Source: an uncultured Candidatus Saccharibacteria bacterium
Lineage (GTDB): Bacteria > Patescibacteriota > Saccharimonadia > Saccharimonadales > 2-12-FULL-41-12
Assembly (NCBI GenBank): GCA_964648105.1
Contig: CAZYMH010000004.1
Coordinates: 6,083 to 70,082, forward strand
Length of the DNA: 64,000 nucleotides
Reading direction: 5' to 3'
Shown here: piece by piece, positions 1 through 64,000 of the stretch
Layout: each line of letters begins with the position of its first letter
How positions within the stretch are numbered: the first letter of the stretch is position 1
Translations under genes and position numbers: made by a program
Notes under the pieces: model-generated
The model's database searches: none
What the model saw: only the letters and a program-made list of their open reading frames with translations
What the model was told of the DNA's origin: nothing

Positions 1-1945
1 ATTAGAATCGCACCTAGAGCAGGAGCAAGAACAATACCAACTCCATATAGCACACCAGCGGCTAAAGGTATTGCAAAAACATTATAGCCAGTAGCCCAAC
101 CAAGATTCTGCAACATCTTGCGATAAGTAGCTTTTGATAGATTTATGACCTTAACTACATCTTGCGGATTACTCTTTACCAATATGATGTCAGCAGACTT
201 AATAGCAACATCTGTGCCAGCACCTATAGCCATACCAATATCAGCTTGGGTTAGAGCAGGTGCGTCATTGATACCATCACCAACCATAGCAACCTTTTGT
301 CCGTTTCTCTGTAACTCCTTAACTTTTGCAGCTTTATCTTCGGGTCGCACTTCGGCGAAGTATTGATTAAGCCCAAGTTCTTTTGCCACGTATGCTGCAA
401 CTTCGTCTGAGTCACCAGTTATCATTGCGGTTTTTATTCCCAAGTTCTTTAGGGAGACTATTGCTTGCTTTGACTCAGGTCGTACTATGTCAGCCAAGCC
501 CAAAGCACCGATGACTTTTTTATTTGTAATAAGATAAACTTCGGTTTTACCCTCTTTAGCGGCTTCTTTAACTGCTTTGGCGATTTCAGCAGGAACAGTT
601 AGTTTATTCTCCTCAACGTAACGATAACTGGCAGCAATATAAACTTCGCTACCGTGTAACGTACCTTGCACACCTAAACCTGGTAAAGCCTTGAAGTTAG
701 CGACTTTATCTAGATGTACGTGGTCGGCTTCTGCTTTACGAACGATACCTTTACCTACAATATGCTCGCTATTTTGCTCAAGACTTGCCGTTAGATGGAG
801 CACATCTTCTTTTGAGTAGCCTTTCGTTGCCCATATATCAGTTACGCCGTGTTCACCCTTCGTAAGAGTACCTGTCTTATCAAACAGTACCCAGTCTAAT
901 TTTCGTGCTGATTCAAGAGCGAGACGTTTGCGTACAAGAAGCCCGTTGCGAGCAGATAAGGCAGTTGATATTGAAACAACCAGGGGTATAGCTAAGCCAA
1001 GTGCGTGTGGGCAAGCGATTATGAGTACCGTAACAGCTCGTTCTAATGCAAAGTTAATGTCTTTAGCGACCAGCCAATATATAAACGTAATAATGGCAGT
1101 AGCGATAGCAATTATTGTAAGATAGAACGCTGCTTTATCTGCAAGTATTTGTACGTTAGATTTTGAAGTTTGTGCTTCGGCAACCAGACGCATAATACCT
1201 GCAAGAGCCGTATCTTCTCCAAGTTTTGTAACTTTAACCGTCAATGAGCCGTCTTGATTACCCGTGCCAGCAACTACTTCATCCATCACAGTCTTGCTGA
1301 CTGGCTTTGATTCGCCTGTAATTGCTGCTTCATCTACTGACGAGCTACCATCAGTTATTACACCATCAACAGGTATACTTGCACCTGGACGAATCAGTAC
1401 CAAGTCACCGACTTTTAGTTCACTAACCAGCACTTGACGAGGTTTGCCGTTAACGAGCTTTTCAGCCTTATCGGGCAACAGCTTTGAAATAGCGTCTAAA
1501 GCATTTTCAGCCTTTGCCACCGATGCCATTTCTAGCCAATGACCAAGCAGCATAATTGTTACTAGCGTAGCGAGTTCCCAAAAGAAGCCCTCACCGCTAA
1601 TAAAGAACTGCGTTGCAACGCTATACACGTATGCTGTGATGATTGCCAGGCTGATAAGTGTCATCATACCTGGCAATCTAGCTTTTAACTCACCAATCGC
1701 ACTCTTAATGAACACCATACCACCATAGAAAAAAATGATAGTGCTGAACACGAACGGCACATACAGTGAGCCTGGAAATGCTGGTGGCGTAAAGCCAAGC
1801 CAGTGCTGTATCATTTCCGAATATGCCAAGACAGGAATGGTTAGAATGAAACAAAGCCAGAACTTGTCCTTGAACATTGCAACAGAATGTCCTGCGTGTT
1901 TGTCGTGGTCTTGATGCTCAGAGTGTTCGTGTTGCGTGTGTTCCA
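1..1945 (-). CDS. copB: P1B-type heavy-metal (Cu) ATPase, CopB-like; C-terminus lies beyond window start
   Basis: Own minus-strand translation from ATG 1945-1943: His-rich N-term MEHTQHEHSEHQDHDKHAGH, TM motif IIACPHALG (CPH), DKTGTLT, GDGINDAP. Absent from ORF track only because no stop codon lies inside the window. Confidence 0.85.
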
Positions 1946-1947
1946 TT

Positions 1948-2652
1948 TTAGTGGCTCATACCTGACATAGAGTTAGTCGTATCGCTAGAAGAATATCCCC
2001 ATTCTTTTTGCCACTGCTTCATCTGCTGTATTTCTTTAGTCTGTGCAGCAATGATGGCGACTGTTAAGTCTTTGACTTCTTGGTGCTGTGCATTTGTTTT
2101 GCCAGGTGCCGACATATTGATTGCAGATTGGTGGTGCATAATCATTTGCTCAAGAAATGCCTTATCAAACGCTTCACCGGTCTTGCCATTCAGTTCGTTC
2201 ATCATACCTGCGTTTGTATCCTCCATACCCATAGCCGAATGGTCCATCATCATTTCGCCACTACTTGCAGGATAGCCCCACGTCTTTTGCCAGGTGGTCA
2301 TATTATTGATTTCGCTTGTCTGAGCAGATACTATTGCAGTCGCTAAGTCCTTAATCTCTTGGTGCTGAGCGTTTTTGAGAGCAAGGTTAGCCATATCAAC
2401 TGCTCCTTGATGGTGAGCTATCATAGTAGCTATAAAGTATCTGTCATAGTCTTCGCCCTGGTAAGTCATATAGCTTTTGTACTCAGCCGAATTGGTATCT
2501 ACTAGGTTAGTTGCTTGCGAATTAGATGACTTACCCATCATATTACCGTCCATCATATCGTTATCTCTATTTAGGGAGTAGATACTTATCCCCGCAATGG
2601 CAACGATTGCCACTATAGCCACGATTACGATACTGTTCTTGTTATTTTTCAT
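1948..2652 (-). CDS. DUF305-family metal-resistance protein with N-terminal TM anchor
   Basis: Two internal repeats each with an HH helix (MIAHHQGAVDMA / MIMHHQSAINMS) typical of DUF305; abuts the ATPase gene. Confidence 0.7.
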   Translation of the reverse strand: MKNNKNSIVIVAIVAIVAIAGISIYSLNRDNDMMDGNMMGKSSNSQATNLVDTNSAEYKSYMTYQGEDYDRYFIATMIAHHQGAVDMANLALKNAQHQEIKDLATAIVSAQTSEINNMTTWQKTWGYPASSGEMMMDHSAMGMEDTNAGMMNELNGKTGEAFDKAFLEQMIMHHQSAINMSAPGKTNAQHQEVKDLTVAIIAAQTKEIQQMKQWQKEWGYSSSDTTNSMSGMSH

Positions 2653-2702
2653 AGACTCTCCTGGATTACGTTTAAGAATGTTGTTTGCGTGAACAACGAA
2701 TC

Positions 2703-3068
2703 CTAAACTCTAAAGACACCGTAGAGAATATATATCGGTATCTTTGGTGGTGGTTTTACAGAATCTGCATATATCTTGCCCGCTTTAATAACATCGCTAA
2801 AGTACAAGTTTTCGTTTTGTGCGTAAAATGGAACTACTGGCTCATCATCTTCCTCATCATAACGTGAGTTGATAGCTTCATCTTGGTTGAACACGGCTGT
2901 ACGACATTGCGTAGCACACGAGGTGTTGTCGCTGGCTTTATGGTTCATTCCTGCCATATCGTGTGACATTACTGGCATTGCAGATGTATGGCTCGCCAGG
3001 CTAATGGAGCTCAAAAGCAGTACCGCTAAGAATAGGGCAGTGTTTTTTAGTGCTTCTAGTAACTTCAC
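2703..3068 (-). CDS. Small secreted Met/His-rich protein, possible metal binding
   Basis: Signal-like N-terminus, MPVMSHDMAGMNHK tract, located between repressor and DUF305/ATPase genes. Confidence 0.5.
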   Translation of the reverse strand: MKLLEALKNTALFLAVLLLSSISLASHTSAMPVMSHDMAGMNHKASDNTSCATQCRTAVFNQDEAINSRYDEEDDEPVVPFYAQNENLYFSDVIKAGKIYADSVKPPPKIPIYILYGVFRV

Positions 3069-3070
3069 TG

Positions 3071-3355
3071 CTATTTGCCCCGAATGTTATTTAGCTCATA
3101 TAGTTTTAGGAGTTCTTCTAAGGCTTTGGTCTGTTGGTCTTCTTTGCCAGAAGCAAGCATATCTGTGATGTGGGTGGTAATATGGTTTTCAAGTACAAGT
3201 TTATTTAGGGAAGATAGCGATTTTTGAATAGCTAGGCTTTGAGTAAGAATATCCATGCAGTATTCTTCTTTATCAATCATCTTCTGCAAGCCCTTAATTT
3301 GTCCCTCTATAATTTTGGTTCTATGGCTTGCACGTTTTTTTATATCTAGTCTCAT
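3071..3355 (-). CDS. CsoR/RcnR/FrmR-family metal-sensing transcriptional repressor
   Basis: 94 aa helical protein with family hallmark EEYCMDILTQ; Cys33, His58, His62 at the expected ligand spacing. Confidence 0.85.
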   Translation of the reverse strand: MRLDIKKRASHRTKIIEGQIKGLQKMIDKEEYCMDILTQSLAIQKSLSSLNKLVLENHITTHITDMLASGKEDQQTKALEELLKLYELNNIRGK

Positions 3356-3363
3356 GTTAAAAG

Positions 3364-3391
3364 TATATACCCCCTAGGGGTATTCTGTAAA
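3364..3391 (-). promoter_or_regulatory. Promoter TTTACA-N16-TATATA with embedded CsoR-type operator ATACCCC-CTA-GGGGTAT (3367-3383)
   Basis: 7-3-7 inverted repeat with G/C core and AT flanks sits between -35 (3386-3391) and -10 (3364-3369), directly upstream of the repressor ATG. Confidence 0.6.
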
Positions 3392-3729
3392 GCTAGTCAC
3401 TGTCAAAGAGGTAAAAGCACTATGATTTCTAGATGTGGCGGTCGTTTATCCTTTTAAAGGTGTATGGAGAGTCCTCATTGATTCTGGGGGTGGGGGTACT
3501 AAAACTAGCGTAAAAAGCTGGAGAATTTGTATTGTTATATGTTTTGATACTCATCCACGTACAAACAGTACATATTGTTAGGTACAACAGGGTGGCAATG
3601 TCATTGCGGCGGAACTAGGCAAATACACTCATCTTCTCTGACAGAGAGTTTACAGCGTACTTATTCTTGTTGTATGCTTTCAATAACAGGGTTAGCGTGT
3701 CGCCCAGACCAGCCTGCCATAAATTTTAT

Positions 3730-4233
3730 ATGAACAAATTCGAAGCTAATTCTAAAATTGACAAGCTTTTCGTCGGTGGATTAGTTATAAAAGGTGCCAC
3801 TGGCTTGCTTGAATTTTTGAGTGGTCTGTTATTAATTTTTATTAGTCCTCAACAAATTCATCATTTCATAAATTTTCTTACCCAAAAAGAGCTTGTAGAA
3901 GACCCGCAGGATATTATTGTCAAAGTTTTAATAAAATCTACTGAGCATCTAAATAATGGCGATAAGATGTTCTTAATTACTTATCTCTGGGTTCATGCTG
4001 TAATTAAACTGGTTGCAGTAATTGGTATTCTGAAAAATCAGCTTTGGGCATATCCATTTTCGATGATTACATTAGGCGGTTTAATGATTTACCAACTGTA
4101 TTCGATTGTTTTGATAAAATTTTCTATCGGAATGTTGGTTTTAACAATTTTTGATATCTTTATTTTGACTCTTATTTTTTATGAGTACAAAAAACGAAAG
4201 GAATTTTCAAAAATAAAAAATACTGCTTCATAA
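3730..4233 (+). CDS. Polytopic membrane protein, DUF2127-like
   Basis: ORF 3667-4233 begins with TTG; ATG at 3730 (MNKFEAN) more plausible. Helix pattern YLWVHAVIKLVAVIGILKNQLWAYPFS resembles DUF2127. Confidence 0.5.
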   Translation: MNKFEANSKIDKLFVGGLVIKGATGLLEFLSGLLLIFISPQQIHHFINFLTQKELVEDPQDIIVKVLIKSTEHLNNGDKMFLITYLWVHAVIKLVAVIGILKNQLWAYPFSMITLGGLMIYQLYSIVLIKFSIGMLVLTIFDIFILTLIFYEYKKRKEFSKIKNTAS

Positions 4234-4251
4234 ACATGAGCAGTATTTTTT
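4215..4251. terminator. Bidirectional rho-independent terminator between convergent genes
   Basis: A-run, stem TACTGCT (4221-4227) / AGCAGTA (4239-4245), T-run 4246-4251. Confidence 0.55.
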
Positions 4252-4263
4252 AGATATATAAAT

Positions 4264-4605
4264 TTATTTCTTTTTCTTGTCGTCTGTTGATTTGTCAGCT
4301 TTGTCTAACTTAAGACCAATTACAACATAATAAATTACTGCTGAAACAGCAAGTAACGTTATTAGGGCTGAAAGAACTGATCCCCACATGATTGTCATGC
4401 TTCGCTCACCAGCACTAATTGTAAATTTAGCTGCCTGTAGTCCATCGACATTGCCAATCACAAATCCAACTATCGGGTTTATCACACCCTCGACAATTGT
4501 TTTTACGGTATCACCGACTTGTGTACCAATCGCCAAACCTACGGCAAGGCCTACAACACCATGTTCTCGAACAAAGTGCATGAATTTTAGTAATTCTTTG
4601 TGCAT
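4264..4605 (-). CDS. mscL: Large-conductance mechanosensitive channel
   Basis: 113 aa; FVREHGVVGLAVGLAIG first TM, INPIVG loop, second TM, charged KKKK C-terminus: MscL layout. Confidence 0.85.
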   Translation of the reverse strand: MHKELLKFMHFVREHGVVGLAVGLAIGTQVGDTVKTIVEGVINPIVGFVIGNVDGLQAAKFTISAGERSMTIMWGSVLSALITLLAVSAVIYYVVIGLKLDKADKSTDDKKKK

Positions 4606-4729
4606 ATAACACTCTCCTTTAATTTTTATGAGCTAATTATACTAATAATCATCTAAAAAACAAATAATCTTCTTGCGTTTAATTTAAACAACGCATAAAA
4701 TTTAATTATCAACTAATTTAGGAGGGGAT

Positions 4730-5278
4730 ATGCAATTAGGATTTTTGCAACCACTAGAGTCAGCATTGGCTGATTTGTTTAAAAGTTTACCAAACTTACC
4801 AAAAGGCTTTACCGATTTTTTGGCTAAAATCGCACCAATATTAACTTTAATCTTCGGAATTTTGGGTGTATTATCTGCTTTTGCACTTTTTAGATGGGTA
4901 AACCGAGTCGATAATACTGTCAATAATTTAAACGATTTAGCTAGAAGTTATGGCGTTGATACAGTCAGTCACAGTTGGTCAGTAATGGTTATAATCTCTT
5001 TGATTGCCATGTTATTAACATCAATCATTTATATAATGGCTTACTCACCACTTAAACAATACAAAAAATACGGTTGGGACTTACTATTCTTGGCTTTCTT
5101 AGTTAATCTAGTTTCAAGTGTTGTGACTTCATTTAGCGATTATGGAACACCATCTAACTTAGTCGGCACAGTCATAGGTGCAGCTATTGGCGGCTACTTA
5201 TTGTTCCAAATGCGTCCCTATTACACTGGTCATGCTAAAGTCGATGCACGCCCAAACCCAAAAACTACTGACAAATAA
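4730..5278 (+). CDS. Hypothetical multi-pass membrane protein
   Basis: 182 aa with about four hydrophobic helices; GGAGGGG Shine-Dalgarno just upstream of ATG. Confidence 0.5.
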   Translation: MQLGFLQPLESALADLFKSLPNLPKGFTDFLAKIAPILTLIFGILGVLSAFALFRWVNRVDNTVNNLNDLARSYGVDTVSHSWSVMVIISLIAMLLTSIIYIMAYSPLKQYKKYGWDLLFLAFLVNLVSSVVTSFSDYGTPSNLVGTVIGAAIGGYLLFQMRPYYTGHAKVDARPNPKTTDK

Positions 5279-5299
5279 TATCTCAGTTAAATATTCTAA

Positions 5300-5332
5300 G
5301 AAACCCTGATTTTATTTCAAAATCAGGGTTTC
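5300..5332. terminator. Bidirectional terminator hairpin overlapping the last ileS codons
   Basis: Perfect 14-bp stem GAAACCCTGATTTT / AAAATCAGGGTTTC with 5-nt loop between convergent genes. Confidence 0.6.
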
Positions 5333-8256
5333 TTTATGCCGACTGTTAAGATGTTTTTTTCGATTTCAACTTGTTCTTCATAATCAAGATTCGAATCAGT
5401 TATTTTTGTAGCTAGAGTTTCAGTTTTGATTACTTGCTCAAAATCTTTGATAGCAGATTTTAGTTCTTGATTACTAGTTTTGAGAGATAATTCAATGCGA
5501 TCATCAACATTTAAATTGGCATTTTTACGGGCATTTTGAACATAACGGATAATCTCACGCATCAATCCTTCACTTTTTAGCTCAGGGCTAATTACAGTAT
5601 CAAGCTTTACTTCCAAAGGTTGTAGTTTGTCTTGACTGCCACTAACCGAAAACTTCAATTCTTTAACATTAAGTTCTTCTTTAATTATTGGAATATAGAA
5701 TTTTTCATTATCGTTTTTTGCTGATTCAGCTTCGAGTATTGATAATAGTGCTGGATTTGGATTGATTATTGTAGCTGATTGTAATGGACGGCGAACTTTT
5801 ATATTTTGTTTTGCCCTAATACTTAGGCCGTCATTAACGACTTTCCTCACTCCATCCATTCGATTAACTGTTAACTCATCAATTTCCCCAGCCTCTTGCC
5901 AATCTTTTAAGTGGATTGACTGTGAATCATTAGTTAGATTATGATAAAGTTCTTCTGCTAAAAATGGTGTAAATGGTGCCAAGACGTAGGCTAACCTCAC
6001 TAAGACATAATGTAAGGTTTTATAGGCATCATCTTTATCGCTATCGTCTTCACTTTTCCAAAATCGGCGACGAGACCTTCGAACATACCAGTTACTAGCG
6101 TCATCTAAAAATGGCAAAATCCCTTTTAACGCAGATTGTAAGTCATAATTATTAGTTTCATTTTCAACTTCTTGAGTCAAAAGATGTAATTTCGATACAA
6201 TCCAAATATCAAGCGGATTTTTGAGGTTTTTAAGTGGATTATTAAGATTCCCATCATATCGCCACTCATCAACTTCGGCATACATCGTGAAGAAGTCATA
6301 CATATTCCAAATCATACTTAATTTACGGCCAATGTCAGCAACATCTTTATCATTTAGTGCAAAATTTTCGCCGTTTGTCAGTGGTGAACTCAACATCAAG
6401 AACCTAAAACTATCAGCCGAAACTTTATCCATAAGTTCATTTGGGTCAGTATAATTTTTGAGTTTTTTACTCATTTTTTTGCCGTCTGATGCATTTATGT
6501 GACCAGTGCAAATAAGATTTTTCCATGGTGCTTTGCCGAATAAACCAACGTTCACAGCTAGAAGACTATAAAACCAGCCACGAGTTTGATCGATAGCTTC
6601 GATAATAAAATCACTTGGGAACATTGAGTCGAACTTTTGTTGATTTTCAAAAGGATAATGAAACTGAGCAAATGGCATCGAACCTGACTCAAACCAACAG
6701 TCTAGTACTTTGCCGATATGAGTCATTTGAACACCATCGCACTCGAATGTAACGTGCATAACCTCTGGTAAATGATAATCGTCTAATTGTTTGCCCGTTA
6801 GTTGCTCCAATTCTTGGTAACTACCAATTACTTTTACTACTTCGGTGCCATCCGGTCGTTGACCTTTCCACACAGGTATTGGTGTAGCCCAATAACGATC
6901 ACGACTTAGATTCCAATCAGGTGCTTGTTCAATAATGTTATTAAATCGACCAGTCCGTAAATTATCAGGATTCCAGCGGGTGGCCGCGTTTTGTTCTAGC
7001 ATTTCTTGTTTTTGAGACTGAATATCCATAAACCAGCTAGGGTGTACTCGGTACATAAGCTTTGTGCCGCACCGATGGCAATGAGGATATTCGTGCCTAA
7101 TATACTCGATTTTGAGAGCTTTTTGTTCTTCTAATAAAGTTTTCGCGATTAGTTTGTTAACTTCCCAGATATTCTCTCCGAGCCAGCGGCCCGATGTATA
7201 ATTTCCGTTTTCATCAACATTCGAGACAATCGGTACTTGCTCTTGTTTACAAAGTTCGTAATCTTCTTCGCCGTAAGCTGGAGCTTCATGAACCAAGCCT
7301 GTGCCATCGTTCACCGATACAAAATCAGTAGCTAATACCCGATGAGCTGAGGGACCGTGATTTTCGAATAGCGGTTCATATTTTTTGCCAACCAACTCTT
7401 TGCCCTTCACCGCTTCAAGCACAGAAAACTCAAGCGGTTGTTTTTTTTCATTTTGCATGACTCTACTTATCGCTTCAGTGGCAATATACATTTTTTTGTT
7501 TTGATACTCAATTAGAGAGTATTCTTCGTTAGGATTAACGGCCACGGCAACATTGGCTGGCAGGGTCCAAGGTGTAGTTGTCCAGATAAGGAGGTATTCA
7601 TCAACATTATCGAGTTTGAAGTAAACATATATGCTCGGGTCAGTGTCAAGTTGGTAACTATTCTCCATAGCGACTTCACTTTTACTTATAGGCGTGGCAT
7701 CCTTGGTGCAGTAAACTAAGATTTTTTCACCTTCGTAAATCTTTCCTTTGTCATATAGCTCTTTGAATGCCCACCACACACTTTCCATGTATTCTTTGTC
7801 CATAGTTTTATAGGCACCTTCAAATTCTACCCACCGTCCGATTCGATCGATTGTGTCTTCCCATTCTGTACCAGTTTTTACCATCGCTTCACGACATTTT
7901 TTGACGTATTCTTCGATACTAATTTTTGTGCCGATTTCTTTTTTATTTTTGATTCCGAGCTGCTTTTCGACATAAACCTCAGCTGGTAAGCCATGACAAT
8001 CCCATCCCCAAGTCCGCTCGACCCGTTGACCTTTCATCGTATGAAAGCGACCCATGGCGTCCTTGACGGCACTTACCAACAAATGACCATGATGTGGTGT
8101 ACCTGTCAAGAAAGGCGGCCCATCATAAAATACCCACCTATTTTCCTCAGGACGATTATCGACTGACTTTTTAAATGTATCGTCTTTTTTCCATTTGTTT
8201 AGCCAATATTTTTCATATTCGATAGCTCGACGCCGTGTATTAGATTTGAATTTCAT
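5323..8256 (-). CDS. ileS: Isoleucyl-tRNA synthetase
   Basis: 977 aa; HIGH-type GTPHHGHLL, GWDCHGLPAE, KMSKKLKNY (KMSKS) motifs. Confidence 0.9.
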   Translation of the reverse strand: MKFKSNTRRRAIEYEKYWLNKWKKDDTFKKSVDNRPEENRWVFYDGPPFLTGTPHHGHLLVSAVKDAMGRFHTMKGQRVERTWGWDCHGLPAEVYVEKQLGIKNKKEIGTKISIEEYVKKCREAMVKTGTEWEDTIDRIGRWVEFEGAYKTMDKEYMESVWWAFKELYDKGKIYEGEKILVYCTKDATPISKSEVAMENSYQLDTDPSIYVYFKLDNVDEYLLIWTTTPWTLPANVAVAVNPNEEYSLIEYQNKKMYIATEAISRVMQNEKKQPLEFSVLEAVKGKELVGKKYEPLFENHGPSAHRVLATDFVSVNDGTGLVHEAPAYGEEDYELCKQEQVPIVSNVDENGNYTSGRWLGENIWEVNKLIAKTLLEEQKALKIEYIRHEYPHCHRCGTKLMYRVHPSWFMDIQSQKQEMLEQNAATRWNPDNLRTGRFNNIIEQAPDWNLSRDRYWATPIPVWKGQRPDGTEVVKVIGSYQELEQLTGKQLDDYHLPEVMHVTFECDGVQMTHIGKVLDCWFESGSMPFAQFHYPFENQQKFDSMFPSDFIIEAIDQTRGWFYSLLAVNVGLFGKAPWKNLICTGHINASDGKKMSKKLKNYTDPNELMDKVSADSFRFLMLSSPLTNGENFALNDKDVADIGRKLSMIWNMYDFFTMYAEVDEWRYDGNLNNPLKNLKNPLDIWIVSKLHLLTQEVENETNNYDLQSALKGILPFLDDASNWYVRRSRRRFWKSEDDSDKDDAYKTLHYVLVRLAYVLAPFTPFLAEELYHNLTNDSQSIHLKDWQEAGEIDELTVNRMDGVRKVVNDGLSIRAKQNIKVRRPLQSATIINPNPALLSILEAESAKNDNEKFYIPIIKEELNVKELKFSVSGSQDKLQPLEVKLDTVISPELKSEGLMREIIRYVQNARKNANLNVDDRIELSLKTSNQELKSAIKDFEQVIKTETLATKITDSNLDYEEQVEIEKNILTVGIKKP

Positions 8257-8261
8257 ATTTT

Positions 8262-8490
8262 CTCCTAAAATAAAAAAATCATTTTATTTTGACTGCCAGA
8301 ACCCGATTAATTTAGGGCGGTACCATCTGACTTCCAAAACAAATGATTTGTTATTGGCTCTTATTTATTCGATTTCGTTCGAAATTATATTTACGGTAAG
8401 GTCTACTTGGCATTATTAATGCTTTTCTTCTTACAGACATTCATGGCTGATAACCATTAACGAGAGTTTACTCGATGTCTCTAATAATAT
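8262..8490 (-). promoter_or_regulatory. T-box riboswitch leader of ileS (specifier AUC)
   Basis: Minus-strand RNA has AGAGA (8478-8482) and hairpin AUGG-UUAUCAG-CCAU (8443-8457). Then GUAAG...CUUAC plus CCGUAA, and Stem III at 8338-8352. Antiterminator GUCAGA[UGGUACC]GCCC...GGGUUCUGGC at 8295-8331. Extended -10 TGATAAAAT at 8491-8499. Confidence 0.65.
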
Positions 8491-8556
8491 ATTTTATCAT
8501 AATTGCCAAAAAATATATTAAAATACAAACATTTATATCTGTAAAAGTAGTTGTTT

Positions 8557-8584
8557 TTGGCAAACAAAAAGCTTATACTAAAAT
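8557..8584 (+). promoter_or_regulatory. Candidate sigma70-type promoter of the glycogen operon
   Basis: TTGGCA (8557-8562) N16 TAAAAT (8579-8584), 26 nt before the AAGAGGA SD and ATG at 8611. Confidence 0.45.
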
Positions 8585-8610
8585 AAACAAAAGAGGATTC
8601 ATTACATATT

Positions 8611-9804
8611 ATGAAAGTATTAATGCTGGGCTGGGAACTTCCGCCACACAATAGTGGCGGTTTAGGAGTCGCCTGTTTACAGCTCTGTAAATCTCTTGCC
8701 AAAAAAGGTGCTGACATAACTTTTGTGGTACCATATACTGCCAAACATGATTTAGACTTTATGAATGTTGTATCTGCAAAAATTGCCGATGTTTCGTCGA
8801 TATTAGGCGTATACGACTCCAAAGAATATACCGAAACTAAAGACTTGTCCCTAAAAGGCAGTGCCTATGAAATCCAAAATCGCTATGTTGAAGCAATTGC
8901 CAAAATGAGCTTTGGTAAAGAATTTGACGTTATTCATGCACACGATTGGTTAACATTTAGAGCAGGGCTACGAGCCAAAGAACTTCTCGGAAAACCATTA
9001 ATTTTACATGTTCATTCCATCGAGTCCGATCGAGCTGGCGGAAAATCTGGCAACCCTTTGGTCCATGAGATAGAGTATTTATCATTTTTACTAGCCGATA
9101 AAATTGTGGCCGTTAGTGAGCTTACTAAACAAAAAATAATCCAAGAATATGAAATTCCTGCTTATAAAATAATTGTTGCCCATAACAGTATTGATTTTGA
9201 CGATATGGAAAATTTGACTAGTGATAATTCATACAAACTATTAACTCAAATGAAATCGAAAGGTTATAAAATCATTGGCAGTGTTGGCCGAATAACTATT
9301 CAAAAAGGCTTGTCTAATTTATTAATTGCTGCTCAGATTGTCATCCAAAAAGAGCCAAAAACTATTTTTTTGATTGTTGGATCTGGCGATCAGCTACGCG
9401 ATCTTATTCAATTTGCTGCTCATTTGGGAATCAGTCAAAATGTAATTTTTGCGGATTTTCAGCGTGGTAAATATTTGCGGGATGCCTTTGGGGTAGCTGA
9501 TTTATTTATTATGCCATCTGTATCGGAGCCATTTGGTCTTACACCGCTCGAAGCAGCGTTTTATGGAACTCCATCATTAGTTTCTAAACAATCTGGTGTA
9601 GCCGAAGTACTCAAAAATTGCCTCAAAGTTGATTTTTGGGACACCGATAAAATGGCTGATCAAATAGTTAATTTTGTTAGGCACGATGGACTTGGAAATT
9701 CTTTGCTAGCGAATGTTCAGATGGAGTTACGAAAAATGAGCTGGGATAATAGTGCTGATATTTTGATGAATACTTATCGATTACACAGAGGTGCGACTGT
9801 ATGA
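8611..9804 (+). CDS. Glycogen/starch synthase-like glycosyltransferase (GT4/GT5, archaeal type)
   Basis: 397 aa; N-terminal KVLMLGWELPPHNSGGLGV (K-x-GGL-like), C-terminal PSVSEPFGLTPLEA GT-B motif. Confidence 0.7.
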   Translation: MKVLMLGWELPPHNSGGLGVACLQLCKSLAKKGADITFVVPYTAKHDLDFMNVVSAKIADVSSILGVYDSKEYTETKDLSLKGSAYEIQNRYVEAIAKMSFGKEFDVIHAHDWLTFRAGLRAKELLGKPLILHVHSIESDRAGGKSGNPLVHEIEYLSFLLADKIVAVSELTKQKIIQEYEIPAYKIIVAHNSIDFDDMENLTSDNSYKLLTQMKSKGYKIIGSVGRITIQKGLSNLLIAAQIVIQKEPKTIFLIVGSGDQLRDLIQFAAHLGISQNVIFADFQRGKYLRDAFGVADLFIMPSVSEPFGLTPLEAAFYGTPSLVSKQSGVAEVLKNCLKVDFWDTDKMADQIVNFVRHDGLGNSLLANVQMELRKMSWDNSADILMNTYRLHRGATV

Positions 9805-10997
9805 GCCGATCAATTGTCTTGTATATGCACGTGCATCAACCATTTAGGGTAAGGCCGTATACAATTTTTGATGCAGGCCAAAATTCTAACTACTTTTCTG
9901 CCGACTATCACGACCGAACATCTAATGAACGAATTATGCACAAAGTAGCTGAAAAATCATATTTAGCTACCAATCATCACTTGCAAAGATTACTTGATGA
10001 ACATCCTGAATTTAAATTCAGTTTATCGATTACTGGTACGGCTATCGAACAAATGCAAATGTGGAGTCCAGCAAGTTTAGAATCATTCCAGAGGTTAACT
10101 CATACTGGCCGAGTTGAAATTGTAGCAGAAACATTCCATCACTCACTCGCCTTCTTCTATAATCGTGCAGAGTTCGAAGCTCAAGTCGATAAACACCGAC
10201 AATTGATTCAAGATTTATTTGGTCAAACGCCTACGGCATTCCGTAATACAGAGTTGGCTTACAATAATGACTTGGCTTATTGGGCCGACCAAAAAGGCTA
10301 TAAAGTAATCTTAGCCGAGGGTTGGGATCCAGTTTTGGGCTGGCGAAGTCCAAATTTCGTTTATCAACCAACATATACCGACGGTAATCTCAAACTACTT
10401 CTAAAAAATTATAAACTGTCCGATGATATAGCCTTCCGTTTCGGTGATCGACACTGGAAAGAATGGCCCTTAACCGCCGACAAATTTACTCATTGGCTTA
10501 ATGACTCTGGTCAGGCCACCAATTTTAATTTATTTATGGATTACGAAACATTTGGCGAGCATCAATGGCATGAATCAGGTATTTTCGACTTTTTGTCACA
10601 TCTACCTAAACACTGGTTAGCTGGGCATGACAATAATTTTATGACTGTCAGCGAAGCTGCTGATAGTTACCAAGCAGTTGACCGAGTTGACATGCCTCAT
10701 GTGGTTACATGGGCCGATACCGAACGCGATTTGTCTGCTTGGATGGGCAATGATATGCAACATCAATCGTTACAAGCCATTTATAGTCTTACCGACAAAA
10801 TTTTAAATTCCAACGATCAAAAACTGATCGAAGATTGGCGAAAACTCCAAACTTCTGACCATTTTTATTATATGTGTACCAAATGGTTCAACGATGGCGA
10901 CATCCACGCTTATTTTAGTCCGTACGAAAATCCGTATGATGCATTTATTTACTTCATGAATGCTTGGCAAGACTTACGTCTGCGGAGTGAATATTAA
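9801..10997 (+). CDS. Glycoside hydrolase family 57 (alpha-amylase / glucanotransferase type)
   Basis: 398 aa; N-terminal LYMHVHQPFR and DYETFGEH motifs typical of GH57; ATGA overlap with upstream gene. Confidence 0.7.
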   Translation: MSRSIVLYMHVHQPFRVRPYTIFDAGQNSNYFSADYHDRTSNERIMHKVAEKSYLATNHHLQRLLDEHPEFKFSLSITGTAIEQMQMWSPASLESFQRLTHTGRVEIVAETFHHSLAFFYNRAEFEAQVDKHRQLIQDLFGQTPTAFRNTELAYNNDLAYWADQKGYKVILAEGWDPVLGWRSPNFVYQPTYTDGNLKLLLKNYKLSDDIAFRFGDRHWKEWPLTADKFTHWLNDSGQATNFNLFMDYETFGEHQWHESGIFDFLSHLPKHWLAGHDNNFMTVSEAADSYQAVDRVDMPHVVTWADTERDLSAWMGNDMQHQSLQAIYSLTDKILNSNDQKLIEDWRKLQTSDHFYYMCTKWFNDGDIHAYFSPYENPYDAFIYFMNAWQDLRLRSEY

Positions 10998-12952
10998 TGG
11001 CCAGATCAGTGATCCTAAGTAACGGCCACTTAGTCGTTGGCTTAAACGAGAAAGGATTGGTGCATGATTTTTACTTTCCTTACGTTGGACTCGAAAACCT
11101 AACAACTGCCCGCAGTATGCACCACCACATCGGTATATGGGTAGATGGCGTGTTTAGTTGGCTAACCGACAACTCATGGCAAACCTCGGTTCATCACGAC
11201 GAAAACTCTCTGACTTCTTTTTGCACTTACAAAAACGATAGCTTAAACTTATCGATTCAGTCGAAAGATTTTGTCGATTACGAGCTAAATGCTTTTTGCC
11301 GAATTTTTGAGGTAGAAAATCGTGCCAATGTCGAGCGTGAAGTTAGGCTATTTTTTCATCAAGTATTTGAGATTAGCAAATCAGGTCGCGGTGATACAGC
11401 TATGTACGTTCCTCATAGCAACTCGATTTTAGATTACAAAGGCAAAGTATGTTTACTAATTTCGGGCCAAATAAGCAATACTAATCAATATTTTGATCAA
11501 CATTCGGTTGGTAATTATCGGATCGAAGGCAAAGAAGGAACCTACAAAGATGCTGAAGATGGTGAACTGTCAGGTAACAATATCGAGCATGCTGGTGTAG
11601 ATTCGGTAATTAGATTTAGCCTAAAGATCCCTGCTAATTCCAAAGGCTCGGTAGATTATTGGGTAGCCGCTGCGGATTCTCAGCCTGCCTGCGAGAAAAT
11701 TCATTTTATATTAGAAAATGGCTTAAGCCAGCGGTTTATCTCTAATCAAACTTATTGGCAAGAATGGTTGAGCCAAGCAAATAGTCAAATCTCTAGTTTA
11801 TCACCCGAAATTCAGCGACTAACGAAAATTTCATTGATGGTGATTAAAGCTCACATCGATAAAGGTGGTGGAATTATCGCCTCTTGTGATTCTTCGATCT
11901 ATAACTATGGACGCGACTATTACAGCTATGTCTGGCCAAGAGACGGAGCTTATGCAATCTGGCCATTAATACGACTTGGTTACACAGAGGAGCCAAAAAA
12001 GTTTTTTGAGTTTGTATCTGATATTGTAAATCTCGATGGTTATTTGATGCACAAATATCAACCTGATCAAGCCATAGGTAGCACTTGGCACCCATTAATT
12101 CGCAATGGTAAAACTGAACTAGCGATCCAAGAAGATGAGACAGCAATAATCGTCGTGATGCTGGGCGAATTTTTGCAATATTCTAACGACCAAGAATTCA
12201 CACAACATATTTATAAAAATTTCGTCCGCTTGGCTGTTCCCTTTTTGATTAATTTTATTGATGCAACAACAGGTTTACCGCATGCTAGTTATGATTTGTG
12301 GGAAGAGAAATTTATCACTTCTACCTATACCACCGCCATTGTCTATAAAGCGTTATTAGTTGCTGCAGATTTAGCAAAAACATTCGGTGAAGATGAGCTT
12401 AGTTCGAAATGGCAAAGTGCAGCCGATAGCTTACTTAGCAAGTATAATATTTTTATCAACCCAGACACCAAAGTTTTTCGAAAAGGATTTATTTTAGATT
12501 CCGATGACTCGCTTAAATTTGATGAAACTATTGATGTGTCGAGTTTTTACGGAGTCATGACATTCGGATATTACAATAATTCCAACTCATCTGATCTTGT
12601 GAACGCCGTCAAACACCTAGAAGAAACGCTTACAAATCCCAATAGTTTGGGCTTTCCACGGTATCAGAACGACAATTATTTCCGAAAAGATCAAAATTCA
12701 CTTCCAAATTCGTGGATTATAACTACACTTTGGGTTGCCCAGTATTATATCCGAGTTGGAGATTTGAAAACTGCTTGGAAATATATTGAATGGGTACAAA
12801 AAATGGCTAGTGAAAGCGGCATGCTACCAGAACAGATCGACCCATATAATGAAAGCCCAGTGTCAGTAACTCCTCTTGTGTGGAGTCATGCTGAATACAT
12901 TAATACGATATTAGACCTCAAAAATAAGTCTAACAAAAATATTGATAAATAA
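10997..12952 (+). CDS. Glycoside hydrolase family 15 (glucoamylase-like)
   Basis: 651 aa; YSYVWPRDGAYA and LWEE / PEQIDP motifs of the GH15 (alpha/alpha)6 barrel; TAATG overlap with GH57 gene. Confidence 0.7.
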   Translation: MARSVILSNGHLVVGLNEKGLVHDFYFPYVGLENLTTARSMHHHIGIWVDGVFSWLTDNSWQTSVHHDENSLTSFCTYKNDSLNLSIQSKDFVDYELNAFCRIFEVENRANVEREVRLFFHQVFEISKSGRGDTAMYVPHSNSILDYKGKVCLLISGQISNTNQYFDQHSVGNYRIEGKEGTYKDAEDGELSGNNIEHAGVDSVIRFSLKIPANSKGSVDYWVAAADSQPACEKIHFILENGLSQRFISNQTYWQEWLSQANSQISSLSPEIQRLTKISLMVIKAHIDKGGGIIASCDSSIYNYGRDYYSYVWPRDGAYAIWPLIRLGYTEEPKKFFEFVSDIVNLDGYLMHKYQPDQAIGSTWHPLIRNGKTELAIQEDETAIIVVMLGEFLQYSNDQEFTQHIYKNFVRLAVPFLINFIDATTGLPHASYDLWEEKFITSTYTTAIVYKALLVAADLAKTFGEDELSSKWQSAADSLLSKYNIFINPDTKVFRKGFILDSDDSLKFDETIDVSSFYGVMTFGYYNNSNSSDLVNAVKHLEETLTNPNSLGFPRYQNDNYFRKDQNSLPNSWIITTLWVAQYYIRVGDLKTAWKYIEWVQKMASESGMLPEQIDPYNESPVSVTPLVWSHAEYINTILDLKNKSNKNIDK

Positions 12953-12966
12953 ATTGAAAGTTAGCT

Positions 12967-13173
12967 TTATTTTTTACGAGGTTTAACTTCGTTACGACCT
13001 AAGTTTTTCTTAGTTTCGACATACAATACATGCTTGCGAGCAATTGGGTCGTATTTGCGTAGCTGTAACTTATCAGGCGTATTTTGGACGTTCTTTTTAG
13101 TGTAATATGTACGATGACCAGTTTCTTCTGAAACAAGTCCTACTAATTTTCGTTTATCGTTCTTTTTTCCCAT
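12967..13173 (-). CDS. rpmG: Ribosomal protein L33
   Basis: 68 aa; ETGHRTYYTKKN...KLQLRKYDPIARKHVLY matches L33, with short basic C-extension. Confidence 0.85.
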   Translation of the reverse strand: MGKKNDKRKLVGLVSEETGHRTYYTKKNVQNTPDKLQLRKYDPIARKHVLYVETKKNLGRNEVKPRKK

Positions 13174-13273
13174 ATTTAATACATCTTTAGTTGATTTAAA
13201 TTAATTATAACAGATAGAGAGTTTGGCATCAAGTACATTCTCCTAATCTAGGATATAGATTTTTCTGCAAATT

Positions 13274-13349
13274 TGGAGCCACGATCGGGATTTGAACCCG
13301 AGACCTCATCCTTACCATGGATGCGCTCTACCAACTGAGCTATCGTGGC
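13274..13349 (-). tRNA. tRNA-Thr (anticodon GGU), CCA encoded
   Basis: Reverse complement GCCACGA...TCGTGGC-U-CCA; anticodon arm CAUCC-AUGGUAA-GGAUG; T-loop GGTTCAAATCC. Confidence 0.85.
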
Positions 13350-13423
13350 AAAATATTTAGTATATTATAACAAAAAGATTGAACTTTAACAGATTATTTG
13401 CTAAACTTTTAGCTAATGTAAGT

Positions 13424-13500
13424 GCCACCTTAGCTCAGCTGGTTAGAGCATCTGTTTTGTAAACAGAGGGTCGTCGGTTCGAATCCGACAGGTGGCTCCA
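13424..13500 (+). tRNA. tRNA-Thr (anticodon UGU), CCA encoded
   Basis: GCCACCU...AGGUGGC-U-CCA; anticodon arm UCUGU-UUUGUAA-ACAGA; T-loop GGTTCGAATCC. Confidence 0.85.
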
Positions 13501-13513
13501 TTTTTATTTACAT

Positions 13514-13598
13514 GCAGGGATAGTGAAGCGGTCAAACACGACTGACTGTAAATCAGTTGGCTCAGCCTTCGGGGGTTCGAATCCCTCTCCCTGCACCA
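13514..13598 (+). tRNA. tRNA-Tyr (anticodon GUA), long variable arm, CCA encoded
   Basis: GCAGGGA...UCCCUGC-A-CCA; anticodon arm ACUGA-CUGUAAA-UCAGU; variable arm UGGCUCAGCCUUCG. Confidence 0.85.
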
Positions 13599-13643
13599 AA
13601 ATAGAAGAAGTATGCCGCAATTTTAAGCGGCTTTTTATTTTGT
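13577..13643 (+). repeat. Direct repeat copy 1: 3' end of tRNA-Tyr plus its terminator
   Basis: 67 bp; intact terminator GCCGC-AATTTTAA-GCGGC-TTTTT; 61/67 identical to copy 2, which lies 190 bp downstream. Confidence 0.8.
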
Positions 13644-13766
13644 CAATAATTCGAACGACCGATGGAAAAAGCCTTCGGGGTGAAGAATGCCAGAGGCATT
13701 CTGCAAGGAAAGCTTCCGATGAAAACTTGTTTTCAGTCGTGAAGTTTCGGGCCTGCCAAAGGTAGG

Positions 13767-13833
13767 TCGAATCCCTCTCCCTGCACCAAGCTAGAAGAAG
13801 TATGTAGCAATTATATGCGGCTTTTTATTTTGT
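13767..13833 (+). repeat. Direct repeat copy 2: orphan tRNA-Tyr 3' end plus degraded terminator
   Basis: TCGAATCCCTCTCCCTGCACCA... repeated; terminator stem broken (GTAGC vs GCGGC); preceded by an 86-nt region that does not fold as a tRNA. Confidence 0.8.
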
Positions 13834-14489
13834 TAAACAACTACCCGTTTTGCTCGTTTAACGCGAGTTCGGGTTTTGCCAGATGGTATGAGAATTTTCT
13901 TGAGTTTTTCTTCGACTTCTACAACTTTTTCTGTTTGATCAGTTACATTATAGCCTTCAGACAACAACATGTAAGATTCATGGGTTGGTTCAAGTTCTAC
14001 AGCCTTTTCTAGCTCTTGAACCATTCGTTTTTTGTTACCAAGCTTTTCTAAGGCTTTGGCGAGAGCAATATGACGAGCTGCCATTTGATCATCAAGTTTT
14101 AAAGCCTCATCAAACGCAATAACCGATTTTTCATAATTCTCTGTTTCATAAAATATCAAACCTAAGTTATGAAGACTTGAAGCAGTTGGTTCGATACTAC
14201 AAGCGATTTCAAAGCAATCGATCGCATCACGAAATTCCTTCTGTTTTGCGTACAATATACCGAGTCGATTATAAGCGGCTGCATTTTTCTCATCGATTTT
14301 TAGTATTGTAAGCAAAGCTTTTTCGGCCTTTAATAATCGATTCTCTCGCATGCCTTGATGGACAATATCCCACAATTTACCAAGTTTTTCAGAAAATTTT
14401 ACAGGCAAAACCTCTAGATCATCTTCTTTTTCGAAAAATGTTCTAAATAATAATACGCATGCCACTGCAACTGCTAATAGTTCTATCAT
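13833..14489 (-). CDS. TPR-repeat protein with N-terminal TM helix
   Basis: 218 aa; repeated A-x-x-Y-N-x-L-G / A-x-x-x-F-x-x-A-L 34-residue units. Confidence 0.7.
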   Translation of the reverse strand: MIELLAVAVACVLLFRTFFEKEDDLEVLPVKFSEKLGKLWDIVHQGMRENRLLKAEKALLTILKIDEKNAAAYNRLGILYAKQKEFRDAIDCFEIACSIEPTASSLHNLGLIFYETENYEKSVIAFDEALKLDDQMAARHIALAKALEKLGNKKRMVQELEKAVELEPTHESYMLLSEGYNVTDQTEKVVEVEEKLKKILIPSGKTRTRVKRAKRVVV

Positions 14490-14542
14490 GGACGATTAAT
14501 ATTATATAAAAAATGATGAATAATCTCAAATCTGGCTAGTAT

Positions 14543-15397
14543 TTACAAACTAAAAAATAGCTTAGTAAGAGCTAATTTGGTGTTACAGCCTTTATTAATT
14601 TCGCGGCTAGTTTGATTAATCTTATCTATATAGTTCAAATTATTTGATATTTTTTCACTTCTATTTTCGGCATCGAAACTCTTTTTTAATATCGCATCAA
14701 AAATCACTAGCATTGCGTCCAAAATTTCAGATATATCAATTGCTTTATTTTTAATAATCTCATCAATCATCGACAATCTCTCAAGTCGGTTTTTTGCGAT
14801 AATCGACTTGGCATAGTTGATATTAGTAACTAGATTATTATTTTGATTGTTTCGCATAAGTTCATCTAGCAACCTGGCATGACCGAAGGAGATGTGATAA
14901 TTTTTCTCGAGTTCAGAAGTATCTGATTGTGAATAAAAATTAGTAGCCTGATTAAGTGAAATCGGCTTAATTATAATCGAAGTGATCCTCGATTTAATTG
15001 TTGGTAAAATATTATTTACATCTGTTATATTTAATATAATTAATGTGTCGAGGGGTGGCTCCTCCAAAGTTTTGAGGAGTGAATTTTGGGCTTCACGAGA
15101 AAGCTGATCGGCATGATCAATTACTACTATTCGACGGATCAGGTTATGACCAGTAGTTGTTAGGCTCAATTTTTTTTGAATTATTCTTACCTGCTCGATA
15201 CCATCATTTTGGCCATCAATTTGTAAGAAATTTGAATCAATAACAATTTTTGGTACTAAATTACGAGCGATTTTTCGGGCTATATACATTTTACCCACAC
15301 CAGTTTTACCAACCAAACCGATAGCTTTTGCTTGGGGATTTTGCAAAATATTATCAATTTGCTTCTTTACGAACGGCTCGATTAGTAATTTACTCAT
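14543..15397 (-). CDS. holB: DNA polymerase III delta-prime subunit (clamp-loader AAA+)
   Basis: 284 aa; GKTGVGKMYIA P-loop-like, VVIDHADQLSREAQNSLLKTLEEPP box. Confidence 0.7.
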   Translation of the reverse strand: MSKLLIEPFVKKQIDNILQNPQAKAIGLVGKTGVGKMYIARKIARNLVPKIVIDSNFLQIDGQNDGIEQVRIIQKKLSLTTTGHNLIRRIVVIDHADQLSREAQNSLLKTLEEPPLDTLIILNITDVNNILPTIKSRITSIIIKPISLNQATNFYSQSDTSELEKNYHISFGHARLLDELMRNNQNNNLVTNINYAKSIIAKNRLERLSMIDEIIKNKAIDISEILDAMLVIFDAILKKSFDAENRSEKISNNLNYIDKINQTSREINKGCNTKLALTKLFFSL

Positions 15398-16254
15398 TGC
15401 ATTTTTAATTCAAATTCTTTTGGTAAAGCAGCGATAAATTTTTTTTGAACTCCGCTAGGTAACTTAACTTGAAGTGTATGAGCATGAAGATATAACCTAT
15501 CAGCTTTTTTGCCATCATAAAATGTATCACCGATAATTGGATGGTCCAAATATCTCAAATGAACTCTTAGTTGGTGAGTTCGGCCTGTAATTGGATTGAG
15601 TTCGAGTAATGAATATATATGATTTTGAGTGATTGTTTTGTACTTAGTCTGAGACGGCTTACCATTTGCTCCGACCCGAAATGTTTGTGGTTTTTTGGGG
15701 TTTCGGATTATTGGCAAATCAATCATTGCTTCAGGATTTTTTAAACTACCTTCTATAATCGCTGCGTATGATTTTTGACATGTTCGCTCAGCAAATTGTT
15801 TTTGCAAAAAACTATAGCTTTTTTGATTCTTAGCACAAATCACTACTCCGCTCGTTGCTCTATCTAGCCGATGTACAATCCCGCCTCGGTCATTATCGTC
15901 ACTAAACTCGTAATTTGGACGCAACTTCAACCAATCTGCCAATGAAGTCTCAGGATTATAAGCACCTTTACTGTGAGTTAATGTTCCAATTGGTTTGTTA
16001 GCAACGACAACATCATTATCCTCATAAATAATCTCGACGTCGATAGTTTCTTTGGGTTTATTAAGATTTACTAAATCAAGTTTGATTTCATAGTCTTTAT
16101 CTTGGTATAGATCAATCGATGGCTTTTTTAAACAATAACCATCGACTTTCACGCGACCGTCTTTGATTAATTTTTGAATTAAAGATCGTGAATATTCTGG
16201 ATATTTTTGAGCCAAAAATGTATCAAGTCGTATTTTCGGGTTTTCTTCGTTCAT
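15394..16254 (-). CDS. RluA/RluD-family pseudouridine synthase with S4 domain
   Basis: 286 aa; N-terminal RLDTFLA S4 motif, catalytic HRLDRATSGVV. Confidence 0.8.
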   Translation of the reverse strand: MNEENPKIRLDTFLAQKYPEYSRSLIQKLIKDGRVKVDGYCLKKPSIDLYQDKDYEIKLDLVNLNKPKETIDVEIIYEDNDVVVANKPIGTLTHSKGAYNPETSLADWLKLRPNYEFSDDNDRGGIVHRLDRATSGVVICAKNQKSYSFLQKQFAERTCQKSYAAIIEGSLKNPEAMIDLPIIRNPKKPQTFRVGANGKPSQTKYKTITQNHIYSLLELNPITGRTHQLRVHLRYLDHPIIGDTFYDGKKADRLYLHAHTLQVKLPSGVQKKFIAALPKEFELKMQ

Positions 16255-16256
16255 TA

Positions 16257-17327
16257 TTATCTGATACCGACAAGTTGTTGAACTTTCAAGAGTTTGGCTT
16301 GAGCTTGTTGATTCATGGTTTCTTCGTCTTGTTGTAATTTAGTGAGAATAACCTGCTCATCAACTTGAGCTAACTTAGCCTGAAAATCAGCAACAAATTG
16401 ACAAGTTTTTTCCGCTAATTCTTTTTTTAACGGACCATACTGCGTTTGACCAGAAAATCTTGTAGAAACTTCATCAATTGATTGATTATCTAGAAGTGCA
16501 AGCAGCTGAAGTAGATTGCTTATTCCTTGCTGACTGGCTGGGTTGTAACTGATTTTTTCTAAGCTATCAGTAGTTGCTGACATAATTTTCTTTTTAACTG
16601 CTTCAGGACTATCATTCAAAAATATTACGCCCTTAGATGATTCATCACTTTTACTCATTTTTTTGGTTGGATCAGCTAAATCCATAATTTTTAAAGTTTT
16701 TTGGCGTTGAAAAAACTGATTTTGTTTATCTACTGGCTCAGGTACCGTAAAAACTGGTTCAAATTTATTATTGAATCTCTCGGCAATATCGCGGGCAAAC
16801 TCTAAGTGCTGAGTTTGATCTTCGCCAACTGGCACATATTTTGCGTCGTAAAGTAAAATATCACTAGCCATCAAAACAGGGTAATTAAATAAGCCTACTG
16901 AAATATTTTTGCCTTTTATCTCGGTTAACTCTTGATCAAGACTCATGTCATTATCACTAATTAAGTTCTGAGATTTATCCTTAAATTGGGTCATACGACT
17001 CATTTCGCCAAAACTTGTAAAGCAATCTAGTATCCAAGTTAGTTCAGAATGAGCAGGAATGTAGCTTTGACGATACAAAAAAACATTATTATCATTCAGG
17101 GGCAAACCAGCGGCAACAAACATTTTGATATTATCCATAATCTGAGTTTTTAATATTTTGTGATTGATTGCAGTCGTAAAGCTGTGAAGATCAGGTACGA
17201 ATAAGTTTATTTGGTAATTATCTTGATTTTGTTTGGCCATTTGGACAATCGGTAGTAACGCACCAAAATAATTGCCAATAGTCAGGTTGGTATTGGCTCG
17301 AAGGCCAGTCAAAATCACACTTTTCAT
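16257..17327 (-). CDS. trpS: Tryptophanyl-tRNA synthetase
   Basis: 356 aa; TGLRANTNLTIGNYFGA (HIGH region), KMSKSD. Confidence 0.85.
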   Translation of the reverse strand: MKSVILTGLRANTNLTIGNYFGALLPIVQMAKQNQDNYQINLFVPDLHSFTTAINHKILKTQIMDNIKMFVAAGLPLNDNNVFLYRQSYIPAHSELTWILDCFTSFGEMSRMTQFKDKSQNLISDNDMSLDQELTEIKGKNISVGLFNYPVLMASDILLYDAKYVPVGEDQTQHLEFARDIAERFNNKFEPVFTVPEPVDKQNQFFQRQKTLKIMDLADPTKKMSKSDESSKGVIFLNDSPEAVKKKIMSATTDSLEKISYNPASQQGISNLLQLLALLDNQSIDEVSTRFSGQTQYGPLKKELAEKTCQFVADFQAKLAQVDEQVILTKLQQDEETMNQQAQAKLLKVQQLVGIR

Positions 17328-17365
17328 ATCATTATTATACCTTTTTTCGATATTTATTAGTAATT

Positions 17366-17392
17366 AAAAACACCCTGCACGAGGGCAGAGTG
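17366..17392 (-). terminator. Rho-independent terminator after rpsI
   Basis: Minus strand CACUCUGC-CCUCGU-GCAGGGUG followed by UUUUU. Confidence 0.6.
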
Positions 17393-17413
17393 TTTATACC
17401 AAAAGAAACAAGA

Positions 17414-17803
17414 TTAACGTTTTGTAAATTGACGTTGTTTTCTGGCTCCTTTGAGTCCGAATTTTTTACGTTCTTTCTCTCGAGGATCACGTCCTAATAG
17501 TTCTGCTCTTCTTAGAGTATTTTTTAGACTCTCGTCCATTTCTACTAAGCTTTTAGCAATACCTAAACGAATTGCTTCGACTTGGCCATTTACACCACCG
17601 CCAGAAACTTTGACAGATACGTCGTATTTACCATTTAACTCTAAGGCTACAAATGGTTTTTCAATCTCGTTCAACGAATATTTACTACTCGAAAAATATT
17701 CTTCGGCTGGTTTATCGTTAATCACTACTTTGCCAGTGCCTTTTTGCAAGCGAACTCTTGCTGTAGAGCTTTTACGACGTCCAAGTGCATAAAAATATGC
17801 CAT
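17414..17803 (-). CDS. rpsI: Ribosomal protein S9
   Basis: 129 aa, canonical S9 sequence ending ...RKQRQFTKR; L13-S9 pair. Confidence 0.95.
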   Translation of the reverse strand: MAYFYALGRRKSSTARVRLQKGTGKVVINDKPAEEYFSSSKYSLNEIEKPFVALELNGKYDVSVKVSGGGVNGQVEAIRLGIAKSLVEMDESLKNTLRRAELLGRDPREKERKKFGLKGARKQRQFTKR

Positions 17804-18246
17804 TATTTAGTCCTTCCATTTAAGTGAAATTTCTCAGGTTTTTGGGCAGAATGTTCATGTTCAGCACCTGAGTAAATTTTGAGTCTTTTTAGTCTTTCAT
17901 CACGTAATTTGTTGACGGGTAGCATACCGCGAACTGATCTCATGATTACTTGGCATGGGTCTTTGTCCATCTCAAATTGTAGATTTGATTCTTTTAGTCC
18001 TCCAGGGAAATTAGAGTGACGATAATACATCTTTTTATTTAATTTATCACCTGTAACAACTAAATTCTCTGCGTTTACGACGATTACGTAGTCACCGCAA
18101 TCAATATGTTTAGTAAACATAGTTTTACGTTTACCGATTAAGAGTTCGGCAACTACTGTCGATAGTCGCCCTAGTGAGGCTTCTGATGCATCTATTTCGT
18201 ACCATTTACGAACTACATCTTTTGGTTTAGCAGAATATGTATTCAT
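17803..18246 (-). CDS. rplM: Ribosomal protein L13
   Basis: 147 aa, KWYEIDA...LGRL N-terminus typical of L13. Confidence 0.95.
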   Translation of the reverse strand: MNTYSAKPKDVVRKWYEIDASEASLGRLSTVVAELLIGKRKTMFTKHIDCGDYVIVVNAENLVVTGDKLNKKMYYRHSNFPGGLKESNLQFEMDKDPCQVIMRSVRGMLPVNKLRDERLKRLKIYSGAEHEHSAQKPEKFHLNGRTK

Positions 18247-18689
18247 TATTTTGTCTCCTTCTTGGGAGTTGGTTTAGGCGATGATTTTTTTGCAGTCACT
18301 GGACTCGCAACTTTGGGGCTAGATTTTGATAAATCATCAACAAAGCTAACTTTAGCCATCTGAGAATTATCACCTCGGCGTAGAGCGGTTCGTTCAATCC
18401 TAAAGTGACCACTGCTGCGAGCTAATAATTTAGGTGCGATTTCATCGATCAATTTATGTGCGGAATCAGTGGTTTGTAACTTGGCAATTATTTGCCGACG
18501 ATTATGTAAACCACCTTTTTTGGCTTTGGTAACCAGTTTTTCTAGATAGCTAACTAATTCTTTGGCTTTTGGTAGCGTTGTCTCAATTGATTCATACTTA
18601 ATCATGGAATCGGCCAAACCCTTCAATAAAGCCCGACGTTGATCTCGTTCTCTACCAAATTTTCTTCCTTTATATCCATGTCTATGCAT
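18246..18689 (-). CDS. rplQ: Ribosomal protein L17
   Basis: 147 aa, MHRHGYKGRKFGR...RALL start; Pro/Lys/Ser-rich C-tail. Confidence 0.95.
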   Translation of the reverse strand: MHRHGYKGRKFGRERDQRRALLKGLADSMIKYESIETTLPKAKELVSYLEKLVTKAKKGGLHNRRQIIAKLQTTDSAHKLIDEIAPKLLARSSGHFRIERTALRRGDNSQMAKVSFVDDLSKSSPKVASPVTAKKSSPKPTPKKETK

Positions 18690-19640
18690 CTAAAACTCCA
18701 TCTCGGCCATCTTGTCTTTGACTTCATCTAAAGCTTTTGAGCCAAATCCTTTTAGTTCGCGTAGCTCCATGTCGCTTAGAGAGAATAAATCTTTCAGTGT
18801 GTGGATATCGTTATTGATTAAAGCGTTGCTGGTACGAGCCGATAAGTTAAGGTCTTCGATAGATGTCATCAAGGCAAGTGAATCGTCATTTTCTTCAACT
18901 GACTCTAAACTAGCTGTACCATCCGAGGTTAGTAGAGGAGCTGAAGCTTCAACTTTTGTTTTACCTGCAAGAGCTGTGTATTGATTGACCAAAATTGCAG
19001 CCGCTTCTTCAAATGCTTCGCTAGGAGTAATCGAACCATCAGTATCAATTGTAATAACCAGTTTATCAAGGTCGGTTACTTGGCCAACACGAGTGTTTTC
19101 GACATTATAGCGAACTCTTTTTACAGGACTATACAGTGCATCAACTGCGATAACATCAGCAACTTTACGAGCATTGCTAGTTTCGTCGGCAGTTTTATAA
19201 CCTCGGCCAACTTCGACTACAATCTCACAAGAGAAATCAGCATTGTCATCAAGATTGCATATGACGTGATCTGGATTAACGACTTCGACATCGGCTGTAG
19301 TTTGAATATCTTTGGCGGTTAACGCTCCTTTACCTTTTTTGGTGATCTTTAGGGTTTGTGCTTCTTCAGAGAATACTTTAAAGACGATTCCTTTTAGATT
19401 CAAAATCAAATCAACTACGTCTTCAACTACTCCATCAAGAGTCGTAAATTCATGACTAGCACCCTCAAACCTTACTCCCGTGATTGCTGCACCTGATAAA
19501 GATGATAAAGCAACTCGCCTTAAGCTATTTCCAAGAGTCATGCCATAGCCACTATGAAGTGGTTCGACTGTGAATGTTGCTGAAGTAGCACTGTGTTCAT
19601 TTACATTTACGACACCTGGTGTGTGAATTATTTTTGACAT
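18690..19640 (-). CDS. rpoA: RNA polymerase alpha subunit
   Basis: 316 aa; N-terminal dimerisation domain and C-terminal LNLSARTSNAL helix-hairpin-helix. Confidence 0.95.
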   Translation of the reverse strand: MSKIIHTPGVVNVNEHSATSATFTVEPLHSGYGMTLGNSLRRVALSSLSGAAITGVRFEGASHEFTTLDGVVEDVVDLILNLKGIVFKVFSEEAQTLKITKKGKGALTAKDIQTTADVEVVNPDHVICNLDDNADFSCEIVVEVGRGYKTADETSNARKVADVIAVDALYSPVKRVRYNVENTRVGQVTDLDKLVITIDTDGSITPSEAFEEAAAILVNQYTALAGKTKVEASAPLLTSDGTASLESVEENDDSLALMTSIEDLNLSARTSNALINNDIHTLKDLFSLSDMELRELKGFGSKALDEVKDKMAEMEF

Positions 19641-19661
19641 ATTTTTTCCTTCCTACTTCTT

Positions 19662-20279
19662 TTATCGTGAGTAATACTCAACAATTAATTGCTCATTTAT
19701 ATCTACTTCGGCTTCTTCACGAGTCGGTGAACCAACAACTTTTACTGTGAATTTTTTGCGATCAACCTTTATCCAACTCGGCATTTCGCTGTTAGCTGGA
19801 CTTACTTCATCTAGATTCTTAAAATACTCTGATTTTTGACTCTTAACTCGGACAGTTAGTGTATCGCCGTCTTTCAAACGAATTGAAGGTATGTCAATTC
19901 GTCGGCCATTAAGCTCAAAGTGTCCATGACTGACTAATTGGCGACTTGCTCGTCTTGAAGTTGCAAAACCAGCTCGGTAAACTGCATTATCGGCACGTAG
20001 TTCTAAGAATTTAAGTAATACCTGGCCTGATTGACCCTTAGTTTTGCTAGCTTCTTTCATGAGGTTAGAAAATTGTTTTTCTAGCAAACCATATAGTCTT
20101 TTTACTTTTTGCTTTTCACGAAGTTGCAAGTTGTATTGACTTGATTTTGATCGAAATGCTCCTGCTTTTTGCTCGCCAGGTGGAGTAGATCGTTTCATTA
20201 AAGCTTTGTGAGCTTTTGGGTGAAGGGCATAGCCTTCACGACGACTCATTTTTACAATTGATTGTCTATCACGTGCCAT
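19662..20279 (-). CDS. rpsD: Ribosomal protein S4
   Basis: 205 aa; RADNAVYRAGFATSRRASRQLVSHGH S4 domain. Confidence 0.95.
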   Translation of the reverse strand: MARDRQSIVKMSRREGYALHPKAHKALMKRSTPPGEQKAGAFRSKSSQYNLQLREKQKVKRLYGLLEKQFSNLMKEASKTKGQSGQVLLKFLELRADNAVYRAGFATSRRASRQLVSHGHFELNGRRIDIPSIRLKDGDTLTVRVKSQKSEYFKNLDEVSPANSEMPSWIKVDRKKFTVKVVGSPTREEAEVDINEQLIVEYYSR

Positions 20280-20281
20280 TG

Positions 20282-20680
20282 TTAAACCCTTCTAGCCTTT
20301 CTTGGACGACAGCCACCATGCGGAACGCCAGTAACATCTGTGATTGATTCAACAGCAACTCCTGCACTTACTAAAGCTCTGACAGCTGATTCACGGCCAA
20401 GGCCAATTCCTTTCACAAACACATTTGCTTTAGATAAACTATATTGTTGTTTTGCAGCGTTAATTGCTTTCTCGGCGGCAACTTGGGCAGCGTAAGCTGT
20501 ACCTTTTTTGCTACCACGAAAACCACAGGCTCCTGCACTTGCAGTTGTTAATGCTCCACCATTATTATCGGTTACAGTTATAATTGTATTATTAAACGAA
20601 GCCTGAACATGAACTTGTCCACTAGCTACAACTCGTTTAGTTTTCTTCTTCTTGATTGATTTATTAGTTACTTCTGCCAT
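20282..20680 (-). CDS. rpsK: Ribosomal protein S11
   Basis: 132 aa; [13 protein letters not shown]...[14 protein letters not shown]. Confidence 0.95.
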
Positions 20681-20688
20681 TATTTATC

Positions 20689-21075
20689 CTACGTCTTTGA
20701 TGCGACTTTCTTAGCTGTTCCACCCACAGTTGTTTTCTTACCACGCCTTGTTCGAGCATTGGTTTTAGTTCTTTGACCACGGCTCGGCAAGTTACCCTTA
20801 TGGCGTTGGCCACGGTAGCTATTGATATCTTTTAAGCGTTTAATATTGCCTGTAACGATTCGTTGTAATTCACCTTCGACAGTATATTTATCAGCGATTA
20901 CCTCTGATATACGACTAATCTCATTGTCAGTCATATCTTTTACACGGATAGTTGGTTCAACTTTTGCTAACTCCAATATTTCGACAGCAAATTTAGGTCC
21001 AATACCATAAACATATGTCAAGGCAATTTGGATTTGCTTTTCATTAGGAATTGTTACTCCTGAAATTCTAGCCAT
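20689..21075 (-). CDS. rpsM: Ribosomal protein S13
   Basis: 128 aa; [10 protein letters not shown]...[10 protein letters not shown]. Confidence 0.95.
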
Positions 21076-21084
21076 ACTCTGTTA

Positions 21085-21201
21085 TTATCCTTGTCTCTGC
21101 TTATGCTTTGGTTTTAATTTATTGATTACGTAAAGTCTACCCTTGCGACGAACAATTTTGTCGTCAGGTGTGATTTTCTTTACACTTGCACGTACTTTCA
21201 T
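21085..21201 (-). CDS. rpmJ: Ribosomal protein L36
   Basis: Own translation (below ORF-track cutoff): [38 protein letters not shown], 38 aa. Confidence 0.9.
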
Positions 21202-21323
21202 ACTGATCTCCGATTCCTTCCTTCTTTATTTAAGTGTTTTTCGGAAACACACTGCTTATTAATATTTTTTTGATAAATTTATTATTCAAAAAAAACTTTT
21301 GACCTTTTTAACAAATAATAAAT

Positions 21324-21545
21324 TTAAGATTTCCTGTATGTAATCCGCCCCTTCGTTAGATCGTAAGGGGTTAGTTCTACAGTGACAGTATCACCTGGGA
21401 CAATCCGTATATAATGTTTACGCATTTTACCAGCGACATGAGCTATTATCTCGTGACCATTAGAAAGTTTTACCCGAAACTGAGTCCCCGGTAGAGTTTC
21501 GGAAATTACCCCCGACAGCTCAATTACTTCCTTATTTTTCGCCAT
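21324..21545 (-). CDS. infA: Translation initiation factor IF-1
   Basis: 73 aa; [30 protein letters not shown]...[12 protein letters not shown]. Confidence 0.95.
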
Positions 21546-21667
21546 TGATATATCTCTGATATATTCTTCTACACTAGTTAAAATGTATGATTACTTTTAC
21601 CTCTGTGCTTTAAATATAACTGGTAAGTAATTATATCAAAAAACTACAACGTTTGCAAAGAGTTTTT

Positions 21668-23152
21668 CTATGGTTTTTTGGTTATTTTTTTGAGATTGGG
21701 TAATTTTAAGCGTTTTTTAGATTTTTCAACTGTTTGAAAGAAGTCAGAACCATCGTATTGACTATAGGTAATTAGCATAGCTCGCGACTCGATTTGACGA
21801 AGTGTTTCAAGAGATACAGACACCAAAATTAAGATTGAAGTACCTGTAATTGCCAGGTTATTCTTAAGAAATGCTTCGGCAATAATTGGCATAACAGCCA
21901 GCAAACCTAGGGCAAATGCACCAAATAAAGTTAACCTGTTAACAACCTTTGTTAGATATTTTTCAGTTTGTTTACCCGAACGTACATCTTCCAGGAAAGC
22001 CCCTTGTTTTTGCAAGTTTTCGGCAATTTCTTTGGAATTGAAGGCGATTGAGGTGTAAAAGAATGTAAACAGCACTACCAAAACGAAGTAAATAACAGGG
22101 TAAATATAGGCATGCCAATCACCAGAAGTTAGGGTTTGAGCGGTTGGAGTCTGGAACCATAAATTTAAATCTTGGCCAAGTTTTTGCAAATTTAAGCTAC
22201 TATTTTTTACTAAAATCTGAGCAACAAAGTTAGGGACACTCAAGAACGCCACGGCGAAGATAATCGGTATAACACCTGCGGTAATCAACTTAACTGGCAA
22301 CATAGTCGATACTCCACCATATGCCCGACTACCCTGGACACGTTTGGCATAATGAACAGTTAATCGCCGTTGAGCCTCATTTAATCTAACAACGAACATC
22401 GTAACCAATAAAATTGCTAAGGCTATACCGATTGAATATAAGAAACCAGTACGGTTTATCGGTAGTGATTGACCAAACAATACCCATTTCTCGTTACCAG
22501 ACCCAAGCGAGGAGTTAACTAACTGGGCAATTTTGCCTGGTAAAGACGAAACGATACCAACTGTTATTAATAGTGAAATACCGTTACCAATGCTTTGCTC
22601 GGTAATCAACTCTCCCAGCCACATCAACATCATAGCTCCACCAGTGAGAGCGGCGATCATTAATATCCACTGGGCTAAGCTGGCTCCAGCTGTAATATCA
22701 CCTAACCCAGCAAATGACGAAGCTTGAGTTTTGACCAAAAATATTGTTCCAACAGATTGAATAATCGCCAAAGGAAGAGTTATCATACGAGTATATTGAT
22801 TTATTTTCTTGCGACCGAATTCACCCTCTTTATTCATCTCTTCGAGTTTAGGGATGGCTTTGGTCAATAACTGCATAATAATGCTAGCGTTAATATATGG
22901 CCCAAGTCCAATCAACATTATCGAGAAATTAGCTAACGCACCACCAGATAATACGTTCAAAAAGCTCAAAAATTGCGGTGTGTCTTGGCTAGTAAAAATG
23001 CCATTTAACACCTGACGCAGTGTCTCAGAATTACCTAACGGAATCGGAATATGAGCTAGCAAGCGAAAAATTACTAATATACCTAATACAGCCAATATGC
23101 GTTTACGCATATCATTATCGCTCAAAGATTTCCAGATTAACTTCCAGTTCAT
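21668..23152 (-). CDS. secY: Preprotein translocase SecY
   Basis: 494 aa, 10-TM pattern, GLGPYINASIIMQLL motif; position after rplO. Confidence 0.95.
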   Translation of the reverse strand: MNWKLIWKSLSDNDMRKRILAVLGILVIFRLLAHIPIPLGNSETLRQVLNGIFTSQDTPQFLSFLNVLSGGALANFSIMLIGLGPYINASIIMQLLTKAIPKLEEMNKEGEFGRKKINQYTRMITLPLAIIQSVGTIFLVKTQASSFAGLGDITAGASLAQWILMIAALTGGAMMLMWLGELITEQSIGNGISLLITVGIVSSLPGKIAQLVNSSLGSGNEKWVLFGQSLPINRTGFLYSIGIALAILLVTMFVVRLNEAQRRLTVHYAKRVQGSRAYGGVSTMLPVKLITAGVIPIIFAVAFLSVPNFVAQILVKNSSLNLQKLGQDLNLWFQTPTAQTLTSGDWHAYIYPVIYFVLVVLFTFFYTSIAFNSKEIAENLQKQGAFLEDVRSGKQTEKYLTKVVNRLTLFGAFALGLLAVMPIIAEAFLKNNLAITGTSILILVSVSLETLRQIESRAMLITYSQYDGSDFFQTVEKSKKRLKLPNLKKITKKP

Positions 23153-23320
23153 GGTTTCAGACGTTTCACCCTCATTTATTTATCTTATTTAAGTATTATA
23201 TAAGAGATAGATATTAGCTTCAAGATTAGATCAAGAGATTTGCTAAAACTACAACTTTTTTATTTTAGCGACTGCAAAATTTATTTCGTAACCAACGACG
23301 ACAATACATCTAGTTAATTG

Positions 23321-23797
23321 TTATTTTTTGCTAGATTTTTTCGTGCTATATGGTCGCTTAAGTTGCGGAACAACTTCAAAACTGCCACCAGCAGCTTGCA
23401 GTGCGGCGATAGCCGATTCGCTGGCGAATTGTAACTTGACAGTAATTTTTTTGTCTAGTTTACCCTTACTAATTAGCTTAACCCTAACGTACGGGTTCTC
23501 GATAAGGCCATTTTTGGCTAAAACTTCGCTATCGACAGTTGCTACACCAAGATTTTGTAATTGAGATGTATAAATGTTACTCACTCTTGGTCGATGAGAA
23601 TTAAAGCCACGTAACTTTGGGATACGCATGTAGAGCGGCATCTGTCCACCCTCGAAACCAGGTCTTACGCCACCACTTTTACGCGAACCTTGACCTTTAG
23701 TACCACGGCCAGCTGTTTTGCCTTTACCTGCAGATATACCGCGGCCGACTCTTGACGATTTTCGATTTGGTTTAACTTTTAAATCTTCGAATCTCAT
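23321..23797 (-). CDS. rplO: Ribosomal protein L15
   Basis: 158 aa; GRGISAGKGKTAGRGTKGQ. Confidence 0.95.
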   Translation of the reverse strand: MRFEDLKVKPNRKSSRVGRGISAGKGKTAGRGTKGQGSRKSGGVRPGFEGGQMPLYMRIPKLRGFNSHRPRVSNIYTSQLQNLGVATVDSEVLAKNGLIENPYVRVKLISKGKLDKKITVKLQFASESAIAALQAAGGSFEVVPQLKRPYSTKKSSKK

Positions 23798-24468
23798 TAT
23801 TTAGTCTCCTTCTTAGAGGCTTTTTTAGGCGTAGCACTTTTGGCTGAGGTTGACTTTTTGGGAGCAGCTTTTGCTTTAGTTGGTTCAGTTTTTGAGCTTG
23901 GCTGTTTTGATTCTGGTTTGTCTTTAGCGACTGACTCAGCTTTTTTCGGCCGCGATGAATCTTGTTTGGTGGTAATCCAATCTTTTGCTTGAACCATTTG
24001 CTTCAGAGCTTCGATTGTCGCATATGCGGTGTTGATTTTGTTTGTCGAACCAAGTGATTTTGACAAAGCATTACTTACGCCTGCTACTTCTAGTACTGTC
24101 CGAACTACACCACCAGCGATTAAACCTGTACCAGGTGCAGCAGGTTTAAGCAAAATAATCGATCCTCCGACTTTAGCTTGTGCTTCATGAGGGAATGTTC
24201 CTTTGTAAAGCTTTAGATCATTGAAGTTTTTCTTGGCAACATCAACTGCTTTTGCCACTGCTGCGGTAACATCAGCACCTTTAGAGATTCCGATACCGAC
24301 TTTGCCTTTGTGATCGCCGACCACAACTAATGCACGAAACCTAAATCTTCGACCACCTTTCACCACTCTAGCTACCCGATCGATATGGACAACTCGTTCA
24401 TCTAATTGTTTTTCTTCGCTCGGATTGTTAGGCTTGCGTGAGTTATTTTTATTCTTATCTTCAGCCAT
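23797..24468 (-). CDS. rpsE: Ribosomal protein S5 with long Lys/Ala/Pro-rich C-terminal tail
   Basis: 223 aa; VVKGGRRFRFRALVVVGD core; its stop overlaps the rplO start, so no L30 gene lies between them. Confidence 0.95.
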   Translation of the reverse strand: MAEDKNKNNSRKPNNPSEEKQLDERVVHIDRVARVVKGGRRFRFRALVVVGDHKGKVGIGISKGADVTAAVAKAVDVAKKNFNDLKLYKGTFPHEAQAKVGGSIILLKPAAPGTGLIAGGVVRTVLEVAGVSNALSKSLGSTNKINTAYATIEALKQMVQAKDWITTKQDSSRPKKAESVAKDKPESKQPSSKTEPTKAKAAPKKSTSAKSATPKKASKKETK

Positions 24469-24470
24469 AA

Positions 24471-24824
24471 TTAAAACTCCAATCCACCTTTACGAGCCGC
24501 TTCAGCCAAAGCTTTAATACGACCATGATATTTCCTGTCTCCTCTATCAAAAGCTACTTTAGTAACCTTTTTTGATTTAGCTAATTTTGCAATTTCGCTT
24601 CCAATTGCCTGTGCTTTTTCACTCATTGTGCCGCTAAGTTTTTTGTTGGCACTACTGCAACCAACAATTGTTATATGCTGCTGATCATCAATAATCTGAG
24701 CAGATATATGCAAGTTAGATACGTTGACTGACAAGCGAGGTCTCAAAGTAGTACCACGCACTTGTGTCCGAACGCGGTTTTTGCGTCTGAAACTATTTTT
24801 GGAAGTTGATTCTAATCTACCCAT
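24471..24824 (-). CDS. rplR: Ribosomal protein L18
   Basis: 117 aa; conserved spc order. Confidence 0.95.
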   Translation of the reverse strand: MGRLESTSKNSFRRKNRVRTQVRGTTLRPRLSVNVSNLHISAQIIDDQQHITIVGCSSANKKLSGTMSEKAQAIGSEIAKLAKSKKVTKVAFDRGDRKYHGRIKALAEAARKGGLEF

Positions 24825-24826
24825 TT

Positions 24827-25366
24827 TTATTTGTCCTTTCCGCTTTTACCGCTTTTACGTACGATTCGCTCTTCGACATATTTAATTCCTTTACCCTTAT
24901 ATGGTTCAGGCTTTTTAAGCGAACGAATTTCAGCGGCCGCTTGTCCAACTTGCTGTTTAGAGATTCCACTGACAGTTATTAGGTTTTGTTTAACTTCAGC
25001 CATTACTCCTGCAGGTAACTTATAATTAACTTCGTGCGAAAATCCTAAGTTCATTTTTAGTGTATCTCCGCTTAATGCAACTCGATACCCAACACCATTG
25101 ACTTCTAGCTCTTTTTTGAAGCCTTCACTTACGCCAATGACCATATTATTAATCAATGCCCGCATTAAACCATGTTTAGCACGATTTTTTGGCTCATCAT
25201 TTTCTCTGGTAACAGTGATTTCTCCGTTATCTTGTTTGACATTTATTCCTGACATTGTAAACTGCTCGAGCGAACCCTTTGATCCAATTACTTTGATCAA
25301 ATTTTCGTCGATAGTGATTGTCACACCGCTTGGAACCAAAATTGGTAGTTTTCCTATTCGACTCAT
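24827..25366 (-). CDS. rplF: Ribosomal protein L6
   Basis: 179 aa; MSRIGKLPI start. Confidence 0.95.
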   Translation of the reverse strand: MSRIGKLPILVPSGVTITIDENLIKVIGSKGSLEQFTMSGINVKQDNGEITVTRENDEPKNRAKHGLMRALINNMVIGVSEGFKKELEVNGVGYRVALSGDTLKMNLGFSHEVNYKLPAGVMAEVKQNLITVSGISKQQVGQAAAEIRSLKKPEPYKGKGIKYVEERIVRKSGKSGKDK

Positions 25367-25400
25367 CTTTCTCCTTAATATCTTTCTATTCTTTACCTAA

Positions 25401-25796
25401 CTAATAAACCTTACAAATAAGCTCACCGCCCATGCGGTTTTTCTTGGCATCATCGCCCGTCATCAATCCTTTAGAAGTCGAGACGATTACAATGCCACGG
25501 CCACGCATGATTTTTGGAATTTTATCAGCGGCCGTATACAACCGACGACCAGGTCGACTTACTCTTTGAATTTCGGTTATCCGTGCGTTGCTATCTTCTT
25601 TATTGATTGTTATCACCAAAGATTTTGACACACCTTCACCAACCGAACTAACATCATCTATAAAATTATTGGCTTTTAGAAGTTCGGCGACACTTTGTTT
25701 AATTTTAGAGTGAGGCATTTTCACTTCTGTTTTATTAACGGCAATTGCGTTGCGAACTCGTGTTAGCATGTCTGAAATTGGATCTGTTGAAGTCAT
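25401..25796 (-). CDS. rpsH: Ribosomal protein S8
   Basis: 131 aa; DPISDMLTRVRNA start. Confidence 0.95.
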   Translation of the reverse strand: MTSTDPISDMLTRVRNAIAVNKTEVKMPHSKIKQSVAELLKANNFIDDVSSVGEGVSKSLVITINKEDSNARITEIQRVSRPGRRLYTAADKIPKIMRGRGIVIVSTSKGLMTGDDAKKNRMGGELICKVY

Positions 25797-25814
25797 TATT
25801 TTGTTCCTTTCATT

Positions 25815-26084
25815 TTACCAGCTCGCTTTCGTAACACCAGGTACCTCGCCCTTGACGGCGTGTTCACGGAATGAAATACGGCTTAATCCAAATTGACGCA
25901 TATATCCATGTGGACGTCCAGTTTCTACACATCGGTTCTTCTTACGAGTTGGACTAGAGTTACGAGGCAATAAGTGCAAGCCGTCTTGGTCACCAAGTGC
26001 TTTAAGTTCTGCACGTTTTTTAGCGTATTTGTTGATCATTTTGCTACGCTTTGCGTCACGTGCAATATTAGATTTGCGGGCCAT
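25815..26084 (-). CDS. rpsN: Ribosomal protein S14 (long, non-zinc type)
   Basis: 89 aa; ...[19 protein letters not shown]... Confidence 0.95.
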
Positions 26085-26194
26085 TATTTATTCTCCTTAT
26101 CGTTGGATAAGACAAACCTACGGTTTTTCTCATCGCTCGCCAGCCTAGCTGGGTTTGCAAGCAAACTAAACTCGCTGCTCTTTTCCCTGATCAT
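26084..26194 (-). CDS. 36-aa ORF created by a 110-bp junction duplication/insertion between rplE and rpsN
   Basis: Own translation [36 protein letters not shown]; TAATG-coupled to both neighbours; uncertain whether it is expressed as a protein. Confidence 0.3.
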
Positions 26195-26784
26195 TATTTA
26201 TTCTCCTTTTCAAACGGCATGCCAAATTTAGTTAACAAAGCTTTTACATCAGCTTGATTTTGGCTTTTAGTCACAATAACTATTTGCATACCGTGTGGTT
26301 TAGTAGTTTCTTCGAAAGATAATTCCGGAAAGATAGATTGCTCAGTTAAACCGATAGAATAATTACCTTGTTTATCAAAAGCTCCTGCTTTAACACCGTG
26401 AAAGTCACGTAGTCGAGGCAAAACAATGTTAATCAATCGATCCAAAAATTCGTACATTCGTTCGTCCCTTAACGTAACTTTAAGACCAATCTTGTTGCCT
26501 TCCCGTAGCTTAAATGTCGCAATTGACATCTTGGCATAAGTGGCAATTGGTTTTTGACCAGTAATCTTTGTCAAAGTGTTTTCGGCTACCTCAAACATTG
26601 ATTTATCGTCTTTGCTACGGCCAAGCCCAACATTTAAGACTATTTTTTCTAGTTTTGGAACTTGATTTACATTATTTAGCTTCAATTCCTTCTGAAGTTC
26701 GGCAACGTATTTATCAAGATATTCTTGTTTGAGCCTTGGAAAATCAACTTTTTGACTAGGTGATTTAGTTTTAGTTTCAGCCAT
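26194..26784 (-). CDS. rplE: Ribosomal protein L5
   Basis: 196 aa; conserved spc order. Confidence 0.95.
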   Translation of the reverse strand: MAETKTKSPSQKVDFPRLKQEYLDKYVAELQKELKLNNVNQVPKLEKIVLNVGLGRSKDDKSMFEVAENTLTKITGQKPIATYAKMSIATFKLREGNKIGLKVTLRDERMYEFLDRLINIVLPRLRDFHGVKAGAFDKQGNYSIGLTEQSIFPELSFEETTKPHGMQIVIVTKSQNQADVKALLTKFGMPFEKENK

Positions 26785-27137
26785 TACTTGATCTCCTTTC
26801 CACTCTTTTTATAAATACGAGTTTTTCGACCATCTTTGTCTAGCTTAAAGCCAATTCGACTAGGTTTTTTACTTGTCGGCTCAACAATCGCTACTTTAGA
26901 AACATCAATTGGCTTAGTAATCTCAACTATTCCACCGTTAGGATAAGCTTTGTTAGGTTTGATAGCTTTTTTGATAATATTTATACCTTCTACAGTCACT
27001 TTGTTATCTCTTGGATGAACTTGTGAAATTTTTCCAGTTTTACCTTTGTATTTTCCAGATAAAACAACTACATTATCGTCTTTTCTAAGACGAATTTTGT
27101 ATATTTTAGAAGTATTTGATGGTTTATTAATCTTCAT
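26784..27137 (-). CDS. rplX: Ribosomal protein L24
   Basis: 117 aa; KOW motif VVLSGKYKGKTG. Confidence 0.95.
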   Translation of the reverse strand: MKINKPSNTSKIYKIRLRKDDNVVVLSGKYKGKTGKISQVHPRDNKVTVEGINIIKKAIKPNKAYPNGGIVEITKPIDVSKVAIVEPTSKKPSRIGFKLDKDGRKTRIYKKSGKEIK

Positions 27138-27505
27138 TATAGTACCTCCGGTGCTAACGAAATGATTTTAGCATAACCCATGTCACGTAGTTCACGTGGT
27201 ACAGGTCCAAAAATACGAGTTGCTTTAGGGTTTTTGTCATCCCCGATAATTACTGCGGCATTGTCGTCGAACTTGATAGTCGAACCGTCCTTGCGACGAA
27301 TTTGCTCGCGGGTTCGTACAACTACTGCTCTGACTACAGATTTTTTCTTAACATTGCCGTTTGGGCTAGCTTGCTTGACAGTTGCAGTGATTATATCGCC
27401 AACTCGAGCGTATCGCCTGCGAGTTCCACCAAGTACACGGATGCACAGAATTTCTTTAGCACCACTGTTATCACAAACTATCAACCTGGATTCTTGTTGG
27501 ATCAT
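27137..27505 (-). CDS. rplN: Ribosomal protein L14
   Basis: 122 aa; [15 protein letters not shown]. Confidence 0.95.
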
Positions 27506-27810
27506 TATTTGGTTTCCTCTTGTTTGTTAGTTTGATCGTCGTCAAGTACCTTCAAATCGTCTTTAGTGATAGTTGCCCGTTCGACGATTTTATCAAGTTT
27601 GAACCGTTTGCGGGCAGATAATGGACGAGTCTCGCTGATTATAACCTTGTCGCCAAGCTTGCATTCATTATTTTCATCATGTGCCATAAATTTGGTTGTA
27701 CTAATATACTGTTTTTTATAAAGTGGGTGAGTTTTGCGAGTTGCAATCGTAATGACAATAGTCTTGTCGCTAGCAACAGACGAAACTACTCCAGTTAATG
27801 TTTTTGCCAT
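27505..27810 (-). CDS. rpsQ: Ribosomal protein S17
   Basis: 101 aa; conserved order, C-terminal acidic/basic extension. Confidence 0.95.
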
Positions 27811-28010
27811 TACATTTTCTCCTTAGAGAGCTGTTCGCTCATTATTGTTAACATTCGTGCCAAATCTTTACGCTTAGATTTTACGATTCGGACGTTTTGA
27901 GTTTCACCCATATGAATTCGGCGACGTAGTTCTGTAATTTCTTCACGCAAGCTATTGACAGCCTCAGCTAATTTCGGTGTATCCATTTTACGGATTTCGC
28001 TGACAGTCAT
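27810..28010 (-). CDS. rpmC: Ribosomal protein L29
   Basis: 66 aa; conserved order. Confidence 0.95.
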   Translation of the reverse strand: MTVSEIRKMDTPKLAEAVNSLREEITELRRRIHMGETQNVRIVKSKRKDLARMLTIMSEQLSKEKM

Positions 28011-28423
28011 TATTCGCCCTCCCTTAAAATAAACTTAGTTTTAACTGGCAACTTATGAGCCGCAAGACGCATAGCTTCACGAGCTACTTCTTCGCTAACT
28101 CCTTGCATCTCGAACAAAACTGTACCAGGTCGAACTTTTGCTACAAAAAATTCTGGGCTTCCTTTACCACCACCCATTTTTAGTCCCAGTGGTTTTTTGG
28201 TAACAGGTGTATGAGGAAAGATGCGAATCCAAATTTTACCACCACGCTTAATGTAGCGGGTCATTGCCTGACGAGCTGATTCAATTTGGCGGGAAGTAAT
28301 TTTTTCTGGTCCCATGGCTTGAAGTGCATATTGACCAAATGCGATTGTATTGCCAGAAGTAGCTGGGCCTTTGATTCGGCCTTTACGTACTCGGCGGTGT
28401 TTTAATTTATTAGGTACTAACAT
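28010..28423 (-). CDS. rplP: Ribosomal protein L16
   Basis: 137 aa; [16 protein letters not shown]. Confidence 0.95.
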
Positions 28424-28424
28424 C

Positions 28425-29054
28425 TTAGATTACCTCACCTTTATATATCCAAACTTTTACGCCAATTACTCCGGCAGCAGTTTGAGCTCCAGCATGAGCA
28501 TAGTCAATATCAGCTCTGATGGTGTGTAATGGTACAGAACCTTGAACTTCTTTTTCACGGCGACTCATTTCGGCACCATTTAATCGTCCAGACACTTCAA
28601 TACGGATTCCTTTAGCTCCCGCTCGCATAGTCGCAGCACCAGCTTGTTTGATAGCTCGCCTAAATGAAATTCGTCGTTCTAATTGATGAGCGATATTTTC
28701 GGCAACTAATTTTGCATGTAGTTCAGATTTTTTGATTTCTTCGATGTTAACACGTACATTTACACCATAGATTTTTTCAATTTTAGTTTTAAGCTCTTGA
28801 ACACCTGCTCCACCACGACCAATCACTACACCAGCCTTAGCAGTGGAAATAGTTACAGTCACAAGATTTGGTGAACGCTCAATATCGATTTTATTAATTG
28901 CTGCTCTGGCACCTAGATCTTTTTTGATCATTTGACGAACTTTTAAATCTTTCGATAAAAATTCTTGGTAGTCACGCTTATTTGCGAACCATTTACTTCG
29001 CCAATCTTTATTGACTTGAAGTCGCATACTAATCGGATTTACTTTTTGTCCCAT
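28425..29054 (-). CDS. rpsC: Ribosomal protein S3
   Basis: 209 aa; [12 protein letters not shown] start, KH domain. Confidence 0.95.
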
Positions 29055-29446
29055 TATTTTTTCTCCTTTGCGACAGCTGGTTTAGTTGCTGGCTTCTTAG
29101 GCTGTCGAATTTCACCCGTAACAGATACAAAAATGTGGCTAGTTTTACGTTGAAAAGGCAATGCTCGTCCATGTGCTGCGGGGCGATATCGCTTTAGTCT
29201 TGGACCAGGAGTAACAATAATTTCAGAAATTACTAGAGTTTCTGGTTTAAAGTTAAAGTTATTATCAGCATTGGCTGCGGCACTTTGAATTACTTTACGA
29301 ACAGCTGTGGCTGAACGACGTGGTGTATTTTCGAGGATAGTAACAGCGTCCGAAACTGCACGTCCACGAACCAAAGCGGCAACTACACCAACTTTACGGG
29401 GACTCATTCGCACACCTTTAGCTGATGCTTTGATCGAATTATTCAT
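29054..29446 (-). CDS. rplV: Ribosomal protein L22
   Basis: 130 aa; conserved order. Confidence 0.95.
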   Translation of the reverse strand: MNNSIKASAKGVRMSPRKVGVVAALVRGRAVSDAVTILENTPRRSATAVRKVIQSAAANADNNFNFKPETLVISEIIVTPGPRLKRYRPAAHGRALPFQRKTSHIFVSVTGEIRQPKKPATKPAVAKEKK

Positions 29447-29721
29447 TATTTTTGACCTTTCGCCAGCTTACCACCATGGCTCCTAAACTTACGCGTAGGA
29501 CTAAATTCACCTAATTTATGACCAACCATATTTTCAGTTACAAAAACTGGTACATGAACTTTACCGTTGTGTACGGCAATCGTACGGCCGACAAATTCTG
29601 GTGCAATTGTACAGGCTCTAGCCCATGTTTTGATAATTGTACGGTCTTCTTTGCCCAGGGCTGCCACTTTTTTGGCTAGTTTTGGATCAACAAATGGACC
29701 TTTTTTCAAACTTCTACTCAT
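29446..29721 (-). CDS. rpsS: Ribosomal protein S19
   Basis: 91 aa; [12 protein letters not shown] start. Confidence 0.95.
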
Positions 29722-30557
29722 TATTTCCTCTTCGCCTCATGACGACTTCTTACTATAAATTTATTACTACTCTTACGACGACGGGTTTTGTAACCTAAAG
29801 TTTTTTGGCCCCATGGTGTACGTGGGTCTTTACCCATACCGTGTCGACCACCGTCACCACCACCGTGTGGGTGGTCGGCTGCATTCATAACTACACCTCG
29901 TACCGTTGGTCGGATTCCTTTATTACGCTTTCGGCCAGCTTTACCAACCTTGACGTTTTGATGTTGTTCGTTACCGACTACACCTATGCTCGCTTTACAG
30001 TTTGCATTAATCATCCGAACTTCACCACTTGGTAATTTAACCTGGGCATAGTTTTCGTCTTTGGCCATTAACTGAGCTGATGAACCAGCTCCACGAACTA
30101 ATTGTCCACCACGACCTGGAGTCATTTCGACTGCATGAATTACACTACCAACAGGTATATCTTTTAATTTTAAGCGATTTCCATTTTCGATTGAGCTTTC
30201 ACTACCAACGCTAACTGTTTGACCTTGTTTCATGCCGTTTGTAGCAATAATATAGTGAAGTTTATTGTCTTGATCTTTGATTCTTGCAATTCGACTAGAA
30301 CGACCTGGATCATATTCGATGTGTTCAACAACCGCTTTGGTACCCTCAGCTAAATTGAAGTTTACGATTCTTATAAACCGTTTTGCACCACCACCACGAT
30401 GCCTAGTTGTAATTCGACCTTGATTATTACGGCCACTGTTTTGTTTGCGGATTTTTACTAAACTTTTAACTGGTTTTTTGGTAGTAATTGCATCGAAATC
30501 ATAAGATGTCATACCGCGACGCCCAGGAGTAGTAGGCTTATATTGTTTAATTGCCAT
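29721..30557 (-). CDS. rplB: Ribosomal protein L2
   Basis: 278 aa; [13 protein letters not shown] motif. Confidence 0.95.
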
Positions 30558-31003
30558 TACTTATCTCCTTTCTTGTTTGTTCGGCCTAAAATGCCTCGCT
30601 TTTTAGGAACCCCAGCTAATTTAGTCTTTTTCTCTTCTTTAGCCATGGCTTTTTGAGCAGTTTCATTTAATTTTGCTTCTTTTTCGATTTGTTCATCGAT
30701 AGCTGCAAAAACAGGGATTGAGTCACCTTTGACTAAAGTAACATAAGCTTTTTTGATATTTTTACGTCGCCCAGAAACATTGGCTCGAGTTTTGGCACCG
30801 ATTCTAATTGAACGAGCCATTTTGCCTTTAGTAATCATCATTTTAACTTCGGCAACTGATACGCCAAACTGAATTTCGATGGCTTTTTTGACTTCGATTT
30901 TATTAGTGCTAAGTGGTACATCGAACACAAATACGTTACGTGTTTGGCTAAGAGCATAAGTTTTTTCACTTTGACGAGGTTTTAGTAGTAGTGTTTTAGT
31001 CAT
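30557..31003 (-). CDS. rplW: Ribosomal protein L23 with about 50-aa Lys/Glu-rich C-extension
   Basis: 148 aa; conserved order. Confidence 0.9.
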   Translation of the reverse strand: MTKTLLLKPRQSEKTYALSQTRNVFVFDVPLSTNKIEVKKAIEIQFGVSVAEVKMMITKGKMARSIRIGAKTRANVSGRRKNIKKAYVTLVKGDSIPVFAAIDEQIEKEAKLNETAQKAMAKEEKKTKLAGVPKKRGILGRTNKKGDK

Positions 31004-31665
31004 TATTTAGCTCCTTTTTCACTAGTTTTCACCTCAACTGCTAGCCAGTCAGAAATTTCACTCAAAGCTGATTTTTCGATCAAAATCGTATAAGCATTCA
31101 TAATGTCATAAACATTTAGGTATTTAGCTTGAACTAATTTTACAAATGAAATATTGCGAGTAGCTTTGTCTAGTTCCGATGTTTTATTGTCAACTACTAA
31201 CAAAACACCTCTGTTAGCCTTTAGTTTAGCCAATAAATTTGCGGCTGTTTTAGTCTTGGCATCTTTAACATCAAATGACTCAATCACGCTTATTTTACTA
31301 GCTTGATTAGCTAGCGAAAGAGCTTGTCGGAGAGCAACCCTTTTGGCTTTGAGTGGCATTTTTTTGGTGTAATTCTCGTTACCTGTTGGGCCAAAAGTAA
31401 TACCACCACCTCGCCAAATAGGTACTCTAGAACTACCAAATCGAGCTCGGCCAGTGCCTTTTTGCTTCCATGGTTTTTTACCACCACCACTAACTAACCC
31501 ACGAGTTTTAGTAACAGCTAAGTTTTTACGACCATTTGATAGATAAGCTACATAAGCATCTTTCAGTAACTGATGATTTTCAACCTTTACGTCAAAAATG
31601 TCTTTATCTAGTTTGACAGCAGTTGTTGCTTTTACGCCTGACTTTGTGAAAGTTTGAACACTCAT
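31003..31665 (-). CDS. rplD: Ribosomal protein L4
   Basis: 220 aa; KQKGTGRARFGS motif. Confidence 0.95.
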   Translation of the reverse strand: MSVQTFTKSGVKATTAVKLDKDIFDVKVENHQLLKDAYVAYLSNGRKNLAVTKTRGLVSGGGKKPWKQKGTGRARFGSSRVPIWRGGGITFGPTGNENYTKKMPLKAKRVALRQALSLANQASKISVIESFDVKDAKTKTAANLLAKLKANRGVLLVVDNKTSELDKATRNISFVKLVQAKYLNVYDIMNAYTILIEKSALSEISDWLAVEVKTSEKGAK

Positions 31666-32279
31666 TATTTAACTCCTTTCACAATCACAACACCTTTTCG
31701 TGGTCCTGGTACAGCTCCATAAACACCGATAACTTTAAGTTCAGTGTCAACAAGAGCAACTTTTAAATTTTTGACAGTCACCTGAGAAGCACCCATTTGT
31801 CCAGCCATTCTTTTGCCTTTGAAGATTCTTTGAGGATACATTGAGCCAATTGAACCGACTTTTCGAGTGTTACCTTTACCACCGTGGGTTTTTCGTTGAC
31901 GATGGAAGTTATGTCGTTTGATAGTACCTGCCCAGCCTTTACCCTTGCTAGTTGCAGTTACATCAACCATATCGCCGACACTAAAAAGATCGGCCGCAAA
32001 TTTGTCGCCGATCTTGGTGTCTTCTGGTAATTGGTCTACACGGACCTCATTTAGTTGTTTTAGGCTAGTTTTGGCGGCCTTTTGATGTCCGCTAGCAGAC
32101 TTTGATAACTTTTTAGCTTCAATTGAGCCAATTTGTAGTGCCATATATCCGTCGGTTTCAACGTTTTTGATTTGGGTCACTACATTATCACTAGCGGAAA
32201 GCAAAGTAATAGCATTCACACTACCGTCTTCAGCGATAGTCGAAGTCATGCCAACTTTTTGTGTTATAAGTGCTTTCAT
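31665..32279 (-). CDS. rplC: Ribosomal protein L3
   Basis: 204 aa; KGKGWAGTIKRHNF motif. Confidence 0.95.
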   Translation of the reverse strand: MKALITQKVGMTSTIAEDGSVNAITLLSASDNVVTQIKNVETDGYMALQIGSIEAKKLSKSASGHQKAAKTSLKQLNEVRVDQLPEDTKIGDKFAADLFSVGDMVDVTATSKGKGWAGTIKRHNFHRQRKTHGGKGNTRKVGSIGSMYPQRIFKGKRMAGQMGASQVTVKNLKVALVDTELKVIGVYGAVPGPRKGVVIVKGVK

Positions 32280-32452
32280 AGCAGATTAACCTCATAATTT
32301 ATTACTTAAGATTAGTTCGTTTTGCAATCACTTATATGAATAGTGTTAGCAATAAAAACGCTTGGTAGCTAGTGGTTTCTACCCCTGTTCTTTTTGAACA
32401 ATTTGTAGACCTTCCGAACATACCAAGTTTAAGTATATTGATATATGTTAAC

Positions 32453-32482
32453 ATCTTAGCACAACAAACTAACACCTGTCAA
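32453..32482 (-). promoter_or_regulatory. Promoter for rplC and downstream genes: TTGACA-N18-TAAGAT with TGC extended -10
   Basis: -35 at 32477-32482, -10 at 32453-32458 (minus strand); compensates for the loss of rpsJ linkage. Confidence 0.5.
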
Positions 32483-32506
32483 TACGTTGTGCATAATACT
32501 ATAAGT

Positions 32507-32854
32507 TTATATACTATAATCTTCTAGTTGATTAGGATTCTCAGCTGGTGATTGATTAGATAAGTGGTGTGTTGTTGGGGCGTCGTATTCTTGTCTTTGT
32601 GCATTTTCAACCAAACTCGAACCCAATATCAATGCTCCCGCAAAAAATCCTACGAATACTGTAGCATCCAAGTCCGATGTGCCGTCGTTCTCGCCTAAAA
32701 TATCTCGACACTCTTTTACAGGTTTATTTAATTCACCGACGCATTCCATCATACGATCATTGTAAGAATTTTGTGAACGACTTGACATAAATGTTGCTCC
32801 GCCAGCTACCGCAAAGCATAATGCAGATGCAGCAAATTTTCTAGATATTGGCAT
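32507..32854 (-). CDS. Hypothetical small membrane/secreted protein
   Basis: 115 aa; N-terminal signal/TM and one internal TM; no recognisable family. Confidence 0.45.
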   Translation of the reverse strand: MPISRKFAASALCFAVAGGATFMSSRSQNSYNDRMMECVGELNKPVKECRDILGENDGTSDLDATVFVGFFAGALILGSSLVENAQRQEYDAPTTHHLSNQSPAENPNQLEDYSI

Positions 32855-32985
32855 GTTTTCTCCTTTGATTAACTAAATAATGAGTATAATATGTTTTATT
32901 AATTGATTCTACTATTGTTTATTATTATCGATAAATCGCATATTTTTACATTCCTAGCTAAAAGTACTATAAAATAGCTTTAAAT

Positions 32986-33960
32986 ATGAATGAAGAAATG
33001 TCTGAATTTGAATCAAAGGTATTTGAGCATTACGCAAAAGTGGCTAGTACCGAAGCAGCCGACAAAGCCTCCAAAAATTTAGGCTATGCTCGCATCCCTG
33101 TTAATTGGTTGCTTAATCGGGTCCTAAAGACCGACCTCGAGTTAACCCCAAATATCTCAACCGACGATCCACGTTTACTACGAAACGGTTACGTGGCTAC
33201 GTCGACAAATGACAGCAATATCAATTCAGCAACTCATCACTATGCCAAAAGTGTTCCTAATTATTCATGCCTAACTGAGCAATTAGCCAATTTTTTCGAT
33301 AAAAATAACCTTTCTTCTCATGACAAAAAAGTTATTATTTCACCACACCTGAAGGGAATGTGTGATTTAGCCCTGATTGGAAGTTTAGCAGTTTCTGCGA
33401 AGGTCGCCCGCCCGTCTACAAATCATTTTTTATTAGGTAAATTAATCTCCCACTTATCTATCAGGGGAAAGCAAATTGCCTTCAATCAAGTTCGTGACCT
33501 CGGCAATATTACCCAAATTATTCCTCACACCCAAAGTACCGAGCGATTGTTCGAAAGTTATCCTAGCGAGTGTAGTGCATACAATTTTCAAGCCATGAAA
33601 TACTTTTTTGAGGGGGCCAAACAAGATGATGCAACATTATTTATCACTCCTAATGGTCGTCGCACTCAAAAAACCAAAAAAGGATTAGTAATCCCTGAAA
33701 TACCACAAGCGATAATTGGTTTGTTGCAAAGATTTAGTGCTAAGGATATGCCAATAATTGCCTGCACGCTTGATTCGGGCGACATAACAACGGGACTGGC
33801 TAGTGCAGCCCTGCCTGGCAGATTGGCTCGTTTGGTCGGCAAATCTGTAAAACTTGATATCAAATTGCTCGACAAAGTCGATGAGCAGACATTAGCGGAT
33901 ACATTTATTGAATCTGGTTCTGTGGTAACTGGTCAAAAAGTTAGTTATATCAATGATTAA
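32986..33960 (+). CDS. Hypothetical 324-aa protein (very weak acyltransferase-like motifs)
   Basis: Long ORF on opposite strand; SPHLKGMCD and ITPNGRRT faintly recall the H-x4-D and FPEGTR blocks but the spacing is off. Confidence 0.4.
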   Translation: MNEEMSEFESKVFEHYAKVASTEAADKASKNLGYARIPVNWLLNRVLKTDLELTPNISTDDPRLLRNGYVATSTNDSNINSATHHYAKSVPNYSCLTEQLANFFDKNNLSSHDKKVIISPHLKGMCDLALIGSLAVSAKVARPSTNHFLLGKLISHLSIRGKQIAFNQVRDLGNITQIIPHTQSTERLFESYPSECSAYNFQAMKYFFEGAKQDDATLFITPNGRRTQKTKKGLVIPEIPQAIIGLLQRFSAKDMPIIACTLDSGDITTGLASAALPGRLARLVGKSVKLDIKLLDKVDEQTLADTFIESGSVVTGQKVSYIND

Positions 33961-34247
33961 CCGATGTTAATATATAAGCCAATTGGCAGCCAAAATGAGA
34001 TAAACATAGCGACTAACGTAATCGCCAGCTCAATTTTGCGGTCAATTTGAAAGTGATCATGCAAGGCATAGATAACAGCGATTAATCCACCTATGGGCAA
34101 CGGAATCTCCAGTCCTGAATTGGTTTGGATTCTCAGCCACATACTAGCAAAAATCATATACATAACAATCTTTAAAAAGTAAGTGCTATCAGACTGATTT
34201 GCTTGAATATTATTTTTGCGTGATTTTTTTGTTTTTGCTTTTGCCAT
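33957..34247 (-). CDS. Hypothetical 3-TM small membrane protein
   Basis: 96 aa; basic N-terminus followed by hydrophobic helices. Confidence 0.4.
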   Translation of the reverse strand: MAKAKTKKSRKNNIQANQSDSTYFLKIVMYMIFASMWLRIQTNSGLEIPLPIGGLIAVIYALHDHFQIDRKIELAITLVAMFISFWLPIGLYINIG

Positions 34248-34290
34248 AAATATATTTAAGCATAAGCGATCTAAATATCAATAATTATAC

Positions 34291-34845
34291 TTACTGGACA
34301 CCAGGTACGATCTGAGAATTGGCCTTCTTTTGATAATAAATAAACGAGGCAATTTGATTCTCTTTCTTGTTGTCTTGCCAATAAATTGTGTTTTTGAAGG
34401 TCACCATAAAGCTGACTGGTTTTCGTAATTGATTAGGAGGTAGATTAAGTGATTTGGTAATATCTTGATAATTTTCGGATTTAGTACTAAAAATAACTTT
34501 AGTTGTCGTAGGAACGCCATCGGCTCCGATAGGTGTTACGACTGCACTAGTTTGGCGGTTTAGAACTTTTTCACAGTTAGGTGTTATATCATAAGCCGAT
34601 AAAGTAGCTTCGACGTTCGAACTATTTGAGCGAGTAAACTGGATAGTATCTGGCAATGAAGCATCAAATACTTGAGTTCGACATTGAGCCTTCAAAACGG
34701 GCGAAATTTCTTTTAAGGGGGCTTCCGCTACTGCATTACCACCCGAGAAAGCCACCACACCTAAACTTAGACCTACCTGGGCAATATTACGCCAGTTAAC
34801 TTCTGACGAGGAATGATCTAATTTATTTAATCCGATTGTTTCCAT
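34291..34845 (-). CDS. Hypothetical secreted/anchored protein
   Basis: 184 aa; TM/signal at residues about 20-40, then Ser/Thr/Asn-rich beta-type sequence with 2 Cys. Confidence 0.45.
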   Translation of the reverse strand: METIGLNKLDHSSSEVNWRNIAQVGLSLGVVAFSGGNAVAEAPLKEISPVLKAQCRTQVFDASLPDTIQFTRSNSSNVEATLSAYDITPNCEKVLNRQTSAVVTPIGADGVPTTTKVIFSTKSENYQDITKSLNLPPNQLRKPVSFMVTFKNTIYWQDNKKENQIASFIYYQKKANSQIVPGVQ

Positions 34846-34870
34846 GACATAAATGAATTAATATAATTAC

Positions 34871-34899
34871 ATTATACACTTATTGTCAATACTTGTCAA
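34871..34899 (-). promoter_or_regulatory. Perfect consensus promoter TTGACA-N17-TATAAT
   Basis: -35 at 34894-34899, -10 at 34871-34876 (minus strand), immediately after the rpsJ stop and 25 nt before the 184-aa ORF. Confidence 0.6.
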
Positions 34900-34915
34900 G
34901 CTTAAAGGGGGTTTG

Positions 34916-35263
34916 CTACATCTTGATTTCGGCGTCACAGCCAGCAGGTAGCGATAGATTCATCAAACTATCAATAGTTTTTGGAGTCGGTTCGACGACA
35001 TCTATCAGCCGTTTGTGGACTCTCATCTCGAATTGTTCACGACCTTTTTTGTAGACATGAGGGCTTTTAACAACTGTAAAAGTGCTACGTCGTGTCGGCA
35101 AAGGTACTGGACCAGCAATTTTGGCTCCAGTTCTAATAGCAGTATTTACAATCTGTTTTGCCGATTGGTCGATTAATTTGTGGTCATAAGCTTTTAAGCG
35201 AATCCGAATTCGCTGTTTGCCATCACTAGTTGGGGTTTTTGGAGTTTTTTTGGCGGCTGCCAT
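34916..35263 (-). CDS. rpsJ: Ribosomal protein S10
   Basis: [19 protein letters not shown] core. ORF extends to 35317, but the ATG at 35263 has an AAAGGAA SD and gives 115 aa. Confidence 0.9.
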
Positions 35264-35355
35264 ATCAGGTGTTGTTCCTTTCATTTGTCCGAGCTGTAAC
35301 ATTATTTTGTTTTTCAAAAATAACTTTTAATCAGCAAGTGGTTATTAATTTGAAT

Positions 35356-35384
35356 ATTATACCAAATATTTACAGATTGCACAA
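35356..35384 (-). promoter_or_regulatory. Promoter for rpsJ: TTGTGC-N17-TATAAT with TGG extended -10
   Basis: -35 at 35379-35384, -10 at 35356-35361 (minus strand). Confidence 0.5.
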
Positions 35385-35394
35385 ACATTGTCGT

Positions 35395-36417
35395 TTACAT
35401 ATACCGCTGCAAACGTTCTAGTATCTTGGCTTTCTTGACTTGGTGTTTTTCGAAAAGATTAGGCCTTTCTTTTTGTAACTTCTTATCACCATAGCGACTC
35501 CTCCGAAATACCCGAAAACCTGCCGATAGGTGAGAATGTTTTTTCTCAAGTTCCTGGTAGTTATAAATATTACACGCCCGAACGACCGACCCAGCAAAAC
35601 TAGTTGCCCGCTGACCCCTGGGCATTGATGGATCATAATAAGTTTTAAAATTACCCAAGTCATCAATTCCTGATACCAATATAACTCCACCGTTTATGTC
35701 TTTATATTTTTCAACATCTTTTTCGTGAGGGTTAGCCTTTACCTGGACACCGACTACTCTGTTGGAGGCTTGGTCAATTACCAAAAAGTCAGACTTATGT
35801 TCACCGTATTTTTCGAACATCGGTGGAGCAGTAAACAACCACCAACCTTGTTGGATACAAATATCACTTAGCACCAAAGCCGCATCTATTTCAGTCAGTA
35901 AACCCTCAAAATTAGAAAAAGTCCGCTTACCATTTTGATTTGTGGCTTTGATATAATCTAGTTCCGACCCATTGAAGTTATTTTTGATTACCATCGCCCT
36001 TCGCCATTCAACTCCAGCTCCACTCATGGCTAGACAAGCCAATGAGTCAAATACGCTGTAGTCGCTCGGTGGTCGATTTTCGGCATTTCGCTGGGACCAG
36101 TGAGCATCACCTAATACCGACATCATGGCTAAACTTAGCACATTAAATGACGGGTTATTCAGCGGTTTACCATTATTATCTGATATATCACCAGATATAT
36201 ATTTAAGATATGTTCGTCGGTCGAACGAACTATTCAGGATTCTATCCCAGACTTTTTTGGGCTGTTGTTGCACAAAATCGCTAATTCCAGCGTGGTTAAC
36301 TCCTAACATACCAACAATTACTGCTGTCGACGATAGTTCCAACGAACTTCGAATACTATCTGACCCGAACTCGGGACAATAGGCGATTTGCTTATCGATA
36401 AATTCTGAACTTTTCAT
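35395..36417 (-). CDS. Orphan 340-aa cytoplasmic protein (weak PD-(D/E)xK-like motif)
   Basis: Uninterrupted ORF between tuf and rpsJ; TEIDAALVLSD...DFLVIDQASNRVVGVQVK loosely resembles a nuclease core. Confidence 0.45.
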   Translation of the reverse strand: MKSSEFIDKQIAYCPEFGSDSIRSSLELSSTAVIVGMLGVNHAGISDFVQQQPKKVWDRILNSSFDRRTYLKYISGDISDNNGKPLNNPSFNVLSLAMMSVLGDAHWSQRNAENRPPSDYSVFDSLACLAMSGAGVEWRRAMVIKNNFNGSELDYIKATNQNGKRTFSNFEGLLTEIDAALVLSDICIQQGWWLFTAPPMFEKYGEHKSDFLVIDQASNRVVGVQVKANPHEKDVEKYKDINGGVILVSGIDDLGNFKTYYDPSMPRGQRATSFAGSVVRACNIYNYQELEKKHSHLSAGFRVFRRSRYGDKKLQKERPNLFEKHQVKKAKILERLQRYM

Positions 36418-36476
36418 TTGATAGTCTTATTTCTTGATAGTTGATTATTATTCAAAATGCCTATGGTCTAATAAAT

Positions 36477-36504
36477 GCAAAACCCTGATTTAGAAAAATC
36501 AGGG
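36477..36504 (-). terminator. Rho-independent terminator after tuf
   Basis: Minus strand CCCUGAUUU-UUCU-AAAUCAGGG then UUUUG. Confidence 0.6.
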
Positions 36505-36532
36505 AATCTGCATATTAAATTTAAAAGTTTAA

Positions 36533-37717
36533 TTATTTGTTGATTTTGGTAACTACACCTGCACCAACAGTTCGGCCACCTTCACGAATCGCAAAACGCA
36601 AGCCTTGTTCCATAGCAATTGGAGCTTGTAATTTAACGGTGAAAGTAACTGTATCTCCTGGCATAACCATTTCTTTGTCAGCAGGTAACTCAACTTCACC
36701 AGTTACGTCAGTAGTACGGAAGTAAAACTGAGGTTTGTAACCCTTGAAAAATGGTGTATGACGACCGCCCTCTTCTTTGGTAAGAATATAGACTTCTGAC
36801 TCAAATTCGGTATGAGGAGTGATCGAACCTGGCTTAGCAATAACTTGGCCTCGTTCAATATCATCACGCTCAACACCACGTAGCAAAATACCTGCATTGT
36901 CACCAGCTTGACCTTGATCGAGATTTTTCTTGAAAGCCTCGATTCCTGTAACAACTGATTTACGTGGCTCACGGATACCAACAATTTCGACTTCGTCGTT
37001 GATTTTGACAATTCCTTGCTCGATACGACCAGTGGCCACTGTACCACGACCTTTGATCGAGAAAACATCTTCGATAGGCATTAAGAATGGCTTATCAAGC
37101 TCACGCTTTGGCTCCGGAATGAAATCATCCATAGCTTTGACTAGTTCCATAATGGCGTCTTCGCTAGCGGCGTCGCCTTCTAATGCTTTAGTAGCTGAAC
37201 CTTTAATGATTGGAGCATCTTCGTCAAAACCATTTTTTGCTAACAGTTCACGAATATCCATCTCAACTAGTTCGACTAGCTCTGGATCAGCTAGGTCCAT
37301 TTTGTTCATAAATACAAGGATTTTTGGCACACCTACCTGACGAGCTAACAAAACGTGTTCACGAGTTTGTGGCAAAGGTCCATCATTTGCACCAACTACC
37401 AAAATTGCACCGTCGATCTGGGCAGCACCAGTGATCATGTTTTTGACATAATCGGCGTGTCCTGGCATATCAACGTGAGCGTAGTGTCGCTTTTCGCTCT
37501 CGTACTCTTGGTGAGAAGTAGCGATAGTAATACCACGAGCCTTTTCTTCTGGGGCGTTGTCGATATCTTCGTAATTTTTAGGTTGGTTTACAGCACTTGG
37601 AAGTTTCTTTGCAAGTACGTGAGTGATAGCAGCCGTCAACGTAGTTTTACCGTGGTCAACGTGACCCATAGTACCGACGTTTACGTGTGGCTTGCTTCTG
37701 TCAAATTGATCAGCCAT
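36533..37717 (-). CDS. tuf: Elongation factor Tu
   Basis: 394 aa; [22 protein letters not shown] motifs. Confidence 0.97.
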
Positions 37718-37915
37718 TATTTAGCTCCTTAAATAATTATTATTGTTATTAATATATGCGTAGCTTAGCCAAACCGAAAAAGCACACATACGTATGGAAG
37801 ATATATTAACCTAACTGAGCAGTGTTTGTAAAGAGATAAAATGTGGTAGATTCACACGTCTCAAATAACGATTTAAATGATATACTATTAGATAAGAGAA
37901 AAAAATGGGAGAAAA

Positions 37916-40120
37916 ATGAGTTTACTAGAAGCTGGTCAAAATTTGGTAGTTATATCTAATCGTCTGCCAATAAGCGTCTCAAAAGACGAAAACGGCAAAT
38001 TACAGTTCTCGAGTAGCAGTGGTGGTTTGGCAACCGCTATGTCGTCATTAGACATAAATAAAGCTAATTTTAAATGGATTGGCTGGCCTGGAATTGCCAG
38101 CGAAGATTTAACCTCTGACGACATACAGCAGATCGATACTGTGCTAGCTAAACATAATTTTTACCCAGTTTATCTTAATCAAACCCAAGTTGATAATTTT
38201 TATTCGGGTTATGCTAATGACACTATTTGGCCACTGTTTCATTACTTTCAATCATTCGTAAACAATAGCCCAAAATACTGGGAAGCCTACAAAGATGTTA
38301 ACGAAGCCTATGCTAAAGCGGTTATAACTAACATCGATGTTAACTCGTATGTTTGGATCCATGATTATCATCTGATGCTATTGCCTCAAAAATTACGAGC
38401 CTTGTTGCCGAGGCTAGCGATTGGTTTCTTCTTGCATATTCCGTTTCCGTCATACGAAATTATTCGCCAACTGCCTAATCGTCGAGAGATTTTGGAGGGT
38501 TTGATGGGCAGTGATTTGGTCGGTTTCCATATATATGATTATGTTCGACACTTCTTAAGTAGCAGCAAACGGATATTATCTAGTGAAGTACTTGGTTCTT
38601 CGATCAATAATTATGGGCGAAATATATCGGCCGACAGCTTTCCAATCGGAATTGATTACAAAAAATTTGAAGACACGGCAAATTCTAAAGCTGTAAGTAA
38701 ACGCTCCAAAGAAATCGGCAAAATCTACAGAAACCAAAAAATTATACTGTCAGTTGACCGATTAGATTATTCTAAAGGAATTTTGAAACGCCTCGAGGCA
38801 TTTGAATTATTCTTAAAAGAACACCCTCATCAACATGGCAAAGTCAGCTTGATCGTGATTGCCGTACCATCTCGAACCGATGTTGAGACATACCAACAAC
38901 TCCGTGATCAAGTCGAGCAAGCTGTCAGTCGAATTAATGGTCAATACGCCAATGTCGAGTGGAATCCGATTTCTTACCAGTTCAAGAATCTTCAGTTTGA
39001 AGAATTAGTGGCCTTATATCGAATTTCAGATATAGCTTTGGTGACACCAATTCGCGATGGCATGAACTTAGTTGCTAAAGAGTTCGTTGCTTGTCGCATA
39101 GATAATAATGGGGTGCTAATTTTGAGCGAAATGGCTGGAGCGATTGATGAACTTCATGAGTCAATCAAGGTAAACCCTAATGATATTCGGAGCATGGTCA
39201 CAGCCATCGAAAATGGTCTGTCAATGTCCGAAAAAGAACAAAAAGTTCGGATAAAGCTAATGAAACAACGTATTTCTGAGTATACAGTACAGAGGTGGGC
39301 CGAAGATTTTATTGAGCAACTTCGTAATATTAAACAAACTCAAGCCACCCAATATAGCAAAATATTAACCAAAAAAGACGAATTAAAACTGTACGAAGAT
39401 TACACTCGTTCCAAAAAACGGTTAATTTTGCTTGATTACGATGGAACACTGCGTGATTTTGTGTCAACCCAAAAAATTTATGATCCAGAACCATCTAATG
39501 AGCTAAAAAGTATATTGCGGAAACTTTCGAACGACCCCAAAAATACCGTATATATTATCAGTGGTCGGCCAGCTGACACCTTAGAAAAATGGTTTGGCAA
39601 ATACAAAGTTAACTTGGCTGGCGAGCATGGGGCCTCGGTAAAAGTCGACGGCAAGTGGCACTACAGCGAACATAATTTTGATGATAAACGTAAGAAAATT
39701 CTCGATTTGTTAACCAAATACACTCTGCGAACCCCTGGCTCTTATGTCGAAGATAAAAACTCCTCAATTGTTTGGCATTACCGAACTGTGCCAGAGCAGT
39801 TAGCCTTTGTTCGCCGCGAAGGACTAATGAATGAACTCAACCAGATATTAGTCGATACTCAGTTGGAAGCGTGTTTGGGAAGTAAAATAGTCGAGATCAA
39901 AACAAAAACTGTTGGTAAAGATATTTTGGTAGCCAATACAATCAAAAAGCTTAAACCTAGTTTAATCTTGGCGATAGGTGATGATTACACTGACGAAGAT
40001 ATGTTTAAAGTAATTGGTAAGGGTCAATACACTATCAAAGTCGGTCGCGATCAAACAGCCGCCAATTACCGAATTCGATCAGTACGACATGTCCACGAAC
40101 TGCTTAGAAAACTGATTTAA
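37916..40120 (+). CDS. Bifunctional trehalose-6-phosphate synthase / phosphatase (OtsA-OtsB fusion)
   Basis: 734 aa; GT20 N-domain ([15 protein letters not shown]) and HAD C-domain ([18 protein letters not shown]). Confidence 0.85.
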
Positions 40121-40135
40121 AATTACATTAACTAA

Positions 40136-40300
40136 TTAAATACAGTAGTCTTCTGGTGAGTCGGTATCGACTACTTGAGTAGCTAGCAAACCTAGGTTAG
40201 CTTCGGTTACGCTTCTTAAACTACCTTCAGGAACAGCTACCTCAACAGCTTCTTGCGTATCATTCCATTCTTGTTGGATTTTTGGATCAATTTCTGACAT
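40136..40300 (-). CDS. Small acidic protein (54 aa), co-transcribed with fusA
   Basis: Own translation MSEIDPKIQQEWNDTQEAVEVAVPEGSLRSVTEANLGLLATQVVDTDSPEDYCI; GAGGAG SD 6 nt upstream; starts 20 nt after the fusA stop. Confidence 0.45.
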   Translation of the reverse strand: MSEIDPKIQQEWNDTQEAVEVAVPEGSLRSVTEANLGLLATQVVDTDSPEDYCI

Positions 40301-40320
40301 TTTAACTCCTCGTTTGACTA

Positions 40321-42402
40321 TTATTTACCGTTTTTTGCAATAATTGCTTCGGCGACATTTGGTGGCACATCAGCATAATGATCTAGCTCCATCGATGAGC
40401 TAGCTCGGCCTTGGGTAGAGCTTCGTAGCTCTGTGGTGTAGCCGAATAACTCGCCCAACGGAACAAATGCAGTAATTTGCTTGATGCCATTTTGCAGATC
40501 ATCCATGCTCTCGATTCGACCTCGTTTGGCATTCAAAGACCCAATTACATCGCCCATAAATTCTTCTGGTGTTACAGCCACAACTTTCATGATTGGCTCG
40601 AGTAAGACTGGGCTAGACTTCTTTACTCCATCTTGTAAGGCCATCGAACCAGCAATTTTAAAGGCCATTTCTGATGAGTCAACATCGTGATAACTACCAT
40701 CATAAAGCTCAGCTTTGACATCAACTACAGGATAACCAGCTACCACACCGTTATTCATGGCTTCTTCGATACCTTGTTGAACAGGCTTGATATATTCACC
40801 TGGCACAACGCCACCCTTGATGGAGTTGATAAATTCGAAGCCTTTACCAGCTTCGTTTTGGCTAAGTCTTAGCCATACATGGCCGTATTGACCTCGACCA
40901 CCACTTTGGCGGACAAATTTGCCTTCGACTTCGACGGCATCTTTGCGGATTGTTTCACGGTAAGCAACTTGTGGTTGACCGATATTAGCCTCGACCGAAA
41001 ATTCTCGTTTCATACGATCGACCAAAATCTCGAGGTGAAGTTCACCCATACCAGAGATGATCGTCTGTCCTGTCTCGTCATTGACATTGACTCTAAAAGT
41101 TGGATCTTCTTCGGCAAGTCGTTGCAAGGCTAGACTCATCTTCTCTTGATCGGATTTAGTTTTGGGTTCGATAGCAATACTTACAGGTGGCTCAGGGAAG
41201 GTGATGCTCTCGAGGATAATTGGGTTGTTTTGGTCACACAGCGTATTACCAGTTGTGGTATTCTTGAGACCAACAATAGCTGCAATATCACCAGCGACTA
41301 CTTCGCTGACTTCTTCGCGTTTATCGGCTTGCATACGAACAATTCGGCCAATTCGCTCTTTTTCGCCTGTTGAGCTGTTTAGTACATAACTTCCAGCCGT
41401 TAATTTACCCGAGTAAACACGGTAGTACGCTAATTTACCCACAAATGGGTCGGTAGTAATCTTGAAGGCTAGGCCAGCGAGTGGTTCGGCCTCTGATGGT
41501 TTGCGTTCGACTTCTTCATCGGTTTTAGGGTGAGTACCCCAGTTAGATCCGCGATCGAGTGGACTTGGCAGATATTCGGTAGCGATATCGAGCAGTTTCT
41601 CAACAATCACACCACGGCCATCACCACCAGTGACAATAAAGAATGAACCTGTTAGCACAGCCGAACGAATACTAGTACGAATATCTTCTTCGCTCATACC
41701 TTCTTCGCCAACTTCAAAGTATTTCTCAAGCATTTTTTCATCTTCGGCGACGGCATTTTCGATTAGTAAACTTCGGTAGCGTTTGGCTTCATCTAGCATA
41801 TCGGCTGGAATTTCGGCTTCAGTGAGTTCTTTGTCGGTAAAATCTTTGTAGGTGTAAGCCTTCATGCTAACTAAATCAACAATACCATTAACCGATTGCT
41901 CAAAGCCGATTGGCAAATGGATTGGGAAAGCACGTTTACTCAGGCGGTTATGGATTGACTCGAGTGATTTATGAAAATCACCACCAGTTTGATTGATTTT
42001 GTTAATAAAACAGATACGTGGCACGTTGTAACTATCAGCTTGACGCCAAACAGTTTCAGACTGCGACTCAACACCCATTTTCCCGTCAAACACCGTGATT
42101 GCTCCGTCAAGTACCCGCAAACTACGCTGAACTTCAACTGTAAAGTCAATATGCCCTGGTGTGTCGATAATATTAATTTGATGGCCTTTCCAGTGGCAAG
42201 TTACTGCCGCCGAAACAATCGTAATGCCTCGTTCGCGTTCTTGGGCCATCCAGTCAGTAGTTGTCTCACCTTCGTGGACTGCTCCGATTTTGTGCTTTAA
42301 GCCTGTGCGGTACAAAATACCTTCGGTAGTTGTGGTTTTACCAGCGTCAATATGGGCAATAATTCCAATGTTACGAAGTTTATTAATATCTACTTTTGCC
42401 AC
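40321..42402 (-). CDS. fusA: Elongation factor G (GTG start)
   Basis: 693 aa; [25 protein letters not shown] motifs. Confidence 0.97.
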
Positions 42403-42444
42403 GTTTAATATCCCTTTTCATTATTTTTAATAATATTTTAACTA

Positions 42445-42453
42445 ATTCTACCA
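42445..42453 (-). promoter_or_regulatory. Candidate extended -10 promoter (TGGTAGAAT) dedicated to fusA
   Basis: Minus strand TGGTAGAAT about 45 nt upstream of the fusA GTG, in the AT-rich gap after the island. Confidence 0.35.
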
Positions 42454-42563
42454 CAAATCACCTTCAATTTAAAATTTAGAGATTTAGATTTTGCAATCTT
42501 GTTTTTTAAAATGCTATTAGGAGTTTGTTACTTTCTTAAATAATTAACTCGTCAGTTCATTAC

Positions 42564-42779
42564 TTAAGAAAGTGCCGGTGTTGTCATTGATGATAAATCA
42601 TCGATGAACGGAACCGGCGGTCCGTTGATAGAAGAGGTTGCGAGGACACTGAAATGTCCGTCAAGCTTCCTGCTCCTACGAGCCTGTAAAGCCATAAAAT
42701 GGCGAACATAGCTCAGTAAAACTTGGGCGAGAACTCGAAGTTCTCTAGCCGAAGTCGCGTGAGGTGTTAGAGGCACCAT
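42564..42779 (-). CDS. Hypothetical small protein (71 aa from the ATG)
   Basis: AAGGGAGAG SD upstream; ORF-track GTG at 42791 is too close to the SD; last gene of the island. Confidence 0.3.
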   Translation of the reverse strand: MVPLTPHATSARELRVLAQVLLSYVRHFMALQARRSRKLDGHFSVLATSSINGPPVPFIDDLSSMTTPALS

Positions 42780-42865
42780 CACTTTTCCCACTCTCCCTTA
42801 TTCCATAGGGCGACACTCACTGTAGCATCATGCTTAGTGACGTCGAATTTTTGTTGCATGTGGGG

Positions 42866-43729
42866 TCACGACCCGTCAGGCACCGAAAGATGCAGATGGT
42901 TGGCATGATTGCTCATGTAAAATGCCCCACATGGGAACTGGCTGTACTGACAGGCGTCATAAATGGTCGGGTTATCAATATCATCGATACCTGTGCCACC
43001 TCGGCCTGTGTGCAGTGAGATCAACTGCCGTGGATAAATCCTCGCTGCCCAAAGAGCCCGAATCGCTTCAGTCACTTTGTCATTGCGATGTTGCAGGTCA
43101 GATCCTACGCCGATCCGAAAACCACCAATTACCGAAATATCAGCCGCTAACCCAGCTGGGTGAGCAGAGATACCTCCTGTAGTGGTCGAAATCGAGTGAG
43201 AGCGAGCCAGACAGCTGAATTCGACATAAGGCTTACTTGCCCCACGTCTCTCTTGGTCGGCAGCGATAACCATCGCTTGCACCCAGATGTTAGGATGAAT
43301 CGATGTACCTCGACCAGGCCCACGGTCGGTGTACGGCCGAGCAACCTGATCAAGAAAATCTTGTCTTGTCCCCCAGCATGCTGCATCGGAGAACGTAACC
43401 CCACCAGAATCGACGTACTTCTGTTTGAGGATTCTGGCTAATCTTGTACTTTCCTGAGCATCATTGCCCCTAGACACTACTTCGAAGGTGGGGTCTTGCT
43501 CCTCGGTCACTTTAGCCACAAGAGGCATCGGCAACAATGAAGCTTTGACTGACTTTGGGTTGTCACCTGCCGAACCCCAAGTGGGTCCGAAAAGTGAGGC
43601 CGCCGAAACAGTCAATACTGCGGTTGTTACTACTCCTTTCAAAATAGCTGGTCGTTTACGGGCCGACTTTTTGGAGCCAGTCGGTTGTTTCTGACTGAAG
43701 GCCTTACTAACTTCGTCTTGTAACGACAT
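42866..43729 (-). CDS. Secreted LAS/M15 (VanY-like) zinc peptidase, putative peptidoglycan hydrolase
   Basis: 287 aa; signal/TM near residue 30; exact S-x-H-x-x-G-x-A-x-D motif (SAHPAGLAAD) and C-terminal H-x-H (NHLHLS). Confidence 0.65.
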   Translation of the reverse strand: MSLQDEVSKAFSQKQPTGSKKSARKRPAILKGVVTTAVLTVSAASLFGPTWGSAGDNPKSVKASLLPMPLVAKVTEEQDPTFEVVSRGNDAQESTRLARILKQKYVDSGGVTFSDAACWGTRQDFLDQVARPYTDRGPGRGTSIHPNIWVQAMVIAADQERRGASKPYVEFSCLARSHSISTTTGGISAHPAGLAADISVIGGFRIGVGSDLQHRNDKVTEAIRALWAARIYPRQLISLHTGRGGTGIDDIDNPTIYDACQYSQFPCGAFYMSNHANHLHLSVPDGS

Positions 43730-44128
43730 CTAGTCACCACCGCGACGAAGTTGTTGGCCTGCCCACTGCCAGATAGTCTGGCTTTCGCCTGACCTCTGAG
43801 CGTTTGAAGTGGTCATTTCTTCGTTAGAGTCCATCTTTTCTCTGGCCCCACGGATACCGTCAATAAGAGCGGCGAGGCCAGAGATAACTTCGGCGGAAGA
43901 AGCTTGGCCGTTACGACTTTTGGTCGTCGCTCCAGTCAGCTTCTCGCCGTAGAACGTCAAGCACTGCCCTGCAGTTTCCAAGACCTCCAGCAACTCGACA
44001 AAAATCATGTCGCTGGCGACCAGGATGTCGGCGTCTTTGGTTGACAGCCCACACTGGTCTTCCAAAGACGCTCTTCGCTCACTCTTTGACATCTGAGTGA
44101 GCATTTGCAAATCTACGCGGTCGGACAT
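43730..44128 (-). CDS. Hypothetical helical cytoplasmic protein (132 aa)
   Basis: The ATG at 44128 has a strong AGGAGGAGGT SD; ORF-track GTG at 44176 is less likely. Confidence 0.45.
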   Translation of the reverse strand: MSDRVDLQMLTQMSKSERRASLEDQCGLSTKDADILVASDMIFVELLEVLETAGQCLTFYGEKLTGATTKSRNGQASSAEVISGLAALIDGIRGAREKMDSNEEMTTSNAQRSGESQTIWQWAGQQLRRGGD

Positions 44129-44200
44129 ACCTCCTCCTACACTAGAGTGGGTGACACCACAAACTTCAGATATCACCCTGATTGGACAACTTGTAGTTTA

Positions 44201-46018
44201 TCAAAGCTTGAATCGATCCGTCGAGCTGACGGTCGAATTCTGGCTTTTTGGCGACTTGAGCTGACTACTCTTGCTGGCGAAGCCCAGGATACCGTAAACA
44301 GCGAAAACGAGTTGCTGTCTCATAATCCAGGCCAAAACCAGCATGCCGAGCAATGCCAGGTACTCCCACTTCAGCTCGAGAGCTGACGAATCTTGAACCG
44401 AATCGTCAACACCGAGATGTGAGTAGCGACGCGACTTCTCACGGTTGTACTCGTCACGCACCTTGGAAGTACAAGACGCGAAGTTCTGCTCGGTCGAAAC
44501 TTTGCAAGACTTGGCAGTTGCCAGAGCCACCAATGACGCAGGCCGCTGAACGAGCGGGTAAAGACCCAGAACGTTCATGTTGGCATAACAATCAGAGCTT
44601 TCGCCCTTACAAACTCGCTTAGCCAGCTTGGCCTGCTGGTGGTTACCTGCCATTACGCTACTCGCGAACTGCTTGGCAGGAGCAGTAAGCTCCTTCTTGC
44701 CCAGCTTGGCTACATAAGTAGCCTGCGACCAACTGGCCTGCTGCCTGATGGCCTTGACATACAAGCCGTACAAAGCCGCAGGAGTAGTCTTCTGGTCGTG
44801 CGTGAACCGACTGTTCTTCTCGGGCAATCGGTCATGCATCTTATCCCGCCAGCTGTCGAACAACGAGCTTGCCGTAAGGCAAACTGCTTCATTGTTCTTA
44901 TTGCTCTGGGGATTGCACTTTGCAAATGCAGGCCCATAGACCTTGACTGTCTGGTTAAACCAACGGTCTTGGTCCTTAAGTCGTTCTGCTGCAAGCTTCA
45001 GCTCAATATGTGAGATGAAAAAGTGCGACAGACGACTGTTGGTACGACCATCGGCGTAGCGTTCGGCAGTAGCCTTCAGCTTGTTCAGCTTCGGGTAGCC
45101 GTTTGGCACGCCTTTGACATCCTTGTCGATGATCACATCCAGCCGCCGCTGAGTCTCGAGCAGCGGGTTCTGACGCAGGAACGCTAGCATATACTGCCTA
45201 GCAATGTTCCTGCGGCTAGCGGGTGAGCTTTTGCTCATCAGATCTGCTGTTGCACCGCGGACCTTACGAGCTTCGGCAAAACAACCTTTCCAGCCGAACT
45301 CACGCCGATGTTCCCAGCAGAGTTCCGCAAGGAACGCCTGCTTCTCGCCAGTCCGTGCCAACACGCGGTCAGCCCGAGCTAGTCTGGCGGGAGCCATCAA
45401 AATGTTCTTGAAGACAACTTCCAGTCTGCTCATCCGACCTTGGGACGAACCAACCTTACGGCAACTCGTGACACCCTTACGGATGACCACAAATTGGCCA
45501 TTGCGAATCCTGACGTACTTTTCGCCGCGGTTTCCCGTGACGATCGTGCCAGAGATGTTCGGTCCAACTTTGCCCGTCCGACTGGTGTCAAATGTGTTCG
45601 GTCCCGAATGAGTCCAAACGTAACCTGACAGAGCCGTGCAGCTGACACGATTTCCCTTCTGACCCATCGACATCGCCACAAGCTGGTTGACCTGCGATGT
45701 TGATGTCGTCGGGTAGTACTCTGCTTCTACCACAGGGGTAGCTTGCTTAGCCGTCGTCTGGGCTACTCTCCGAGGAGAAGTGTAGCTAGTCGTCGGCAAC
45801 GGCACGTAAGCAGAGGTTCGCGGCGTTTGCACAGGCGGTGTCGGCGATGGCACATGGGCGTCCGAGGCCAGCTGGATATTCAACCCCTTGGGGGTGTTTC
45901 CATCTGCCCGCTCGACGGCCACGTAGTCAGCGTAGCTGTCTTGCCCAACTGCGGTCATCGGTGCCAGCAGAGCTGACACTGCGATGACTCCAAAGAGCCA
46001 TTTGGTTCGGTTGTGCAT
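44201..46018 (-). CDS. Large secreted orphan (605 aa) with C-terminal TM anchor
   Basis: Signal peptide ...LLAPMTAVGQD, Pro/Thr-rich linker, many Cys, hydrophobic WEYLALLGMLVLAWI near the C-terminus. Confidence 0.55.
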   Translation of the reverse strand: MHNRTKWLFGVIAVSALLAPMTAVGQDSYADYVAVERADGNTPKGLNIQLASDAHVPSPTPPVQTPRTSAYVPLPTTSYTSPRRVAQTTAKQATPVVEAEYYPTTSTSQVNQLVAMSMGQKGNRVSCTALSGYVWTHSGPNTFDTSRTGKVGPNISGTIVTGNRGEKYVRIRNGQFVVIRKGVTSCRKVGSSQGRMSRLEVVFKNILMAPARLARADRVLARTGEKQAFLAELCWEHRREFGWKGCFAEARKVRGATADLMSKSSPASRRNIARQYMLAFLRQNPLLETQRRLDVIIDKDVKGVPNGYPKLNKLKATAERYADGRTNSRLSHFFISHIELKLAAERLKDQDRWFNQTVKVYGPAFAKCNPQSNKNNEAVCLTASSLFDSWRDKMHDRLPEKNSRFTHDQKTTPAALYGLYVKAIRQQASWSQATYVAKLGKKELTAPAKQFASSVMAGNHQQAKLAKRVCKGESSDCYANMNVLGLYPLVQRPASLVALATAKSCKVSTEQNFASCTSKVRDEYNREKSRRYSHLGVDDSVQDSSALELKWEYLALLGMLVLAWIMRQQLVFAVYGILGFASKSSQLKSPKSQNSTVSSTDRFKL

Positions 46019-46030
46019 GATATCTCCATT

Positions 46031-46747
46031 TTAGGAGTCTTTGACAGGGATAAACTTGATTTGGGTTGACCCAATGCCCAGCATGACTAGTCCCAGAATG
46101 AATACTGCAGTCCACGAAAATTCCGTAGACTCGTTGCTCGCCCGGGACTGATTCTTCATGCCATCCTTGAGAGGATAGCCTACAACAATCGGAGCTTCCT
46201 CAACTACCTCAGAGGATTTTCCAGGTTGAGTAAATAGCCCTCGACTAGGGTCACCACCCAACTCTGAGTAATAATCTGAGACATTACCGACCCAATGGCT
46301 GTTAAGTCCGCCTGGATCGTTAGATGCTCCAACAGGACACCATTTGGCACCGACTTCGGCTACTGACTGTCGGGTCCGATAGTTCTCACCCAATAGTCTT
46401 GCCGCCGCTCGGATGCCATGTTCCCATGAAGGACCAAGCGTCCATCCAGGACCAATCCCCCATGCGTTATGCTTGGAGATGTTTTGAGCATCTCCTGTGG
46501 TGCCAAAATGACTTTCAGCACCAGAAATAGCTACCAGTAACCGTGGGTCAACGCCATACTCATTTCCCCATCGGACAAAGTCTTTGCCGTGTCCAACAAG
46601 TGGTGAATTTGACACTTTCCCTTCGATATACTGATCGATTCTTTCAGCAAGGCCATTGCTGGATGTTGCAGCCACTGGCACCATCATGCCTCCGAGGAGG
46701 ACTATTATGGCCGCCAGTAGGCACTTCATCTTGCTAAAATACACCAT
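46031..46747 (-). CDS. SLT/lysozyme-like peptidoglycan glycosidase (VirB1-like role?) with C-terminal TM
   Basis: 238 aa; signal peptide; YGVDPRLLVAISGAESHFGT...HNAWGIG resembles the lytic transglycosylase E-S catalytic block; AAGGAGGTGA SD. Confidence 0.5.
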   Translation of the reverse strand: MVYFSKMKCLLAAIIVLLGGMMVPVAATSSNGLAERIDQYIEGKVSNSPLVGHGKDFVRWGNEYGVDPRLLVAISGAESHFGTTGDAQNISKHNAWGIGPGWTLGPSWEHGIRAAARLLGENYRTRQSVAEVGAKWCPVGASNDPGGLNSHWVGNVSDYYSELGGDPSRGLFTQPGKSSEVVEEAPIVVGYPLKDGMKNQSRASNESTEFSWTAVFILGLVMLGIGSTQIKFIPVKDS

Positions 46748-46788
46748 TCACCTCCTTAGGGAGTGAAAGTTGTCTTAGTCGGCGTAAG

Positions 46789-46977
46789 TTACCTCTTTGA
46801 CCACAGCTTGGTGAATGCCAGCAGCACCATTGCTACGACCAATAAGGTAACGAACAGTATAAGATGGGCCAATACAGTTATCGCTATGCCGATGGCACAG
46901 ACGCTTGCGATGGCCCCTACCGCCAGTTGCCTAACACCTTGCGGTGCAGGCACAGGACGATGATGATTACCAGCCAT
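46789..46977 (-). CDS. Small 2-TM membrane protein (62 aa)
   Basis: The ATG at 46977 overlaps the upstream gene stop (ATGGCTGGTAA); two hydrophobic helices. Confidence 0.4.
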   Translation of the reverse strand: MAGNHHRPVPAPQGVRQLAVGAIASVCAIGIAITVLAHLILFVTLLVVAMVLLAFTKLWSKR

Positions 46978-48028
46978 TGCCAATTACCACCTTGTCTGTC
47001 GTGGTCGAAGTCGGAACGCTTTTGAGCTTCAGCCCATCGACGTAACTGACCTCAATCCGAACATCAAAACCCTTTGCTCTCAAGTCCTCGATCTGCTGCT
47101 TGTTAGCAGCTTTGATCAATTTCTCGATTTGTGGACGGGTGTTGTCCTGAGCCTGCTGCAATGCTGACCGCCCGCCAAACGACTTATCATCGCTAGGGGT
47201 GGTAGCTAACTTATAGGCACGGTCAAGAGCCAGCGATTGTGCTGAGTTGGCTTTGCCGTCATCGGGGCCAGCGATTAAGCTAGCCATCCGATACAGGATA
47301 CCGCCTCCAGAACTGCCATGAAAATGCGTGGCTTTCTTACCACACCTCTCCCAGGCTGCTCCGAAGTCGTCGGCCATGACACTATCAGACAGATGGTACT
47401 GCTGCCCCTCAATGTAGAGAGATGCGTACCGCCTGATGATGTTGGGCCTCGGAACTTGAACCGAAATCACGTAGACTGGCTTTTTGCCAGGCACAGTCGG
47501 TCCATATTCACGATCACCCTTGATGCTTTGTTCGATGTACCACGACAGGCTGTCGATTCCGACAGGGAACCTGCCGAGGGCATCGAGCTTGATCTTGCTC
47601 GAGTTGAACAAAAAACCGAGCAGGAACTTCTTGGGGATATCGATTTCCCCGCCATTTACTACATTTGGCACGCAGAAAACGATGTCGCTAGTAATGTAAG
47701 TGTCCTGGGGAGACACAAACACAACTGGTGGTCCTGTGGACTCCAGTTTATGGGCGAAAATGCTTTCTAGCCGATTGATTACAACCCATGACAGGCTGAA
47801 CACGACCAGAACCACTGCGATAAGAGCCGAAGCTCTGACCCATGGGTGGTACTTCTGCAATGTGATGTTATCTCTCTTGCCGATGCGATGCATCAACCAG
47901 AGAAAGCCGATCAACCCGATTACGGATATCCCGACTGGAATCATCAGTAACCATAGTGGCTGATCGAAGTCGATCTTCAGTGGACCAAGCTGTATCAAAA
48001 CAGCTGGTTGGCCAAAGAAAGGCGACAT
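46967..48028 (-). CDS. Membrane-anchored orphan (353 aa)
   Basis: AGGAGGTGA SD; two N-terminal TM helices followed by a soluble domain of about 260 aa. Confidence 0.55.
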   Translation of the reverse strand: MSPFFGQPAVLIQLGPLKIDFDQPLWLLMIPVGISVIGLIGFLWLMHRIGKRDNITLQKYHPWVRASALIAVVLVVFSLSWVVINRLESIFAHKLESTGPPVVFVSPQDTYITSDIVFCVPNVVNGGEIDIPKKFLLGFLFNSSKIKLDALGRFPVGIDSLSWYIEQSIKGDREYGPTVPGKKPVYVISVQVPRPNIIRRYASLYIEGQQYHLSDSVMADDFGAAWERCGKKATHFHGSSGGGILYRMASLIAGPDDGKANSAQSLALDRAYKLATTPSDDKSFGGRSALQQAQDNTRPQIEKLIKAANKQQIEDLRAKGFDVRIEVSYVDGLKLKSVPTSTTTDKVVIGNGW

Positions 48029-48426
48029 TTTCTCTCACCTCCTATTCATCAATGTTTGTATTTGTTATAGTACACTGCTACTTTATACTCAAAATTTATA
48101 TAATTTGACTCTAAAACAGATAGATGGACAAATCTTGATTCAAATACAAAGCAGCAGCGTACTACAAAATTTACGCTTATTTATAATTGTTAAATAGCGG
48201 ATTTACGGAGAATAAGTCCACCTATCGTTCAAGATGAGCAGATTCATCGAACGCAAATCATATAATATAATTACTATACTTTAGGTGTTTTGTCAATGTT
48301 TATAACATATAATTGGCATACTTACTTTTAAGTATTATGGTTATACAAAGCATCATAAATTGAACATTTCGTTGTTGTAAATTAAGTAATATACAACTAT
48401 ATTTGCGAGGAGTAAAATATATTATT

Positions 48427-49353
48427 ATGACAGAGCATGAGGGCAATAATGAAAGGCCGCGAAATGATGATTATAGCGACCATAAAAATGACGGCTTTTT
48501 GTCACCACCTTACAGCGATGTACATCGTCGACCGAGTGTGATAATTGAAGGATCCGATGATAATTTTTATGAGCGAAACAAACGCACTTTATTAATCGGA
48601 GCTTCAGCTGTAATAGGCATTTTGGCAGTCGGTGGGATTATCAAGTCATGTACCGATGACGAGCCAAAACCCAAAACTCCATCCAAAACAGAATCTAGTC
48701 TATCGGGGCGGACATTCTCTGAACTACTTAATGCCAATTCTAAGAATAACTCTGGTCAGAGGGTAGTTTTGGCTAATTTTAATATCGCTCGAGTTTTAAA
48801 CGATGATCTAGCAGCTGGCAATAACAGCGTCGAGACATTAAGTGTCAGTACCACCGCTTGCACTACTGGCAGTGGCTCAACTGTTCGACCAATCAAATCA
48901 AATGTCTCGACGATTATTTTTCGGAATTCCGAGAGCCGTAATCCATTTTTACCTGTTATTCTAAACGATGAACATATATCAGCCACCGAAAAATACCGAA
49001 CTAACTTCCGCGAGGCAACCAAAGATAGTGGTTATATGCACCGCGACCCAACCCGAATGTCGAAGAAAAATATCAAATTCATTAAATCAGCCGTTAACGA
49101 CCAACTGTGTCCTACAGGCACAACAGCCATTGACCCGCAAATATCGTCTAGACGCTTACTCATCGACGATGCCGCCTTCGAAGGAAGGCAGCTCTACGAC
49201 ACCAATAATCGTAACCCGTTAAGAGGTGTAAGTAACTTCTTTGAACGTATCGGCAGTGGTGGGATTATCTTAATTTTGGTAGGTTTAGGGGCAGTGGCAT
49301 TACTATCTGACGGGGATTTTCGTAGTCGCTTTGGCCGCCGAAAAAACGACTAA
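48427..49353 (+). CDS. Orphan membrane protein, the only plus-strand gene in the island
   Basis: ORF opens at TTG 48403; ATG at 48427 follows a GAGGAG SD; TM helices near residues 55-75 and at the C-terminus. Confidence 0.5.
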   Translation: MTEHEGNNERPRNDDYSDHKNDGFLSPPYSDVHRRPSVIIEGSDDNFYERNKRTLLIGASAVIGILAVGGIIKSCTDDEPKPKTPSKTESSLSGRTFSELLNANSKNNSGQRVVLANFNIARVLNDDLAAGNNSVETLSVSTTACTTGSGSTVRPIKSNVSTIIFRNSESRNPFLPVILNDEHISATEKYRTNFREATKDSGYMHRDPTRMSKKNIKFIKSAVNDQLCPTGTTAIDPQISSRRLLIDDAAFEGRQLYDTNNRNPLRGVSNFFERIGSGGIILILVGLGAVALLSDGDFRSRFGRRKND

Positions 49354-49823
49354 ACAGCTTGATTTTTGCTTTCATCCTTTTGGAATCATCAGCATAAATA
49401 CACATTTATGTAGCAATAGGCACTAAATAAATCAGGAGATCTCGGAAGCGAGACCAGCATCTGAAATATTTAGAGCCAAGGTTTGGCGAGGAAATTCTAG
49501 CTATGAAACCAGATATTCAACTCTTAAAGCCAATTTTGGCCAAAGTCGAGTGTTAATCGCTGCTCTTTTAGGGAGCTAGTTTTTCACACTCGACTTTAAG
49601 CCGGACGCTGAACTTAAGTCGCCATAGAGGTGGACAAAAGTTCCTTTTTGATGGGCGAATTCGCATATCTTTGGTCTGGCTCGACAGTTGGTGGTATATA
49701 TCAAAAATATTCCAACTGGAACTCTAGACGAAGACAGGAACTCTAGCCTGTATGGTTGGTTTTCGTTTGTGTCTTGTGATTCCTTTCTGTTTTAGATTGG
49801 CCCGAGCAGAAGTAGGCAACATC

Positions 49824-50942
49824 TTAACCACCCACTCCAGGCTGAACAGTGACATGCACATGGTCATAGTGACCTTCGGTCACACCGTAACCATGGGTAT
49901 ACGGTCGCCAACCTGTTCCTAATTGACAAGCGGCTGAATTGCCCTCGTTAAGACGAGTAACATTCCAGATTTTACCTTGCCAAATAAGATACCTAACTCC
50001 TACTTTGCTAGCGTTACTGGCAAGGAAACAAGCTATTTGCCAACCGAGAGCTTGCTCTGCCTTTGACGGAGAAATACCAATGCCATCGCTAATCGTGATA
50101 TCGAGTGCGAGGCCTAATGTATGATCCTGAGGTGTACCTGCAGGTCGAACACTATAACCACCAATTTCACGAATACACGGTGAAGTGTGAAGCTTCTCAC
50201 ATCCCCAGTTGGCAAAAACAAATCTTTGCAGGTTCTCGGCCCTTGGCACTAGTCCTGTTTTGGGATTTCGAGGTCCTTCGCCTGGATCTGTTAATGTGCC
50301 AGATACAGCGATATCTGCACAACCCATGTCTGTAACTACGCCATTGTCATAGCGTTCCAATACGCTTTTGGCGTTCTGGATGCGTTTTGGATACGAGGCT
50401 GTGTCACCTGACACTTCGTAAATTTTCTCAAACACCACTGTGGCTTCATCAATCGTGTTTGATCGCCGAACTGCAACAAGAGCCGATTTCCAGCCACCGA
50501 AGAGTTCGGACTTCATGAAATCGAGCTGCAACTCGATATCCGTCCATGGTTTACCCTGATAATCATGTGCTTTCAGGGCAGTTTGTCGACTTCCAAGCCA
50601 CTGAGCAATACCAACTGCTCCTGAGGTAGGATTTGGGTTGTCGGTTTTCAGAGGGTCTCCACCACTCTCATGGATGAAATTACCAACAATTGCGGCCGCC
50701 TGAAAGGGCTTGAGATCAAACTCAGGCTGCATAAGATAGTTGTATGTCTTCTGGGTATTATTATCGCCAGTAACTGCTGTGGCACATCCACCAGCCGACA
50801 TAGTGCTACTGCCGATCATTAAGACAAACATAACTATCGATACCACACCTACTGACATCAGAATGACTGGAAAACCAATCACTCCAATTAGCCACCCCAC
50901 TATGCCTGCTTTTAGTGCTTCACTTCCATTTTTATGGGACAT
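49824..50942 (-). CDS. Membrane-anchored bifunctional cell-wall hydrolase: phage-tail-lysozyme-like domain plus LAS metallopeptidase-like domain
   Basis: 372 aa; AAAIVGNFIHESGG...GAVGIAQWLGSR...QLDFMKSEL (lysozyme family); C-terminal HTLGLALD (H-x6-D) and HYDHVHV (H-x-H). Confidence 0.7.
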   Translation of the reverse strand: MSHKNGSEALKAGIVGWLIGVIGFPVILMSVGVVSIVMFVLMIGSSTMSAGGCATAVTGDNNTQKTYNYLMQPEFDLKPFQAAAIVGNFIHESGGDPLKTDNPNPTSGAVGIAQWLGSRQTALKAHDYQGKPWTDIELQLDFMKSELFGGWKSALVAVRRSNTIDEATVVFEKIYEVSGDTASYPKRIQNAKSVLERYDNGVVTDMGCADIAVSGTLTDPGEGPRNPKTGLVPRAENLQRFVFANWGCEKLHTSPCIREIGGYSVRPAGTPQDHTLGLALDITISDGIGISPSKAEQALGWQIACFLASNASKVGVRYLIWQGKIWNVTRLNEGNSAACQLGTGWRPYTHGYGVTEGHYDHVHVTVQPGVGG

Positions 50943-50954
50943 GATATCTCAACC

Positions 50955-52307
50955 CTAGGAAGTTGACGCCAGTTCACTTGATGAAAGTCCGCTTTTGCCC
51001 TTAACGAGGTGGCTTGTTTCGAGCAGCGGAATCTCCCACGGCATGGCTACATATCGCACCTCGAGTGCGGGTATGTTGCCAGTAGTGAACTTATACAGAG
51101 CATGGCCTTGAGGAAGTTTTACAATCCTTTCAATTTCATTATCTGTATACCCAAACAGATGTGAACTAGCTTCAAGTTCAGCTCGGTTTTGCCGATAACT
51201 GATAACCAATGAGGTGTCACTGGCGATGTCTTCGATCTGAGATGTAGCAGATCGAATAAGGTTTTGCCAATGATGAACCACCATTCGGTTACCAAAACCT
51301 TTGCTCCGTCCGAGCTTATAGGCCCGCCTCACCGAACTGACAAATCCGCTGTATGCTGCAAGGTCCCACGATTCATCATGGATAACGTGATGAAACCTGT
51401 TATCTGAAGATGATTTTGCATTTTTTTCGAGAGTAAAGAAGTTGATGAGAGTGGTCATTACAACCGCTTTCTCGCCATCAAGTCCCTCACAGTCTAGAAC
51501 CAGCAACGGCACTGCATCAAAAAGCCCTGGCGTCGTTGGTTTGTGAAACATTCCAGCAAGATTACCTTTTTCAGATAGACGTTCGAGCGTCAATCTGAGA
51601 TTTGCACTAAGCTTGTTGATATCATCGATATTTCCGACACTCAAATCTTCGACTGTACTAGCAGAAGGGTTTCGGAGTTTTTCGATCAAGCTCGGCAAAG
51701 TCGGAATACCTATTATCCCAGGGGAATTGTGACATTCGATAATCGAGTTCCACAAGAGAGTATTCTCCAGTGGTGTAAGCCCCTGAGTGAAGTGTTTTCC
51801 TGCGGTTACAATCAATGCAGTCAGTAGCTCCAATTGAGCATCTAGTCCCATGACAGGGTCCAAAGGATTAATGAAGTACTGAGCATTGTCACTGAAGTTA
51901 AGGACTTTTGCACCGTCGATGTATCCCGCTAGCACACGGTACTCACCCTTTCGATCAGTGACCAGATAGTTGCGTGAAAAAAGCAAAGTATCACGCAAAA
52001 TTCTTATTTTTTCTCCAGATGACTTGCGATAGCCTGTTTGTCCAAAGACAATCGAGTTTAGCGAAAACGCCGTTTCAGGATCAGCCTGATGGGCGGTGTA
52101 CTCACAAAACTCAAAGTTACCCGCTATTCCACCGAGACCAGCAATACCCAGAGGTACGCCAATCAATTTTTGCCCAGTTTTAGGATTGATAAATCCGTGT
52201 TCCAGACACAGCGGATTGACAGGAGCTAGGTCTTCGGACATTTCACGAAAAGTCGGCAAAGTATCACCGCTAACAATTCGTGCAAGATGGCTTTTATCAA
52301 TAGCCAA
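50955..52307 (-). CDS. VirB4-type (AAA_10/DUF87-like) secretion ATPase domain, non-canonical Walker A
   Basis: 450 aa; TTG start after GGGAGGTGAGAAG; GQTGYRKS (P-loop with R in place of G), VTDRKGEY, VIHDESWDL (DExW Walker B), HHWQ. Confidence 0.6.
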   Translation of the reverse strand: MAIDKSHLARIVSGDTLPTFREMSEDLAPVNPLCLEHGFINPKTGQKLIGVPLGIAGLGGIAGNFEFCEYTAHQADPETAFSLNSIVFGQTGYRKSSGEKIRILRDTLLFSRNYLVTDRKGEYRVLAGYIDGAKVLNFSDNAQYFINPLDPVMGLDAQLELLTALIVTAGKHFTQGLTPLENTLLWNSIIECHNSPGIIGIPTLPSLIEKLRNPSASTVEDLSVGNIDDINKLSANLRLTLERLSEKGNLAGMFHKPTTPGLFDAVPLLVLDCEGLDGEKAVVMTTLINFFTLEKNAKSSSDNRFHHVIHDESWDLAAYSGFVSSVRRAYKLGRSKGFGNRMVVHHWQNLIRSATSQIEDIASDTSLVISYRQNRAELEASSHLFGYTDNEIERIVKLPQGHALYKFTTGNIPALEVRYVAMPWEIPLLETSHLVKGKSGLSSSELASTS

Positions 52308-52383
52308 TTCTTCTCACCTCCCTCGTTTTTAGGTTAAGAGGTCGATTTTATCTTTAGTTTATGTTGAGTAAACTTTGATAAAA

Positions 52384-53958
52384 TCATTTGAAAACTCCCT
52401 TGAAGTTCAAAGCTGCGAGGCCACGTCCAAGGGGCAACACAACAGATACACCTTCGTACTGCCTAAGCGTAAGACCTTGCACACTGCAGTTATTCCTAGC
52501 TGCGGTCGAGCGAAGAATCTCAGCATTGGCAGTAACTTCTTCGACGGAACTGCCTTGGAGTGAAACATACACTCTCATCCGAAGTGATTCAGAACGGCTC
52601 GATGCCAACCGAATGGTTTTTTGTTTCGCCAATTCTGCCTCACGTTGCAGATCTGCATCCACCGCTGAACCAGCTAGCTGCTTGTCGGCGATGATAGAGC
52701 TGGTCGTATTACGATTGAACCTCGAGATACGACTGGTCGATGACCGTGAAACTGGCTGATATACAGCAGTCACAGTCAAAGGAATTACTTTTGCAGACTG
52801 CCCTTCTTCATTACTGAGGTTCATCAACCACAAAAATTCTGTGGGCGTCAATCCGTACTCGGAGAGACTTTCGATGAAAAAGCTCATATGAACCGTTTCA
52901 CCGAGCCAGGCATGATTCGCTTCAAAACCGCAGACTGTCGGTAAACCGAGCTTTTCATCAATTTGCTTGTCAGATTGCTCGAGAATACCAGTCTTACGCA
53001 TCTCCCTAACCAAAGGCAGTTTTGAAACTTGATCTAGTAACAGACCGATGTCCATAACTGACTCATTGTAAGTGTGGGCATCAACTTGACTTATGCCAAA
53101 TGGATTGTTAGCCAGACTATCGGTCAGGCCTACTTCATCGGCAAGTTGACCAACGAGATTGTACAAAAACTCGCCAGTCGTAATTTTTGTCTTTTTGCGA
53201 GCGTGCCTAATTCGAGGATCATCTTTTTTGACAGTAAACCGTAGAGACACCACTCTCTCAGACGACAGTTCCATTATCTTTTGCTCGTAAGCATCGATAA
53301 ATTGGTGGACTTTGTCTGATTTATTATTCACTAGATCATTAACCTTAAGCATTGTTTCTCGTTCTGAACGAAGATTCAATGCTTCTCCTGGCAAAACTTG
53401 CACCTGCCAAGAGAATCGGTAAAATTCATGCTTCTTTACAACATCGAGCAACTTCGAAAATGCTTCTGTACGGTATTCTCGTTCTTGCGAGCTGGCATTG
53501 AAGAGAGAGCTGATTTTGACATACACAACGAACGTGTAAGTCTCATCTCGCTTATCATCATAAATGCACAGCTTCTGTCCCGAAATCTCAAATGGAACAA
53601 GTTCTAACTTGCCCAAACGCTTAGCGAATTCACGCTTAGCACGTTTAGTTAGTTCGAAGTTTTCTCCTCGTTCGACTCGTTTGTCGAAAAACTCATTCTG
53701 ACCGAGGTCAAAATTCGCCCTTCGATAGAGGATTGCGAGGAGCGGTTTGCCGTCTCTGGAAACTGGGACATAAACTAGCAGTCCCCAAAAAGCAGCTGCC
53801 AGAAACGTAATGCCTAGCCATATTCCAAATGGTACAATCTGCAAAAGCACCAAAAGGATTACAACCAGCACAACTGCAAAGATCGTGGAATGATCGAGCC
53901 TTAGCGACCCAACAATTCGAATTCCACGCTCTTTTTCAATCGGATGTCGCTCAGACAC
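52384..53958 (-). CDS. TM-hairpin protein with large cytoplasmic domain; candidate VirB3 / VirB4 N-terminal-domain equivalent
   Basis: 524 aa; GTG start after an identical GGGAGGTGAGAAG; two TM helices at residues about 25-65; sits directly upstream of the ATPase domain gene. Confidence 0.4.
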   Translation of the reverse strand: MSERHPIEKERGIRIVGSLRLDHSTIFAVVLVVILLVLLQIVPFGIWLGITFLAAAFWGLLVYVPVSRDGKPLLAILYRRANFDLGQNEFFDKRVERGENFELTKRAKREFAKRLGKLELVPFEISGQKLCIYDDKRDETYTFVVYVKISSLFNASSQEREYRTEAFSKLLDVVKKHEFYRFSWQVQVLPGEALNLRSERETMLKVNDLVNNKSDKVHQFIDAYEQKIMELSSERVVSLRFTVKKDDPRIRHARKKTKITTGEFLYNLVGQLADEVGLTDSLANNPFGISQVDAHTYNESVMDIGLLLDQVSKLPLVREMRKTGILEQSDKQIDEKLGLPTVCGFEANHAWLGETVHMSFFIESLSEYGLTPTEFLWLMNLSNEEGQSAKVIPLTVTAVYQPVSRSSTSRISRFNRNTTSSIIADKQLAGSAVDADLQREAELAKQKTIRLASSRSESLRMRVYVSLQGSSVEEVTANAEILRSTAARNNCSVQGLTLRQYEGVSVVLPLGRGLAALNFKGVFK

Positions 53959-54017
53959 TTCTCACCTCCCAACATTAGTTGAAGGCATCCATGCCTTTAC
54001 CCTTGAACGGTTAATCA

Positions 54018-55142
54018 TTAACTCGACCTGAACTTAGTGTAATAGGCACGAGCAATCACGGCTCGCTTGACTGGTTCAACCTTGAAATCAGCACCACTGA
54101 TTTTCTTGATTGCCCAAATACCGATGATCAAAGGCATCACAGTTGTGGCACATAGAATGATCATTGTGGTAAATGCATCATTGGCTTCTAATGTCATAGC
54201 TAGTCCCAACTGTAGTACAAACAGCAATATTGCAGGAAATGCGATCCAAGCTCCGATGGTCAAGAAGGCCTTTTTAGCCCTGTCCCATGATTCTTCGCCG
54301 ATGCTATGAGCTAACGCGAATAGAGCAGCAAGGATCAGTAATGGTATAAACATATAACGAAATACCATTACAAACAACGTTGCACCAGACAGTACTGTTC
54401 CAATTACAAAAATTGTGAACAGTACCGCTACTACGCCTAATTGTCCAGCAATAATTTGGTTGAGGTAGCCCTCAACGTTTTTCATAACATCGCCCAATTG
54501 AACTCCCATTACATCAGCGAGTTCAGGTACGAGTTTTTTGTCTACCAATGTCACCAGCCAAGAGGCTGCCGTCAGCATCATTCCTCCTGTGAGAGCAATA
54601 AACACTCCCATTTTGAAGAATGTGGAGAAGTGGATAGCAAGATCCGCTTCTTTTGCTCCTTTTACAAGCCGATACATAAAGGCTATGTACGCCCAAATGT
54701 AAGCAAGCCAAAGAATTTGCTGATAGGCCACAGAGAACCATGCAGCATTAAGGTTCGGTGATGTTGTTCGTGTGATGAACTTGATTTCCATCTTCAAGCC
54801 CCAAATTACTCCCATACCAAAGAATTTAGCTACTTCACGTAGCATTGGCTCAACGGTATGACTAACTACTTCATCTTTTATTTTCCCAATCGCCTTGCCA
54901 GGTATCTGTGACGGATTTGGCACACCCGGAATGGCACCAATTACATTATTGGCTCCAGCTATCGGATTAATGATCCCCCCACAGACGTTGGAGGCGGTTT
55001 GGTTTGGAATGACATCACAAGGTGTCGGAATCCCAAGGATATCTGCTCCAGCTTTGTCTGGTTTTGCCATTTGCCAGCTCATAAATCCGAACAAGCAAAC
55101 AAGCATCACCAAACTGCTAGAGAGCCAACGAGTTTTAGTCAT
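54018..55142 (-). CDS. Polytopic membrane protein, VirB6/TrbL-like
   Basis: 374 aa; signal-like N-terminus, periplasmic segment, then at least 6 TM helices; start overlaps the upstream stop. Confidence 0.45.
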   Translation of the reverse strand: MTKTRWLSSSLVMLVCLFGFMSWQMAKPDKAGADILGIPTPCDVIPNQTASNVCGGIINPIAGANNVIGAIPGVPNPSQIPGKAIGKIKDEVVSHTVEPMLREVAKFFGMGVIWGLKMEIKFITRTTSPNLNAAWFSVAYQQILWLAYIWAYIAFMYRLVKGAKEADLAIHFSTFFKMGVFIALTGGMMLTAASWLVTLVDKKLVPELADVMGVQLGDVMKNVEGYLNQIIAGQLGVVAVLFTIFVIGTVLSGATLFVMVFRYMFIPLLILAALFALAHSIGEESWDRAKKAFLTIGAWIAFPAILLFVLQLGLAMTLEANDAFTTMIILCATTVMPLIIGIWAIKKISGADFKVEPVKRAVIARAYYTKFRSS

Positions 55143-55854
55143 AGGTCTTGTACCTCTGATTCTCGAGGACTAGCTTGTACTTCGCCAGAATCTGAGTAAA
55201 ACTTTGGCCAGATTCTGTGAAGCTTGGTACTTCACCCTTTAGTGGACGAAGTTGCTTGTCATAACGCCACTTTCCATCTTGCCAAACCATTCTCAAGATC
55301 TGGATCGATGGAACATCCTGCTGAAAATAACGCTGATTTTTCTTGGTTATTACGGTTGTGATGCCGTAAACACCAACCACAGCACTTTTTCCTGCTTCAA
55401 AACTTTTGACTTTGTACTGAAGTGCTTGGAAGTCATACCTGCCTTTTTGCTGAAAATCAGCTAGAGACGAGTACCCTAAGCTTTTTGCCATTGCATCTCC
55501 TCCTACTGCAGGAACCTGCTTACCATCAGCTTCATAGCCAGAGTAAAGCTTACGAAGTTGACTGGCAGTTTCCTGAGTAGCAACTTCATCCACCTGATTA
55601 CGAAAGTCCGCTTCAGGTGAAAGAAAAGCCGATGTCAACACCGCCACCGTATTGCCAGCCGAACGACGTGCATCATCAACACTCGATGATGAAGGATCGA
55701 CAGGCGATGGTGGGTTACTGACAGTATTTCCACTCGCATCTTTGGTAATAGTTTGCGTTCGCGTAACCGTATGGTCAATATTCGCAAGCACAACTGCAAT
55801 TACCATCAATAAAGCGAATGGCACTACAAACCATCTCAGCTTTCTGAAATTCAT
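55135..55854 (-). CDS. Bitopic membrane protein, possible VirB8/TcpC-like scaffold
   Basis: 239 aa; single N-terminal TM, Ser/Pro linker, soluble domain of about 150 aa. Call rests on size, topology and context only. Confidence 0.3.
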   Translation of the reverse strand: MNFRKLRWFVVPFALLMVIAVVLANIDHTVTRTQTITKDASGNTVSNPPSPVDPSSSSVDDARRSAGNTVAVLTSAFLSPEADFRNQVDEVATQETASQLRKLYSGYEADGKQVPAVGGDAMAKSLGYSSLADFQQKGRYDFQALQYKVKSFEAGKSAVVGVYGITTVITKKNQRYFQQDVPSIQILRMVWQDGKWRYDKQLRPLKGEVPSFTESGQSFTQILAKYKLVLENQRYKTYD

Positions 55855-55917
55855 TTTTCTCTCCTATGGTTTAGTCGCCTAGGACAAAGATACCTAGGCG
55901 ACTGACACCAAATTGAC

Positions 55918-56241
55918 TCACGGCCTGAAAAGCTGGCTGAGTCGTGTCGTCCAACCCTGAAGGTCGGACAAAATGATTATGGCAACGATGGCTGCCACAA
56001 TCATGGCAATTGCTTGTCCCGAGCTTCGACCGTTACCGATCGCCGAAATCCACTTAAGCAAGCCAATTCCGACAAAGATCAGGGCAATGACGATGAAAAT
56101 CCAGACTGCCCATTGCACCCAGTTCTGCCCAATTGGTCCAAGCACAGGCGGTGCTTTGGGGTTGGTGTTAATTGCCAAGCTGGTAGCTGGCAGCACCAAA
56201 ATCATCACCAAACTGCTCAGCCACATTTTGAGGTTTCTCAT
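55918..56241 (-). CDS. VirB2/TrbC-like small membrane protein (pilin-like)
   Basis: 107 aa; signal peptide ...PATSLA, then two hydrophobic helices separated by a short loop; AAAGGAGGAG SD. Confidence 0.4.
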   Translation of the reverse strand: MRNLKMWLSSLVMILVLPATSLAINTNPKAPPVLGPIGQNWVQWAVWIFIVIALIFVGIGLLKWISAIGNGRSSGQAIAMIVAAIVAIIILSDLQGWTTRLSQLFRP

Positions 56242-56265
56242 GTCTCCTCCTTTTAGTGGAGATAC

Positions 56266-57738
56266 TTACGAGGGCGACGGCATAATAATGCCCACGTTCT
56301 TGATCAGCCAGTGTCGCTTAGGAACCTTGACCTTTTGCAACAGAGCTGCTTGTTCAAATACTGCAACGATCACTACTAGATAGTCGAAATATGTTGCTCG
56401 AGCCATCTGAGTGTAATCGAGCCCTTCAACTGTGTCATACAGATGATCATCTTCCTGCACCCCAAATACTCTTGTCTTAGAGAACAGCGAAGGATTTCCG
56501 CCTGACAGCTTAATTCCACTAGAGAGCCGAGAAACAAACTCCTCGTTGCCTTCATCATGGTCATAAGCATTCATCACTACGACTGCATTCTCAAGTTTTT
56601 CACTGACAGGAATCAAGTCGCCTTCCAGTGCTTGACCTTCTCCTGCCACTGCTTGTCGAATGTTTTTTTGCATGTGCATATAGTACGCCAGTGTTGCTCC
56701 TGCCGACTCCAAAGTTTGCTTCATAAGTCGGTTTGCAGCAACCACCACCACGTCAGACTGCCTCATCGCAACCGAAGTCACGGTGTAGGCATATGCATCA
56801 TCATTCCCGGTATCGGAAATGATGATTTCTGCGTTCTCTCGAAGATGCGAGTGGACTTTCAACCATCTTACCTTCGAGAAATTGCTCTTGTCGTTAGATA
56901 TGGTGTCTTCAGAGATAACACGCAGTCCGTGTTTGGTTACTGCAACCATCTTAAAAAGCTCGTGAAAGCTAATCTCTTCATCTTGCAATTTGGTGGCATA
57001 CTGACGCAAAGTTAGGGTCTTACCACGTACACCTGCCAAATTTCCTGCGGTTGCAGTCTGAGTTGAGGTAGACGATGGGAGCAGCACAACAATTCGACGA
57101 GTGATTTCTGCCAAGATTTCACCCATGATAACTGCCATGACTGACTTCGCCGAGCTACCTTTTTGGTTGCCTACCCAAATGTTCGGGTGGACACCAAGGT
57201 TGACGATATCGCGAATCCTGCCTTCAAGCAGCTTAATCCGCTGCTCGAAAATATCGCTCTCTTGCTCCTTGTTGATACTCGGAACAATATCGGGTCGCCC
57301 AAACTTTCGATTTACCATGTAGCGAACCTTCGAGACTCCTCGATCGGGCAAAACCGTCTCGATGGGAGTTTCGAAGTCTGGTACCTCGCTCCGAGTATAA
57401 ACTCGATAGATACCAAACGTTACTACGGCAATCATTAGCATGATTGCAACTGCACTGATGATCGTGCTAGCACTCAGGGCAATCACGGCCAAGAGTACAA
57501 TAGTTACACCGAACAAGCATGCCCAAGCCACAAAGCCAGGCTTCTTGAATGCATGTGTAAACCTGTTGGAGACTTCTGCTCGATTGAACTTTAGTCTCGA
57601 CCCAGAGTTGACTTCCGACCAATCACGAACACGAACTTGTACTTCGTGCTGGCTGACTTTCTCCTGATGGGGTTGATTAGAAATTTCGTTGTCTTCTTTA
57701 TGTTGACCACGAAATTTTCCAAAATCAACAGGACTCAT
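56266..57738 (-). CDS. Membrane-anchored ParA/MinD-superfamily (CpaE/TadZ-like) P-loop protein
   Basis: 490 aa; two TM helices at residues about 65-115; deviant Walker A NQKGSSAKS; hhhhD box IIISDTGND. Confidence 0.5.
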   Translation of the reverse strand: MSPVDFGKFRGQHKEDNEISNQPHQEKVSQHEVQVRVRDWSEVNSGSRLKFNRAEVSNRFTHAFKKPGFVAWACLFGVTIVLLAVIALSASTIISAVAIMLMIAVVTFGIYRVYTRSEVPDFETPIETVLPDRGVSKVRYMVNRKFGRPDIVPSINKEQESDIFEQRIKLLEGRIRDIVNLGVHPNIWVGNQKGSSAKSVMAVIMGEILAEITRRIVVLLPSSTSTQTATAGNLAGVRGKTLTLRQYATKLQDEEISFHELFKMVAVTKHGLRVISEDTISNDKSNFSKVRWLKVHSHLRENAEIIISDTGNDDAYAYTVTSVAMRQSDVVVVAANRLMKQTLESAGATLAYYMHMQKNIRQAVAGEGQALEGDLIPVSEKLENAVVVMNAYDHDEGNEEFVSRLSSGIKLSGGNPSLFSKTRVFGVQEDDHLYDTVEGLDYTQMARATYFDYLVVIVAVFEQAALLQKVKVPKRHWLIKNVGIIMPSPS

Positions 57739-58042
57739 TTGCTCACCCCCTATAATATTTTTATTTTGTACCAGTTTGTTAAGGTGCGGGGTTCACCTTT
57801 GGCCAACGCCAAAGAGCCGAAGATTCCTCCGGTTTATAAGCTCCTTTCTCGCCATGAAGTTTATTAACCGAAAGAATGTATCATAAAACTGAGCCACACC
57901 TGTGACTACTAAAAGAGTACAATATTTTTTGAACTTCGTAAATATTGATTTTCGTATATATATTCCGTAGTATGAAACAAGTATTTTTACAATTTAAAAA
58001 ATAAGTTGCCTAAATATTTTAATTGTTAAAAATTAATGATTT

Positions 58043-58522
58043 TTAGCTACGAGCAAAGTGAGCAAAAGCTCGGTTGGCTTCGGCCATTTTGTGGACATCT
58101 TCGCGTTTTTTGACAGCTGTACCAGTGTTATTGTAAGCGTCCATAAGTTCTAGAGCGAGTCGGCTTTGCATGCTCATACCCTTACGTGAGCGTGCCGACT
58201 GGACAAACCACATCAATGTTAGGTGATTTTGGCGTTGACCTTTTACTTCAAACGGAATTTGGTAGTTAGCACCACCAACTCGACGTGATCGAGTTTCAAC
58301 ATGTGGTTGGACATTTTTCATGGCTTGTTCAAAGACATCGATTGGGTTTTTGACCTTTAATTTGTCGGCAGCTTCCTGCATACCACCATAAACTAACTTC
58401 TCAGCAGTTTGTTTTTTGCCATTTAGCATAACTCGGTTAATCAAACGCTGGACCATAACACTGTCGTACATACGATCTGGTTGGATATCTCTAACTAATG
58501 ATTTGGTAACTTTCCTAGGCAT
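58043..58522 (-). CDS. rpsG: Ribosomal protein S7
   Basis: 159 aa; MPRK...DPxY.S..V..LIN..M..GKK start. Confidence 0.97.
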   Translation of the reverse strand: MPRKVTKSLVRDIQPDRMYDSVMVQRLINRVMLNGKKQTAEKLVYGGMQEAADKLKVKNPIDVFEQAMKNVQPHVETRSRRVGGANYQIPFEVKGQRQNHLTLMWFVQSARSRKGMSMQSRLALELMDAYNNTGTAVKKREDVHKMAEANRAFAHFARS

Positions 58523-58935
58523 TATTTCTTCTCCCTTTTGGCACCATATTTACTTCTACCTTGCTTACGATCAGCTACACCTTGAAGGTCAAGTGTGCCA
58601 CGAACAATATGATAACGCACACCTGGCAAATCTTTTACTCGTCCGCCACGAATCATCACTACAGCATGTTCCTGCAAATTGTGTCCTTCGCCACCGATAT
58701 ACGCCCAAACTTCATAGCCGTTTTGCAAACGGACACGAGCGACTTTACGAAGAGCTGAGTTAGGCTTTTTAGGAGTTTTGGTAGTCACCTTGACGCATAC
58801 ACCACGCTTAAATGGAGCATTTTTTTCATAATTTTTAGTTTTGAGGTTGTTCACAACACGGTGAAGAGCAGGTGACTTACTTTTGGTAGTCACCTTTTTT
58901 CTAGGCTTACGCACTAGTTGATTGATTGTTGGCAT
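58522..58935 (-). CDS. rpsL: Ribosomal protein S12
   Basis: 137 aa; [28 protein letters not shown]. Confidence 0.97.
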
Positions 58936-59016
58936 TTATTCTCCTTAATTTGTAATCTACTGCATCAGATTGGAATGCCGCCCAAAATGGCTCAGACTAC
59001 TTAAATTTATAAATCT

Positions 59017-59045
59017 ATTTTAACAGATTAATTAGCAACAGACAA
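59017..59045 (-). promoter_or_regulatory. Candidate rpsL promoter TTGTCT-N17-TAAAAT with TGT extended -10
   Basis: -35 at 59040-59045, -10 at 59017-59022 (minus strand), just after the rpoC stop. Confidence 0.45.
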
Positions 59046-59046
59046 G

Positions 59047-62000
59047 TTATTCTTCGGTGGGGGCGTCTTGTACTTCTTCTTGGTCGGCATTGTAACCAGT
59101 TCCGACAGGTATTTTGCGTCCCAAAATCACGTTCTCTTTTAGACCAAATAGTTTGTCGACTTTTCCAGATGTAGCTGCAGCGATTAGCACACGAGTTGTG
59201 TCTTGGAACGAGGCTGCAGATAAGAATGAGTCAGTGCTTAGTGAAGCTTTAGTAATACCAAGCAGTAATTGATTAACAACAGCTGGTTTTTTGCCTTGTG
59301 AGACTAGTTGCTCGTTGGCTTCGGCCACCGCTAATTTACTGACAATATCACCAGTAACAAAGCTGCTATCGCCTGCATCTTCAATCTGAACTCGACTAAA
59401 CATCTGCCGAACGATGATTTCGAGGTGCTTATCGGCAATATATTGTCCTTGGCTAGCAAAGATTCGCAAAATTTCGTTCATAATGTAGCGTTGAGTAGCT
59501 TCGACACCACTTAGACGCATCAAATCATGGATATTGATCGAACCATTAGTAAGACGTTGACCAGCCTTGACTTGGTCGCCTTCTTTGACGCTCAAAATCT
59601 TATAGCTTGGTACGTTGTACTTAACTACACTTTGGCCAACAGGGGTAATAGTAATGTGTTTTTTGGTCAAATTGACTTTACCTGCAATTGGCGAGATTAG
59701 AGGGTCTTCGCCACCTTCATTGGAGGCCACAACGTCGCCGACAGCAACTTCTGAATTGTGAGCTACTTGAGGAGTGCGATCATTTAGCGACAGCTTAACA
59801 GAGTCGATAGTTTCGCCAGTTACTTGAATCACATAGTTATCGCCATCTTCCCAAACTGTTACTTCACCCTCAATTTCTGACAAGAAAGCTTCACCCTTAG
59901 GCGTACGAGTCTCGAACAACTCTTCGACACGTGGCAAACCTTGGGTAATATCATCAGCGACAGCTGCACCACCAGAGTGAAAGTTCTTTAGAGTCAACTG
60001 AGTACCAGGTTCACCGATAGATTGAGCAGCAATTACTCCAATTGGTGAATGATCGGCAACCAATTCACCTGTAGCAGGGTCTAGACCATAACTTTTACGA
60101 TTAACACCTCGCGGCGAAACACAGCTAAGGACACTCATGACTTTAACTGAATCAATTTTCTCATCGGCGTCGATTTCTTCGGCGGTATCGGTAGAGATTA
60201 GATTACCTCGTTTGACGTAACCATCTACATCTTCGGCAGCGTAGCGTCCCTTCAAACGGGAGGCAAAGCTGACGCCGATTTCTTTGGCATCACTTCGCAG
60301 CATATTGAAGCCTGGGTCGGTATCATCATCTTCGATTGTAAAGACATCTTGAGCAACATCTACTAAACGTCGAGTCAAGTATCCTGAGTCGGCAGTTTTA
60401 AGTGCTGTATCGATTAGACCTTTACGCTGACCACGAGTTGAGGTGAAATACTCTAGCGGATTAAGTCCATCACGGTAGTTACTCTTAATTGGTAACTCCA
60501 TAGCTCGTCCAGTCGCATCAGACAAGATACCAACTGAGCCAATCACCTGCTTAACCTGAACAATCGAACCTCTAGCACCCGAGACAACAGCCATACTCAT
60601 GGCGTTATCTTCGTGTTCGAACTGCTTAGCAAGAGCTTTTTGGACTTCGGTATCAGCGTTGGTCCAAGTTTCGATTGTTAGACGATATCGCTCATCATCG
60701 GTAATAAAGCCTTGGTCGTATTGCTCCGAGATAGCAGCTGCACGGTGTTCACCTTTTTCAAGAATCTCGTCAAGCATCTTAATATCAACAAAGTCACTCA
60801 TACCCATCGAGATACCAGCTTTGGTAGCATAATCAAAACCGAGGTTTTTTAGCTCGTCGGCAATTTCGGCACTGACAGTTTGACCGTATCGTTCATATAC
60901 TTTGGCCATTACTTGAGCCAGCTTCTTCTTAGTCATGACATCGTCCTGAAAGTCAAAGTCGTTTGGAAATAACTCGTTAAATAAGAATCTTCCAAGCGTT
61001 GAACTAACTTTTTTGCCCCTAAAGGTAATAGTGATTGGGTCTTGTAGTTTAAGACCCTCACCGTCATAGGCCTTTAATGCTTCAGTAATATCAGTTAGGT
61101 TACGATTTTTAGCTTTGTTGCCATGCCTTAGATAAGTTAAGTAATAACAACCCAGCACAATATCTTGTTCGATATGCAAAATCGGTGTACCATCAGCTGG
61201 TTTTAACAAGTTTTTGCTAGCCGACATAATGTCACGAGCTTCGGCTTGGGCCTTATCGCTCAGTGGCAAATGCACAGCCATTTGGTCACCATCGAAGTCG
61301 GCATTGAAACCTTTACATACTAGTGGATGAAGCTGAATCGCTTTACCTTCGATCAAAACAGGTTGAAAAGCCTGAATTGATAGCCTATGCAGTGATGGAG
61401 CTCGGTTTAACAGTACGTATTTACCCCTGATAACTTCATCAAGAGCATCCCACACGACTGTCTCGCCTTGTTCAATCATTCTAGTCGCTGAACGAATATT
61501 ATGAGCTAATTCTTTCTCGATCAAACTACCCATAACAAACGGCTTAAATAGCTCTAGAGCCATCATTTTTGGCAAACCACATTGGTGCATTTTTAGTTCT
61601 GGACCAGATACAATTACCGAACGACCAGAGTAATCAACACGTTTACCGAGCAAGTTTTGTCGGAAGCGACCTTGTTTACCTTTAAGCATGTCAGACAACG
61701 ATTTTAAACGGCGACGTTGGCCAGTTGCAGCCACGGCTCGGCCTGAACGAGCAGCATTATTGTCAATCAAAGCATCGACAGCTTCTTGAAGCATTCGTTG
61801 CTCATTACGACAAATCACCTCTGGAGCGTTAAGATCCATCAGTTTTTTCAAACGATTGTTACGATTGATAACTCGTCGATACAAATCGTTAAGATCGCTA
61901 GTCGCAAATCGTCCACCAGTTAACTGAACCATCGGCCGTAGGTCTGGAGGAATCACAGGTAGAACATTTAGACACATGCTCGATGGCTGAATTCCCGCAT

Positions 62001-62853
62001 TGTGCATGCTCTCAAGTAGTCTAAGTCGTTTCATAAGTTTTTTGCGGCGTTGGCCTTTGGCATCAGTCGCTTCTTTTTCTAGGCTGACTATCAGATCTTC
62101 TAGATCAATCTCTTCCAACAAATCTCGTAAAGCTGTGCCACCCATACCAACTTTAATCAAACTACGAACATCATCTGGTAAATCACGGTAGTCATTTTCG
62201 CTCAATAAACGTAGTTTCTCGAGATTTTTTAACTGATCACGAACTAATTCCCACTCGCTAGTTATTTCTTCTAACTCTTTATTTTGAGCTTCTGCTAAGG
62301 CTTTAACATTGGCATCTTCATTTTTGGCATCGGCCTCATAACGAGCTTTGATAGCCACGCTAGCAGCCTCGAACTGAGCTTCTTTGTCGAGTAGCATTTG
62401 GTCGCGTTTTTCGATATTAACTTCTTTGATTATATAACTAGCAAAATAAGCAACTCGCTCTAATGATTTGACGGTTAGTCCGAGTAATAAACCAATCGCA
62501 CTCGGCGTACCACGCAGGAACCAGATATGAGCCACTGGGCTGGCTAGTTGAATATGGCCCATTCGCTCGCGTCGTACAATCGAACGAGTTACTAATTCAC
62601 CATTTTTATCAACCGCTGCCTCACGTGAACGAACACCTTTATATTTAGCATCATGCGGGTTTATATCTTTGACAGGGCCAAAAATTTTCTCACAAAATAG
62701 TCCGTCACGTTCAGGTTTTTGAGTCCGATAATTGATAGTTTCTGGCTTAGTTACTTCCCCATAACTCCAGTCCAAAATATCACCTGGGCTAGCCACAGCT
62801 AGTCTTACGGCATCAAAATCGGCAATATTTACACCTTGGCTATATCTTCTCAT
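59047..62853 (-). CDS. rpoC: RNA polymerase beta-prime subunit
   Basis: 1268 aa; [12 protein letters not shown] catalytic motif. Confidence 0.97.
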
Positions 62854-64000
62854 GACTCACTCCCTTCTTTACTAACTTCTGCCAGATCGTCCGTCTCGGT
62901 TGCTTCTGTTTCAAATTCACTGACCTCACCTGACTCATTTGGCTCCAAACCATCGTCAAAATCCATGACCATTAGCTCGTCGACTTCACTGTCTTCACTA
63001 ACCATATTTACGGCAGGCGATGGCACATCGACTTCAGCTATATGATCAGCTTCGTCTTTAATGTTCTCGCTCAAAACACTTTCGGCGTCAATTGCTTTAT
63101 CGCTTTCCATCAAATCGACTTTCAGACCTAAGCCTTGCAACTCTTTGACTAAAACATTGAAGCTTTCTGGCACTTTCGGACCAACAATATCGGTCTTTTT
63201 GATGATAGATTCATAGGCTTTACTTCGGCCATAGACATCGTCGGACTTGATAGTAAGCATTTCTTGTAAAATATTACTTGCTCCATAAGCCTCCAAAGCC
63301 CAGACTTCCATCTCGCCAAATCGCTGACCACCATTTTGAGCCTTACCACCAAGCGGTTGCTGAGTAACCATCGTGTACGGACCAGTCGAGCGAGCATGAA
63401 TTTTATCGGTGACCATATGGGTCAATTTAAAGATATACATACTACCAACTACTGATCGCTCTTTGAAGGCTTCGCCAGTTCGGCCATCATATAGTTGCTG
63501 CTTACCATCTTCTGGAAAACCAGCTTTTTTAAGCATTTGACTGATTTCACCAGATGACATGCCGTCAAATGATGGAGCAGCGACCTTCATATTTAAGGCT
63601 CGAGCAGCCATACCTAAGTGAACTTCAAACAACTGTCCTAAGTTCATACGAGACGGCACACCCATCGGGTTAAGAATAATGTCTACAGGAGTTCCGTCTT
63701 CGGTAAATGGCATATCCTCGACAGGCAAAATCTTGGCAATTACACCTTTGTTTCCATGCCGACCAGCTAACTTATCACCAACAGAAACTTTACGCATTTG
63801 GGCTACAAACACTTGAATTTGCATGATTACACCAGCTTTTAATTCATGGCCATTCTCACGTGAGAAAATCTTTACACCGACCACTTTGCCGTGCTTACCG
63901 TTACTCATACGCTGCGAAGTATCTCGGACTTCTTTGGCTTTCTCACCAAATATTGCACGAAGCAATCTCTCTTCACTAGATAATTCTTGCTCACCTTTAG
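62850..64000 (-). CDS. rpoB: RNA polymerase beta subunit, C-terminal part (N-terminus beyond window end), with acidic C-tail
   Basis: [26 protein letters not shown] motifs; ATGA overlap with rpoC; reading frame open to the window end. Confidence 0.95.

Follow-up and report, generated by a model that had tools for sequence, protein, structure and literature searches.

The ileS locus and its leader

On the minus strand of the window, here the whole 64,000-nucleotide stretch of DNA that was analysed, the gene for isoleucyl-tRNA synthetase (ileS) is preceded by a leader, 8494..8252, confirmed as a T-box leader in a Saccharibacteria genome of the Candidate Phyla Radiation (CPR). Homologues of the encoded IleRS are annotated as isoleucine--tRNA ligase, with domains PF00133 and PF08264, and the closest relatives, 72–77% identical, belong to Saccharibacteria/Nanosynbacter; these relatives support placing the genome in the CPR, in agreement with an earlier annotation made from the letters of the DNA (the sequence-only reading), which had called the genome CPR-like. 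That reading also listed the parts of a T-box in canonical order on the minus strand, and the stems, specifier hairpin, bulge and A1/A2 helices are indeed found at the following positions, with covariation throughout the clade. All features lie on the minus strand.

5323..8256, minus: ileS, isoleucyl-tRNA synthetase, 977 aa, the putative regulated gene (ORF list)
8475..8480, minus: 5' strand AGACAU of the Stem I basal helix P1, pairing with 8435..8440 (read from the sequence)
8461..8474, minus: hairpin P1a, CGAG-UAAACU-CUCG, first arm of the Stem I junction (covariation)
8443..8457, minus: specifier hairpin AUGG-UUAUCAG-CCAU, with AUC at 8451..8449 and then the purine A at 8448
8435..8442, minus: GA linker (8442..8441) and P1 3' strand AUGUCU (8440..8435)
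8396..8434, minus: Stem II, GUAAG 8434..8430 with CUUAC 8400..8396; its interior holds GAAGAAAA and AGUAGA (S-turn/purine-string motifs) and a distal hairpin GCAUU-AAU-AAUGC
8368..8395, minus: Stem IIA/B pseudoknot; IIA is CGU 8395..8393 with ACG 8378..8376, and in IIB the 3' end of the IIA loop, UUCGA 8383..8379, pairs with UCGAA 8372..8368
8358..8362, minus: 5' purine string AAGAG (RRRxG) before Stem III (motif match)
8334..8357, minus: Stem III, CCAA(U)AACAAA-UCA-UUUGUUUUGG (pairing, covariation)
8332..8333, minus: AA linker from Stem III to A1 (AA in 67 of 71 leaders)
8295..8331, minus: antiterminator-type element, with helix A1 formed by GUCAGA 8331..8326 and UCUGGC 8300..8295
8325..8319, minus: bulge UGGUACC, 7 nt, between A1 and A2
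8318..8315 and 8304..8301, minus: helix A2, GCCC with GGGU, closed by a G.U pair
8276..8292, minus: segment D (UCAAAAUAAAAUGAUUU), 3' strand of a long-range helix T, pairing with 8349..8334 (minimum-energy pairs)
8267..8278, minus: U-run UUUUUUUAUUUU, proposed termination point, beginning inside helix T and continuing directly 3' of it
8254..8266, minus: Shine-Dalgarno (SD) sequence AGGAG (8266..8262) and ileS start ATG (8256..8254)

Model searches and distribution

The Rfam T-box model RF00230 aligns end to end with the leader, scoring 27.8 bits against a gathering score of 93, with an E-value of 2e-4 on the 421-nt leader region and of 0.031 over the full 64 kb, where the leader is the top non-tRNA match. 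At the gathering threshold Rfam consequently reports no T-box for the window, a negative that arises because the model is biased to long Stem I's (22 nt stand here in place of its 57-nt distal Stem I) and not because the T-box is absent. The sequence-only reading had proposed a sub-threshold score as grounds for rejection; the score does fall below, but that bar is too strict, the relatives scoring 30.6–37.2 bits at best and the clade about 30–37. By comparison, a covariance model built exclusively from the leaders of other genomes, with the window left out, gives the window leader 129.8 bits (E~1e-30) and finds it to be the sole credible match in the window. The minimum free energy z-score of the leader alone, −1.47, is unremarkable and uninformative.

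The covariance model finds the leader 5' of ileS at 75 of 80 Saccharibacterial loci and detects it in a further 30 metagenomic contigs; the specifier is AUC in every one of 26 complete metagenomic matches, and IleRS follows in 26 of the 30 contigs, which are all those with enough flanking sequence. Among IleRS lineages whose identity falls as low as 59%, and also in the metagenomes, the leader is retained and shows compensatory changes. The complete fold is 91.9% paired, and 26 of its 35 pairs have changed on both sides, covariation of the kind that the sequence-only reading had proposed to look for among orthologous ileS leaders; none of 500 shuffles equalled it, and slid controls were at most 49% paired. 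Other genes, each with its own SD, come after the leader in at least 27 loci, and where genes are inserted the covariance model placed the leader 0.3–2.5 kb further 5'. An apparent lack of the T-box in at least 33 loci, suggested by a motif grep, was ruled out when the covariance model found the leader further upstream. Multiple pattern matches in L102 and L120, which resembled tandem T-boxes, fall in coding FG-GAP/VCBS-like repeats, and locus L119, a candidate second type of CPR T-box, is an ordinary canonical thrS T-box, which scores 100.5 bits with RF00230 and serves as a control.

Stem I, Stem II and the pseudoknot

Stem I is a three-way junction that displays AUC in a 7-nt hairpin loop. 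The specifier stem is 100% paired with four of four pairs co-varying, and the loop reads NNAUCNN in all 12 of the commonest loop types, which cover 67 of the 71 distinct leaders; the Ile codon followed by a purine, picked out by the sequence-only reading, is thus present in the window and its AUC is kept in relatives. All five pairs of the equivalent of P1a have changed on both sides (27 leaders), while the equivalent of P1 in relatives is a 3-bp helix, 80% paired, in which two of three pairs have done so. Directly 3' of the specifier hairpin, 53 of 71 leaders carry GAA, for which the window has the GA linker together with the A that opens the P1 3' strand. A long Stem I with K-turn, internal specifier loop, AG bulge and distal loop is absent from the leader, and the display of the codon in an apical loop bears out the likeness to short-Stem-I ileS T-boxes that had been noted earlier. 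The AGAGA at the 5' end of the leader, which had been counted among the T-box parts, is not conserved among relatives and is not the AG-box of a long Stem I.

Stem II is 99% paired with four of four pairs co-varying; its AGAA and UAGA cores vary little or not at all and the GAAGAAA and AGUAGA motifs are conserved, such that the motifs of an S-turn are present at the level of sequence. The pseudoknot was searched for sequence by sequence under a positional rule, and a IIB pairing of at least 3 bp occurs in 85% of the 71 leaders against 34% of shuffles, through many different complementary pairs. The CCGUAA (8396..8391) earlier likened to an F-box proves to be a composite, made up of the final nucleotide of the Stem II 3' strand, then the 5' strand of IIA and two nucleotides of its loop. 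Homology places the F-box in the 3' strand of IIA, where the window has ACGAAA and relatives have CCCGUAA or CCCGUUA.

Stem III, the antiterminator-type element and helix T

A discriminator purine string of the form 5'-RRRxG-Stem III-AA-3' has been described (Li et al. 2019, summarised in PMC7583486), and the RRRxG portion fits 67 of 71 leaders. Stem III considered alone is 97.4% paired (76 rows), with eight of nine pairs changed on both sides and none of 500 shuffles equal to it; for the window sequence it amounts to −5.8 kcal/mol. A1 and A2 are 97.5% and 96.3% paired, with extensive compensatory changes in both, and GAUGGUACC occurs in 70 of 71 leaders; the Stem III and antiterminator hallmarks named in the sequence-only reading are therefore kept with co-varying helices, and bulge and specifier, whose conservation in related genomes it had put forward as a check, are both conserved across the clade. 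The A2 closing pair is G.U in 51 of 71 leaders and U-A in 14, and in the window it is G8318-U8301. The bulge of locus L034 reads UGGAACC. A G.U wobble closing A2 acts as the steric sensor of the aminoacyl group. A search of the window, 200 loci and two contig extensions turned up no tRNA-Ile gene; A73 is the general discriminator base of bacterial tRNA-Ile.

The loop and 3' strand of Stem III (8349..8334) double as the 5' strand of a proposed terminator helix, helix T, whose 3' strand, segment D, is a stretch of 15–17 nt located 3' of the antiterminator and complementary to both. Considered alone, helix T reaches 89.8% pairing where slid controls do not exceed 63%, and its covariation score is unmatched by any shuffle. 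The columns of the Stem III loop co-vary with D (AU10/GC9, UA14/CG5 and CG11/UA8/UG5); the support for Stem III is independent and includes outer pairs that lie outside helix T. In 62 of 64 distinct leaders the 10 nt directly before a run of four or more U's pair with the Stem III region. This assignment of partners by minimum free energy favours long helices by construction; the evidence from covariation is independent of it. The energies of the alternative folds are −16.3 (ON) vs −22.4 kcal/mol (OFF) in the window and typically about −21 vs −34 in relatives, the window helix T being nearly all A-U and its advantage over the ON fold only ~6 kcal/mol. Stem III and helix T cannot form together, and on this reading of the RNA sequences the leader has the makings of a switch, in which the terminator appears to compete with Stem III and not with the A1/A2 helices.

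The sequence-only reading had seen no competing GC-rich terminator, only a downstream A/U hairpin. A local GC-rich hairpin is indeed lacking, and a simple terminator scan of the leader returned nothing because the putative terminator helix is long-range: a competing helix exists and ends at the U-run, and the A/U hairpin is in fact part of that conserved long-range helix with Stem III. Classic hairpin-plus-U terminators are present elsewhere in the genome.

Proposed mechanism

Taken together, these features are probably those of a tRNA-Ile-responsive T-box riboswitch that controls ileS by transcription attenuation, with a terminator set against Stem III. We infer that the leader binds tRNA, that transcription terminates at the U-run and that tRNA decides between Stem III and helix T. 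The leader would bind tRNA-Ile (predicted anticodon GAU) through the AUC in the 7-nt loop of the three-way-junction Stem I, a codon contact that an S-turn in Stem II and the IIA/B pseudoknot would support. The 3' end of uncharged tRNA would pair with the UGGU of the bulge between A1 and A2, and the complex would be latched by the purine string RRRxG-Stem III-AA. The read-out would be premature transcription termination with a non-canonical wiring. When tRNA is absent or charged, D may invade and unzip Stem III to form the long helix T; this would hold A1/A2 nested and end at the U-run, such that RNA polymerase would stop before ileS. With uncharged tRNA latched, Stem III would be kept shut and D left single-stranded, allowing read-through. 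Unzipping of Stem III would plausibly abolish sensing.

The terminator hairpin so envisaged would carry a nested domain of 37 nt and may fold slowly. A1/A2 are undisrupted in the OFF fold, unlike in every characterised T-box. The elbow-binding module of a long Stem I has been called essential in transcriptional T-boxes (PMC7583486), and the leader is without that module.

On a wider reading, slightly favoured on balance, the leader would represent an ancient Saccharibacteria T-box lineage dedicated to ileS, in which the opening and closing of Stem III passes on the aminoacylation signal while A1/A2 persist in both states; the terminator strand may begin its invasion of Stem III at the conserved loop.

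Alternative read-outs

The leader could be a true sensor in which helix T is not a terminator but closes the structure, marks a site of pausing or processing, or governs RNA stability, with an output other than intrinsic termination, such as Rho, RNase cleavage or decay. Such a role would accommodate the nesting of an intact A1/A2 with which helix T does not compete, the partial pairing of the U-run with the A-rich Stem III 5' strand and the weakness of helix T in the window, and a precedent for RNase-driven T-box control is reported for S. aureus met (PMC7913692). Against this, the helix ends exactly at four or more U's in 62 of 64 leaders, as is characteristic of intrinsic terminators; in one relative (L050) a textbook T-box terminator takes its place, implying the same function; and the joint covariation of two mutually exclusive helices describes a switch and not a static fold; this account is considered unlikely.

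A translational read-out, in which tRNA controls access to the SD as in actinobacterial ileS T-boxes, had been suggested by the sequence-only reading and is consistent with the short Stem I and apical-loop specifier, an architecture typical of translational T-boxes (PMC7583486), and with the missing local GC-rich terminator. The U-run and the end of helix T lie 1–2 nt 5' of AGGAG in the window, so a stable helix T could also hinder 30S binding. However, the SD is mostly unpaired in the ensemble (the probability is 0.66 for the window and exceeds 0.5 for roughly two leaders in three), the leaders share no conserved anti-SD and no SD sequestrator helix was found, nor do the A1/A2 3' strands have a complement near the SD. 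The spacing from U-run to SD ranges from a few to ~55 nt among loci, and D and the U-run are still conserved in the 27 or more loci in which different genes with their own SDs come behind the leader, leaving translational control improbable.

A canonical T-box with an overlooked terminator built on the A1/A2 3' strands, the complementarity of Stem III and D being incidental, would match the arrangement of every characterised transcriptional T-box (PMC7583486) and of the relative L050. In the window, however, no complement to GGGUUCUGGC occurs within 60 nt downstream, and A1/A2 stay intact in 62 of 64 distinct leaders, the canonical 3'-strand pairing being confined to L050 (1 of 64). The partner classifier returns the canonical partner for L050 and for L119, the thrS T-box used as a control. 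Coincidence cannot account for the way the Stem III loop co-varies with D, and this arrangement is accordingly very improbable. Chance resemblance or a decayed, functionless relic, to which the Rfam score below the gathering threshold and the z-score might point, is effectively refuted by the compensatory changes across divergent IleRS lineages and metagenomes and by the leave-one-out E-value.

Significance

T-box riboswitches extend to the CPR. Surveys list them in Firmicutes, Actinobacteria, Chloroflexi, Deinococcus-Thermus and two Proteobacteria, with the T-box of the Ile-tRNA ligase also present in Actinobacteria, Chloroflexi and Deinococcus (PMC2494555; TBDB preprint), and a literature search for T-boxes together with Saccharibacteria, CPR or Patescibacteria found no paper linking them, in line with the impression of the sequence-only reading that none had been described there. 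The authors of TBDB infer an origin of the T-box in the common ancestor of Actinobacteria, Chloroflexi, Deinococcus-Thermus and Firmicutes. A Saccharibacteria-wide leader bears on this history, and a class-wide CPR T-box would, if true, fit inheritance from the proposed common ancestor. The finding also exposes an annotation gap, as annotation at the Rfam threshold and Rfam-based surveys would miss a whole clade.

If the wider reading is true, the ‘Stem III purine latch’ would be the actual switch, and a T-box without an elbow-binding module could act on transcription, contradicting the generalisation in PMC7583486; a terminator that competes with Stem III would then be a natural test of the latch that couples the sensing of aminoacylation to output. 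Saccharibacteria have reduced genomes whose regulation is largely unknown, and a recent perspective (PMC11665869) asks for tools for inducible expression and lists riboswitches among the candidates, of which a native tRNA-Ile-responsive leader would be one. The mechanism further predicts that ileS expression reports the supply of isoleucine from the host.

Comparison with known systems

The closest known counterparts are the actinobacterial ileS T-boxes (M. tuberculosis/M. smegmatis; TBDB ‘class II’) with a short or ‘ultrashort’ Stem I, which have in common with the Saccharibacteria leader the ileS gene and AUC specifier, an apical-loop specifier followed by a conserved purine (PMC7583486, PMC11297988), the absence of the elbow-binding distal module, and the Stem II S-turn motifs, IIA/B pseudoknot, RRRxG-Stem III-AA string and UGGN bulge. 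The short Stem I, apical specifier and obligatory Stem II domain given for translational ‘class II’ T-boxes (PMC7583486) are all present in the leader. The two differ in phylum, Saccharibacteria here and Actinobacteria for class II, the TBDB class II model having been applied to reference genomes of Actinobacteria and to those class-I hits whose Stem I was truncated; in the extra co-varying Stem I hairpin P1a, found here; and in the expression platform, where the actinobacterial antisequestrator 3' strand contributes to an SD sequestrator, in contrast to the helix and U-run 5' of the SD found in its place here.

Canonical transcriptional T-boxes (Bacillus tyrS/glyQS; RF00230), of which the thrS leader L119 at 100.5 bits is an example, relieve intrinsic termination upon binding of uncharged tRNA, as would the leader. 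Their terminator 5' strand is made up of the A1/A2 3' strands (PMC7583486; also L119), whereas here it would be the loop and 3' strand of Stem III, and their long Stem I, AG bulge and distal loop are all absent here. That a lineage can remodel the T-box expression platform in its own way has a precedent in the staphylococcal glyS T-box, whose ‘stem Sa’ adds a structured domain to the terminator/antiterminator region (PMC9177973, PMC11404447). Stem Sa is an insertion, and the glyS terminator still competes with the antiterminator helices and not with Stem III.

Detection and distribution of the leader

All elements of the T-box leader named in a sequence-only reading of this DNA were found where that reading had placed them, within the 240 nt 5' of the isoleucyl-tRNA synthetase gene.

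8494..8252, minus strand: leader
8256..5323, minus strand: ileS, isoleucyl-tRNA synthetase (IleRS), 977-aa ORF (homologues named isoleucine--tRNA ligase)

Homologues of the 977-aa ORF carry class-I synthetase and anticodon-binding Pfam domains, the closest IleRS relatives being 72–77% identical. Because the best IleRS relatives and all 80 related genomic loci derive from Candidatus Saccharibacteria, Nanosynbacter or Saccharimonadales, the earlier assignment of the host to the CPR is right. A perfect 17-bp hairpin, AAGAAACCCUGAUUUUG-AAA-UAAAAUCAGGGUUUCUU (window 5334..5298, minus strand; −27.2 kcal/mol, z = −5.8), adjoins the ileS stop codon where ileS and the ORF at 4730-5278 converge, and is probably a bidirectional terminator; a weak Rfam mir-306 match to this hairpin is meaningless.

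No T-box was reported by Rfam at the gathering score. In a permissive scan the T-box leader model RF00230 aligned end to end over 8493..8294, with 22 nt standing in for the 57-nt distal Stem I of the model, at 27.8 bits (E = 2e-4 when the leader region is searched, 0.031 when all 64 kb are), ranking directly after three tRNAs among the matches in the 64 kb; the cmsearch comparison suggested earlier thus gives a full-length alignment, at a score below the gathering score of 93. Since RF00230 yields only 27.8–37 bits across the clade against this threshold, threshold-based annotation would miss the clade's leader. A covariance model built from 27 aligned non-redundant leaders identified the leader in 75 of the 80 Saccharibacterial ileS loci, on the ileS strand every time, and a second model with the window sequence left out scored the window at 129.8 bits (E~1e-30), with no other credible match within it. 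Scanning of metagenomes with the discriminator signature as pattern added 30 leaders; AUC occupies the specifier hairpin of all 26 complete ones, and IleRS follows 3' on the same strand wherever the flank sufficed, in 26 of the 30. The leader is almost certainly a genuine T-box specific for tRNA-Ile.

The remaining metagenomic pattern matches were due to chance, including coding repeats reading ...GDWNNDGTD... (FG-GAP/VCBS-like; four matches 147 nt apart in L120 and two in L102), which are not RNA elements, and one ordinary thrS T-box. Two leader-bearing loci, L112:4201-4434 and L113:1-193 (156 and 82 bits), have an IleRS only 36–40% identical to that of the window, versus at least 51% for other leader matches; these loci may reflect exchange of ileS while the leader was kept, or a deep lineage.

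Architecture of the sensor

A fold of seven helices (P1, P1a, the specifier hairpin, Stem II, Stem III and the antiterminator helices A1 and A2) was scored on a sequence-only MAFFT alignment and is borne out by covariation across orthologous ileS leaders: 91.9% of cells are paired, both sides change in 26 of 35 pairs, 0 of 500 shuffles were as good, and the best slid control was 49% paired. A three-way junction makes up Stem I: within the basal P1 lie a variable hairpin, P1a, and a 4-bp specifier hairpin with a 7-nt loop reading NNAUCNN. This loop matches the specifier of short Stem I's, situated in an apical loop with a conserved 3' purine (PMC7583486), the P1a arm being an addition here.

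RRRxG 5' of Stem III and AA 3' of it are each present in 67 of 71 distinct leaders, and GAUGGUACC in 70; the closing pair of A2 is G.U in 51 and U-A in 14 of the same 71. The GAAGAAA and AGUAGA motifs are kept in Stem II, and a IIA/B pseudoknot of at least 3 bp occurs in 85% of leaders versus 34% of shuffles.

Pseudoknot of the window: IIA CGU/ACG, IIB UUCGA/UCGAA

Two assignments of the sequence-only reading do not hold: the 5' AGAGA is present in the window as described, without conservation in relatives, and CCGUAA, previously taken for an F-box, sits at the Stem II / IIA 5' boundary, the F-box position being that of the IIA 3' strand. No tRNA-Ile gene, for the GAU anticodon and A73, was found in the window, 200 related loci or two contig extensions. 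In one leader (L034:2764-3006) the bulge is UGGAACC, not UGGUACC, and would pair with a U73 tRNA.

A helix competing with Stem III

The absence of a competing GC-rich terminator noted in the sequence-only reading holds locally within the leader, and no complement to the A1/A2 3' strands lies within 60 nt downstream in the window, but a long-range helix competing with Stem III does exist.

8292..8276, minus strand: segment D, complementary to the Stem III loop and 3' strand (8349..8334)
Directly 3' of segment D, minus strand: U-run, U7AU4

Helix T, which results from this pairing, is 89.8% paired on a 76-row alignment that had treated D as unpaired (slid controls at most 63%), with a covariation score reached by no shuffle. 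Columns of the Stem III loop co-vary with D (AU10/GC9, UA14/CG5, CG11/UA8/UG5), for which direct pairing is the sole explanation, and the foot pairs also co-vary (GC50/AU10/GU6), which favours full strand invasion over a loop–loop kiss. Support for Stem III is independent, at 97.4% paired with outer pairs outside T included; as one strand is common to both, Stem III and helix T cannot coexist, and the leader holds two exclusive, co-varying helices with an adjoining U-run.

When each leader was folded singly and the partner of the ten bases 5' of the U-run (at least 4 U) was recorded, that partner was the Stem III region for 62 of the 64 distinct leaders. The ten bases pair with the canonical A1/A2 3' strands in the exceptional leader L050, and with the antiterminator 5' side, not Stem III, in L034; for the thrS T-box L119, the positive control, the same classifier returned the canonical partner. 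The D-paired fold has −22.4 versus −16.3 kcal/mol in the window, and typically about −34 versus −21 kcal/mol in relatives. According to PMC11404447, only the ends of Stem III matter in ordinary T-boxes, its stem and loop varying freely; the loop here is instead conserved or co-varying because of its dual pairing constraint.

Six leaders (L028, L029, L030, L033, L058 and L076) feature an extra 30–130-nt hairpin in the 5' half of Stem III, and what remains of the loop and the 3' strand continues to pair with D, making the 3' half the essential partner of D. Alone among the Saccharibacterial leaders, L050:2771-3001 (CAYRPO010000010.1) has a textbook T-box terminator, UCCUGCGAC / GUCGUAGGA, which uses the A1 3' strand followed by U7 and leaves Stem III intact, providing an internal contrast to the Stem III-type terminator. 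The control, L119:11-222, scores 100.5 bits with RF00230; it is an ordinary T-box with a long Stem I, a canonical terminator and a ThrRS gene 3' of it at 314-2248, on a low-GC metagenomic contig retrieved by a chance DNA-pattern match.

Read-out

By homology to characterised T-boxes, AUC would read tRNA-Ile(GAU) with the assistance of Stem II, the uncharged tRNA 3' end would pair with UGGU of the bulge, and the RRRxG...AA purines would latch the tRNA complex. We propose that the engaged latch would hold Stem III closed and block invasion by D, permitting RNAP read-through; if the latch were not engaged, D would unzip Stem III, helix T would extend to the U-run, with A1/A2 still folded inside it, and transcription would stop, so coupling tRNA binding to termination.

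Termination via the Stem III–D helix is a reasonably probable read-out, although helix T of the window, rich in A/U, gains only about 6 kcal/mol, a large domain is nested inside the terminator, and the leader lacks the elbow-binding module that a review calls essential for transcriptional T-boxes (PMC7583486). Translational control of ileS, as first supposed, is improbable: the Shine-Dalgarno sequence (SD) is mostly unpaired (unpaired probability 0.66 in the window, and exceeding 0.5 for roughly two-thirds of leaders), no conserved anti-SD was found among the leaders, the distance from U-run to SD varies widely, and unrelated genes separate leader and ileS in at least 27 loci. Termination is favoured over SD sequestration on account of the unpaired SD, the variable spacing, the inserted genes and the terminators elsewhere in the genome, comprising classic hairpin-plus-U terminators at 13614-13631 and 17387..17371 and the hairpin at the ileS 3' end.

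At no fewer than 27 of the 80 Saccharibacterial loci (including L002, L003, L006, L009, L011, L012, L016, L022, L029, L036, L037, L039, L040, L051, L065 and L072), one to three such unrelated genes separate the T-box terminator from ileS, each starting about 0–30 nt from the leader 3' end. By eye only, their N-termini resemble pyrophosphatase-like, CYTH, NUDIX, GIY-YIG-like, DNA methyltransferase plus DUF262-like, inositol-monophosphatase-like, SGNH hydrolase and GNAT proteins. The leader–ileS gap looks like an insertion hot-spot, the cargo of which would fall under tRNA-Ile control.

Genomic neighbourhood

8611-12952, plus strand: operon diverging from the ileS leader, encoding a GT4 / starch-synthase-like glycosyltransferase, a GH57 enzyme and a GH15 glucoamylase-like enzyme
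13274-13631: tRNA cluster comprising minus-strand Thr(GGU), followed by plus-strand Thr(UGU) and Tyr(GUA)
13614-13631: classic terminator, GCCGCAAUUUUAAGCGGC-UUUUUAUUUU, 3' of the tRNA cluster

The operon content suggests alpha-glucan metabolism. GC content is 0.52 at 44001-48000 versus 0.36–0.40 in the first 40 kb, with 0.43–0.46 in the flanking and later stretches; no Pfam family matched the 605-, 353-, 287- and 148-aa ORFs of this block, and its 238-aa ORF gave weak SLT/glucosaminidase-like matches only, below curated cut-offs. The block could be foreign or fast-evolving.

No second T-box was found anywhere in the window. The HisRS gene hisS lies about 8 kb past the high end of the window (L202:1113-2525, another assembly of the same organism), and the intergenic DNA 5' of it spans only about 75 nt, leaving no room for a T-box. 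A T-box regulon of ileS only fits these observations.

Relation to known T-boxes

The surveys consulted place T-boxes in Firmicutes, Actinobacteria, Chloroflexi, Deinococcus-Thermus and two Proteobacteria (PMC2494555; TBDB preprint), and the TBDB class II model was run on Actinobacteria reference genomes and class-I matches with truncated Stem I. A full-text literature search, which an unindexed report or sub-threshold database entries could have escaped, returned no paper tying T-boxes to Saccharibacteria, CPR or Patescibacteria, in agreement with the sequence-only reading, which was aware of none in CPR; as far as can be told, T-boxes are new to the phylum. The variant is further marked by the three-way-junction Stem I and the proposed wiring of the terminator to Stem III. 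Nearest among known systems are the actinobacterial ileS T-boxes with a short Stem I, with which the leader has gene, codon, apical specifier and Stem II dependence in common; unlike the reading proposed here, these act on translation via an SD sequestrator. The termination output would be common to the leader and canonical Bacillus-type T-boxes, whereas the terminator of the latter is built from the A1/A2 3' strands and that of the leader would be wired through Stem III.

Follow-up and report, generated by a model that had tools for sequence, protein, structure and literature searches.

Gene Content and Position of the Locus

In the 64-kb stretch of Saccharibacteria DNA analyzed here (the window), the minus strand carries, in this order, rpoB, rpoC, rpsL, rpsG, a block of further genes, and fusA (Table 1). 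The location of the block between rpsG and fusA, as stated in the original prediction, is borne out by the domain matches of the flanking genes. Of the 15 ORFs proposed for the block, 13 are solid (107–605 aa; 12 on the minus strand and one on the plus strand), whereas the other two are short and without support. The membrane topologies predicted earlier were reproduced by a hydropathy scan.

Table 1. Features of the rpsL–fusA region, in window positions.
Feature	Position	Strand	Characteristics
rpsL	58522-58935	minus	Ribosom_S12_S23, E 9e-37
rpsG	58043-58522	minus	Ribosomal_S7, E 3.5e-55
34-aa ORF	57793-57897		short, without support
Core gene 1, membrane-anchored ParA/MinD-like P-loop protein, 490 aa	56266-57738	minus	TM hairpin at ~residues 66-115
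Core gene 2, small pilin-like protein, 107 aa	55918-56241	minus	signal peptide and two TM helices
Core gene 3, bitopic protein, 239 aa	55135-55854	minus	N-terminal TM helix and extracytoplasmic domain
Core gene 4, polytopic membrane protein, 374 aa	54018-55142	minus	signal-like N-terminus, Cys/Pro-rich exported segment, at least 5 TM helices
Core gene 5, N-terminal half of split VirB4, 524 aa	52384-53958	minus	TM hairpin at residues 15-67; SCO6880-family relative
Core gene 6, C-terminal ATPase half of split VirB4, 450 aa	50955-52307	minus	Walker A G-x4-R-K-S (89-96), Walker B HDESW (310-314)
Core gene 7, membrane-anchored bifunctional peptidoglycan hydrolase, 372 aa	49824-50942	minus	lysozyme-like and zinc L,D-endopeptidase-like domains
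Membrane protein, 316 aa	48403-49353	plus	two TM segments; conserved only in closest relative
High-GC insertion, 5.9 kb	42458-48372	minus	five orphan ORFs; absent from L012
Insert ORF, 353 aa	46967-48028	minus	2 TM
Insert ORF, 238 aa	46031-46747	minus	secreted and anchored; weak SLT/glucosaminidase matches
Insert ORF, 605 aa	44201-46018	minus	signal peptide and C-terminal anchor; orphan
Insert ORF, 148 aa	43730-44176	minus	
Insert ORF, 287 aa	42866-43729	minus	H-x6-D/H-x-H motif only
75-aa ORF	42564-42791		short, without support
Promoter-like site	42445-42473	minus	TTTAAA, 17 nt, TG-n-TAGAAT (extended -10); ~40 nt upstream of fusA
fusA	40321-42402	minus	five EF-G domains

The block had been described as a single 15-kb locus, but comparison with the closest relative (contig L012) shows it to be composite, with two parts: (i) a seven-gene T4SS-like core (49824-57738); and (ii) a separate insert (42458-48372), which is extra in the window. 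In the core and on the fusA side, the window and L012 are collinear, and the L012 flanks align on both sides of the insert. The GC content of the core (0.44-0.47) is near that of the flanking housekeeping genes (GC 0.43-0.45, GC3 0.33-0.38), while that of the insert is 0.50-0.55, with GC3 up to 0.63. The insert is also present in L016, a contig from another sample. Its 605-aa protein has no match except itself among 5.8 billion proteins; the insert as a whole has none among plasmids, phages, and viruses, and a search for end repeats, a tRNA, or an integrase at the insert found none. It is a later, independent, recent, and strain-specific gain of orphan envelope proteins. The orphans that follow the core, like the "two more hydrolases" once counted in the secretion locus, belong to this insertion, and the hydrolase calls are sub-threshold or motif-only. 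The insert is not demonstrably part of the secretion machine, to which a link may be supposed.

The 316-aa plus-strand protein, without family matches in Pfam and NCBIfam, is 69% identical to the product of a 310-aa gene of L012 (dN/dS 0.10), which is divergent from fusA and starts 131 bp from the fusA start. Among the scan matches, only the promoter-like site upstream of fusA has a TG ahead of its -10 hexamer; this stretch is also conserved in L012. Promoter-like matches overall were not above shuffled expectation, and the site is only a hint that fusA may be transcribed on its own.

The Split VirB4 ATPase

The best characterized component of the core is the 450-aa protein, in which a VirB4-type ATPase domain had been predicted. 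Its family profile (A1) has a sole match in the PDB, the VirB4 C-terminal domain 4AG5/4AG6 (E 9.6e-11), and the alignment is near full length (positions 55-424 vs. 13-387 of 392), which bears the prediction out. The protein also matches positions 415-554 of the 752-position NCBIfam CD1110 VirB4 model (E 1e-6), and reaches 17 bits against Pfam AAA_10, below the gathering score of 27.5. The DRKGEY and DESW motifs reported earlier are present. In its Walker A motif an arginine replaces the second glycine, so ATPase activity is not assured.

The 524-aa protein matches NCBIfam SCO6880_fam with an E-value of 8.4e-9 (34.9 bits, under the 60-bit cutoff), and this model is matched by all of its orthologs (7/7; best E 4e-15). 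Matches to VirB4 models were also obtained at positions 29-456 of 894 in Mbov_0397 and 233-363 of 752 in CD1110. Alignment by hhalign with a PGAP-named SCO6880 family protein (Prob 96.5, E 1e-9, 345 columns) covers the C-terminal P(L)GRGL. These profile matches indicate that the hairpin protein is the missing N-terminal half of VirB4.

The Remaining Core Proteins

The first gene was predicted to be ParA-like, and this is upheld at the profile level. The 490-aa protein has a deviant Walker A motif (NQKGSSAKS) and a DTGNDD motif; its family profile (A5) matches the Walker A region of ParA/Soj/MipZ PDB chains (best E 7e-4), and hhalign pairs it with a syntenic 436-aa protein of a Nocardia plasmid (Prob 96.7, E 4e-10) and a 423-aa protein from Curtobacterium (Prob 88.7). 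Matches to Pfam AAA_31 and CbiA are weak. The gene opens the module in the window and in L001, L002, and L004-L007 (seven aligned loci), as well as in L016 and L024.

The second position is filled by a small ORF in every locus. One ortholog of the 107-aa protein matches TraA pilin (E 3.6e-4) and another PF18895 T4SS_pilin (E 4.7e-3), and the gene in the same slot of the Curtobacterium plasmid matches PF18895 above the gathering score (E 6.6e-8); direct hhalign comparison of the 107-aa protein with that gene gave no significant match. The 239-aa protein (family A4) is conserved in all loci and occupies the slot expected of VirB8. It has no match in Pfam, NCBIfam, or the PDB, aligns with a syntenic 243-aa Curtobacterium protein over 24 columns containing a W-DG-W motif (E 5.6e-4, Prob 30), and gave an unusable AF2 model (pLDDT 40). 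The VirB2-like and VirB8/TcpC-like labels proposed for these proteins agree with size, topology, gene position, and weak matches, but homology is unproven.

The 374-aa protein, which occupies the slot expected of VirB6, had been assigned to VirB6/TrbL. It has no detectable similarity to the TrbL/VirB6 Pfam models or to PDB entries, including solved VirB6 chains, and the assignment is not supported. Its family profile (A3) does align over 212 columns, including the motif TSPxLxAxWF, with a 505-aa protein of the Curtobacterium plasmid (Prob 96.7, E 4e-10), whose gene lies directly upstream of the one in the SCO6880-family slot; matches to Nocardia and Pseudarthrobacter are weaker. The AF2 model is again unusable (pLDDT 39). 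By these comparisons, VirB6, VirB8, and VirB2 remain unproven identities for the 374-, 239-, and 107-aa proteins.

The seventh core protein was correctly read as a lysozyme joined to a zinc peptidase. Residues 62-197 match Pfam Phage_lysozyme2 (E 6.6e-27), and the C-terminal domain of the family profile (A6) matches PDB 9FLH (E 1e-5), taken to be pneumococcal VldE from the PF26571:VldE tag on the gene and from the literature (PMC11667670). H-x6-D and H-x-H motifs can be read from the sequence. This hydrolase may be regarded as a functional analogue of VirB1 in T4SSs.

Distribution and Origin of the Module

The seven-gene order recurs in at least eight other contigs (L001, L002, L004-L007, L016, and L024), with proteins ~20-80% identical to those of the window; two of these contigs are named Saccharibacteria MAGs. 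L013 holds genes 2-7 and the end of gene 1, and L012 the last three genes. The module lies just upstream of fusA in this species and its nearest relative, and its genomic context differs in all other relatives. A coupling-protein-like gene adjoins it in L002 and L004, so some copies may still serve a transfer system; other neighbors include a faint HNH match (L002) and a ParE/Phd toxin-antitoxin pair (L004). All ORFs are intact, and dN/dS of the core genes is 0.05-0.19 where computable, with saturated dS. The core genes are under purifying selection, dN being well below dS.

A narrow pattern scan of 185,579 GTDB species representatives found the ATPase family in two of them, and a library-wide search found it as ~35-43 clusters among 1.84 billion representatives. 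The top ~43 matches of the latter have a low-GC amino-acid composition, and those in the next tier are mostly of the high-GC type that Actinomycetota would show. In a neighbor-joining (NJ) tree, the window ATPase falls within a clade of 35 low-GC-type sequences.

By tblastn, the ATPase matched 72 plasmids, all from Actinomycetota (72/72; E down to 5e-19). The gene order seen on actinobacterial plasmids is ParA-like, small protein, ~240-aa protein, polytopic protein, SCO6880-family slot (named from the Pseudarthrobacter plasmid), and ATPase; a coupling protein comes after, and a MobF relaxase lies nearby on one (Curtobacterium) plasmid. Profile-level homology between window and plasmids extends to four genes (ParA-like, polytopic, SCO6880-like, and ATPase), so the resemblance to actinobacterial conjugative elements noted in the original prediction is well founded. 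Pfam and NCBIfam searches detected neither a relaxase nor an integrase domain in the block, and no coupling protein was detected within the window; one could be encoded elsewhere in the genome. Actinomycetota is the phylum of the known Saccharibacteria hosts. Judging from the midpoint-rooted NJ tree and composition, a Saccharibacteria sublineage probably obtained the module from Actinomycetota.

Function and Alternative Explanations

We interpret the core, with a probability of about 0.7, as a chromosomal, co-directional seven-gene operon for a minimal monoderm T4SS-like (mating-pair-formation) apparatus such as Actinomycetota conjugative plasmids encode. It is unlikely that the module is instead an ordinary canonical Patescibacteria/Saccharibacteria T4SS (as in TM7x, or SEML1_0006-0019 of Southlakia epibionticum) in divergent form and an unusual chromosomal place. 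The canonical system does pair TrsD, remotely like the VirB4 N-terminus, with VirB4; it includes VirB6- and VirB2-like genes, carries lysozyme and peptidase genes immediately downstream of virB4, and likewise has no relaxase (PMC12102498; PMC10633639). Each of the two systems has monoderm (MPF-FATA) relatives. However, canonical VirB4 occurs in ~80% of Patescibacteria assemblies, against the two GTDB representatives of the narrow pattern scan and ~35-43 clusters for the window family, whose nearest detectable outside relatives are high-GC actinobacterial proteins, with every plasmid match in Actinomycetota. The window locus also has one small pilin-like gene rather than an array of 2-11, opens with a ParA-like gene not listed among the canonical components, and lies in the str operon rather than in the gene 0006-0019 region of Southlakia.

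A role like that of Streptomyces cmdABCDEF, serving division, chromosome segregation, or envelope development of the cell itself and not directed at a host, is quite improbable, even though cmdB is a VirB4-like membrane-associated ATPase, the SCO6880 family includes relatives of the 524-aa protein, and a ParA-like ATPase with a wall hydrolase would suit division or budding. The rarity of the module among Saccharibacteria speaks against a central part in the cell cycle; the syntenic homologs studied here sit on plasmids with coupling proteins and a relaxase; and the core proteins evolve much faster than the flanking housekeeping genes (60-81% identity vs. 98% for fusA), a pattern seen more often in surface or interaction proteins. 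Least probable of all is a decaying, functionless ICE remnant from an actinobacterial host that has lost integrase, relaxase, and coupling protein. An actinobacterial plasmid-type module without mobility genes, the varying chromosomal contexts, the MGE-like neighbors in L002 and L004, and the foreign insertion beside the window module would fit such decay, but all seven genes persist intact and in the same order in the other contigs at the divergence given above, dN/dS is low despite saturated synonymous divergence, the GC content of the core has largely adjusted to the host genome, and no frameshifts or truncations were seen.

In the favored T4SS-like apparatus, the two VirB4 halves (the N-terminal one SCO6880-like and membrane-anchored, the other the 450-aa ATPase) would form a membrane-bound motor, and the polytopic, bitopic, and pilin-like proteins a channel and possibly a short fiber. 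The anchored lysozyme and L,D-endopeptidase would cut peptidoglycan locally, allowing the structure to cross a wall, while the membrane-anchored ParA-like ATPase may position or nucleate assembly. Because the locus lacks a relaxase and integrase, and the window a coupling protein, the module is probably not self-transmissible, and it looks like a domesticated envelope-crossing device. The canonical Saccharibacteria T4SS is required for epibiotic growth, and our best guess, reasoning from that system, is that the module acts where epibiont and host meet, in transfer of protein or other macromolecules or in attachment; an essential, relaxase-less T4SS has precedent in Saccharibacteria (PMC10633639; PMC12102498).

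Relation to Known Systems

The architecture was at first considered essentially uncharacterized, but there is ample literature on Saccharibacteria T4SSs (PMC7427843; PMC10633639; PMC12102498), and an SCO6880/Cmd-type cluster has been described in Streptomyces (PMC2782261). The module can be likened to the Streptomyces Cmd cluster by description and by its SCO6880-family relation, and it is set apart from the canonical Patescibacteria T4SS by distribution, gene content, and published descriptions. Since T4SSs are already known in Saccharibacteria, the module looks like a rarer, second T4SS lineage of actinobacterial type in this group.

Organization of the rpsG-fusA Interval

On the minus strand, the window carries a partial rpoB followed by rpoC, rpsL, rpsG, a 15.6-kb interval and fusA. 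The Pfam E-values for the domains that identify rpsL, rpsG and fusA span 1e-37 to 1e-55. Within the interval, 13 ORFs are solid; they encode 107-605 aa, and 12 run in the direction of rpsG and one opposite. An earlier count of 15 ORFs is reached only by adding two ORFs of 75 and 34 aa at the ends of the block, both of which lack support. The seven core genes (genes 1-7 in transcription order) are tightly spaced (-8 to 76 nt), and gaps of 304 nt and 470 nt follow rpsG and gene 7, respectively. No tRNA or other Rfam family was found in or beside the block. The boundaries of the core operon are drawn from gene spacing only, because a scan for regulatory sites was barely informative: terminator-like sites rose only modestly above the shuffled background, and promoter-like sites showed no excess over it. 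Upstream of fusA lies a promoter-like site with an extended -10, also conserved in the closest relative (contig L012), which hints that fusA may be transcribed independently of rpsL-rpsG.

The str operon has a second interruption. The gap between fusA and tuf holds a 734-aa fused trehalose-6-phosphate synthase/phosphatase gene on the strand opposite to fusA; L012 has the gene too, and its domains were annotated on the aligned L012 copy. Two ORFs of 324 and 340 aa, both with no Pfam match, lie between tuf and a run of ribosomal-protein genes and mark another spot for lineage-specific genes in this conserved region.

Coordinates of the features in the window and on the contigs of relatives
Feature	Sequence	Position	Strand	Description
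Glycogen/starch cluster	window	8611-12952	+	GT5-GH57-GH15
324-aa ORF	window	32986-33960	+	no Pfam match
340-aa ORF	window	35395-36417	-	no Pfam match
tuf	window	36533-37717		
Trehalose gene	window	37916-40120	+	fused synthase/phosphatase, 734 aa
fusA	window	40321-42402	-	Pfam EF-G
Insert	window	42458-48372	-	ORFs of 353, 238, 605, 148 and 287 aa
Opposite-strand ORF	window	48403-49353	+	
Core (genes 1-7)	window	49824-57738	-	T4SS-like module
Gene 6	window	50955-52307	-	VirB4-type ATPase, 450 aa
rpsG	window	58043-58522	-	Pfam S7
rpsL	window	58522-58935	-	Pfam S12
Gene 7 ortholog	L001	11350-12504		hydrolase
Gene 7 ortholog	L006	10239-11426		hydrolase
Gene 7 ortholog	L007	11348-12544		hydrolase
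Coupling-protein-like gene	L002	12945-15569	-	DUF8128, DUF87, TrwB_AAD_bind
Coupling-protein-like gene	L004	12017-14659	-	DUF8128, DUF87, TrwB_AAD_bind
Glycogen/starch cluster	L002	17291-21359	-	GT5-GH57-GH15

A VirB4 Encoded by Two Genes

Gene 6 encodes a 450-aa protein with 17 close homologs in a word-index search. When the profile of its family (A1) was compared with the PDB, the sole family matched was the C-terminal ATPase domain of VirB4 (4AG5/4AG6, E 9.6e-11), and the alignment to 4AG5 is nearly full length (positions 55-424 against 13-387 of 392). Residues 82-213 also align to positions 415-554 of the 752 in the NCBIfam CD1110 VirB4 model, a partial match with an E-value of 1e-6. These matches bear out the original prediction of a VirB4-type ATPase, though the match to Pfam AAA_10 is below the gathering score. 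The Walker A motif (residues 89-96) reads G-x4-R-K-S; an arginine stands in place of the canonical second glycine in most Saccharibacteria members of the ATPase family.

Gene 5 (524 aa) has an N-terminal transmembrane (TM) hairpin and matches the NCBIfam model SCO6880_fam with an E-value of 8e-9, below the curated cutoff; the model is matched by all seven gene 5 orthologs (best E 4e-15). The protein aligns to the N-terminal halves of VirB4 equivalogs (29-456 of 894 in Mbov_0397, 233-363 of 752 in CD1110), and its hhalign comparison with a PGAP-named SCO6880 family protein (Prob 96.5) extends over 345 columns, reaching a shared C-terminal PxGRGL. Because gene 6 matches the C-terminal part of VirB4 and gene 5 the N-terminal part, the two genes make up a split VirB4: its N-terminal half, from gene 5, is anchored in the membrane, and its ATPase half, from gene 6, is soluble. 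The VirB4-family ATPase, the only signature protein universal to T4SSs, is present in gene 6 on the evidence of 4AG5 and CD1110, with gene 5 supplying the N-terminal half. The arrangement is that of SCO6880/Cmd-type split-VirB4 clusters, in which an SCO6880-family membrane protein lies directly upstream of a VirB4-like ATPase of ~450-500 aa, and both adjacency and order are the same as on plasmids of Pseudarthrobacter, Nocardia, and Curtobacterium.

The Remaining Core Genes

Gene 1 encodes a protein with a TM hairpin and a deviant Walker A motif, NQKGSSAKS; the motif of its ortholog in L001, a relative's contig, is canonical (NSKGGSGKTT). The top PDB matches of its family profile (A5) are all ParA, Soj, MipZ, or FleN chains, with a best E-value of 7e-4 over the P-loop region only. 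A deviant Walker A (KGGxxK[ST]) together with a ParA fold marks the ParA/MinD (SIMIBI) ATPases, and on this evidence gene 1 is ParA/MinD-like, as had been proposed for the first gene.

The small protein of gene 2 (107 aa) has a signal peptide and two TM helices, a topology that fits a VirB2/TrbC-type pilin, and two of the eight aligned sequences of its family have weak TraA or T4SS_pilin matches. Between genes 1 and 3, the window and the examined relatives have a single small pilin-like ORF. PF18895 identifies the small protein of the Curtobacterium plasmid as a T4SS pilin, with a score over the Pfam threshold, but the hhalign comparison of the Saccharibacteria family with that protein was not significant. 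The 239-aa bitopic protein of gene 3 and its family have no match in Pfam, NCBIfam, or the PDB, profile search (A4) included, and its single-sequence AF2 model has a pLDDT of 40. Gene 4 encodes a 374-aa polytopic protein that had been likened to VirB6/TrbL. No support for this label was found: none of seven orthologs has a Pfam match, and two profiles (A3 and A10) found no PDB match. Its structure model, built on almost no alignment (one homolog from the word-index search), has a pLDDT of 39. The VirB6, VirB8, and VirB2 identities of genes 4, 3, and 2 are unproven.

Gene 7 combines an N-terminal anchor with a Phage_lysozyme2 domain (E 6.6e-27) and a C-terminal domain whose family profile (A6) matches PDB 9FLH (E 1e-5), in agreement with the lysozyme-peptidase hydrolase predicted originally. 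From a precomputed PF26571:VldE tag on gene 7 and from PMC11667670, 9FLH is taken to be the pneumococcal zinc L,D-endopeptidase VldE. Among relatives the gene swaps domains while the anchor and two-domain plan stay: by eye, the alignment apparently has an SLT-like glycosidase for Phage_lysozyme2 in L001 and L006, and another C-terminal peptidase in L007.

The Module in Related Genomes

All seven genes occur in the same order on eight further contigs (L001, L002, L004-L007, L016, and L024), with similar sizes along the module: a ParA-like protein, a small protein, proteins of ~250, ~370, ~525, and ~450 aa, and a hydrolase of ~390 aa. Partial modules are found on L013 (genes 2-7 and the end of gene 1) and L012 (the last three genes). 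L001/L010 and L002/L009 belong to MAGs named "Candidatus Saccharibacteria bacterium"; these named relatives, together with shared gene clusters, are the basis for assigning the window to Saccharibacteria. The module follows holB and a TPR gene, follows nusA, or lies near LexA and Wzy genes in relatives; it is upstream of fusA only in the window and its nearest relative, whose contigs stop short of the rpsG side. L002 also has the glycogen/starch cluster of the window, with proteins 50-81% identical. The cluster lies ~5-7 kb from the core in L002 and L004 (L004: GH15 gene only) and ~37 kb from it in the window, and these differing distances indicate that the module has been rearranged or relocated.

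Core proteins of the window share 60-81% identity with those of L012/L013 (75% for gene 6 and the L012 ATPase), compared with 98% for fusA. All core ORFs are intact, dN is 0.13-0.32 against a saturated dS, and dN/dS is 0.05-0.19 where computable. The core genes are under purifying selection yet evolving fast. A single-protein pattern scan of species-representative genomes found nothing, and alignment-based scans with one strict pattern gave two genomes and three metagenome contigs; since the pattern was so narrow, these prevalence figures are lower bounds.

Related Modules on Actinomycetota Plasmids

When the ATPase was searched by tblastn against 72,556 plasmids, all 72 records returned belonged to Actinomycetota, with 41 from Streptomyces, 6 from Arthrobacter, 4 from Rhodococcus, and the others from elsewhere in the phylum. 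Identity is ~25%, and E-values go down to 5e-19. Three plasmids were compared with the window: Curtobacterium sp. MCBD17_003 D03a (NZ_CP126276), one of Nocardia farcinica (NZ_CP086603), and one of Pseudarthrobacter psychrotolerans (NZ_CP047899). Upstream of the ATPase, these plasmids encode, in transcription order, a small protein, a 206-244-aa protein, a polytopic protein, and a protein in the SCO6880-family slot, which bears that family name on the Pseudarthrobacter plasmid; a ParA-like protein leads on the Nocardia and Curtobacterium plasmids. The order common to plasmids and window is ParA-like, pilin-like, ~240-aa bitopic, polytopic, SCO6880-type, and VirB4-like ATPase of ~450-520 aa, and homology was shown for four of these six genes. 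The polytopic profile matches the Curtobacterium 505-aa protein (Prob 96.7, E 4e-10), which occupies the VirB6 position and likewise has no VirB6/TrbL match. The ParA-like profile matches the Nocardia 436-aa protein (Prob 96.7, E 4e-10) and its Curtobacterium counterpart (Prob 88.7). For the bitopic protein, only a short motif match was obtained. With every plasmid record actinobacterial and the order the same, the likeness to actinobacterial conjugative elements is confirmed.

An exhaustive HMM search of 1.84 billion representatives gave 3,124 matches at E<=1e-3. The top ~43 (E<1e-66) have a low-GC-type amino-acid composition, like the window ATPase. The next tier is mostly of GARP 0.33-0.47, typical of high-GC Actinomycetota, and one checked cluster was so named; for most metagenomic homologs the taxonomic label is inferred from composition. 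In a midpoint-rooted NJ tree, the window ATPase falls within a clade of 35 low-GC-type sequences that has no high-GC member. A LAGLIDADG intein lies inside the ATPase in some of its Actinomycetota homologs, as in protein cluster P0044 (895 aa) and its members.

The plasmid and window modules differ in their mobility genes. On the plasmids, a coupling protein lies directly after the ATPase or two genes on, and the Curtobacterium plasmid has a MobF relaxase nearby, whereas the window locus has neither. No coupling-protein domain of the VirD4/TcpA type was detected in the block ORFs, and tblastn with the coupling-protein-like gene of L002 gave no match within the 64-kb window. Relaxase and recombinase domains were likewise not found in the scanned block ORFs (Pfam only for those of 605, 148, and 287 aa). 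L002 and L004 do carry coupling-protein-like genes (874-880 aa), directly after the module and on the other strand; these have no BLAST similarity to actinobacterial coupling proteins. Near them are a faint HNH match (L002) and a ParE/Phd toxin-antitoxin pair (L004). The Nocardia and Pseudarthrobacter plasmids, like the window, have a peptidoglycan hydrolase in the same cluster, but theirs is upstream and of the SLT/DD-metalloendopeptidase kind, whereas that of the window is a downstream lysozyme and VldE-like fusion. Finally, the actinobacterial modules are on plasmids, whereas that of the window is chromosomal, in a low-GC, reduced-genome Saccharibacterium.

An Insertion Between the Core and fusA

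L012 aligns with window 52268-48373 and 42457-40318, and these segments are only ~20 nt apart in L012; the 5.9 kb between them in the window is therefore an insertion relative to L012. The insertion site in L012 is a 131-bp divergent spacer between an opposite-strand 310-aa gene and fusA. Insert genes have a GC content of 0.50-0.55 and GC3 of up to 0.63; the values for fusA, rpsG, rpsL, and rpoC are 0.43-0.45 and 0.33-0.38, and the core genes (GC 0.44-0.51, six of seven at 0.44-0.47) are near these flank values. No integrase was found in the insert, no tRNA adjoins it, and the sole stretch searched for terminal direct or inverted repeats (42300-48600) has none. At protein or DNA level, the insert has no plasmid, phage, or viral-contig matches, and its 605-aa protein found only itself among 5.8 billion proteins. 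The same organism carries it in another sample as well (L016). The insert is a separate, recent acquisition, and no evidence was found for a functional link to the T4SS-like machine.

Its 238-aa protein has SLT_2 and glucosaminidase matches, both under Pfam thresholds. The 287-aa protein has in common with zinc peptidases an H-x6-D ... H-x-H motif only. Its descent as a paralog of the gene 7 peptidase domain was rejected as unproven, with H-x6-D/H-x-H the only part that aligns (pairwise E 0.17; hhalign Prob 6).

Interpretation and Significance

The core is best read as a T4SS-like machine of the actinobacterial plasmid type that has been domesticated and lacks a relaxase. In such a machine, the split VirB4 would be the motor, the polytopic, bitopic, and pilin-like proteins would form the membrane part, the two-domain hydrolase would open the wall, and the ParA-like ATPase would handle positioning or assembly. 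By analogy, we infer a role at the host interface. Two alternatives, a housekeeping role of the kind described for Streptomyces Cmd proteins and an integrative and conjugative element (ICE) in decay, are made less likely by the conservation and rarity of the module. Its rarity, actinobacterial nearest relatives, single pilin-like gene, and ParA-like first gene argue that this machine would represent a second T4SS lineage and not the phylum-wide system.

A broader reading joins these elements. A Saccharibacteria lineage may have captured the mating-pair-formation machine of a plasmid from Actinomycetota, the host phylum, and dropped its DNA-processing parts, keeping it as a second T4SS alongside the phylum-wide one. 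Since such a machine was built for passage through an actinobacterial wall, it would deliver macromolecules, or extract them, where epibiont and host touch, and its position immediately after rpsL-rpsG would couple its expression with growth. This scenario as a whole is tentative, with a probability of roughly one in four.

Few functions have been shown to be essential to Saccharibacteria living as epibionts, and the T4SS genes count among them. A second, rarer module with its closest relatives on plasmids of the parasitised phylum would, if true, be a concrete transfer of machinery from host phylum to epibiont, and genomes with and without it offer a natural comparison for what such machines do at the cell-cell interface. 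The module also brings into view a poorly studied actinobacterial T4SS type in which VirB4 is split, its partner belongs to the SCO6880 family, and the first gene is ParA-like. Surveys likely under-count this type, because standard VirB4, VirB6, and VirB8 models score such systems weakly or not at all. Lastly, the str-operon siting and the adjoining 5.9-kb orphan insertion indicate that foreign DNA can enter an operon even where the operon is highly conserved and the genome reduced.

Comparison With Known Systems

A Saccharibacteria T4SS has been reported in TM7x (PMC7427843), and that of Southlakia epibionticum (SEML1_0006-0019) is essential for epibiotic growth by Tn-seq (PMC10633639). In a survey of 3,035 Patescibacteria genomes, 2,425 of 2,474 VirB4 proteins fell in one clade related to monoderm MPF-FATA (PMC12102498). 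This canonical system comprises TrsD (VirB4-N-like), VirB3, VirB6, and arrays of VirB2-like pilins, is usually without a relaxase, and is often near dnaA (PMC12102498). The window module resembles it in being a relaxase-less, monoderm system of an epibiont (PMC10633639, PMC12102498). Both have a protein like the VirB4 N-terminus (TrsD in the canonical system) adjoining VirB4, pilin-like small proteins, and lysozyme/peptidase genes downstream of virB4, directly so in Southlakia. However, almost the whole phylum has the canonical system, with arrays of 2-11 VirB2-like pilins and, in many classes, a location near dnaA, whereas the window module is rare and has one pilin-like gene; the Saccharimonadia-type array of several divergent VirB2-like pilins was not found in the window or in the relatives examined. 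The module further differs in its ParA-like first gene, its str operon site, and the nearest relatives found for its proteins, which are those of Actinomycetota. Indirect evidence, namely a rare family and an actinobacterial-like nearest outgroup, speaks against a place for gene 6 within the monophyletic canonical Patescibacteria VirB4 clade. The assemblies that carry the module were not found in the supplementary tables of PMC12102498, and no paper on an actinobacterial-type module in Saccharibacteria or on a T4SS in the str operon was found in the open-access literature.

The Streptomyces cluster cmdABCDEF codes for the VirB4-like ATPase CmdB along with membrane proteins and has effects on sporulation and on the segregation of chromosomes; its cmdB, cmdC, and cmdD are resembled by SCO6878, SCO6880, and SCO6881, respectively (PMC2782261). 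By description, the S. coelicolor loci cmdABCDEF (SCO4126-4131) and SCO6871-6884 are, like the core, chromosomal and non-conjugative, and are built around a VirB4-like ATPase of ~430 aa or more that itself has no TM segments, accompanied by a membrane protein of the SCO6880 type and by other membrane proteins (PMC2782261). On the other hand, Cmd belongs to a free-living actinomycete with a sporulation and segregation phenotype, and its description includes neither a ParA-like gene nor a hydrolase. Gene 7, in turn, is comparable to the VirB1 analogues of Gram-positive conjugation, which are membrane-anchored, combine glycan- and peptide-cutting domains, and are encoded in the T4SS operon (PMC12102498). 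It differs from them in pairing Phage_lysozyme2 with a VldE-type zinc L,D-endopeptidase instead of SLT with CHAP/NlpC-P60.

Follow-up and report, generated by a model that had tools for sequence, protein, structure and literature searches.

Confirmed and probable peptidoglycan hydrolase domains in the last genes of a proposed monoderm type IV secretion cluster and in an adjoining envelope-gene block

Why should several peptidoglycan hydrolase domains be stacked beside the genes of a type IV secretion system (T4SS), and whose wall would they cut? The question is raised by the last genes of a T4SS cluster in a 64-kb stretch of DNA (the window), for which the initial annotation had proposed four hydrolase domains of three mechanistic classes in three anchored proteins, p287, p238 and p372, and a target in a foreign host wall. 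All three open reading frames and every quoted motif were found on the minus strand, and a hydrophobic segment is indeed present in each protein. Our reading, to which we give a probability of roughly 0.6, is that the interval holds the last part of a T4SS cluster of the Gram-positive (monoderm) type, located on the chromosome, and an adjoining block of envelope genes, with p372 as the T4SS's own hydrolase. The source of the cluster is a Saccharibacteria-like bacterium. The features are as follows.

42866..43729, minus: p287, N-terminal signal-anchor and probable divergent clan-MD zinc peptidase domain
42869-43390, minus: peptidase-like domain of p287 (aa ~114-287), S188-x-H190-x2-G193-x-A-x-D197 and H275-x2-H278-x-H280
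43730..44176, minus: p148, small soluble protein (ORF call), gene abutting p287
44201..46018, minus: p605, secreted protein with C-terminal anchor, conserved partner of p238
46031..46747, minus: p238, lysozyme-like glycosidase domain (GH73-like / 8yxk-type) between signal peptide and C-terminal membrane anchor
46214-46645, minus: lysozyme-like domain of p238 (aa 35-178), candidate catalytic E78
46967..48028, minus: p353, membrane protein (two hydrophobic segments) whose gene opens the higher-GC block
48403..49353, plus: p316, divergently encoded, fast-diverging membrane protein
49824..50942, minus: p372, membrane-anchored bifunctional wall hydrolase (ORF and hydrophobic segment), gene directly after the VirB4 ATPase gene
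49827..50246, minus: VldE-type clan-MD (LAS) zinc L,D-endopeptidase domain of p372 (aa 233-372)
50352..50759, minus: Phage_lysozyme2 (phage tail lysozyme) glycosidase domain of p372 (aa 62-197), with GNFIHESGG (Pfam PF18013)
50700..50800, no strand: recombination breakpoint inside p372, just past the membrane anchor (DNA identity to L003)
50955..53958, minus: split VirB4, consisting of p450, the ATPase part (50955-52307), and p524, the SCO6880/TrsD-like N-terminal part (52384-53958), both by NCBIfam
54018..57738, minus: remaining T4SS core p374, p239, p107 and p490, by synteny with L002, L065 and L066

The two domains of p372

Both halves of p372 could be identified by profile and structure searches, as had been proposed. 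The N-terminal half matches Phage_lysozyme2 (PF18013) with an E-value of 6.6e-27 and 94.8 bits, against a Pfam cut-off of 28.2 bits, and by structure it matches the phi29 gp13 tail lysozyme in Foldseek (3csr/3csq, E 1.6e-3). A tblastn search located this domain on 401 Gram-positive plasmids (203 predicted to be conjugative), and in the one plasmid example checked the gene lies directly after VirB4. The second LAS-type domain proved to be VldE-type: it carries PF26571 'VldE' in precomputed annotation, and matches PDB 9flh by sequence (phmmer, E 4e-6) and 9flm/9flk/9flh by structure (Foldseek E 1-3e-4, target-normalised TM 0.72-0.75). Residues R266, H274, D281, H361 and H363 align with the catalytic residues R294, H301, D308, H373 and H375 of VldE, whose biochemistry and zinc ligands have been described (PMC11667670), and are invariant in an alignment of 11 homologues. 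Four cysteines of this domain are likewise invariant across the homologue alignment, which would fit an extracytoplasmic location. The hydrophobic segment spans residues 9-54. The 44-residue hydrophobic stretch could also form a hairpin instead of a single pass.

VldE (Spr1875) of Streptococcus pneumoniae (PDB 9flh-9fln) shares its fold and zinc ligands with the C-terminal half of p372, which also has the catalytic Arg and His residues as well as the extended motif H-x-D-H-x-H; however, VldE is a LysM-anchored septal stress-response autolysin and not a secretion-system component, with a four-zinc latent state and L-Ala-D-iGln specificity (PMC11667670). Phage tail lysins (phi29 gp13, PDB 3csq/3csr, and tape-measure lysins) similarly combine a lysozyme-like domain and an LAS metallopeptidase in one wall-penetrating protein, and both halves of p372 have matches among PHROG tape-measure families. 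The phi29 gp13 peptidase is M23, whereas that of p372 is clan MD; unlike the tail lysins, p372 is membrane-anchored and encoded within a T4SS operon, around which no phage genes were seen.

In our reading p372 would be the monoderm counterpart of VirB1, held in the membrane by its N-terminal hydrophobic segment. Its phage-tail-type lysozyme domain, exposed outside, would cut the glycan strands, and the VldE-type single-zinc peptidase, also exposed, would by analogy with VldE cut the stem peptide at L-Ala-D-iGlx, so that both domains may jointly open a local peptidoglycan hole for the T4SS channel or pilus.

The glycosidase p238 and the divergent protein p287

For p238 the proposed glycosidase domain is real, although the SLT label is not the best one. 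The protein (hydrophobic segments at aa 1-30 and, as C-terminal anchor, aa 210-235) matches the 'phage cell wall hydrolase' PDB 8yxk with E 8e-7 as a single sequence and 1.1e-22 with a family profile, and this profile is closer to GH73 N-acetylglucosaminidases (~1e-4) than to the lytic transglycosylase EmtA (~0.3). Both Pfam SLT_2 and Glucosaminidase score under their cut-offs. The domain recurs as the N-terminal half of fusions with NlpC/P60, M23, VanY and M15_3.

The p287 protein (hydrophobic anchor at aa 28-47) had been described as carrying a VanY/M15 signature, SAHPAGLAAD plus HLH. The motif itself is real and unlikely to have arisen by chance: S.H..G.A.D occurs only once, in p287, across all six frames of the window, with a mean of 0.02 matches per window in mononucleotide shuffles, and 98 of 200,000 shuffles of p287 itself contained it. 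Both S-x-H-x2-G-x-A-x-D and H-x2-H-x-H are present in all 56 sequences found of a family that has at least that many members. The VanY identity, in contrast, is not demonstrated, and we regard p287 as a probable divergent clan-MD peptidase. It is improbable, in our view, that p287 is no peptidase at all and owes its motifs to some other metal-binding or structural domain, which would leave three hydrolase domains at the locus. Such a reading would agree with the lack of any match in Pfam, NCBIfam, PHROGs or PDB, with the lack of significant matches when profiles of its family were compared with curated families and solved structures, and with a poor AF2 model (mean pLDDT 55), for which Foldseek gave nothing significant (best E 0.4, to an unrelated fold). 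Against it stand the invariance of the motif pair, and sub-threshold matches that concentrate in clan MD, with Peptidase_M15_4 in 15 and Extensin-like_C in 13 of 22 family members, VanY in two, M15_3 in one and any other family in at most one. Moreover, hhalign places both motifs in register with the M15_3-annotated domain of the protein P0066 (80% and 71% probability, E 1.4e-5 and 3.7e-5) and the N-terminal half with the VldE-type family, and the C-terminal motif H-x-[DN]-H-x-H is identical to that of VldE and the p372 C-terminal domain.

P0066 also has a p238-like N-terminal domain (46% identity), and its C-terminal domain is the best detectable relative of p287; taken together, p238 and p287 match fused enzymes of this kind half for half. 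Three of the four proposed hydrolase domains (both in p372 and that of p238) are confirmed, and p287 lacks a significant family match. The three mechanistic classes reduce to two superfamilies over four families, lysozyme-like twice and clan-MD zinc peptidase twice. From these assignments, the locus seems to hold two matched enzyme sets by the T4SS genes, each with a sugar-chain cutter and a zinc peptide cutter, the p287 peptidase being only probable.

The T4SS core and the higher-GC block

The genes directly upstream of p372 encode a split VirB4 (NCBIfam SCO6880_fam, 8.4e-9, and VirB4_plasma/conju_CD1110). Homologues of p372 with identical architecture follow VirB4-like genes in the related loci L002, L003, L065 and L066, and Gram-positive plasmids show the same order for hydrolases with domains like p372-N and like p238. 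All plasmid relatives of p450 listed by genus are from Actinobacteria, and the only fully annotated one has the gene order SCO6880 family, ATPase, T4CP. By position and topology, p374 is a polytopic, VirB6-like membrane protein and p107 is pilin-like with three hydrophobic segments; p239 and p490, a membrane protein with a weak ParA/MinD-like match, are assigned in the same way. Neither a coupling protein nor a relaxase was found in the 64-kb window, which sets it apart from Gram-positive conjugation systems.

The locus is a mosaic. The genes p353-p238-p605-p148-p287 are richer in GC (0.50-0.55) than the T4SS core (0.44-0.47) and the window as a whole (0.41). A p605-like gene adjoins a p238-like gene in L004 and L005 too, p605 itself having neither a PDB nor a family match, and p353 is weakly similar to a 333-aa L004 protein in the equivalent position (E 0.0013, in a search of 10 sequences). 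No family match was obtained for p148; in L006 the p287 homologue likewise comes after a small gene, of 167 aa, whose protein has no detectable sequence similarity to p148. The position of p316 is occupied in L002 and L065 by a convergently oriented T4 coupling protein.

The link of p238 and p287 to the T4SS goes no further than adjacency, because the block differs in GC, has no counterpart in the orthologous T4SS loci L002, L065 and L066, and has its p238-p605 core in L004 with no T4SS gene within 15 kb of sequence. The block may therefore be a separately acquired envelope module unrelated to the T4SS (housekeeping autolysins serving growth and division, or what is left of a mobile element or phage) and its neighbour by chance, which we consider possible but somewhat unlikely. 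This would also explain why a coupling-protein gene follows the hydrolase in the three loci, why the L004 pair and the L006 p287 homologue with its small gene lie beside ribosomal or housekeeping genes, and why the high-GC relatives of p287, secreted proteins encoded on chromosomes, have no T4SS genes in their vicinity. Yet in L004 the block directly follows PseudoU-synthase/holB/TPR genes, and since the same junction holds the T4SS in L002 and L065, one chromosomal site is used by the block in one genome and by the T4SS in others. Any T4SS farther along in L004 would lie beyond the end of the contig. In addition, the family of the p238 domain is a typical one among conjugative-plasmid hydrolases; tblastn located the domain on 618 Gram-positive plasmids, of which 356 are predicted to be conjugative. 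In our preferred reading the block adjoining the T4SS cluster gives a second, unfused pair with logic identical to that of p372, with p238 as the membrane-tethered GH73-like glycosidase and p287 as the membrane-anchored, probable clan-MD zinc peptidase, and this pair may co-operate with the T4SS.

Known systems and the wall that is cut

ICEBs1 CwlT is a bifunctional hydrolase of Gram-positive conjugation. Others are pIP501 TraG, pCF10 PrgK, MPF-FATA TrsG and CD419 (PMC12102498), with which p372 shares a membrane anchor, glycosidase and peptidase domains and a gene directly after VirB4; their peptidases are of the CHAP, NlpC/P60 or M23 type, whereas that of p372 is VldE-type clan MD. The premise that a T4SS needs a single VirB1-type enzyme is valid for Gram-negative systems only, and in monoderm T4SSs the gene that directly follows virB4 usually codes for a hydrolase of two or three domains (PMC12102498). 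For this reason p372 on its own is ordinary.

A hydrolase stack beside a T4SS is also already known, and essential, in a cultured relative, and the present locus is a further example. In Ca. Southlakia epibionticum ML1 (Wang et al. 2023, Cell; PMC10633639), SEML1_0006 (two lysozyme-like domains and a cysteine peptidase) and SEML1_0007 (a Hedgehog/DD-peptidase domain) together contribute four hydrolase domains next to virB4, and all of them were scored as essential (PMC10633639 Tables S1/S2; PMC12102498). Both loci are Saccharibacteria T4SS clusters with hydrolase genes adjoining virB4 and four wall-hydrolase domains, and ML1 likewise has PF18013 phage-tail lysozyme, GH73-type lysozyme-like and Hedgehog/DD-peptidase (clan MD) domains. 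However, ML1 carries three domains in one 643-aa protein, including a cysteine peptidase that the present locus lacks, and its clan-MD domain forms the end of a 1113-aa protein, whereas here a VldE-type peptidase is fused to the lysozyme. The ML1 VirB4 is unsplit and accompanied by a pilin array. In the present locus VirB4 is split, and the block of distinct GC content encodes the second glycosidase and the second peptidase as two small anchored proteins of their own.

Comparison with L003 revealed a sharp change within p372: DNA identity is 99.5-100% over 54008 to 50809 and 68-89% below ~50750, dS is 0.02 for codons 1-60 and ~1.1 for the whole gene, and dN/dS is 0.06. At the protein level p524 is 100% identical and p316 only 77%. 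The p372 ectodomain and the downstream DNA are thus an exchanged allele between otherwise identical strains.

Saccharibacteria own a monoderm envelope, which their T4SS has to cross. That the four domains instead form a cocktail aimed at the thick Gram-positive (actinobacterial) wall of a host at the contact site is, on the present evidence, unlikely. All three enzymes are anchored on the producer, so that their reach is limited, homologous enzymes in Gram-positive conjugation are established in donor-wall remodelling, and sequence features cannot tell host-wall cutting from own-wall cutting. In its favour, members of the p238 and p372-N families are also present in phage tail lysins and tape-measure proteins, which open a foreign wall from its outer side, and the relatives of p287 in high-GC soil contigs, together with the nearest named plasmid relative of p238, an actinomycetotal glucosaminidase-domain protein, would fit acquisition from the host phylum. 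Two further points lean towards a host-directed role but are no proof of it, namely the essentiality of the T4SS-adjacent hydrolases for epibiotic growth in S. epibionticum, and the exchange of p372 ectodomains, still under purifying selection, between strains with identical T4SS ATPase genes. The latter would fit matching to different host walls, although a generally mobile region could explain the pattern equally well; the sharp breakpoint within p372 is a new lead.

The T4SS locus and its hydrolase p372

The T4SS core and the hydrolase genes of the window lie in one 15-kb cluster, flanked by rpsG, rpsL and rpoC on one side and by fusA on the other; the cluster (42403-58042) interrupts the usually contiguous rpsL-rpsG-fusA operon. 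Its features are as follows, each p number giving the length of the predicted protein in amino acids.

Features of the T4SS and hydrolase cluster (window positions)
56266-57738 down to 50955-52307, minus strand: T4SS core genes p490, p107, p239, p374, p524 and p450, upstream of p372 in the direction of transcription
42866-50942, minus strand: p372, p353, p238, p605, p148 and p287, with p316 on the plus strand
49824-50942, minus strand: p372, predicted wall hydrolase
48403-49353, plus strand: p316, two-anchor membrane protein
46031-46747, minus strand: p238, lysozyme-like domain protein
42866-43729, minus strand: p287, probable clan-MD-like peptidase

In the family-model scans, p524 is hit by the SCO6880 family (8.4e-9) and by models of the VirB4 N-terminus, and p450 by VirB4-type ATPase models, so VirB4 is split over two genes. 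This arrangement (50955-53958), an SCO6880/TrsD-like membrane protein followed by a separate ATPase, is shared with the Pseudarthrobacter plasmid that we have examined, which is fully annotated and has the gene order SCO6880-family protein, ATPase, coupling protein. The plasmid relatives of p450 listed by genus all belong to the Actinobacteria (Streptomyces 41, Arthrobacter 6, Rhodococcus 4, and others), the host phylum of the cultured Saccharibacteria. Patescibacteria T4SSs have been concluded to be homologous to monoderm conjugation machinery, and their commonest component is a TrsD-like N-terminal VirB4 fragment (PMC12102498). No coupling-protein gene was found anywhere in the 64-kb window. 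In two orthologous T4SS loci, L002 (11510-14134) and L065 (11748-14390), a T4 coupling protein of 874-880 aa lies convergently, directly after the hydrolase gene; the window has p316 there, a fast-diverging membrane protein with two anchors.

The initial annotation had placed two hydrolase domains in p372, one resembling a phage-tail lysozyme and the other of LAS type, and both are borne out. The N-terminal one (aa 62-197) passes the Pfam model PF18013 (Phage_lysozyme2) with 94.8 bits against a cut-off of 28.2 (E 6.6e-27), over model positions 2-139 of 140, and the predicted structure of p372 matches the lysozyme part of phi29 gp13 in Foldseek. The motif GNFIHESGG, with its Glu, is conserved in the close homologues that have this domain. 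We firmly assign aa 62-197 to the Phage_lysozyme2 family, as a predicted glycosidase.

The C-terminal domain (aa 233-372) matches the VldE MT3 domain (PDB 9flh) with a phmmer E of 4e-6, and VldE structures in Foldseek with E 1.1e-4 to 5.5e-4, probability 1.00 and target-normalised TM 0.72-0.75, the query being a predicted model with a domain-core pLDDT of ~70-77. The identity of 9flh is taken from Foldseek entry titles, and a literature search for 9FLH, PF26571 and ARB_07466 found nothing. PF26571, the VldE family, is assigned to this domain in the precomputed annotation, and a scan of p372 against our local Pfam copy gave no match to it. VldE is a characterised clan-MD zinc L,D-endopeptidase that cleaves L-Ala-D-iGln, with H301, D308 and H375 as Zn-1 ligands and R294 and H373 as catalytic residues (PMC11667670). 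In the alignment, R266, H274, D281, H361 and H363 of p372 fall on VldE R294, H301, D308, H373 and H375, respectively, and these five residues, together with four cysteines, are invariant across 11 p372 homologues. This domain is thus firmly placed as VldE-type, of clan MD, and is predicted to be an L,D-endopeptidase.

The VirB4 ATPase gene is directly followed by a p372-type gene in the window and in L002, L003 (a short contig from another sample), L065 and L066 (a further orthologous T4SS locus), and on Gram-positive plasmids the gene in this position encodes either a 'phage tail tip lysozyme' or else an NlpC/P60 protein. p372 has what is expected of a monoderm T4SS hydrolase: a place in the T4SS operon beside virB4, a membrane anchor (a hydrophobic stretch of 44 residues, aa 9-54), and a glycosidase and a peptidase domain. 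The anchor, the domain pair and the post-VirB4 position with its plasmid precedents mark p372 as an ordinary T4SS hydrolase of monoderm type whose peptidase partner is unusual; as read from these features, it is probably the functional VirB1 analogue of this T4SS. Among its homologues the peptidase domain is constant, while the glycosidase domain varies and can be Phage_lysozyme2, SLT_2 or a third lysozyme-like type. A genome-collection scan with the alignment of p372 homologues returned a single locus, L002, from an uncultured Candidatus Saccharibacteria MAG, so a Saccharibacterium is the most likely source of the window as well. By analogy with S. epibionticum Tn-seq, p372 may be required for T4SS function.

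The lysozyme-like p238 and the p287 family

p238 has a signal peptide, a single lysozyme-like domain (aa 35-178) and a C-terminal anchor. Searched as a single sequence, p238 hits the 'phage cell wall hydrolase' 8yxk in the PDB with E 8e-7 over 144 residues, and the profile of 23 family members reaches 1.1e-22 against the same entry. The initial annotation had called this domain SLT-like. Its Pfam scores are below threshold for SLT_2 (21.4 bits versus 24.3, with 37 residues covered) and SLT (12.8 versus 21.3), and the lytic transglycosylases MltB and EmtA gave E values of just 0.3-0.8 in the p238 PDB searches, whereas the GH73 N-acetylglucosaminidases 5wqw, 7pj3 and 4q2w were matched by the profile at 1.6e-4 to 2.9e-4. 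The Glucosaminidase model PF01832 is likewise missed by the single sequence (21.6 bits versus a cut-off of 30.2), and 15 of the 23 family members match it at E<=0.01 (best 1.6e-6); SLT_2 is matched by 10 of the 23. On these scores the SLT assignment is rejected in favour of a GH73-like one, and we firmly assign aa 35-178 to a GH73-like/8yxk-type lysozyme-like domain, a prediction that keeps the lysozyme-like part of the first description and drops its SLT label. E78 (in AISGAES), a candidate catalytic Glu after the first helix, is invariant in all 23 sequences and aligns with the Glu of 8yxk. In relatives, the p238-type domain makes up the N-terminal half of fusions that end in an NlpC/P60, M23, VanY or M15_3 half, and tblastn finds it on 618 Gram-positive plasmids, 356 of which are predicted to be conjugative.

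The protein p287 is divergent. It has no match in Pfam, NCBIfam, PHROGs or the PDB (phmmer), and no Pfam VanY or Peptidase_M15_x hit at E<=0.1. A word-indexed search of 5.8-billion proteins returned only p287 itself, and an exhaustive search of representatives gave four distant relatives, after exclusion of a fifth match (P0046) as a repeat-protein artefact. A metagenome scan found 51 loci with a p287-type module of ~110 residues, on contigs with a GC of 0.64-0.77; no T4SS genes were found near these high-GC relatives. The secreted proteins encoded by these loci (L014-L064) form a family that lacks annotation; complete members reach ~930 aa, the consensus is VSCLxSGHS...SAHxxGxAVDI...MSDHADHIHVG, and TadE/TadG-like pilus genes, judged by eye from N-terminal sequences, adjoin two of the loci.

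Two motifs, S-x-H-x2-G-x-[AGT]-x-D and H-x2-H-x-H, recur with a fixed distance between them in all 56 family sequences. In p287 the first motif is SAHPAGLAAD (aa 188-197); the six frames of the window contain no second match to the pattern, and shuffled windows give an expectation of 0.02 matches each. S-x-H-x2-G-x-A-x-D is the VanX/VanY motif, and in these enzymes it is followed by E-x2-H, which holds the catalytic Glu and a zinc His. E-x2-H is absent from p287, which has H275-A-N-H278-L-H280 without the Glu; the family consensus H-A-D-H-I-H is the LAS H-x-H form of VldE and not the E-x2-H of VanY. Of the VanY/M15 assignment proposed at first, the first motif is present, but p287 neither passes a Pfam VanY/M15 threshold nor carries the second motif.

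When 22 family members were scanned singly, Peptidase_M15_4 was matched by 15 (best E 0.004), Extensin-like_C by 13 (best 7e-5), VanY by two, M15_3 by one, and any other family by at most one; the best E values among p287 relatives are 0.0042 for M15_4, 0.0066 for M15_3 and 0.12 for VanY. In hhalign, both p287 motifs align in register with the C-terminal domain of the database protein P0066, annotated as M15_3 (probability 80% and 71%), and the N-terminal half aligns in register with the VldE-type family (54%). Three HMMER profiles of the family gave nothing significant against the PDB, one of them reaching VldE at E 0.4. The AF2 model, from a shallow five-sequence alignment, is poor (pLDDT 55), and its Foldseek list is not significant, with VanXYc at ranks 3 and 11 (E ~1). 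Taken together, we regard p287 as a probable divergent clan-MD zinc peptidase (probability about 0.8). P0066 is a fusion of a p238-like domain with the domain most closely related to that of p287 among those detected, so by fusion-based inference p238 and p287 probably act as a pair.

Separable units and exchange within p372

The genes p353 to p287 form a block with a GC of 0.50-0.55, versus 0.44-0.47 for the T4SS core and 0.41 for the window, and L002, L065 and L066, the orthologous T4SS loci, lack this block. In the related locus L004 the p238-p605 core, probably with p353, stands directly after PseudoU-synthase/holB/TPR genes, a junction that is the T4SS site in L002 and L065; in L006 a p287 homologue follows a small gene, ahead of the S10 operon. 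The GC contrast, the absences and these placements indicate that block and T4SS are separable units, and by gene order either of the two can occupy the same chromosomal sites, depending on the genome. At the window's own TPR-to-GH15 junction (12953-13832) there are only tRNAs and an L33-like gene; in L002 a tRNA-Tyr/Thr/Thr cluster and then a GH15 gene come after the T4SS. The stretch of L004 at 8980-15005, syntenic to p353-p238-p605-p148, ends with an SLT_2-type anchored protein of 295 aa in the place of p287, and the last hydrolase of the block appears interchangeable.

No direct or inverted repeats beyond short chance-level matches flank 42.3-58.1 kb. A prophage origin of the block was set aside, there being no phage structural or integrase matches in the locus. 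Small minus-strand ORFs lie in the block gaps at 42564-42791 (75 aa) and 46789-46983 (64 aa); neither has a family match, and in the comparison locus L001 genes are called at the matching places, with products of 71 aa and 62 aa.

The contig L003 (5.4 kb, from another sample) shares 99.5-100% identity with the window over p524, p450 and the opening ~60 codons of p372, and from ~50750 downwards the identity falls to 68-89%. The breakpoint between the two is sharp (50700-50800) and lies directly after the p372 membrane anchor. Between the same sequences, p372 has a dS of ~1.1 over the whole gene and 0.02 in the anchor, with a dN/dS of 0.06, and p316 has just 77% protein identity. The drop in identity and the contrast in dS indicate that the catalytic ectodomains of p372 and the downstream DNA were replaced by recombination, and judged from the substitution rates the exchanged ectodomains remain under purifying selection. 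Such a pattern would fit a variable, target-facing part and is silent on whose wall is the target.

A bolder reading, which we consider unlikely, is that the p372 ectodomains are one unit with the higher-GC block downstream, an exchangeable 'wall-breaching cassette' swapped between near-identical Saccharibacteria strains just after the anchor. It would hold two full sets of glycosidase and clan-MD peptidase, one including an unannotated LAS family otherwise of high-GC soil bacteria, possibly from the host phylum, and would tune which host walls can be opened. If this were true, cassette variants would set which host cell walls the epibiont opens.

Known precedents and neighbouring genes

In S. 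epibionticum, SEML1_0006 combines a cysteine peptidase domain with two lysozyme-like ones (PF01832 and PF18013), and SEML1_0007 has a Hedgehog/DD-peptidase domain (Wang et al. 2023, Table S2, PMC10633639). Both adjoin the VirB4-like SEML1_0008 and were scored essential (PMC10633639), and these peptidase/lysozyme homologues may replace VirB1 (PMC12102498). A stack of four hydrolase domains beside a Saccharibacteria virB4 is hence already documented; the window has the same kind of stack with a different domain recipe. The initial annotation had reported four wall-hydrolase domains of three classes and had suggested that they are aimed at the host wall. All its quoted peptide strings are present in translations of the interval, three of the domains are firm and the fourth (p287) is probable, so that the observation of the domains is largely correct once the SLT label and the count of classes are amended; the host wall as their target is one possible reading, on which sequence is silent.

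What is new here is modest: a p287 family that lacks annotation, and a hydrolase allele that recombines. Few genes have been shown to be essential for the epibiotic lifestyle, those of the T4SS and the hydrolases beside it among them, and the locus bears on the way in which walls at the epibiont-host junction are breached or remodelled by Saccharibacteria and other Patescibacteria. To this general phenomenon, already published, the window adds a second hydrolase recipe, in which a phage-tail lysozyme is joined to a VldE-type peptidase; a version of the fused glycosidase-M15 enzymes that is split over separate proteins; a clan-MD-like family without annotation that has >50 metagenomic members and could be curated; and evidence that catalytic ectodomains are swapped between strains. 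Its enzymes offer specific candidates for zymography and for tests of host range.

Elsewhere in the window, a 734-aa ORF (37916-40120) resembles, by eye, a fused trehalose-6-phosphate synthase/phosphatase, and a 651-aa ORF (10997-12952) is 50% identical to a Pfam-confirmed GH15 protein of L002, whose gene adjoins GH57 and GT4 genes. These two putative enzymes suggest trehalose or glycogen-type carbohydrate metabolism.
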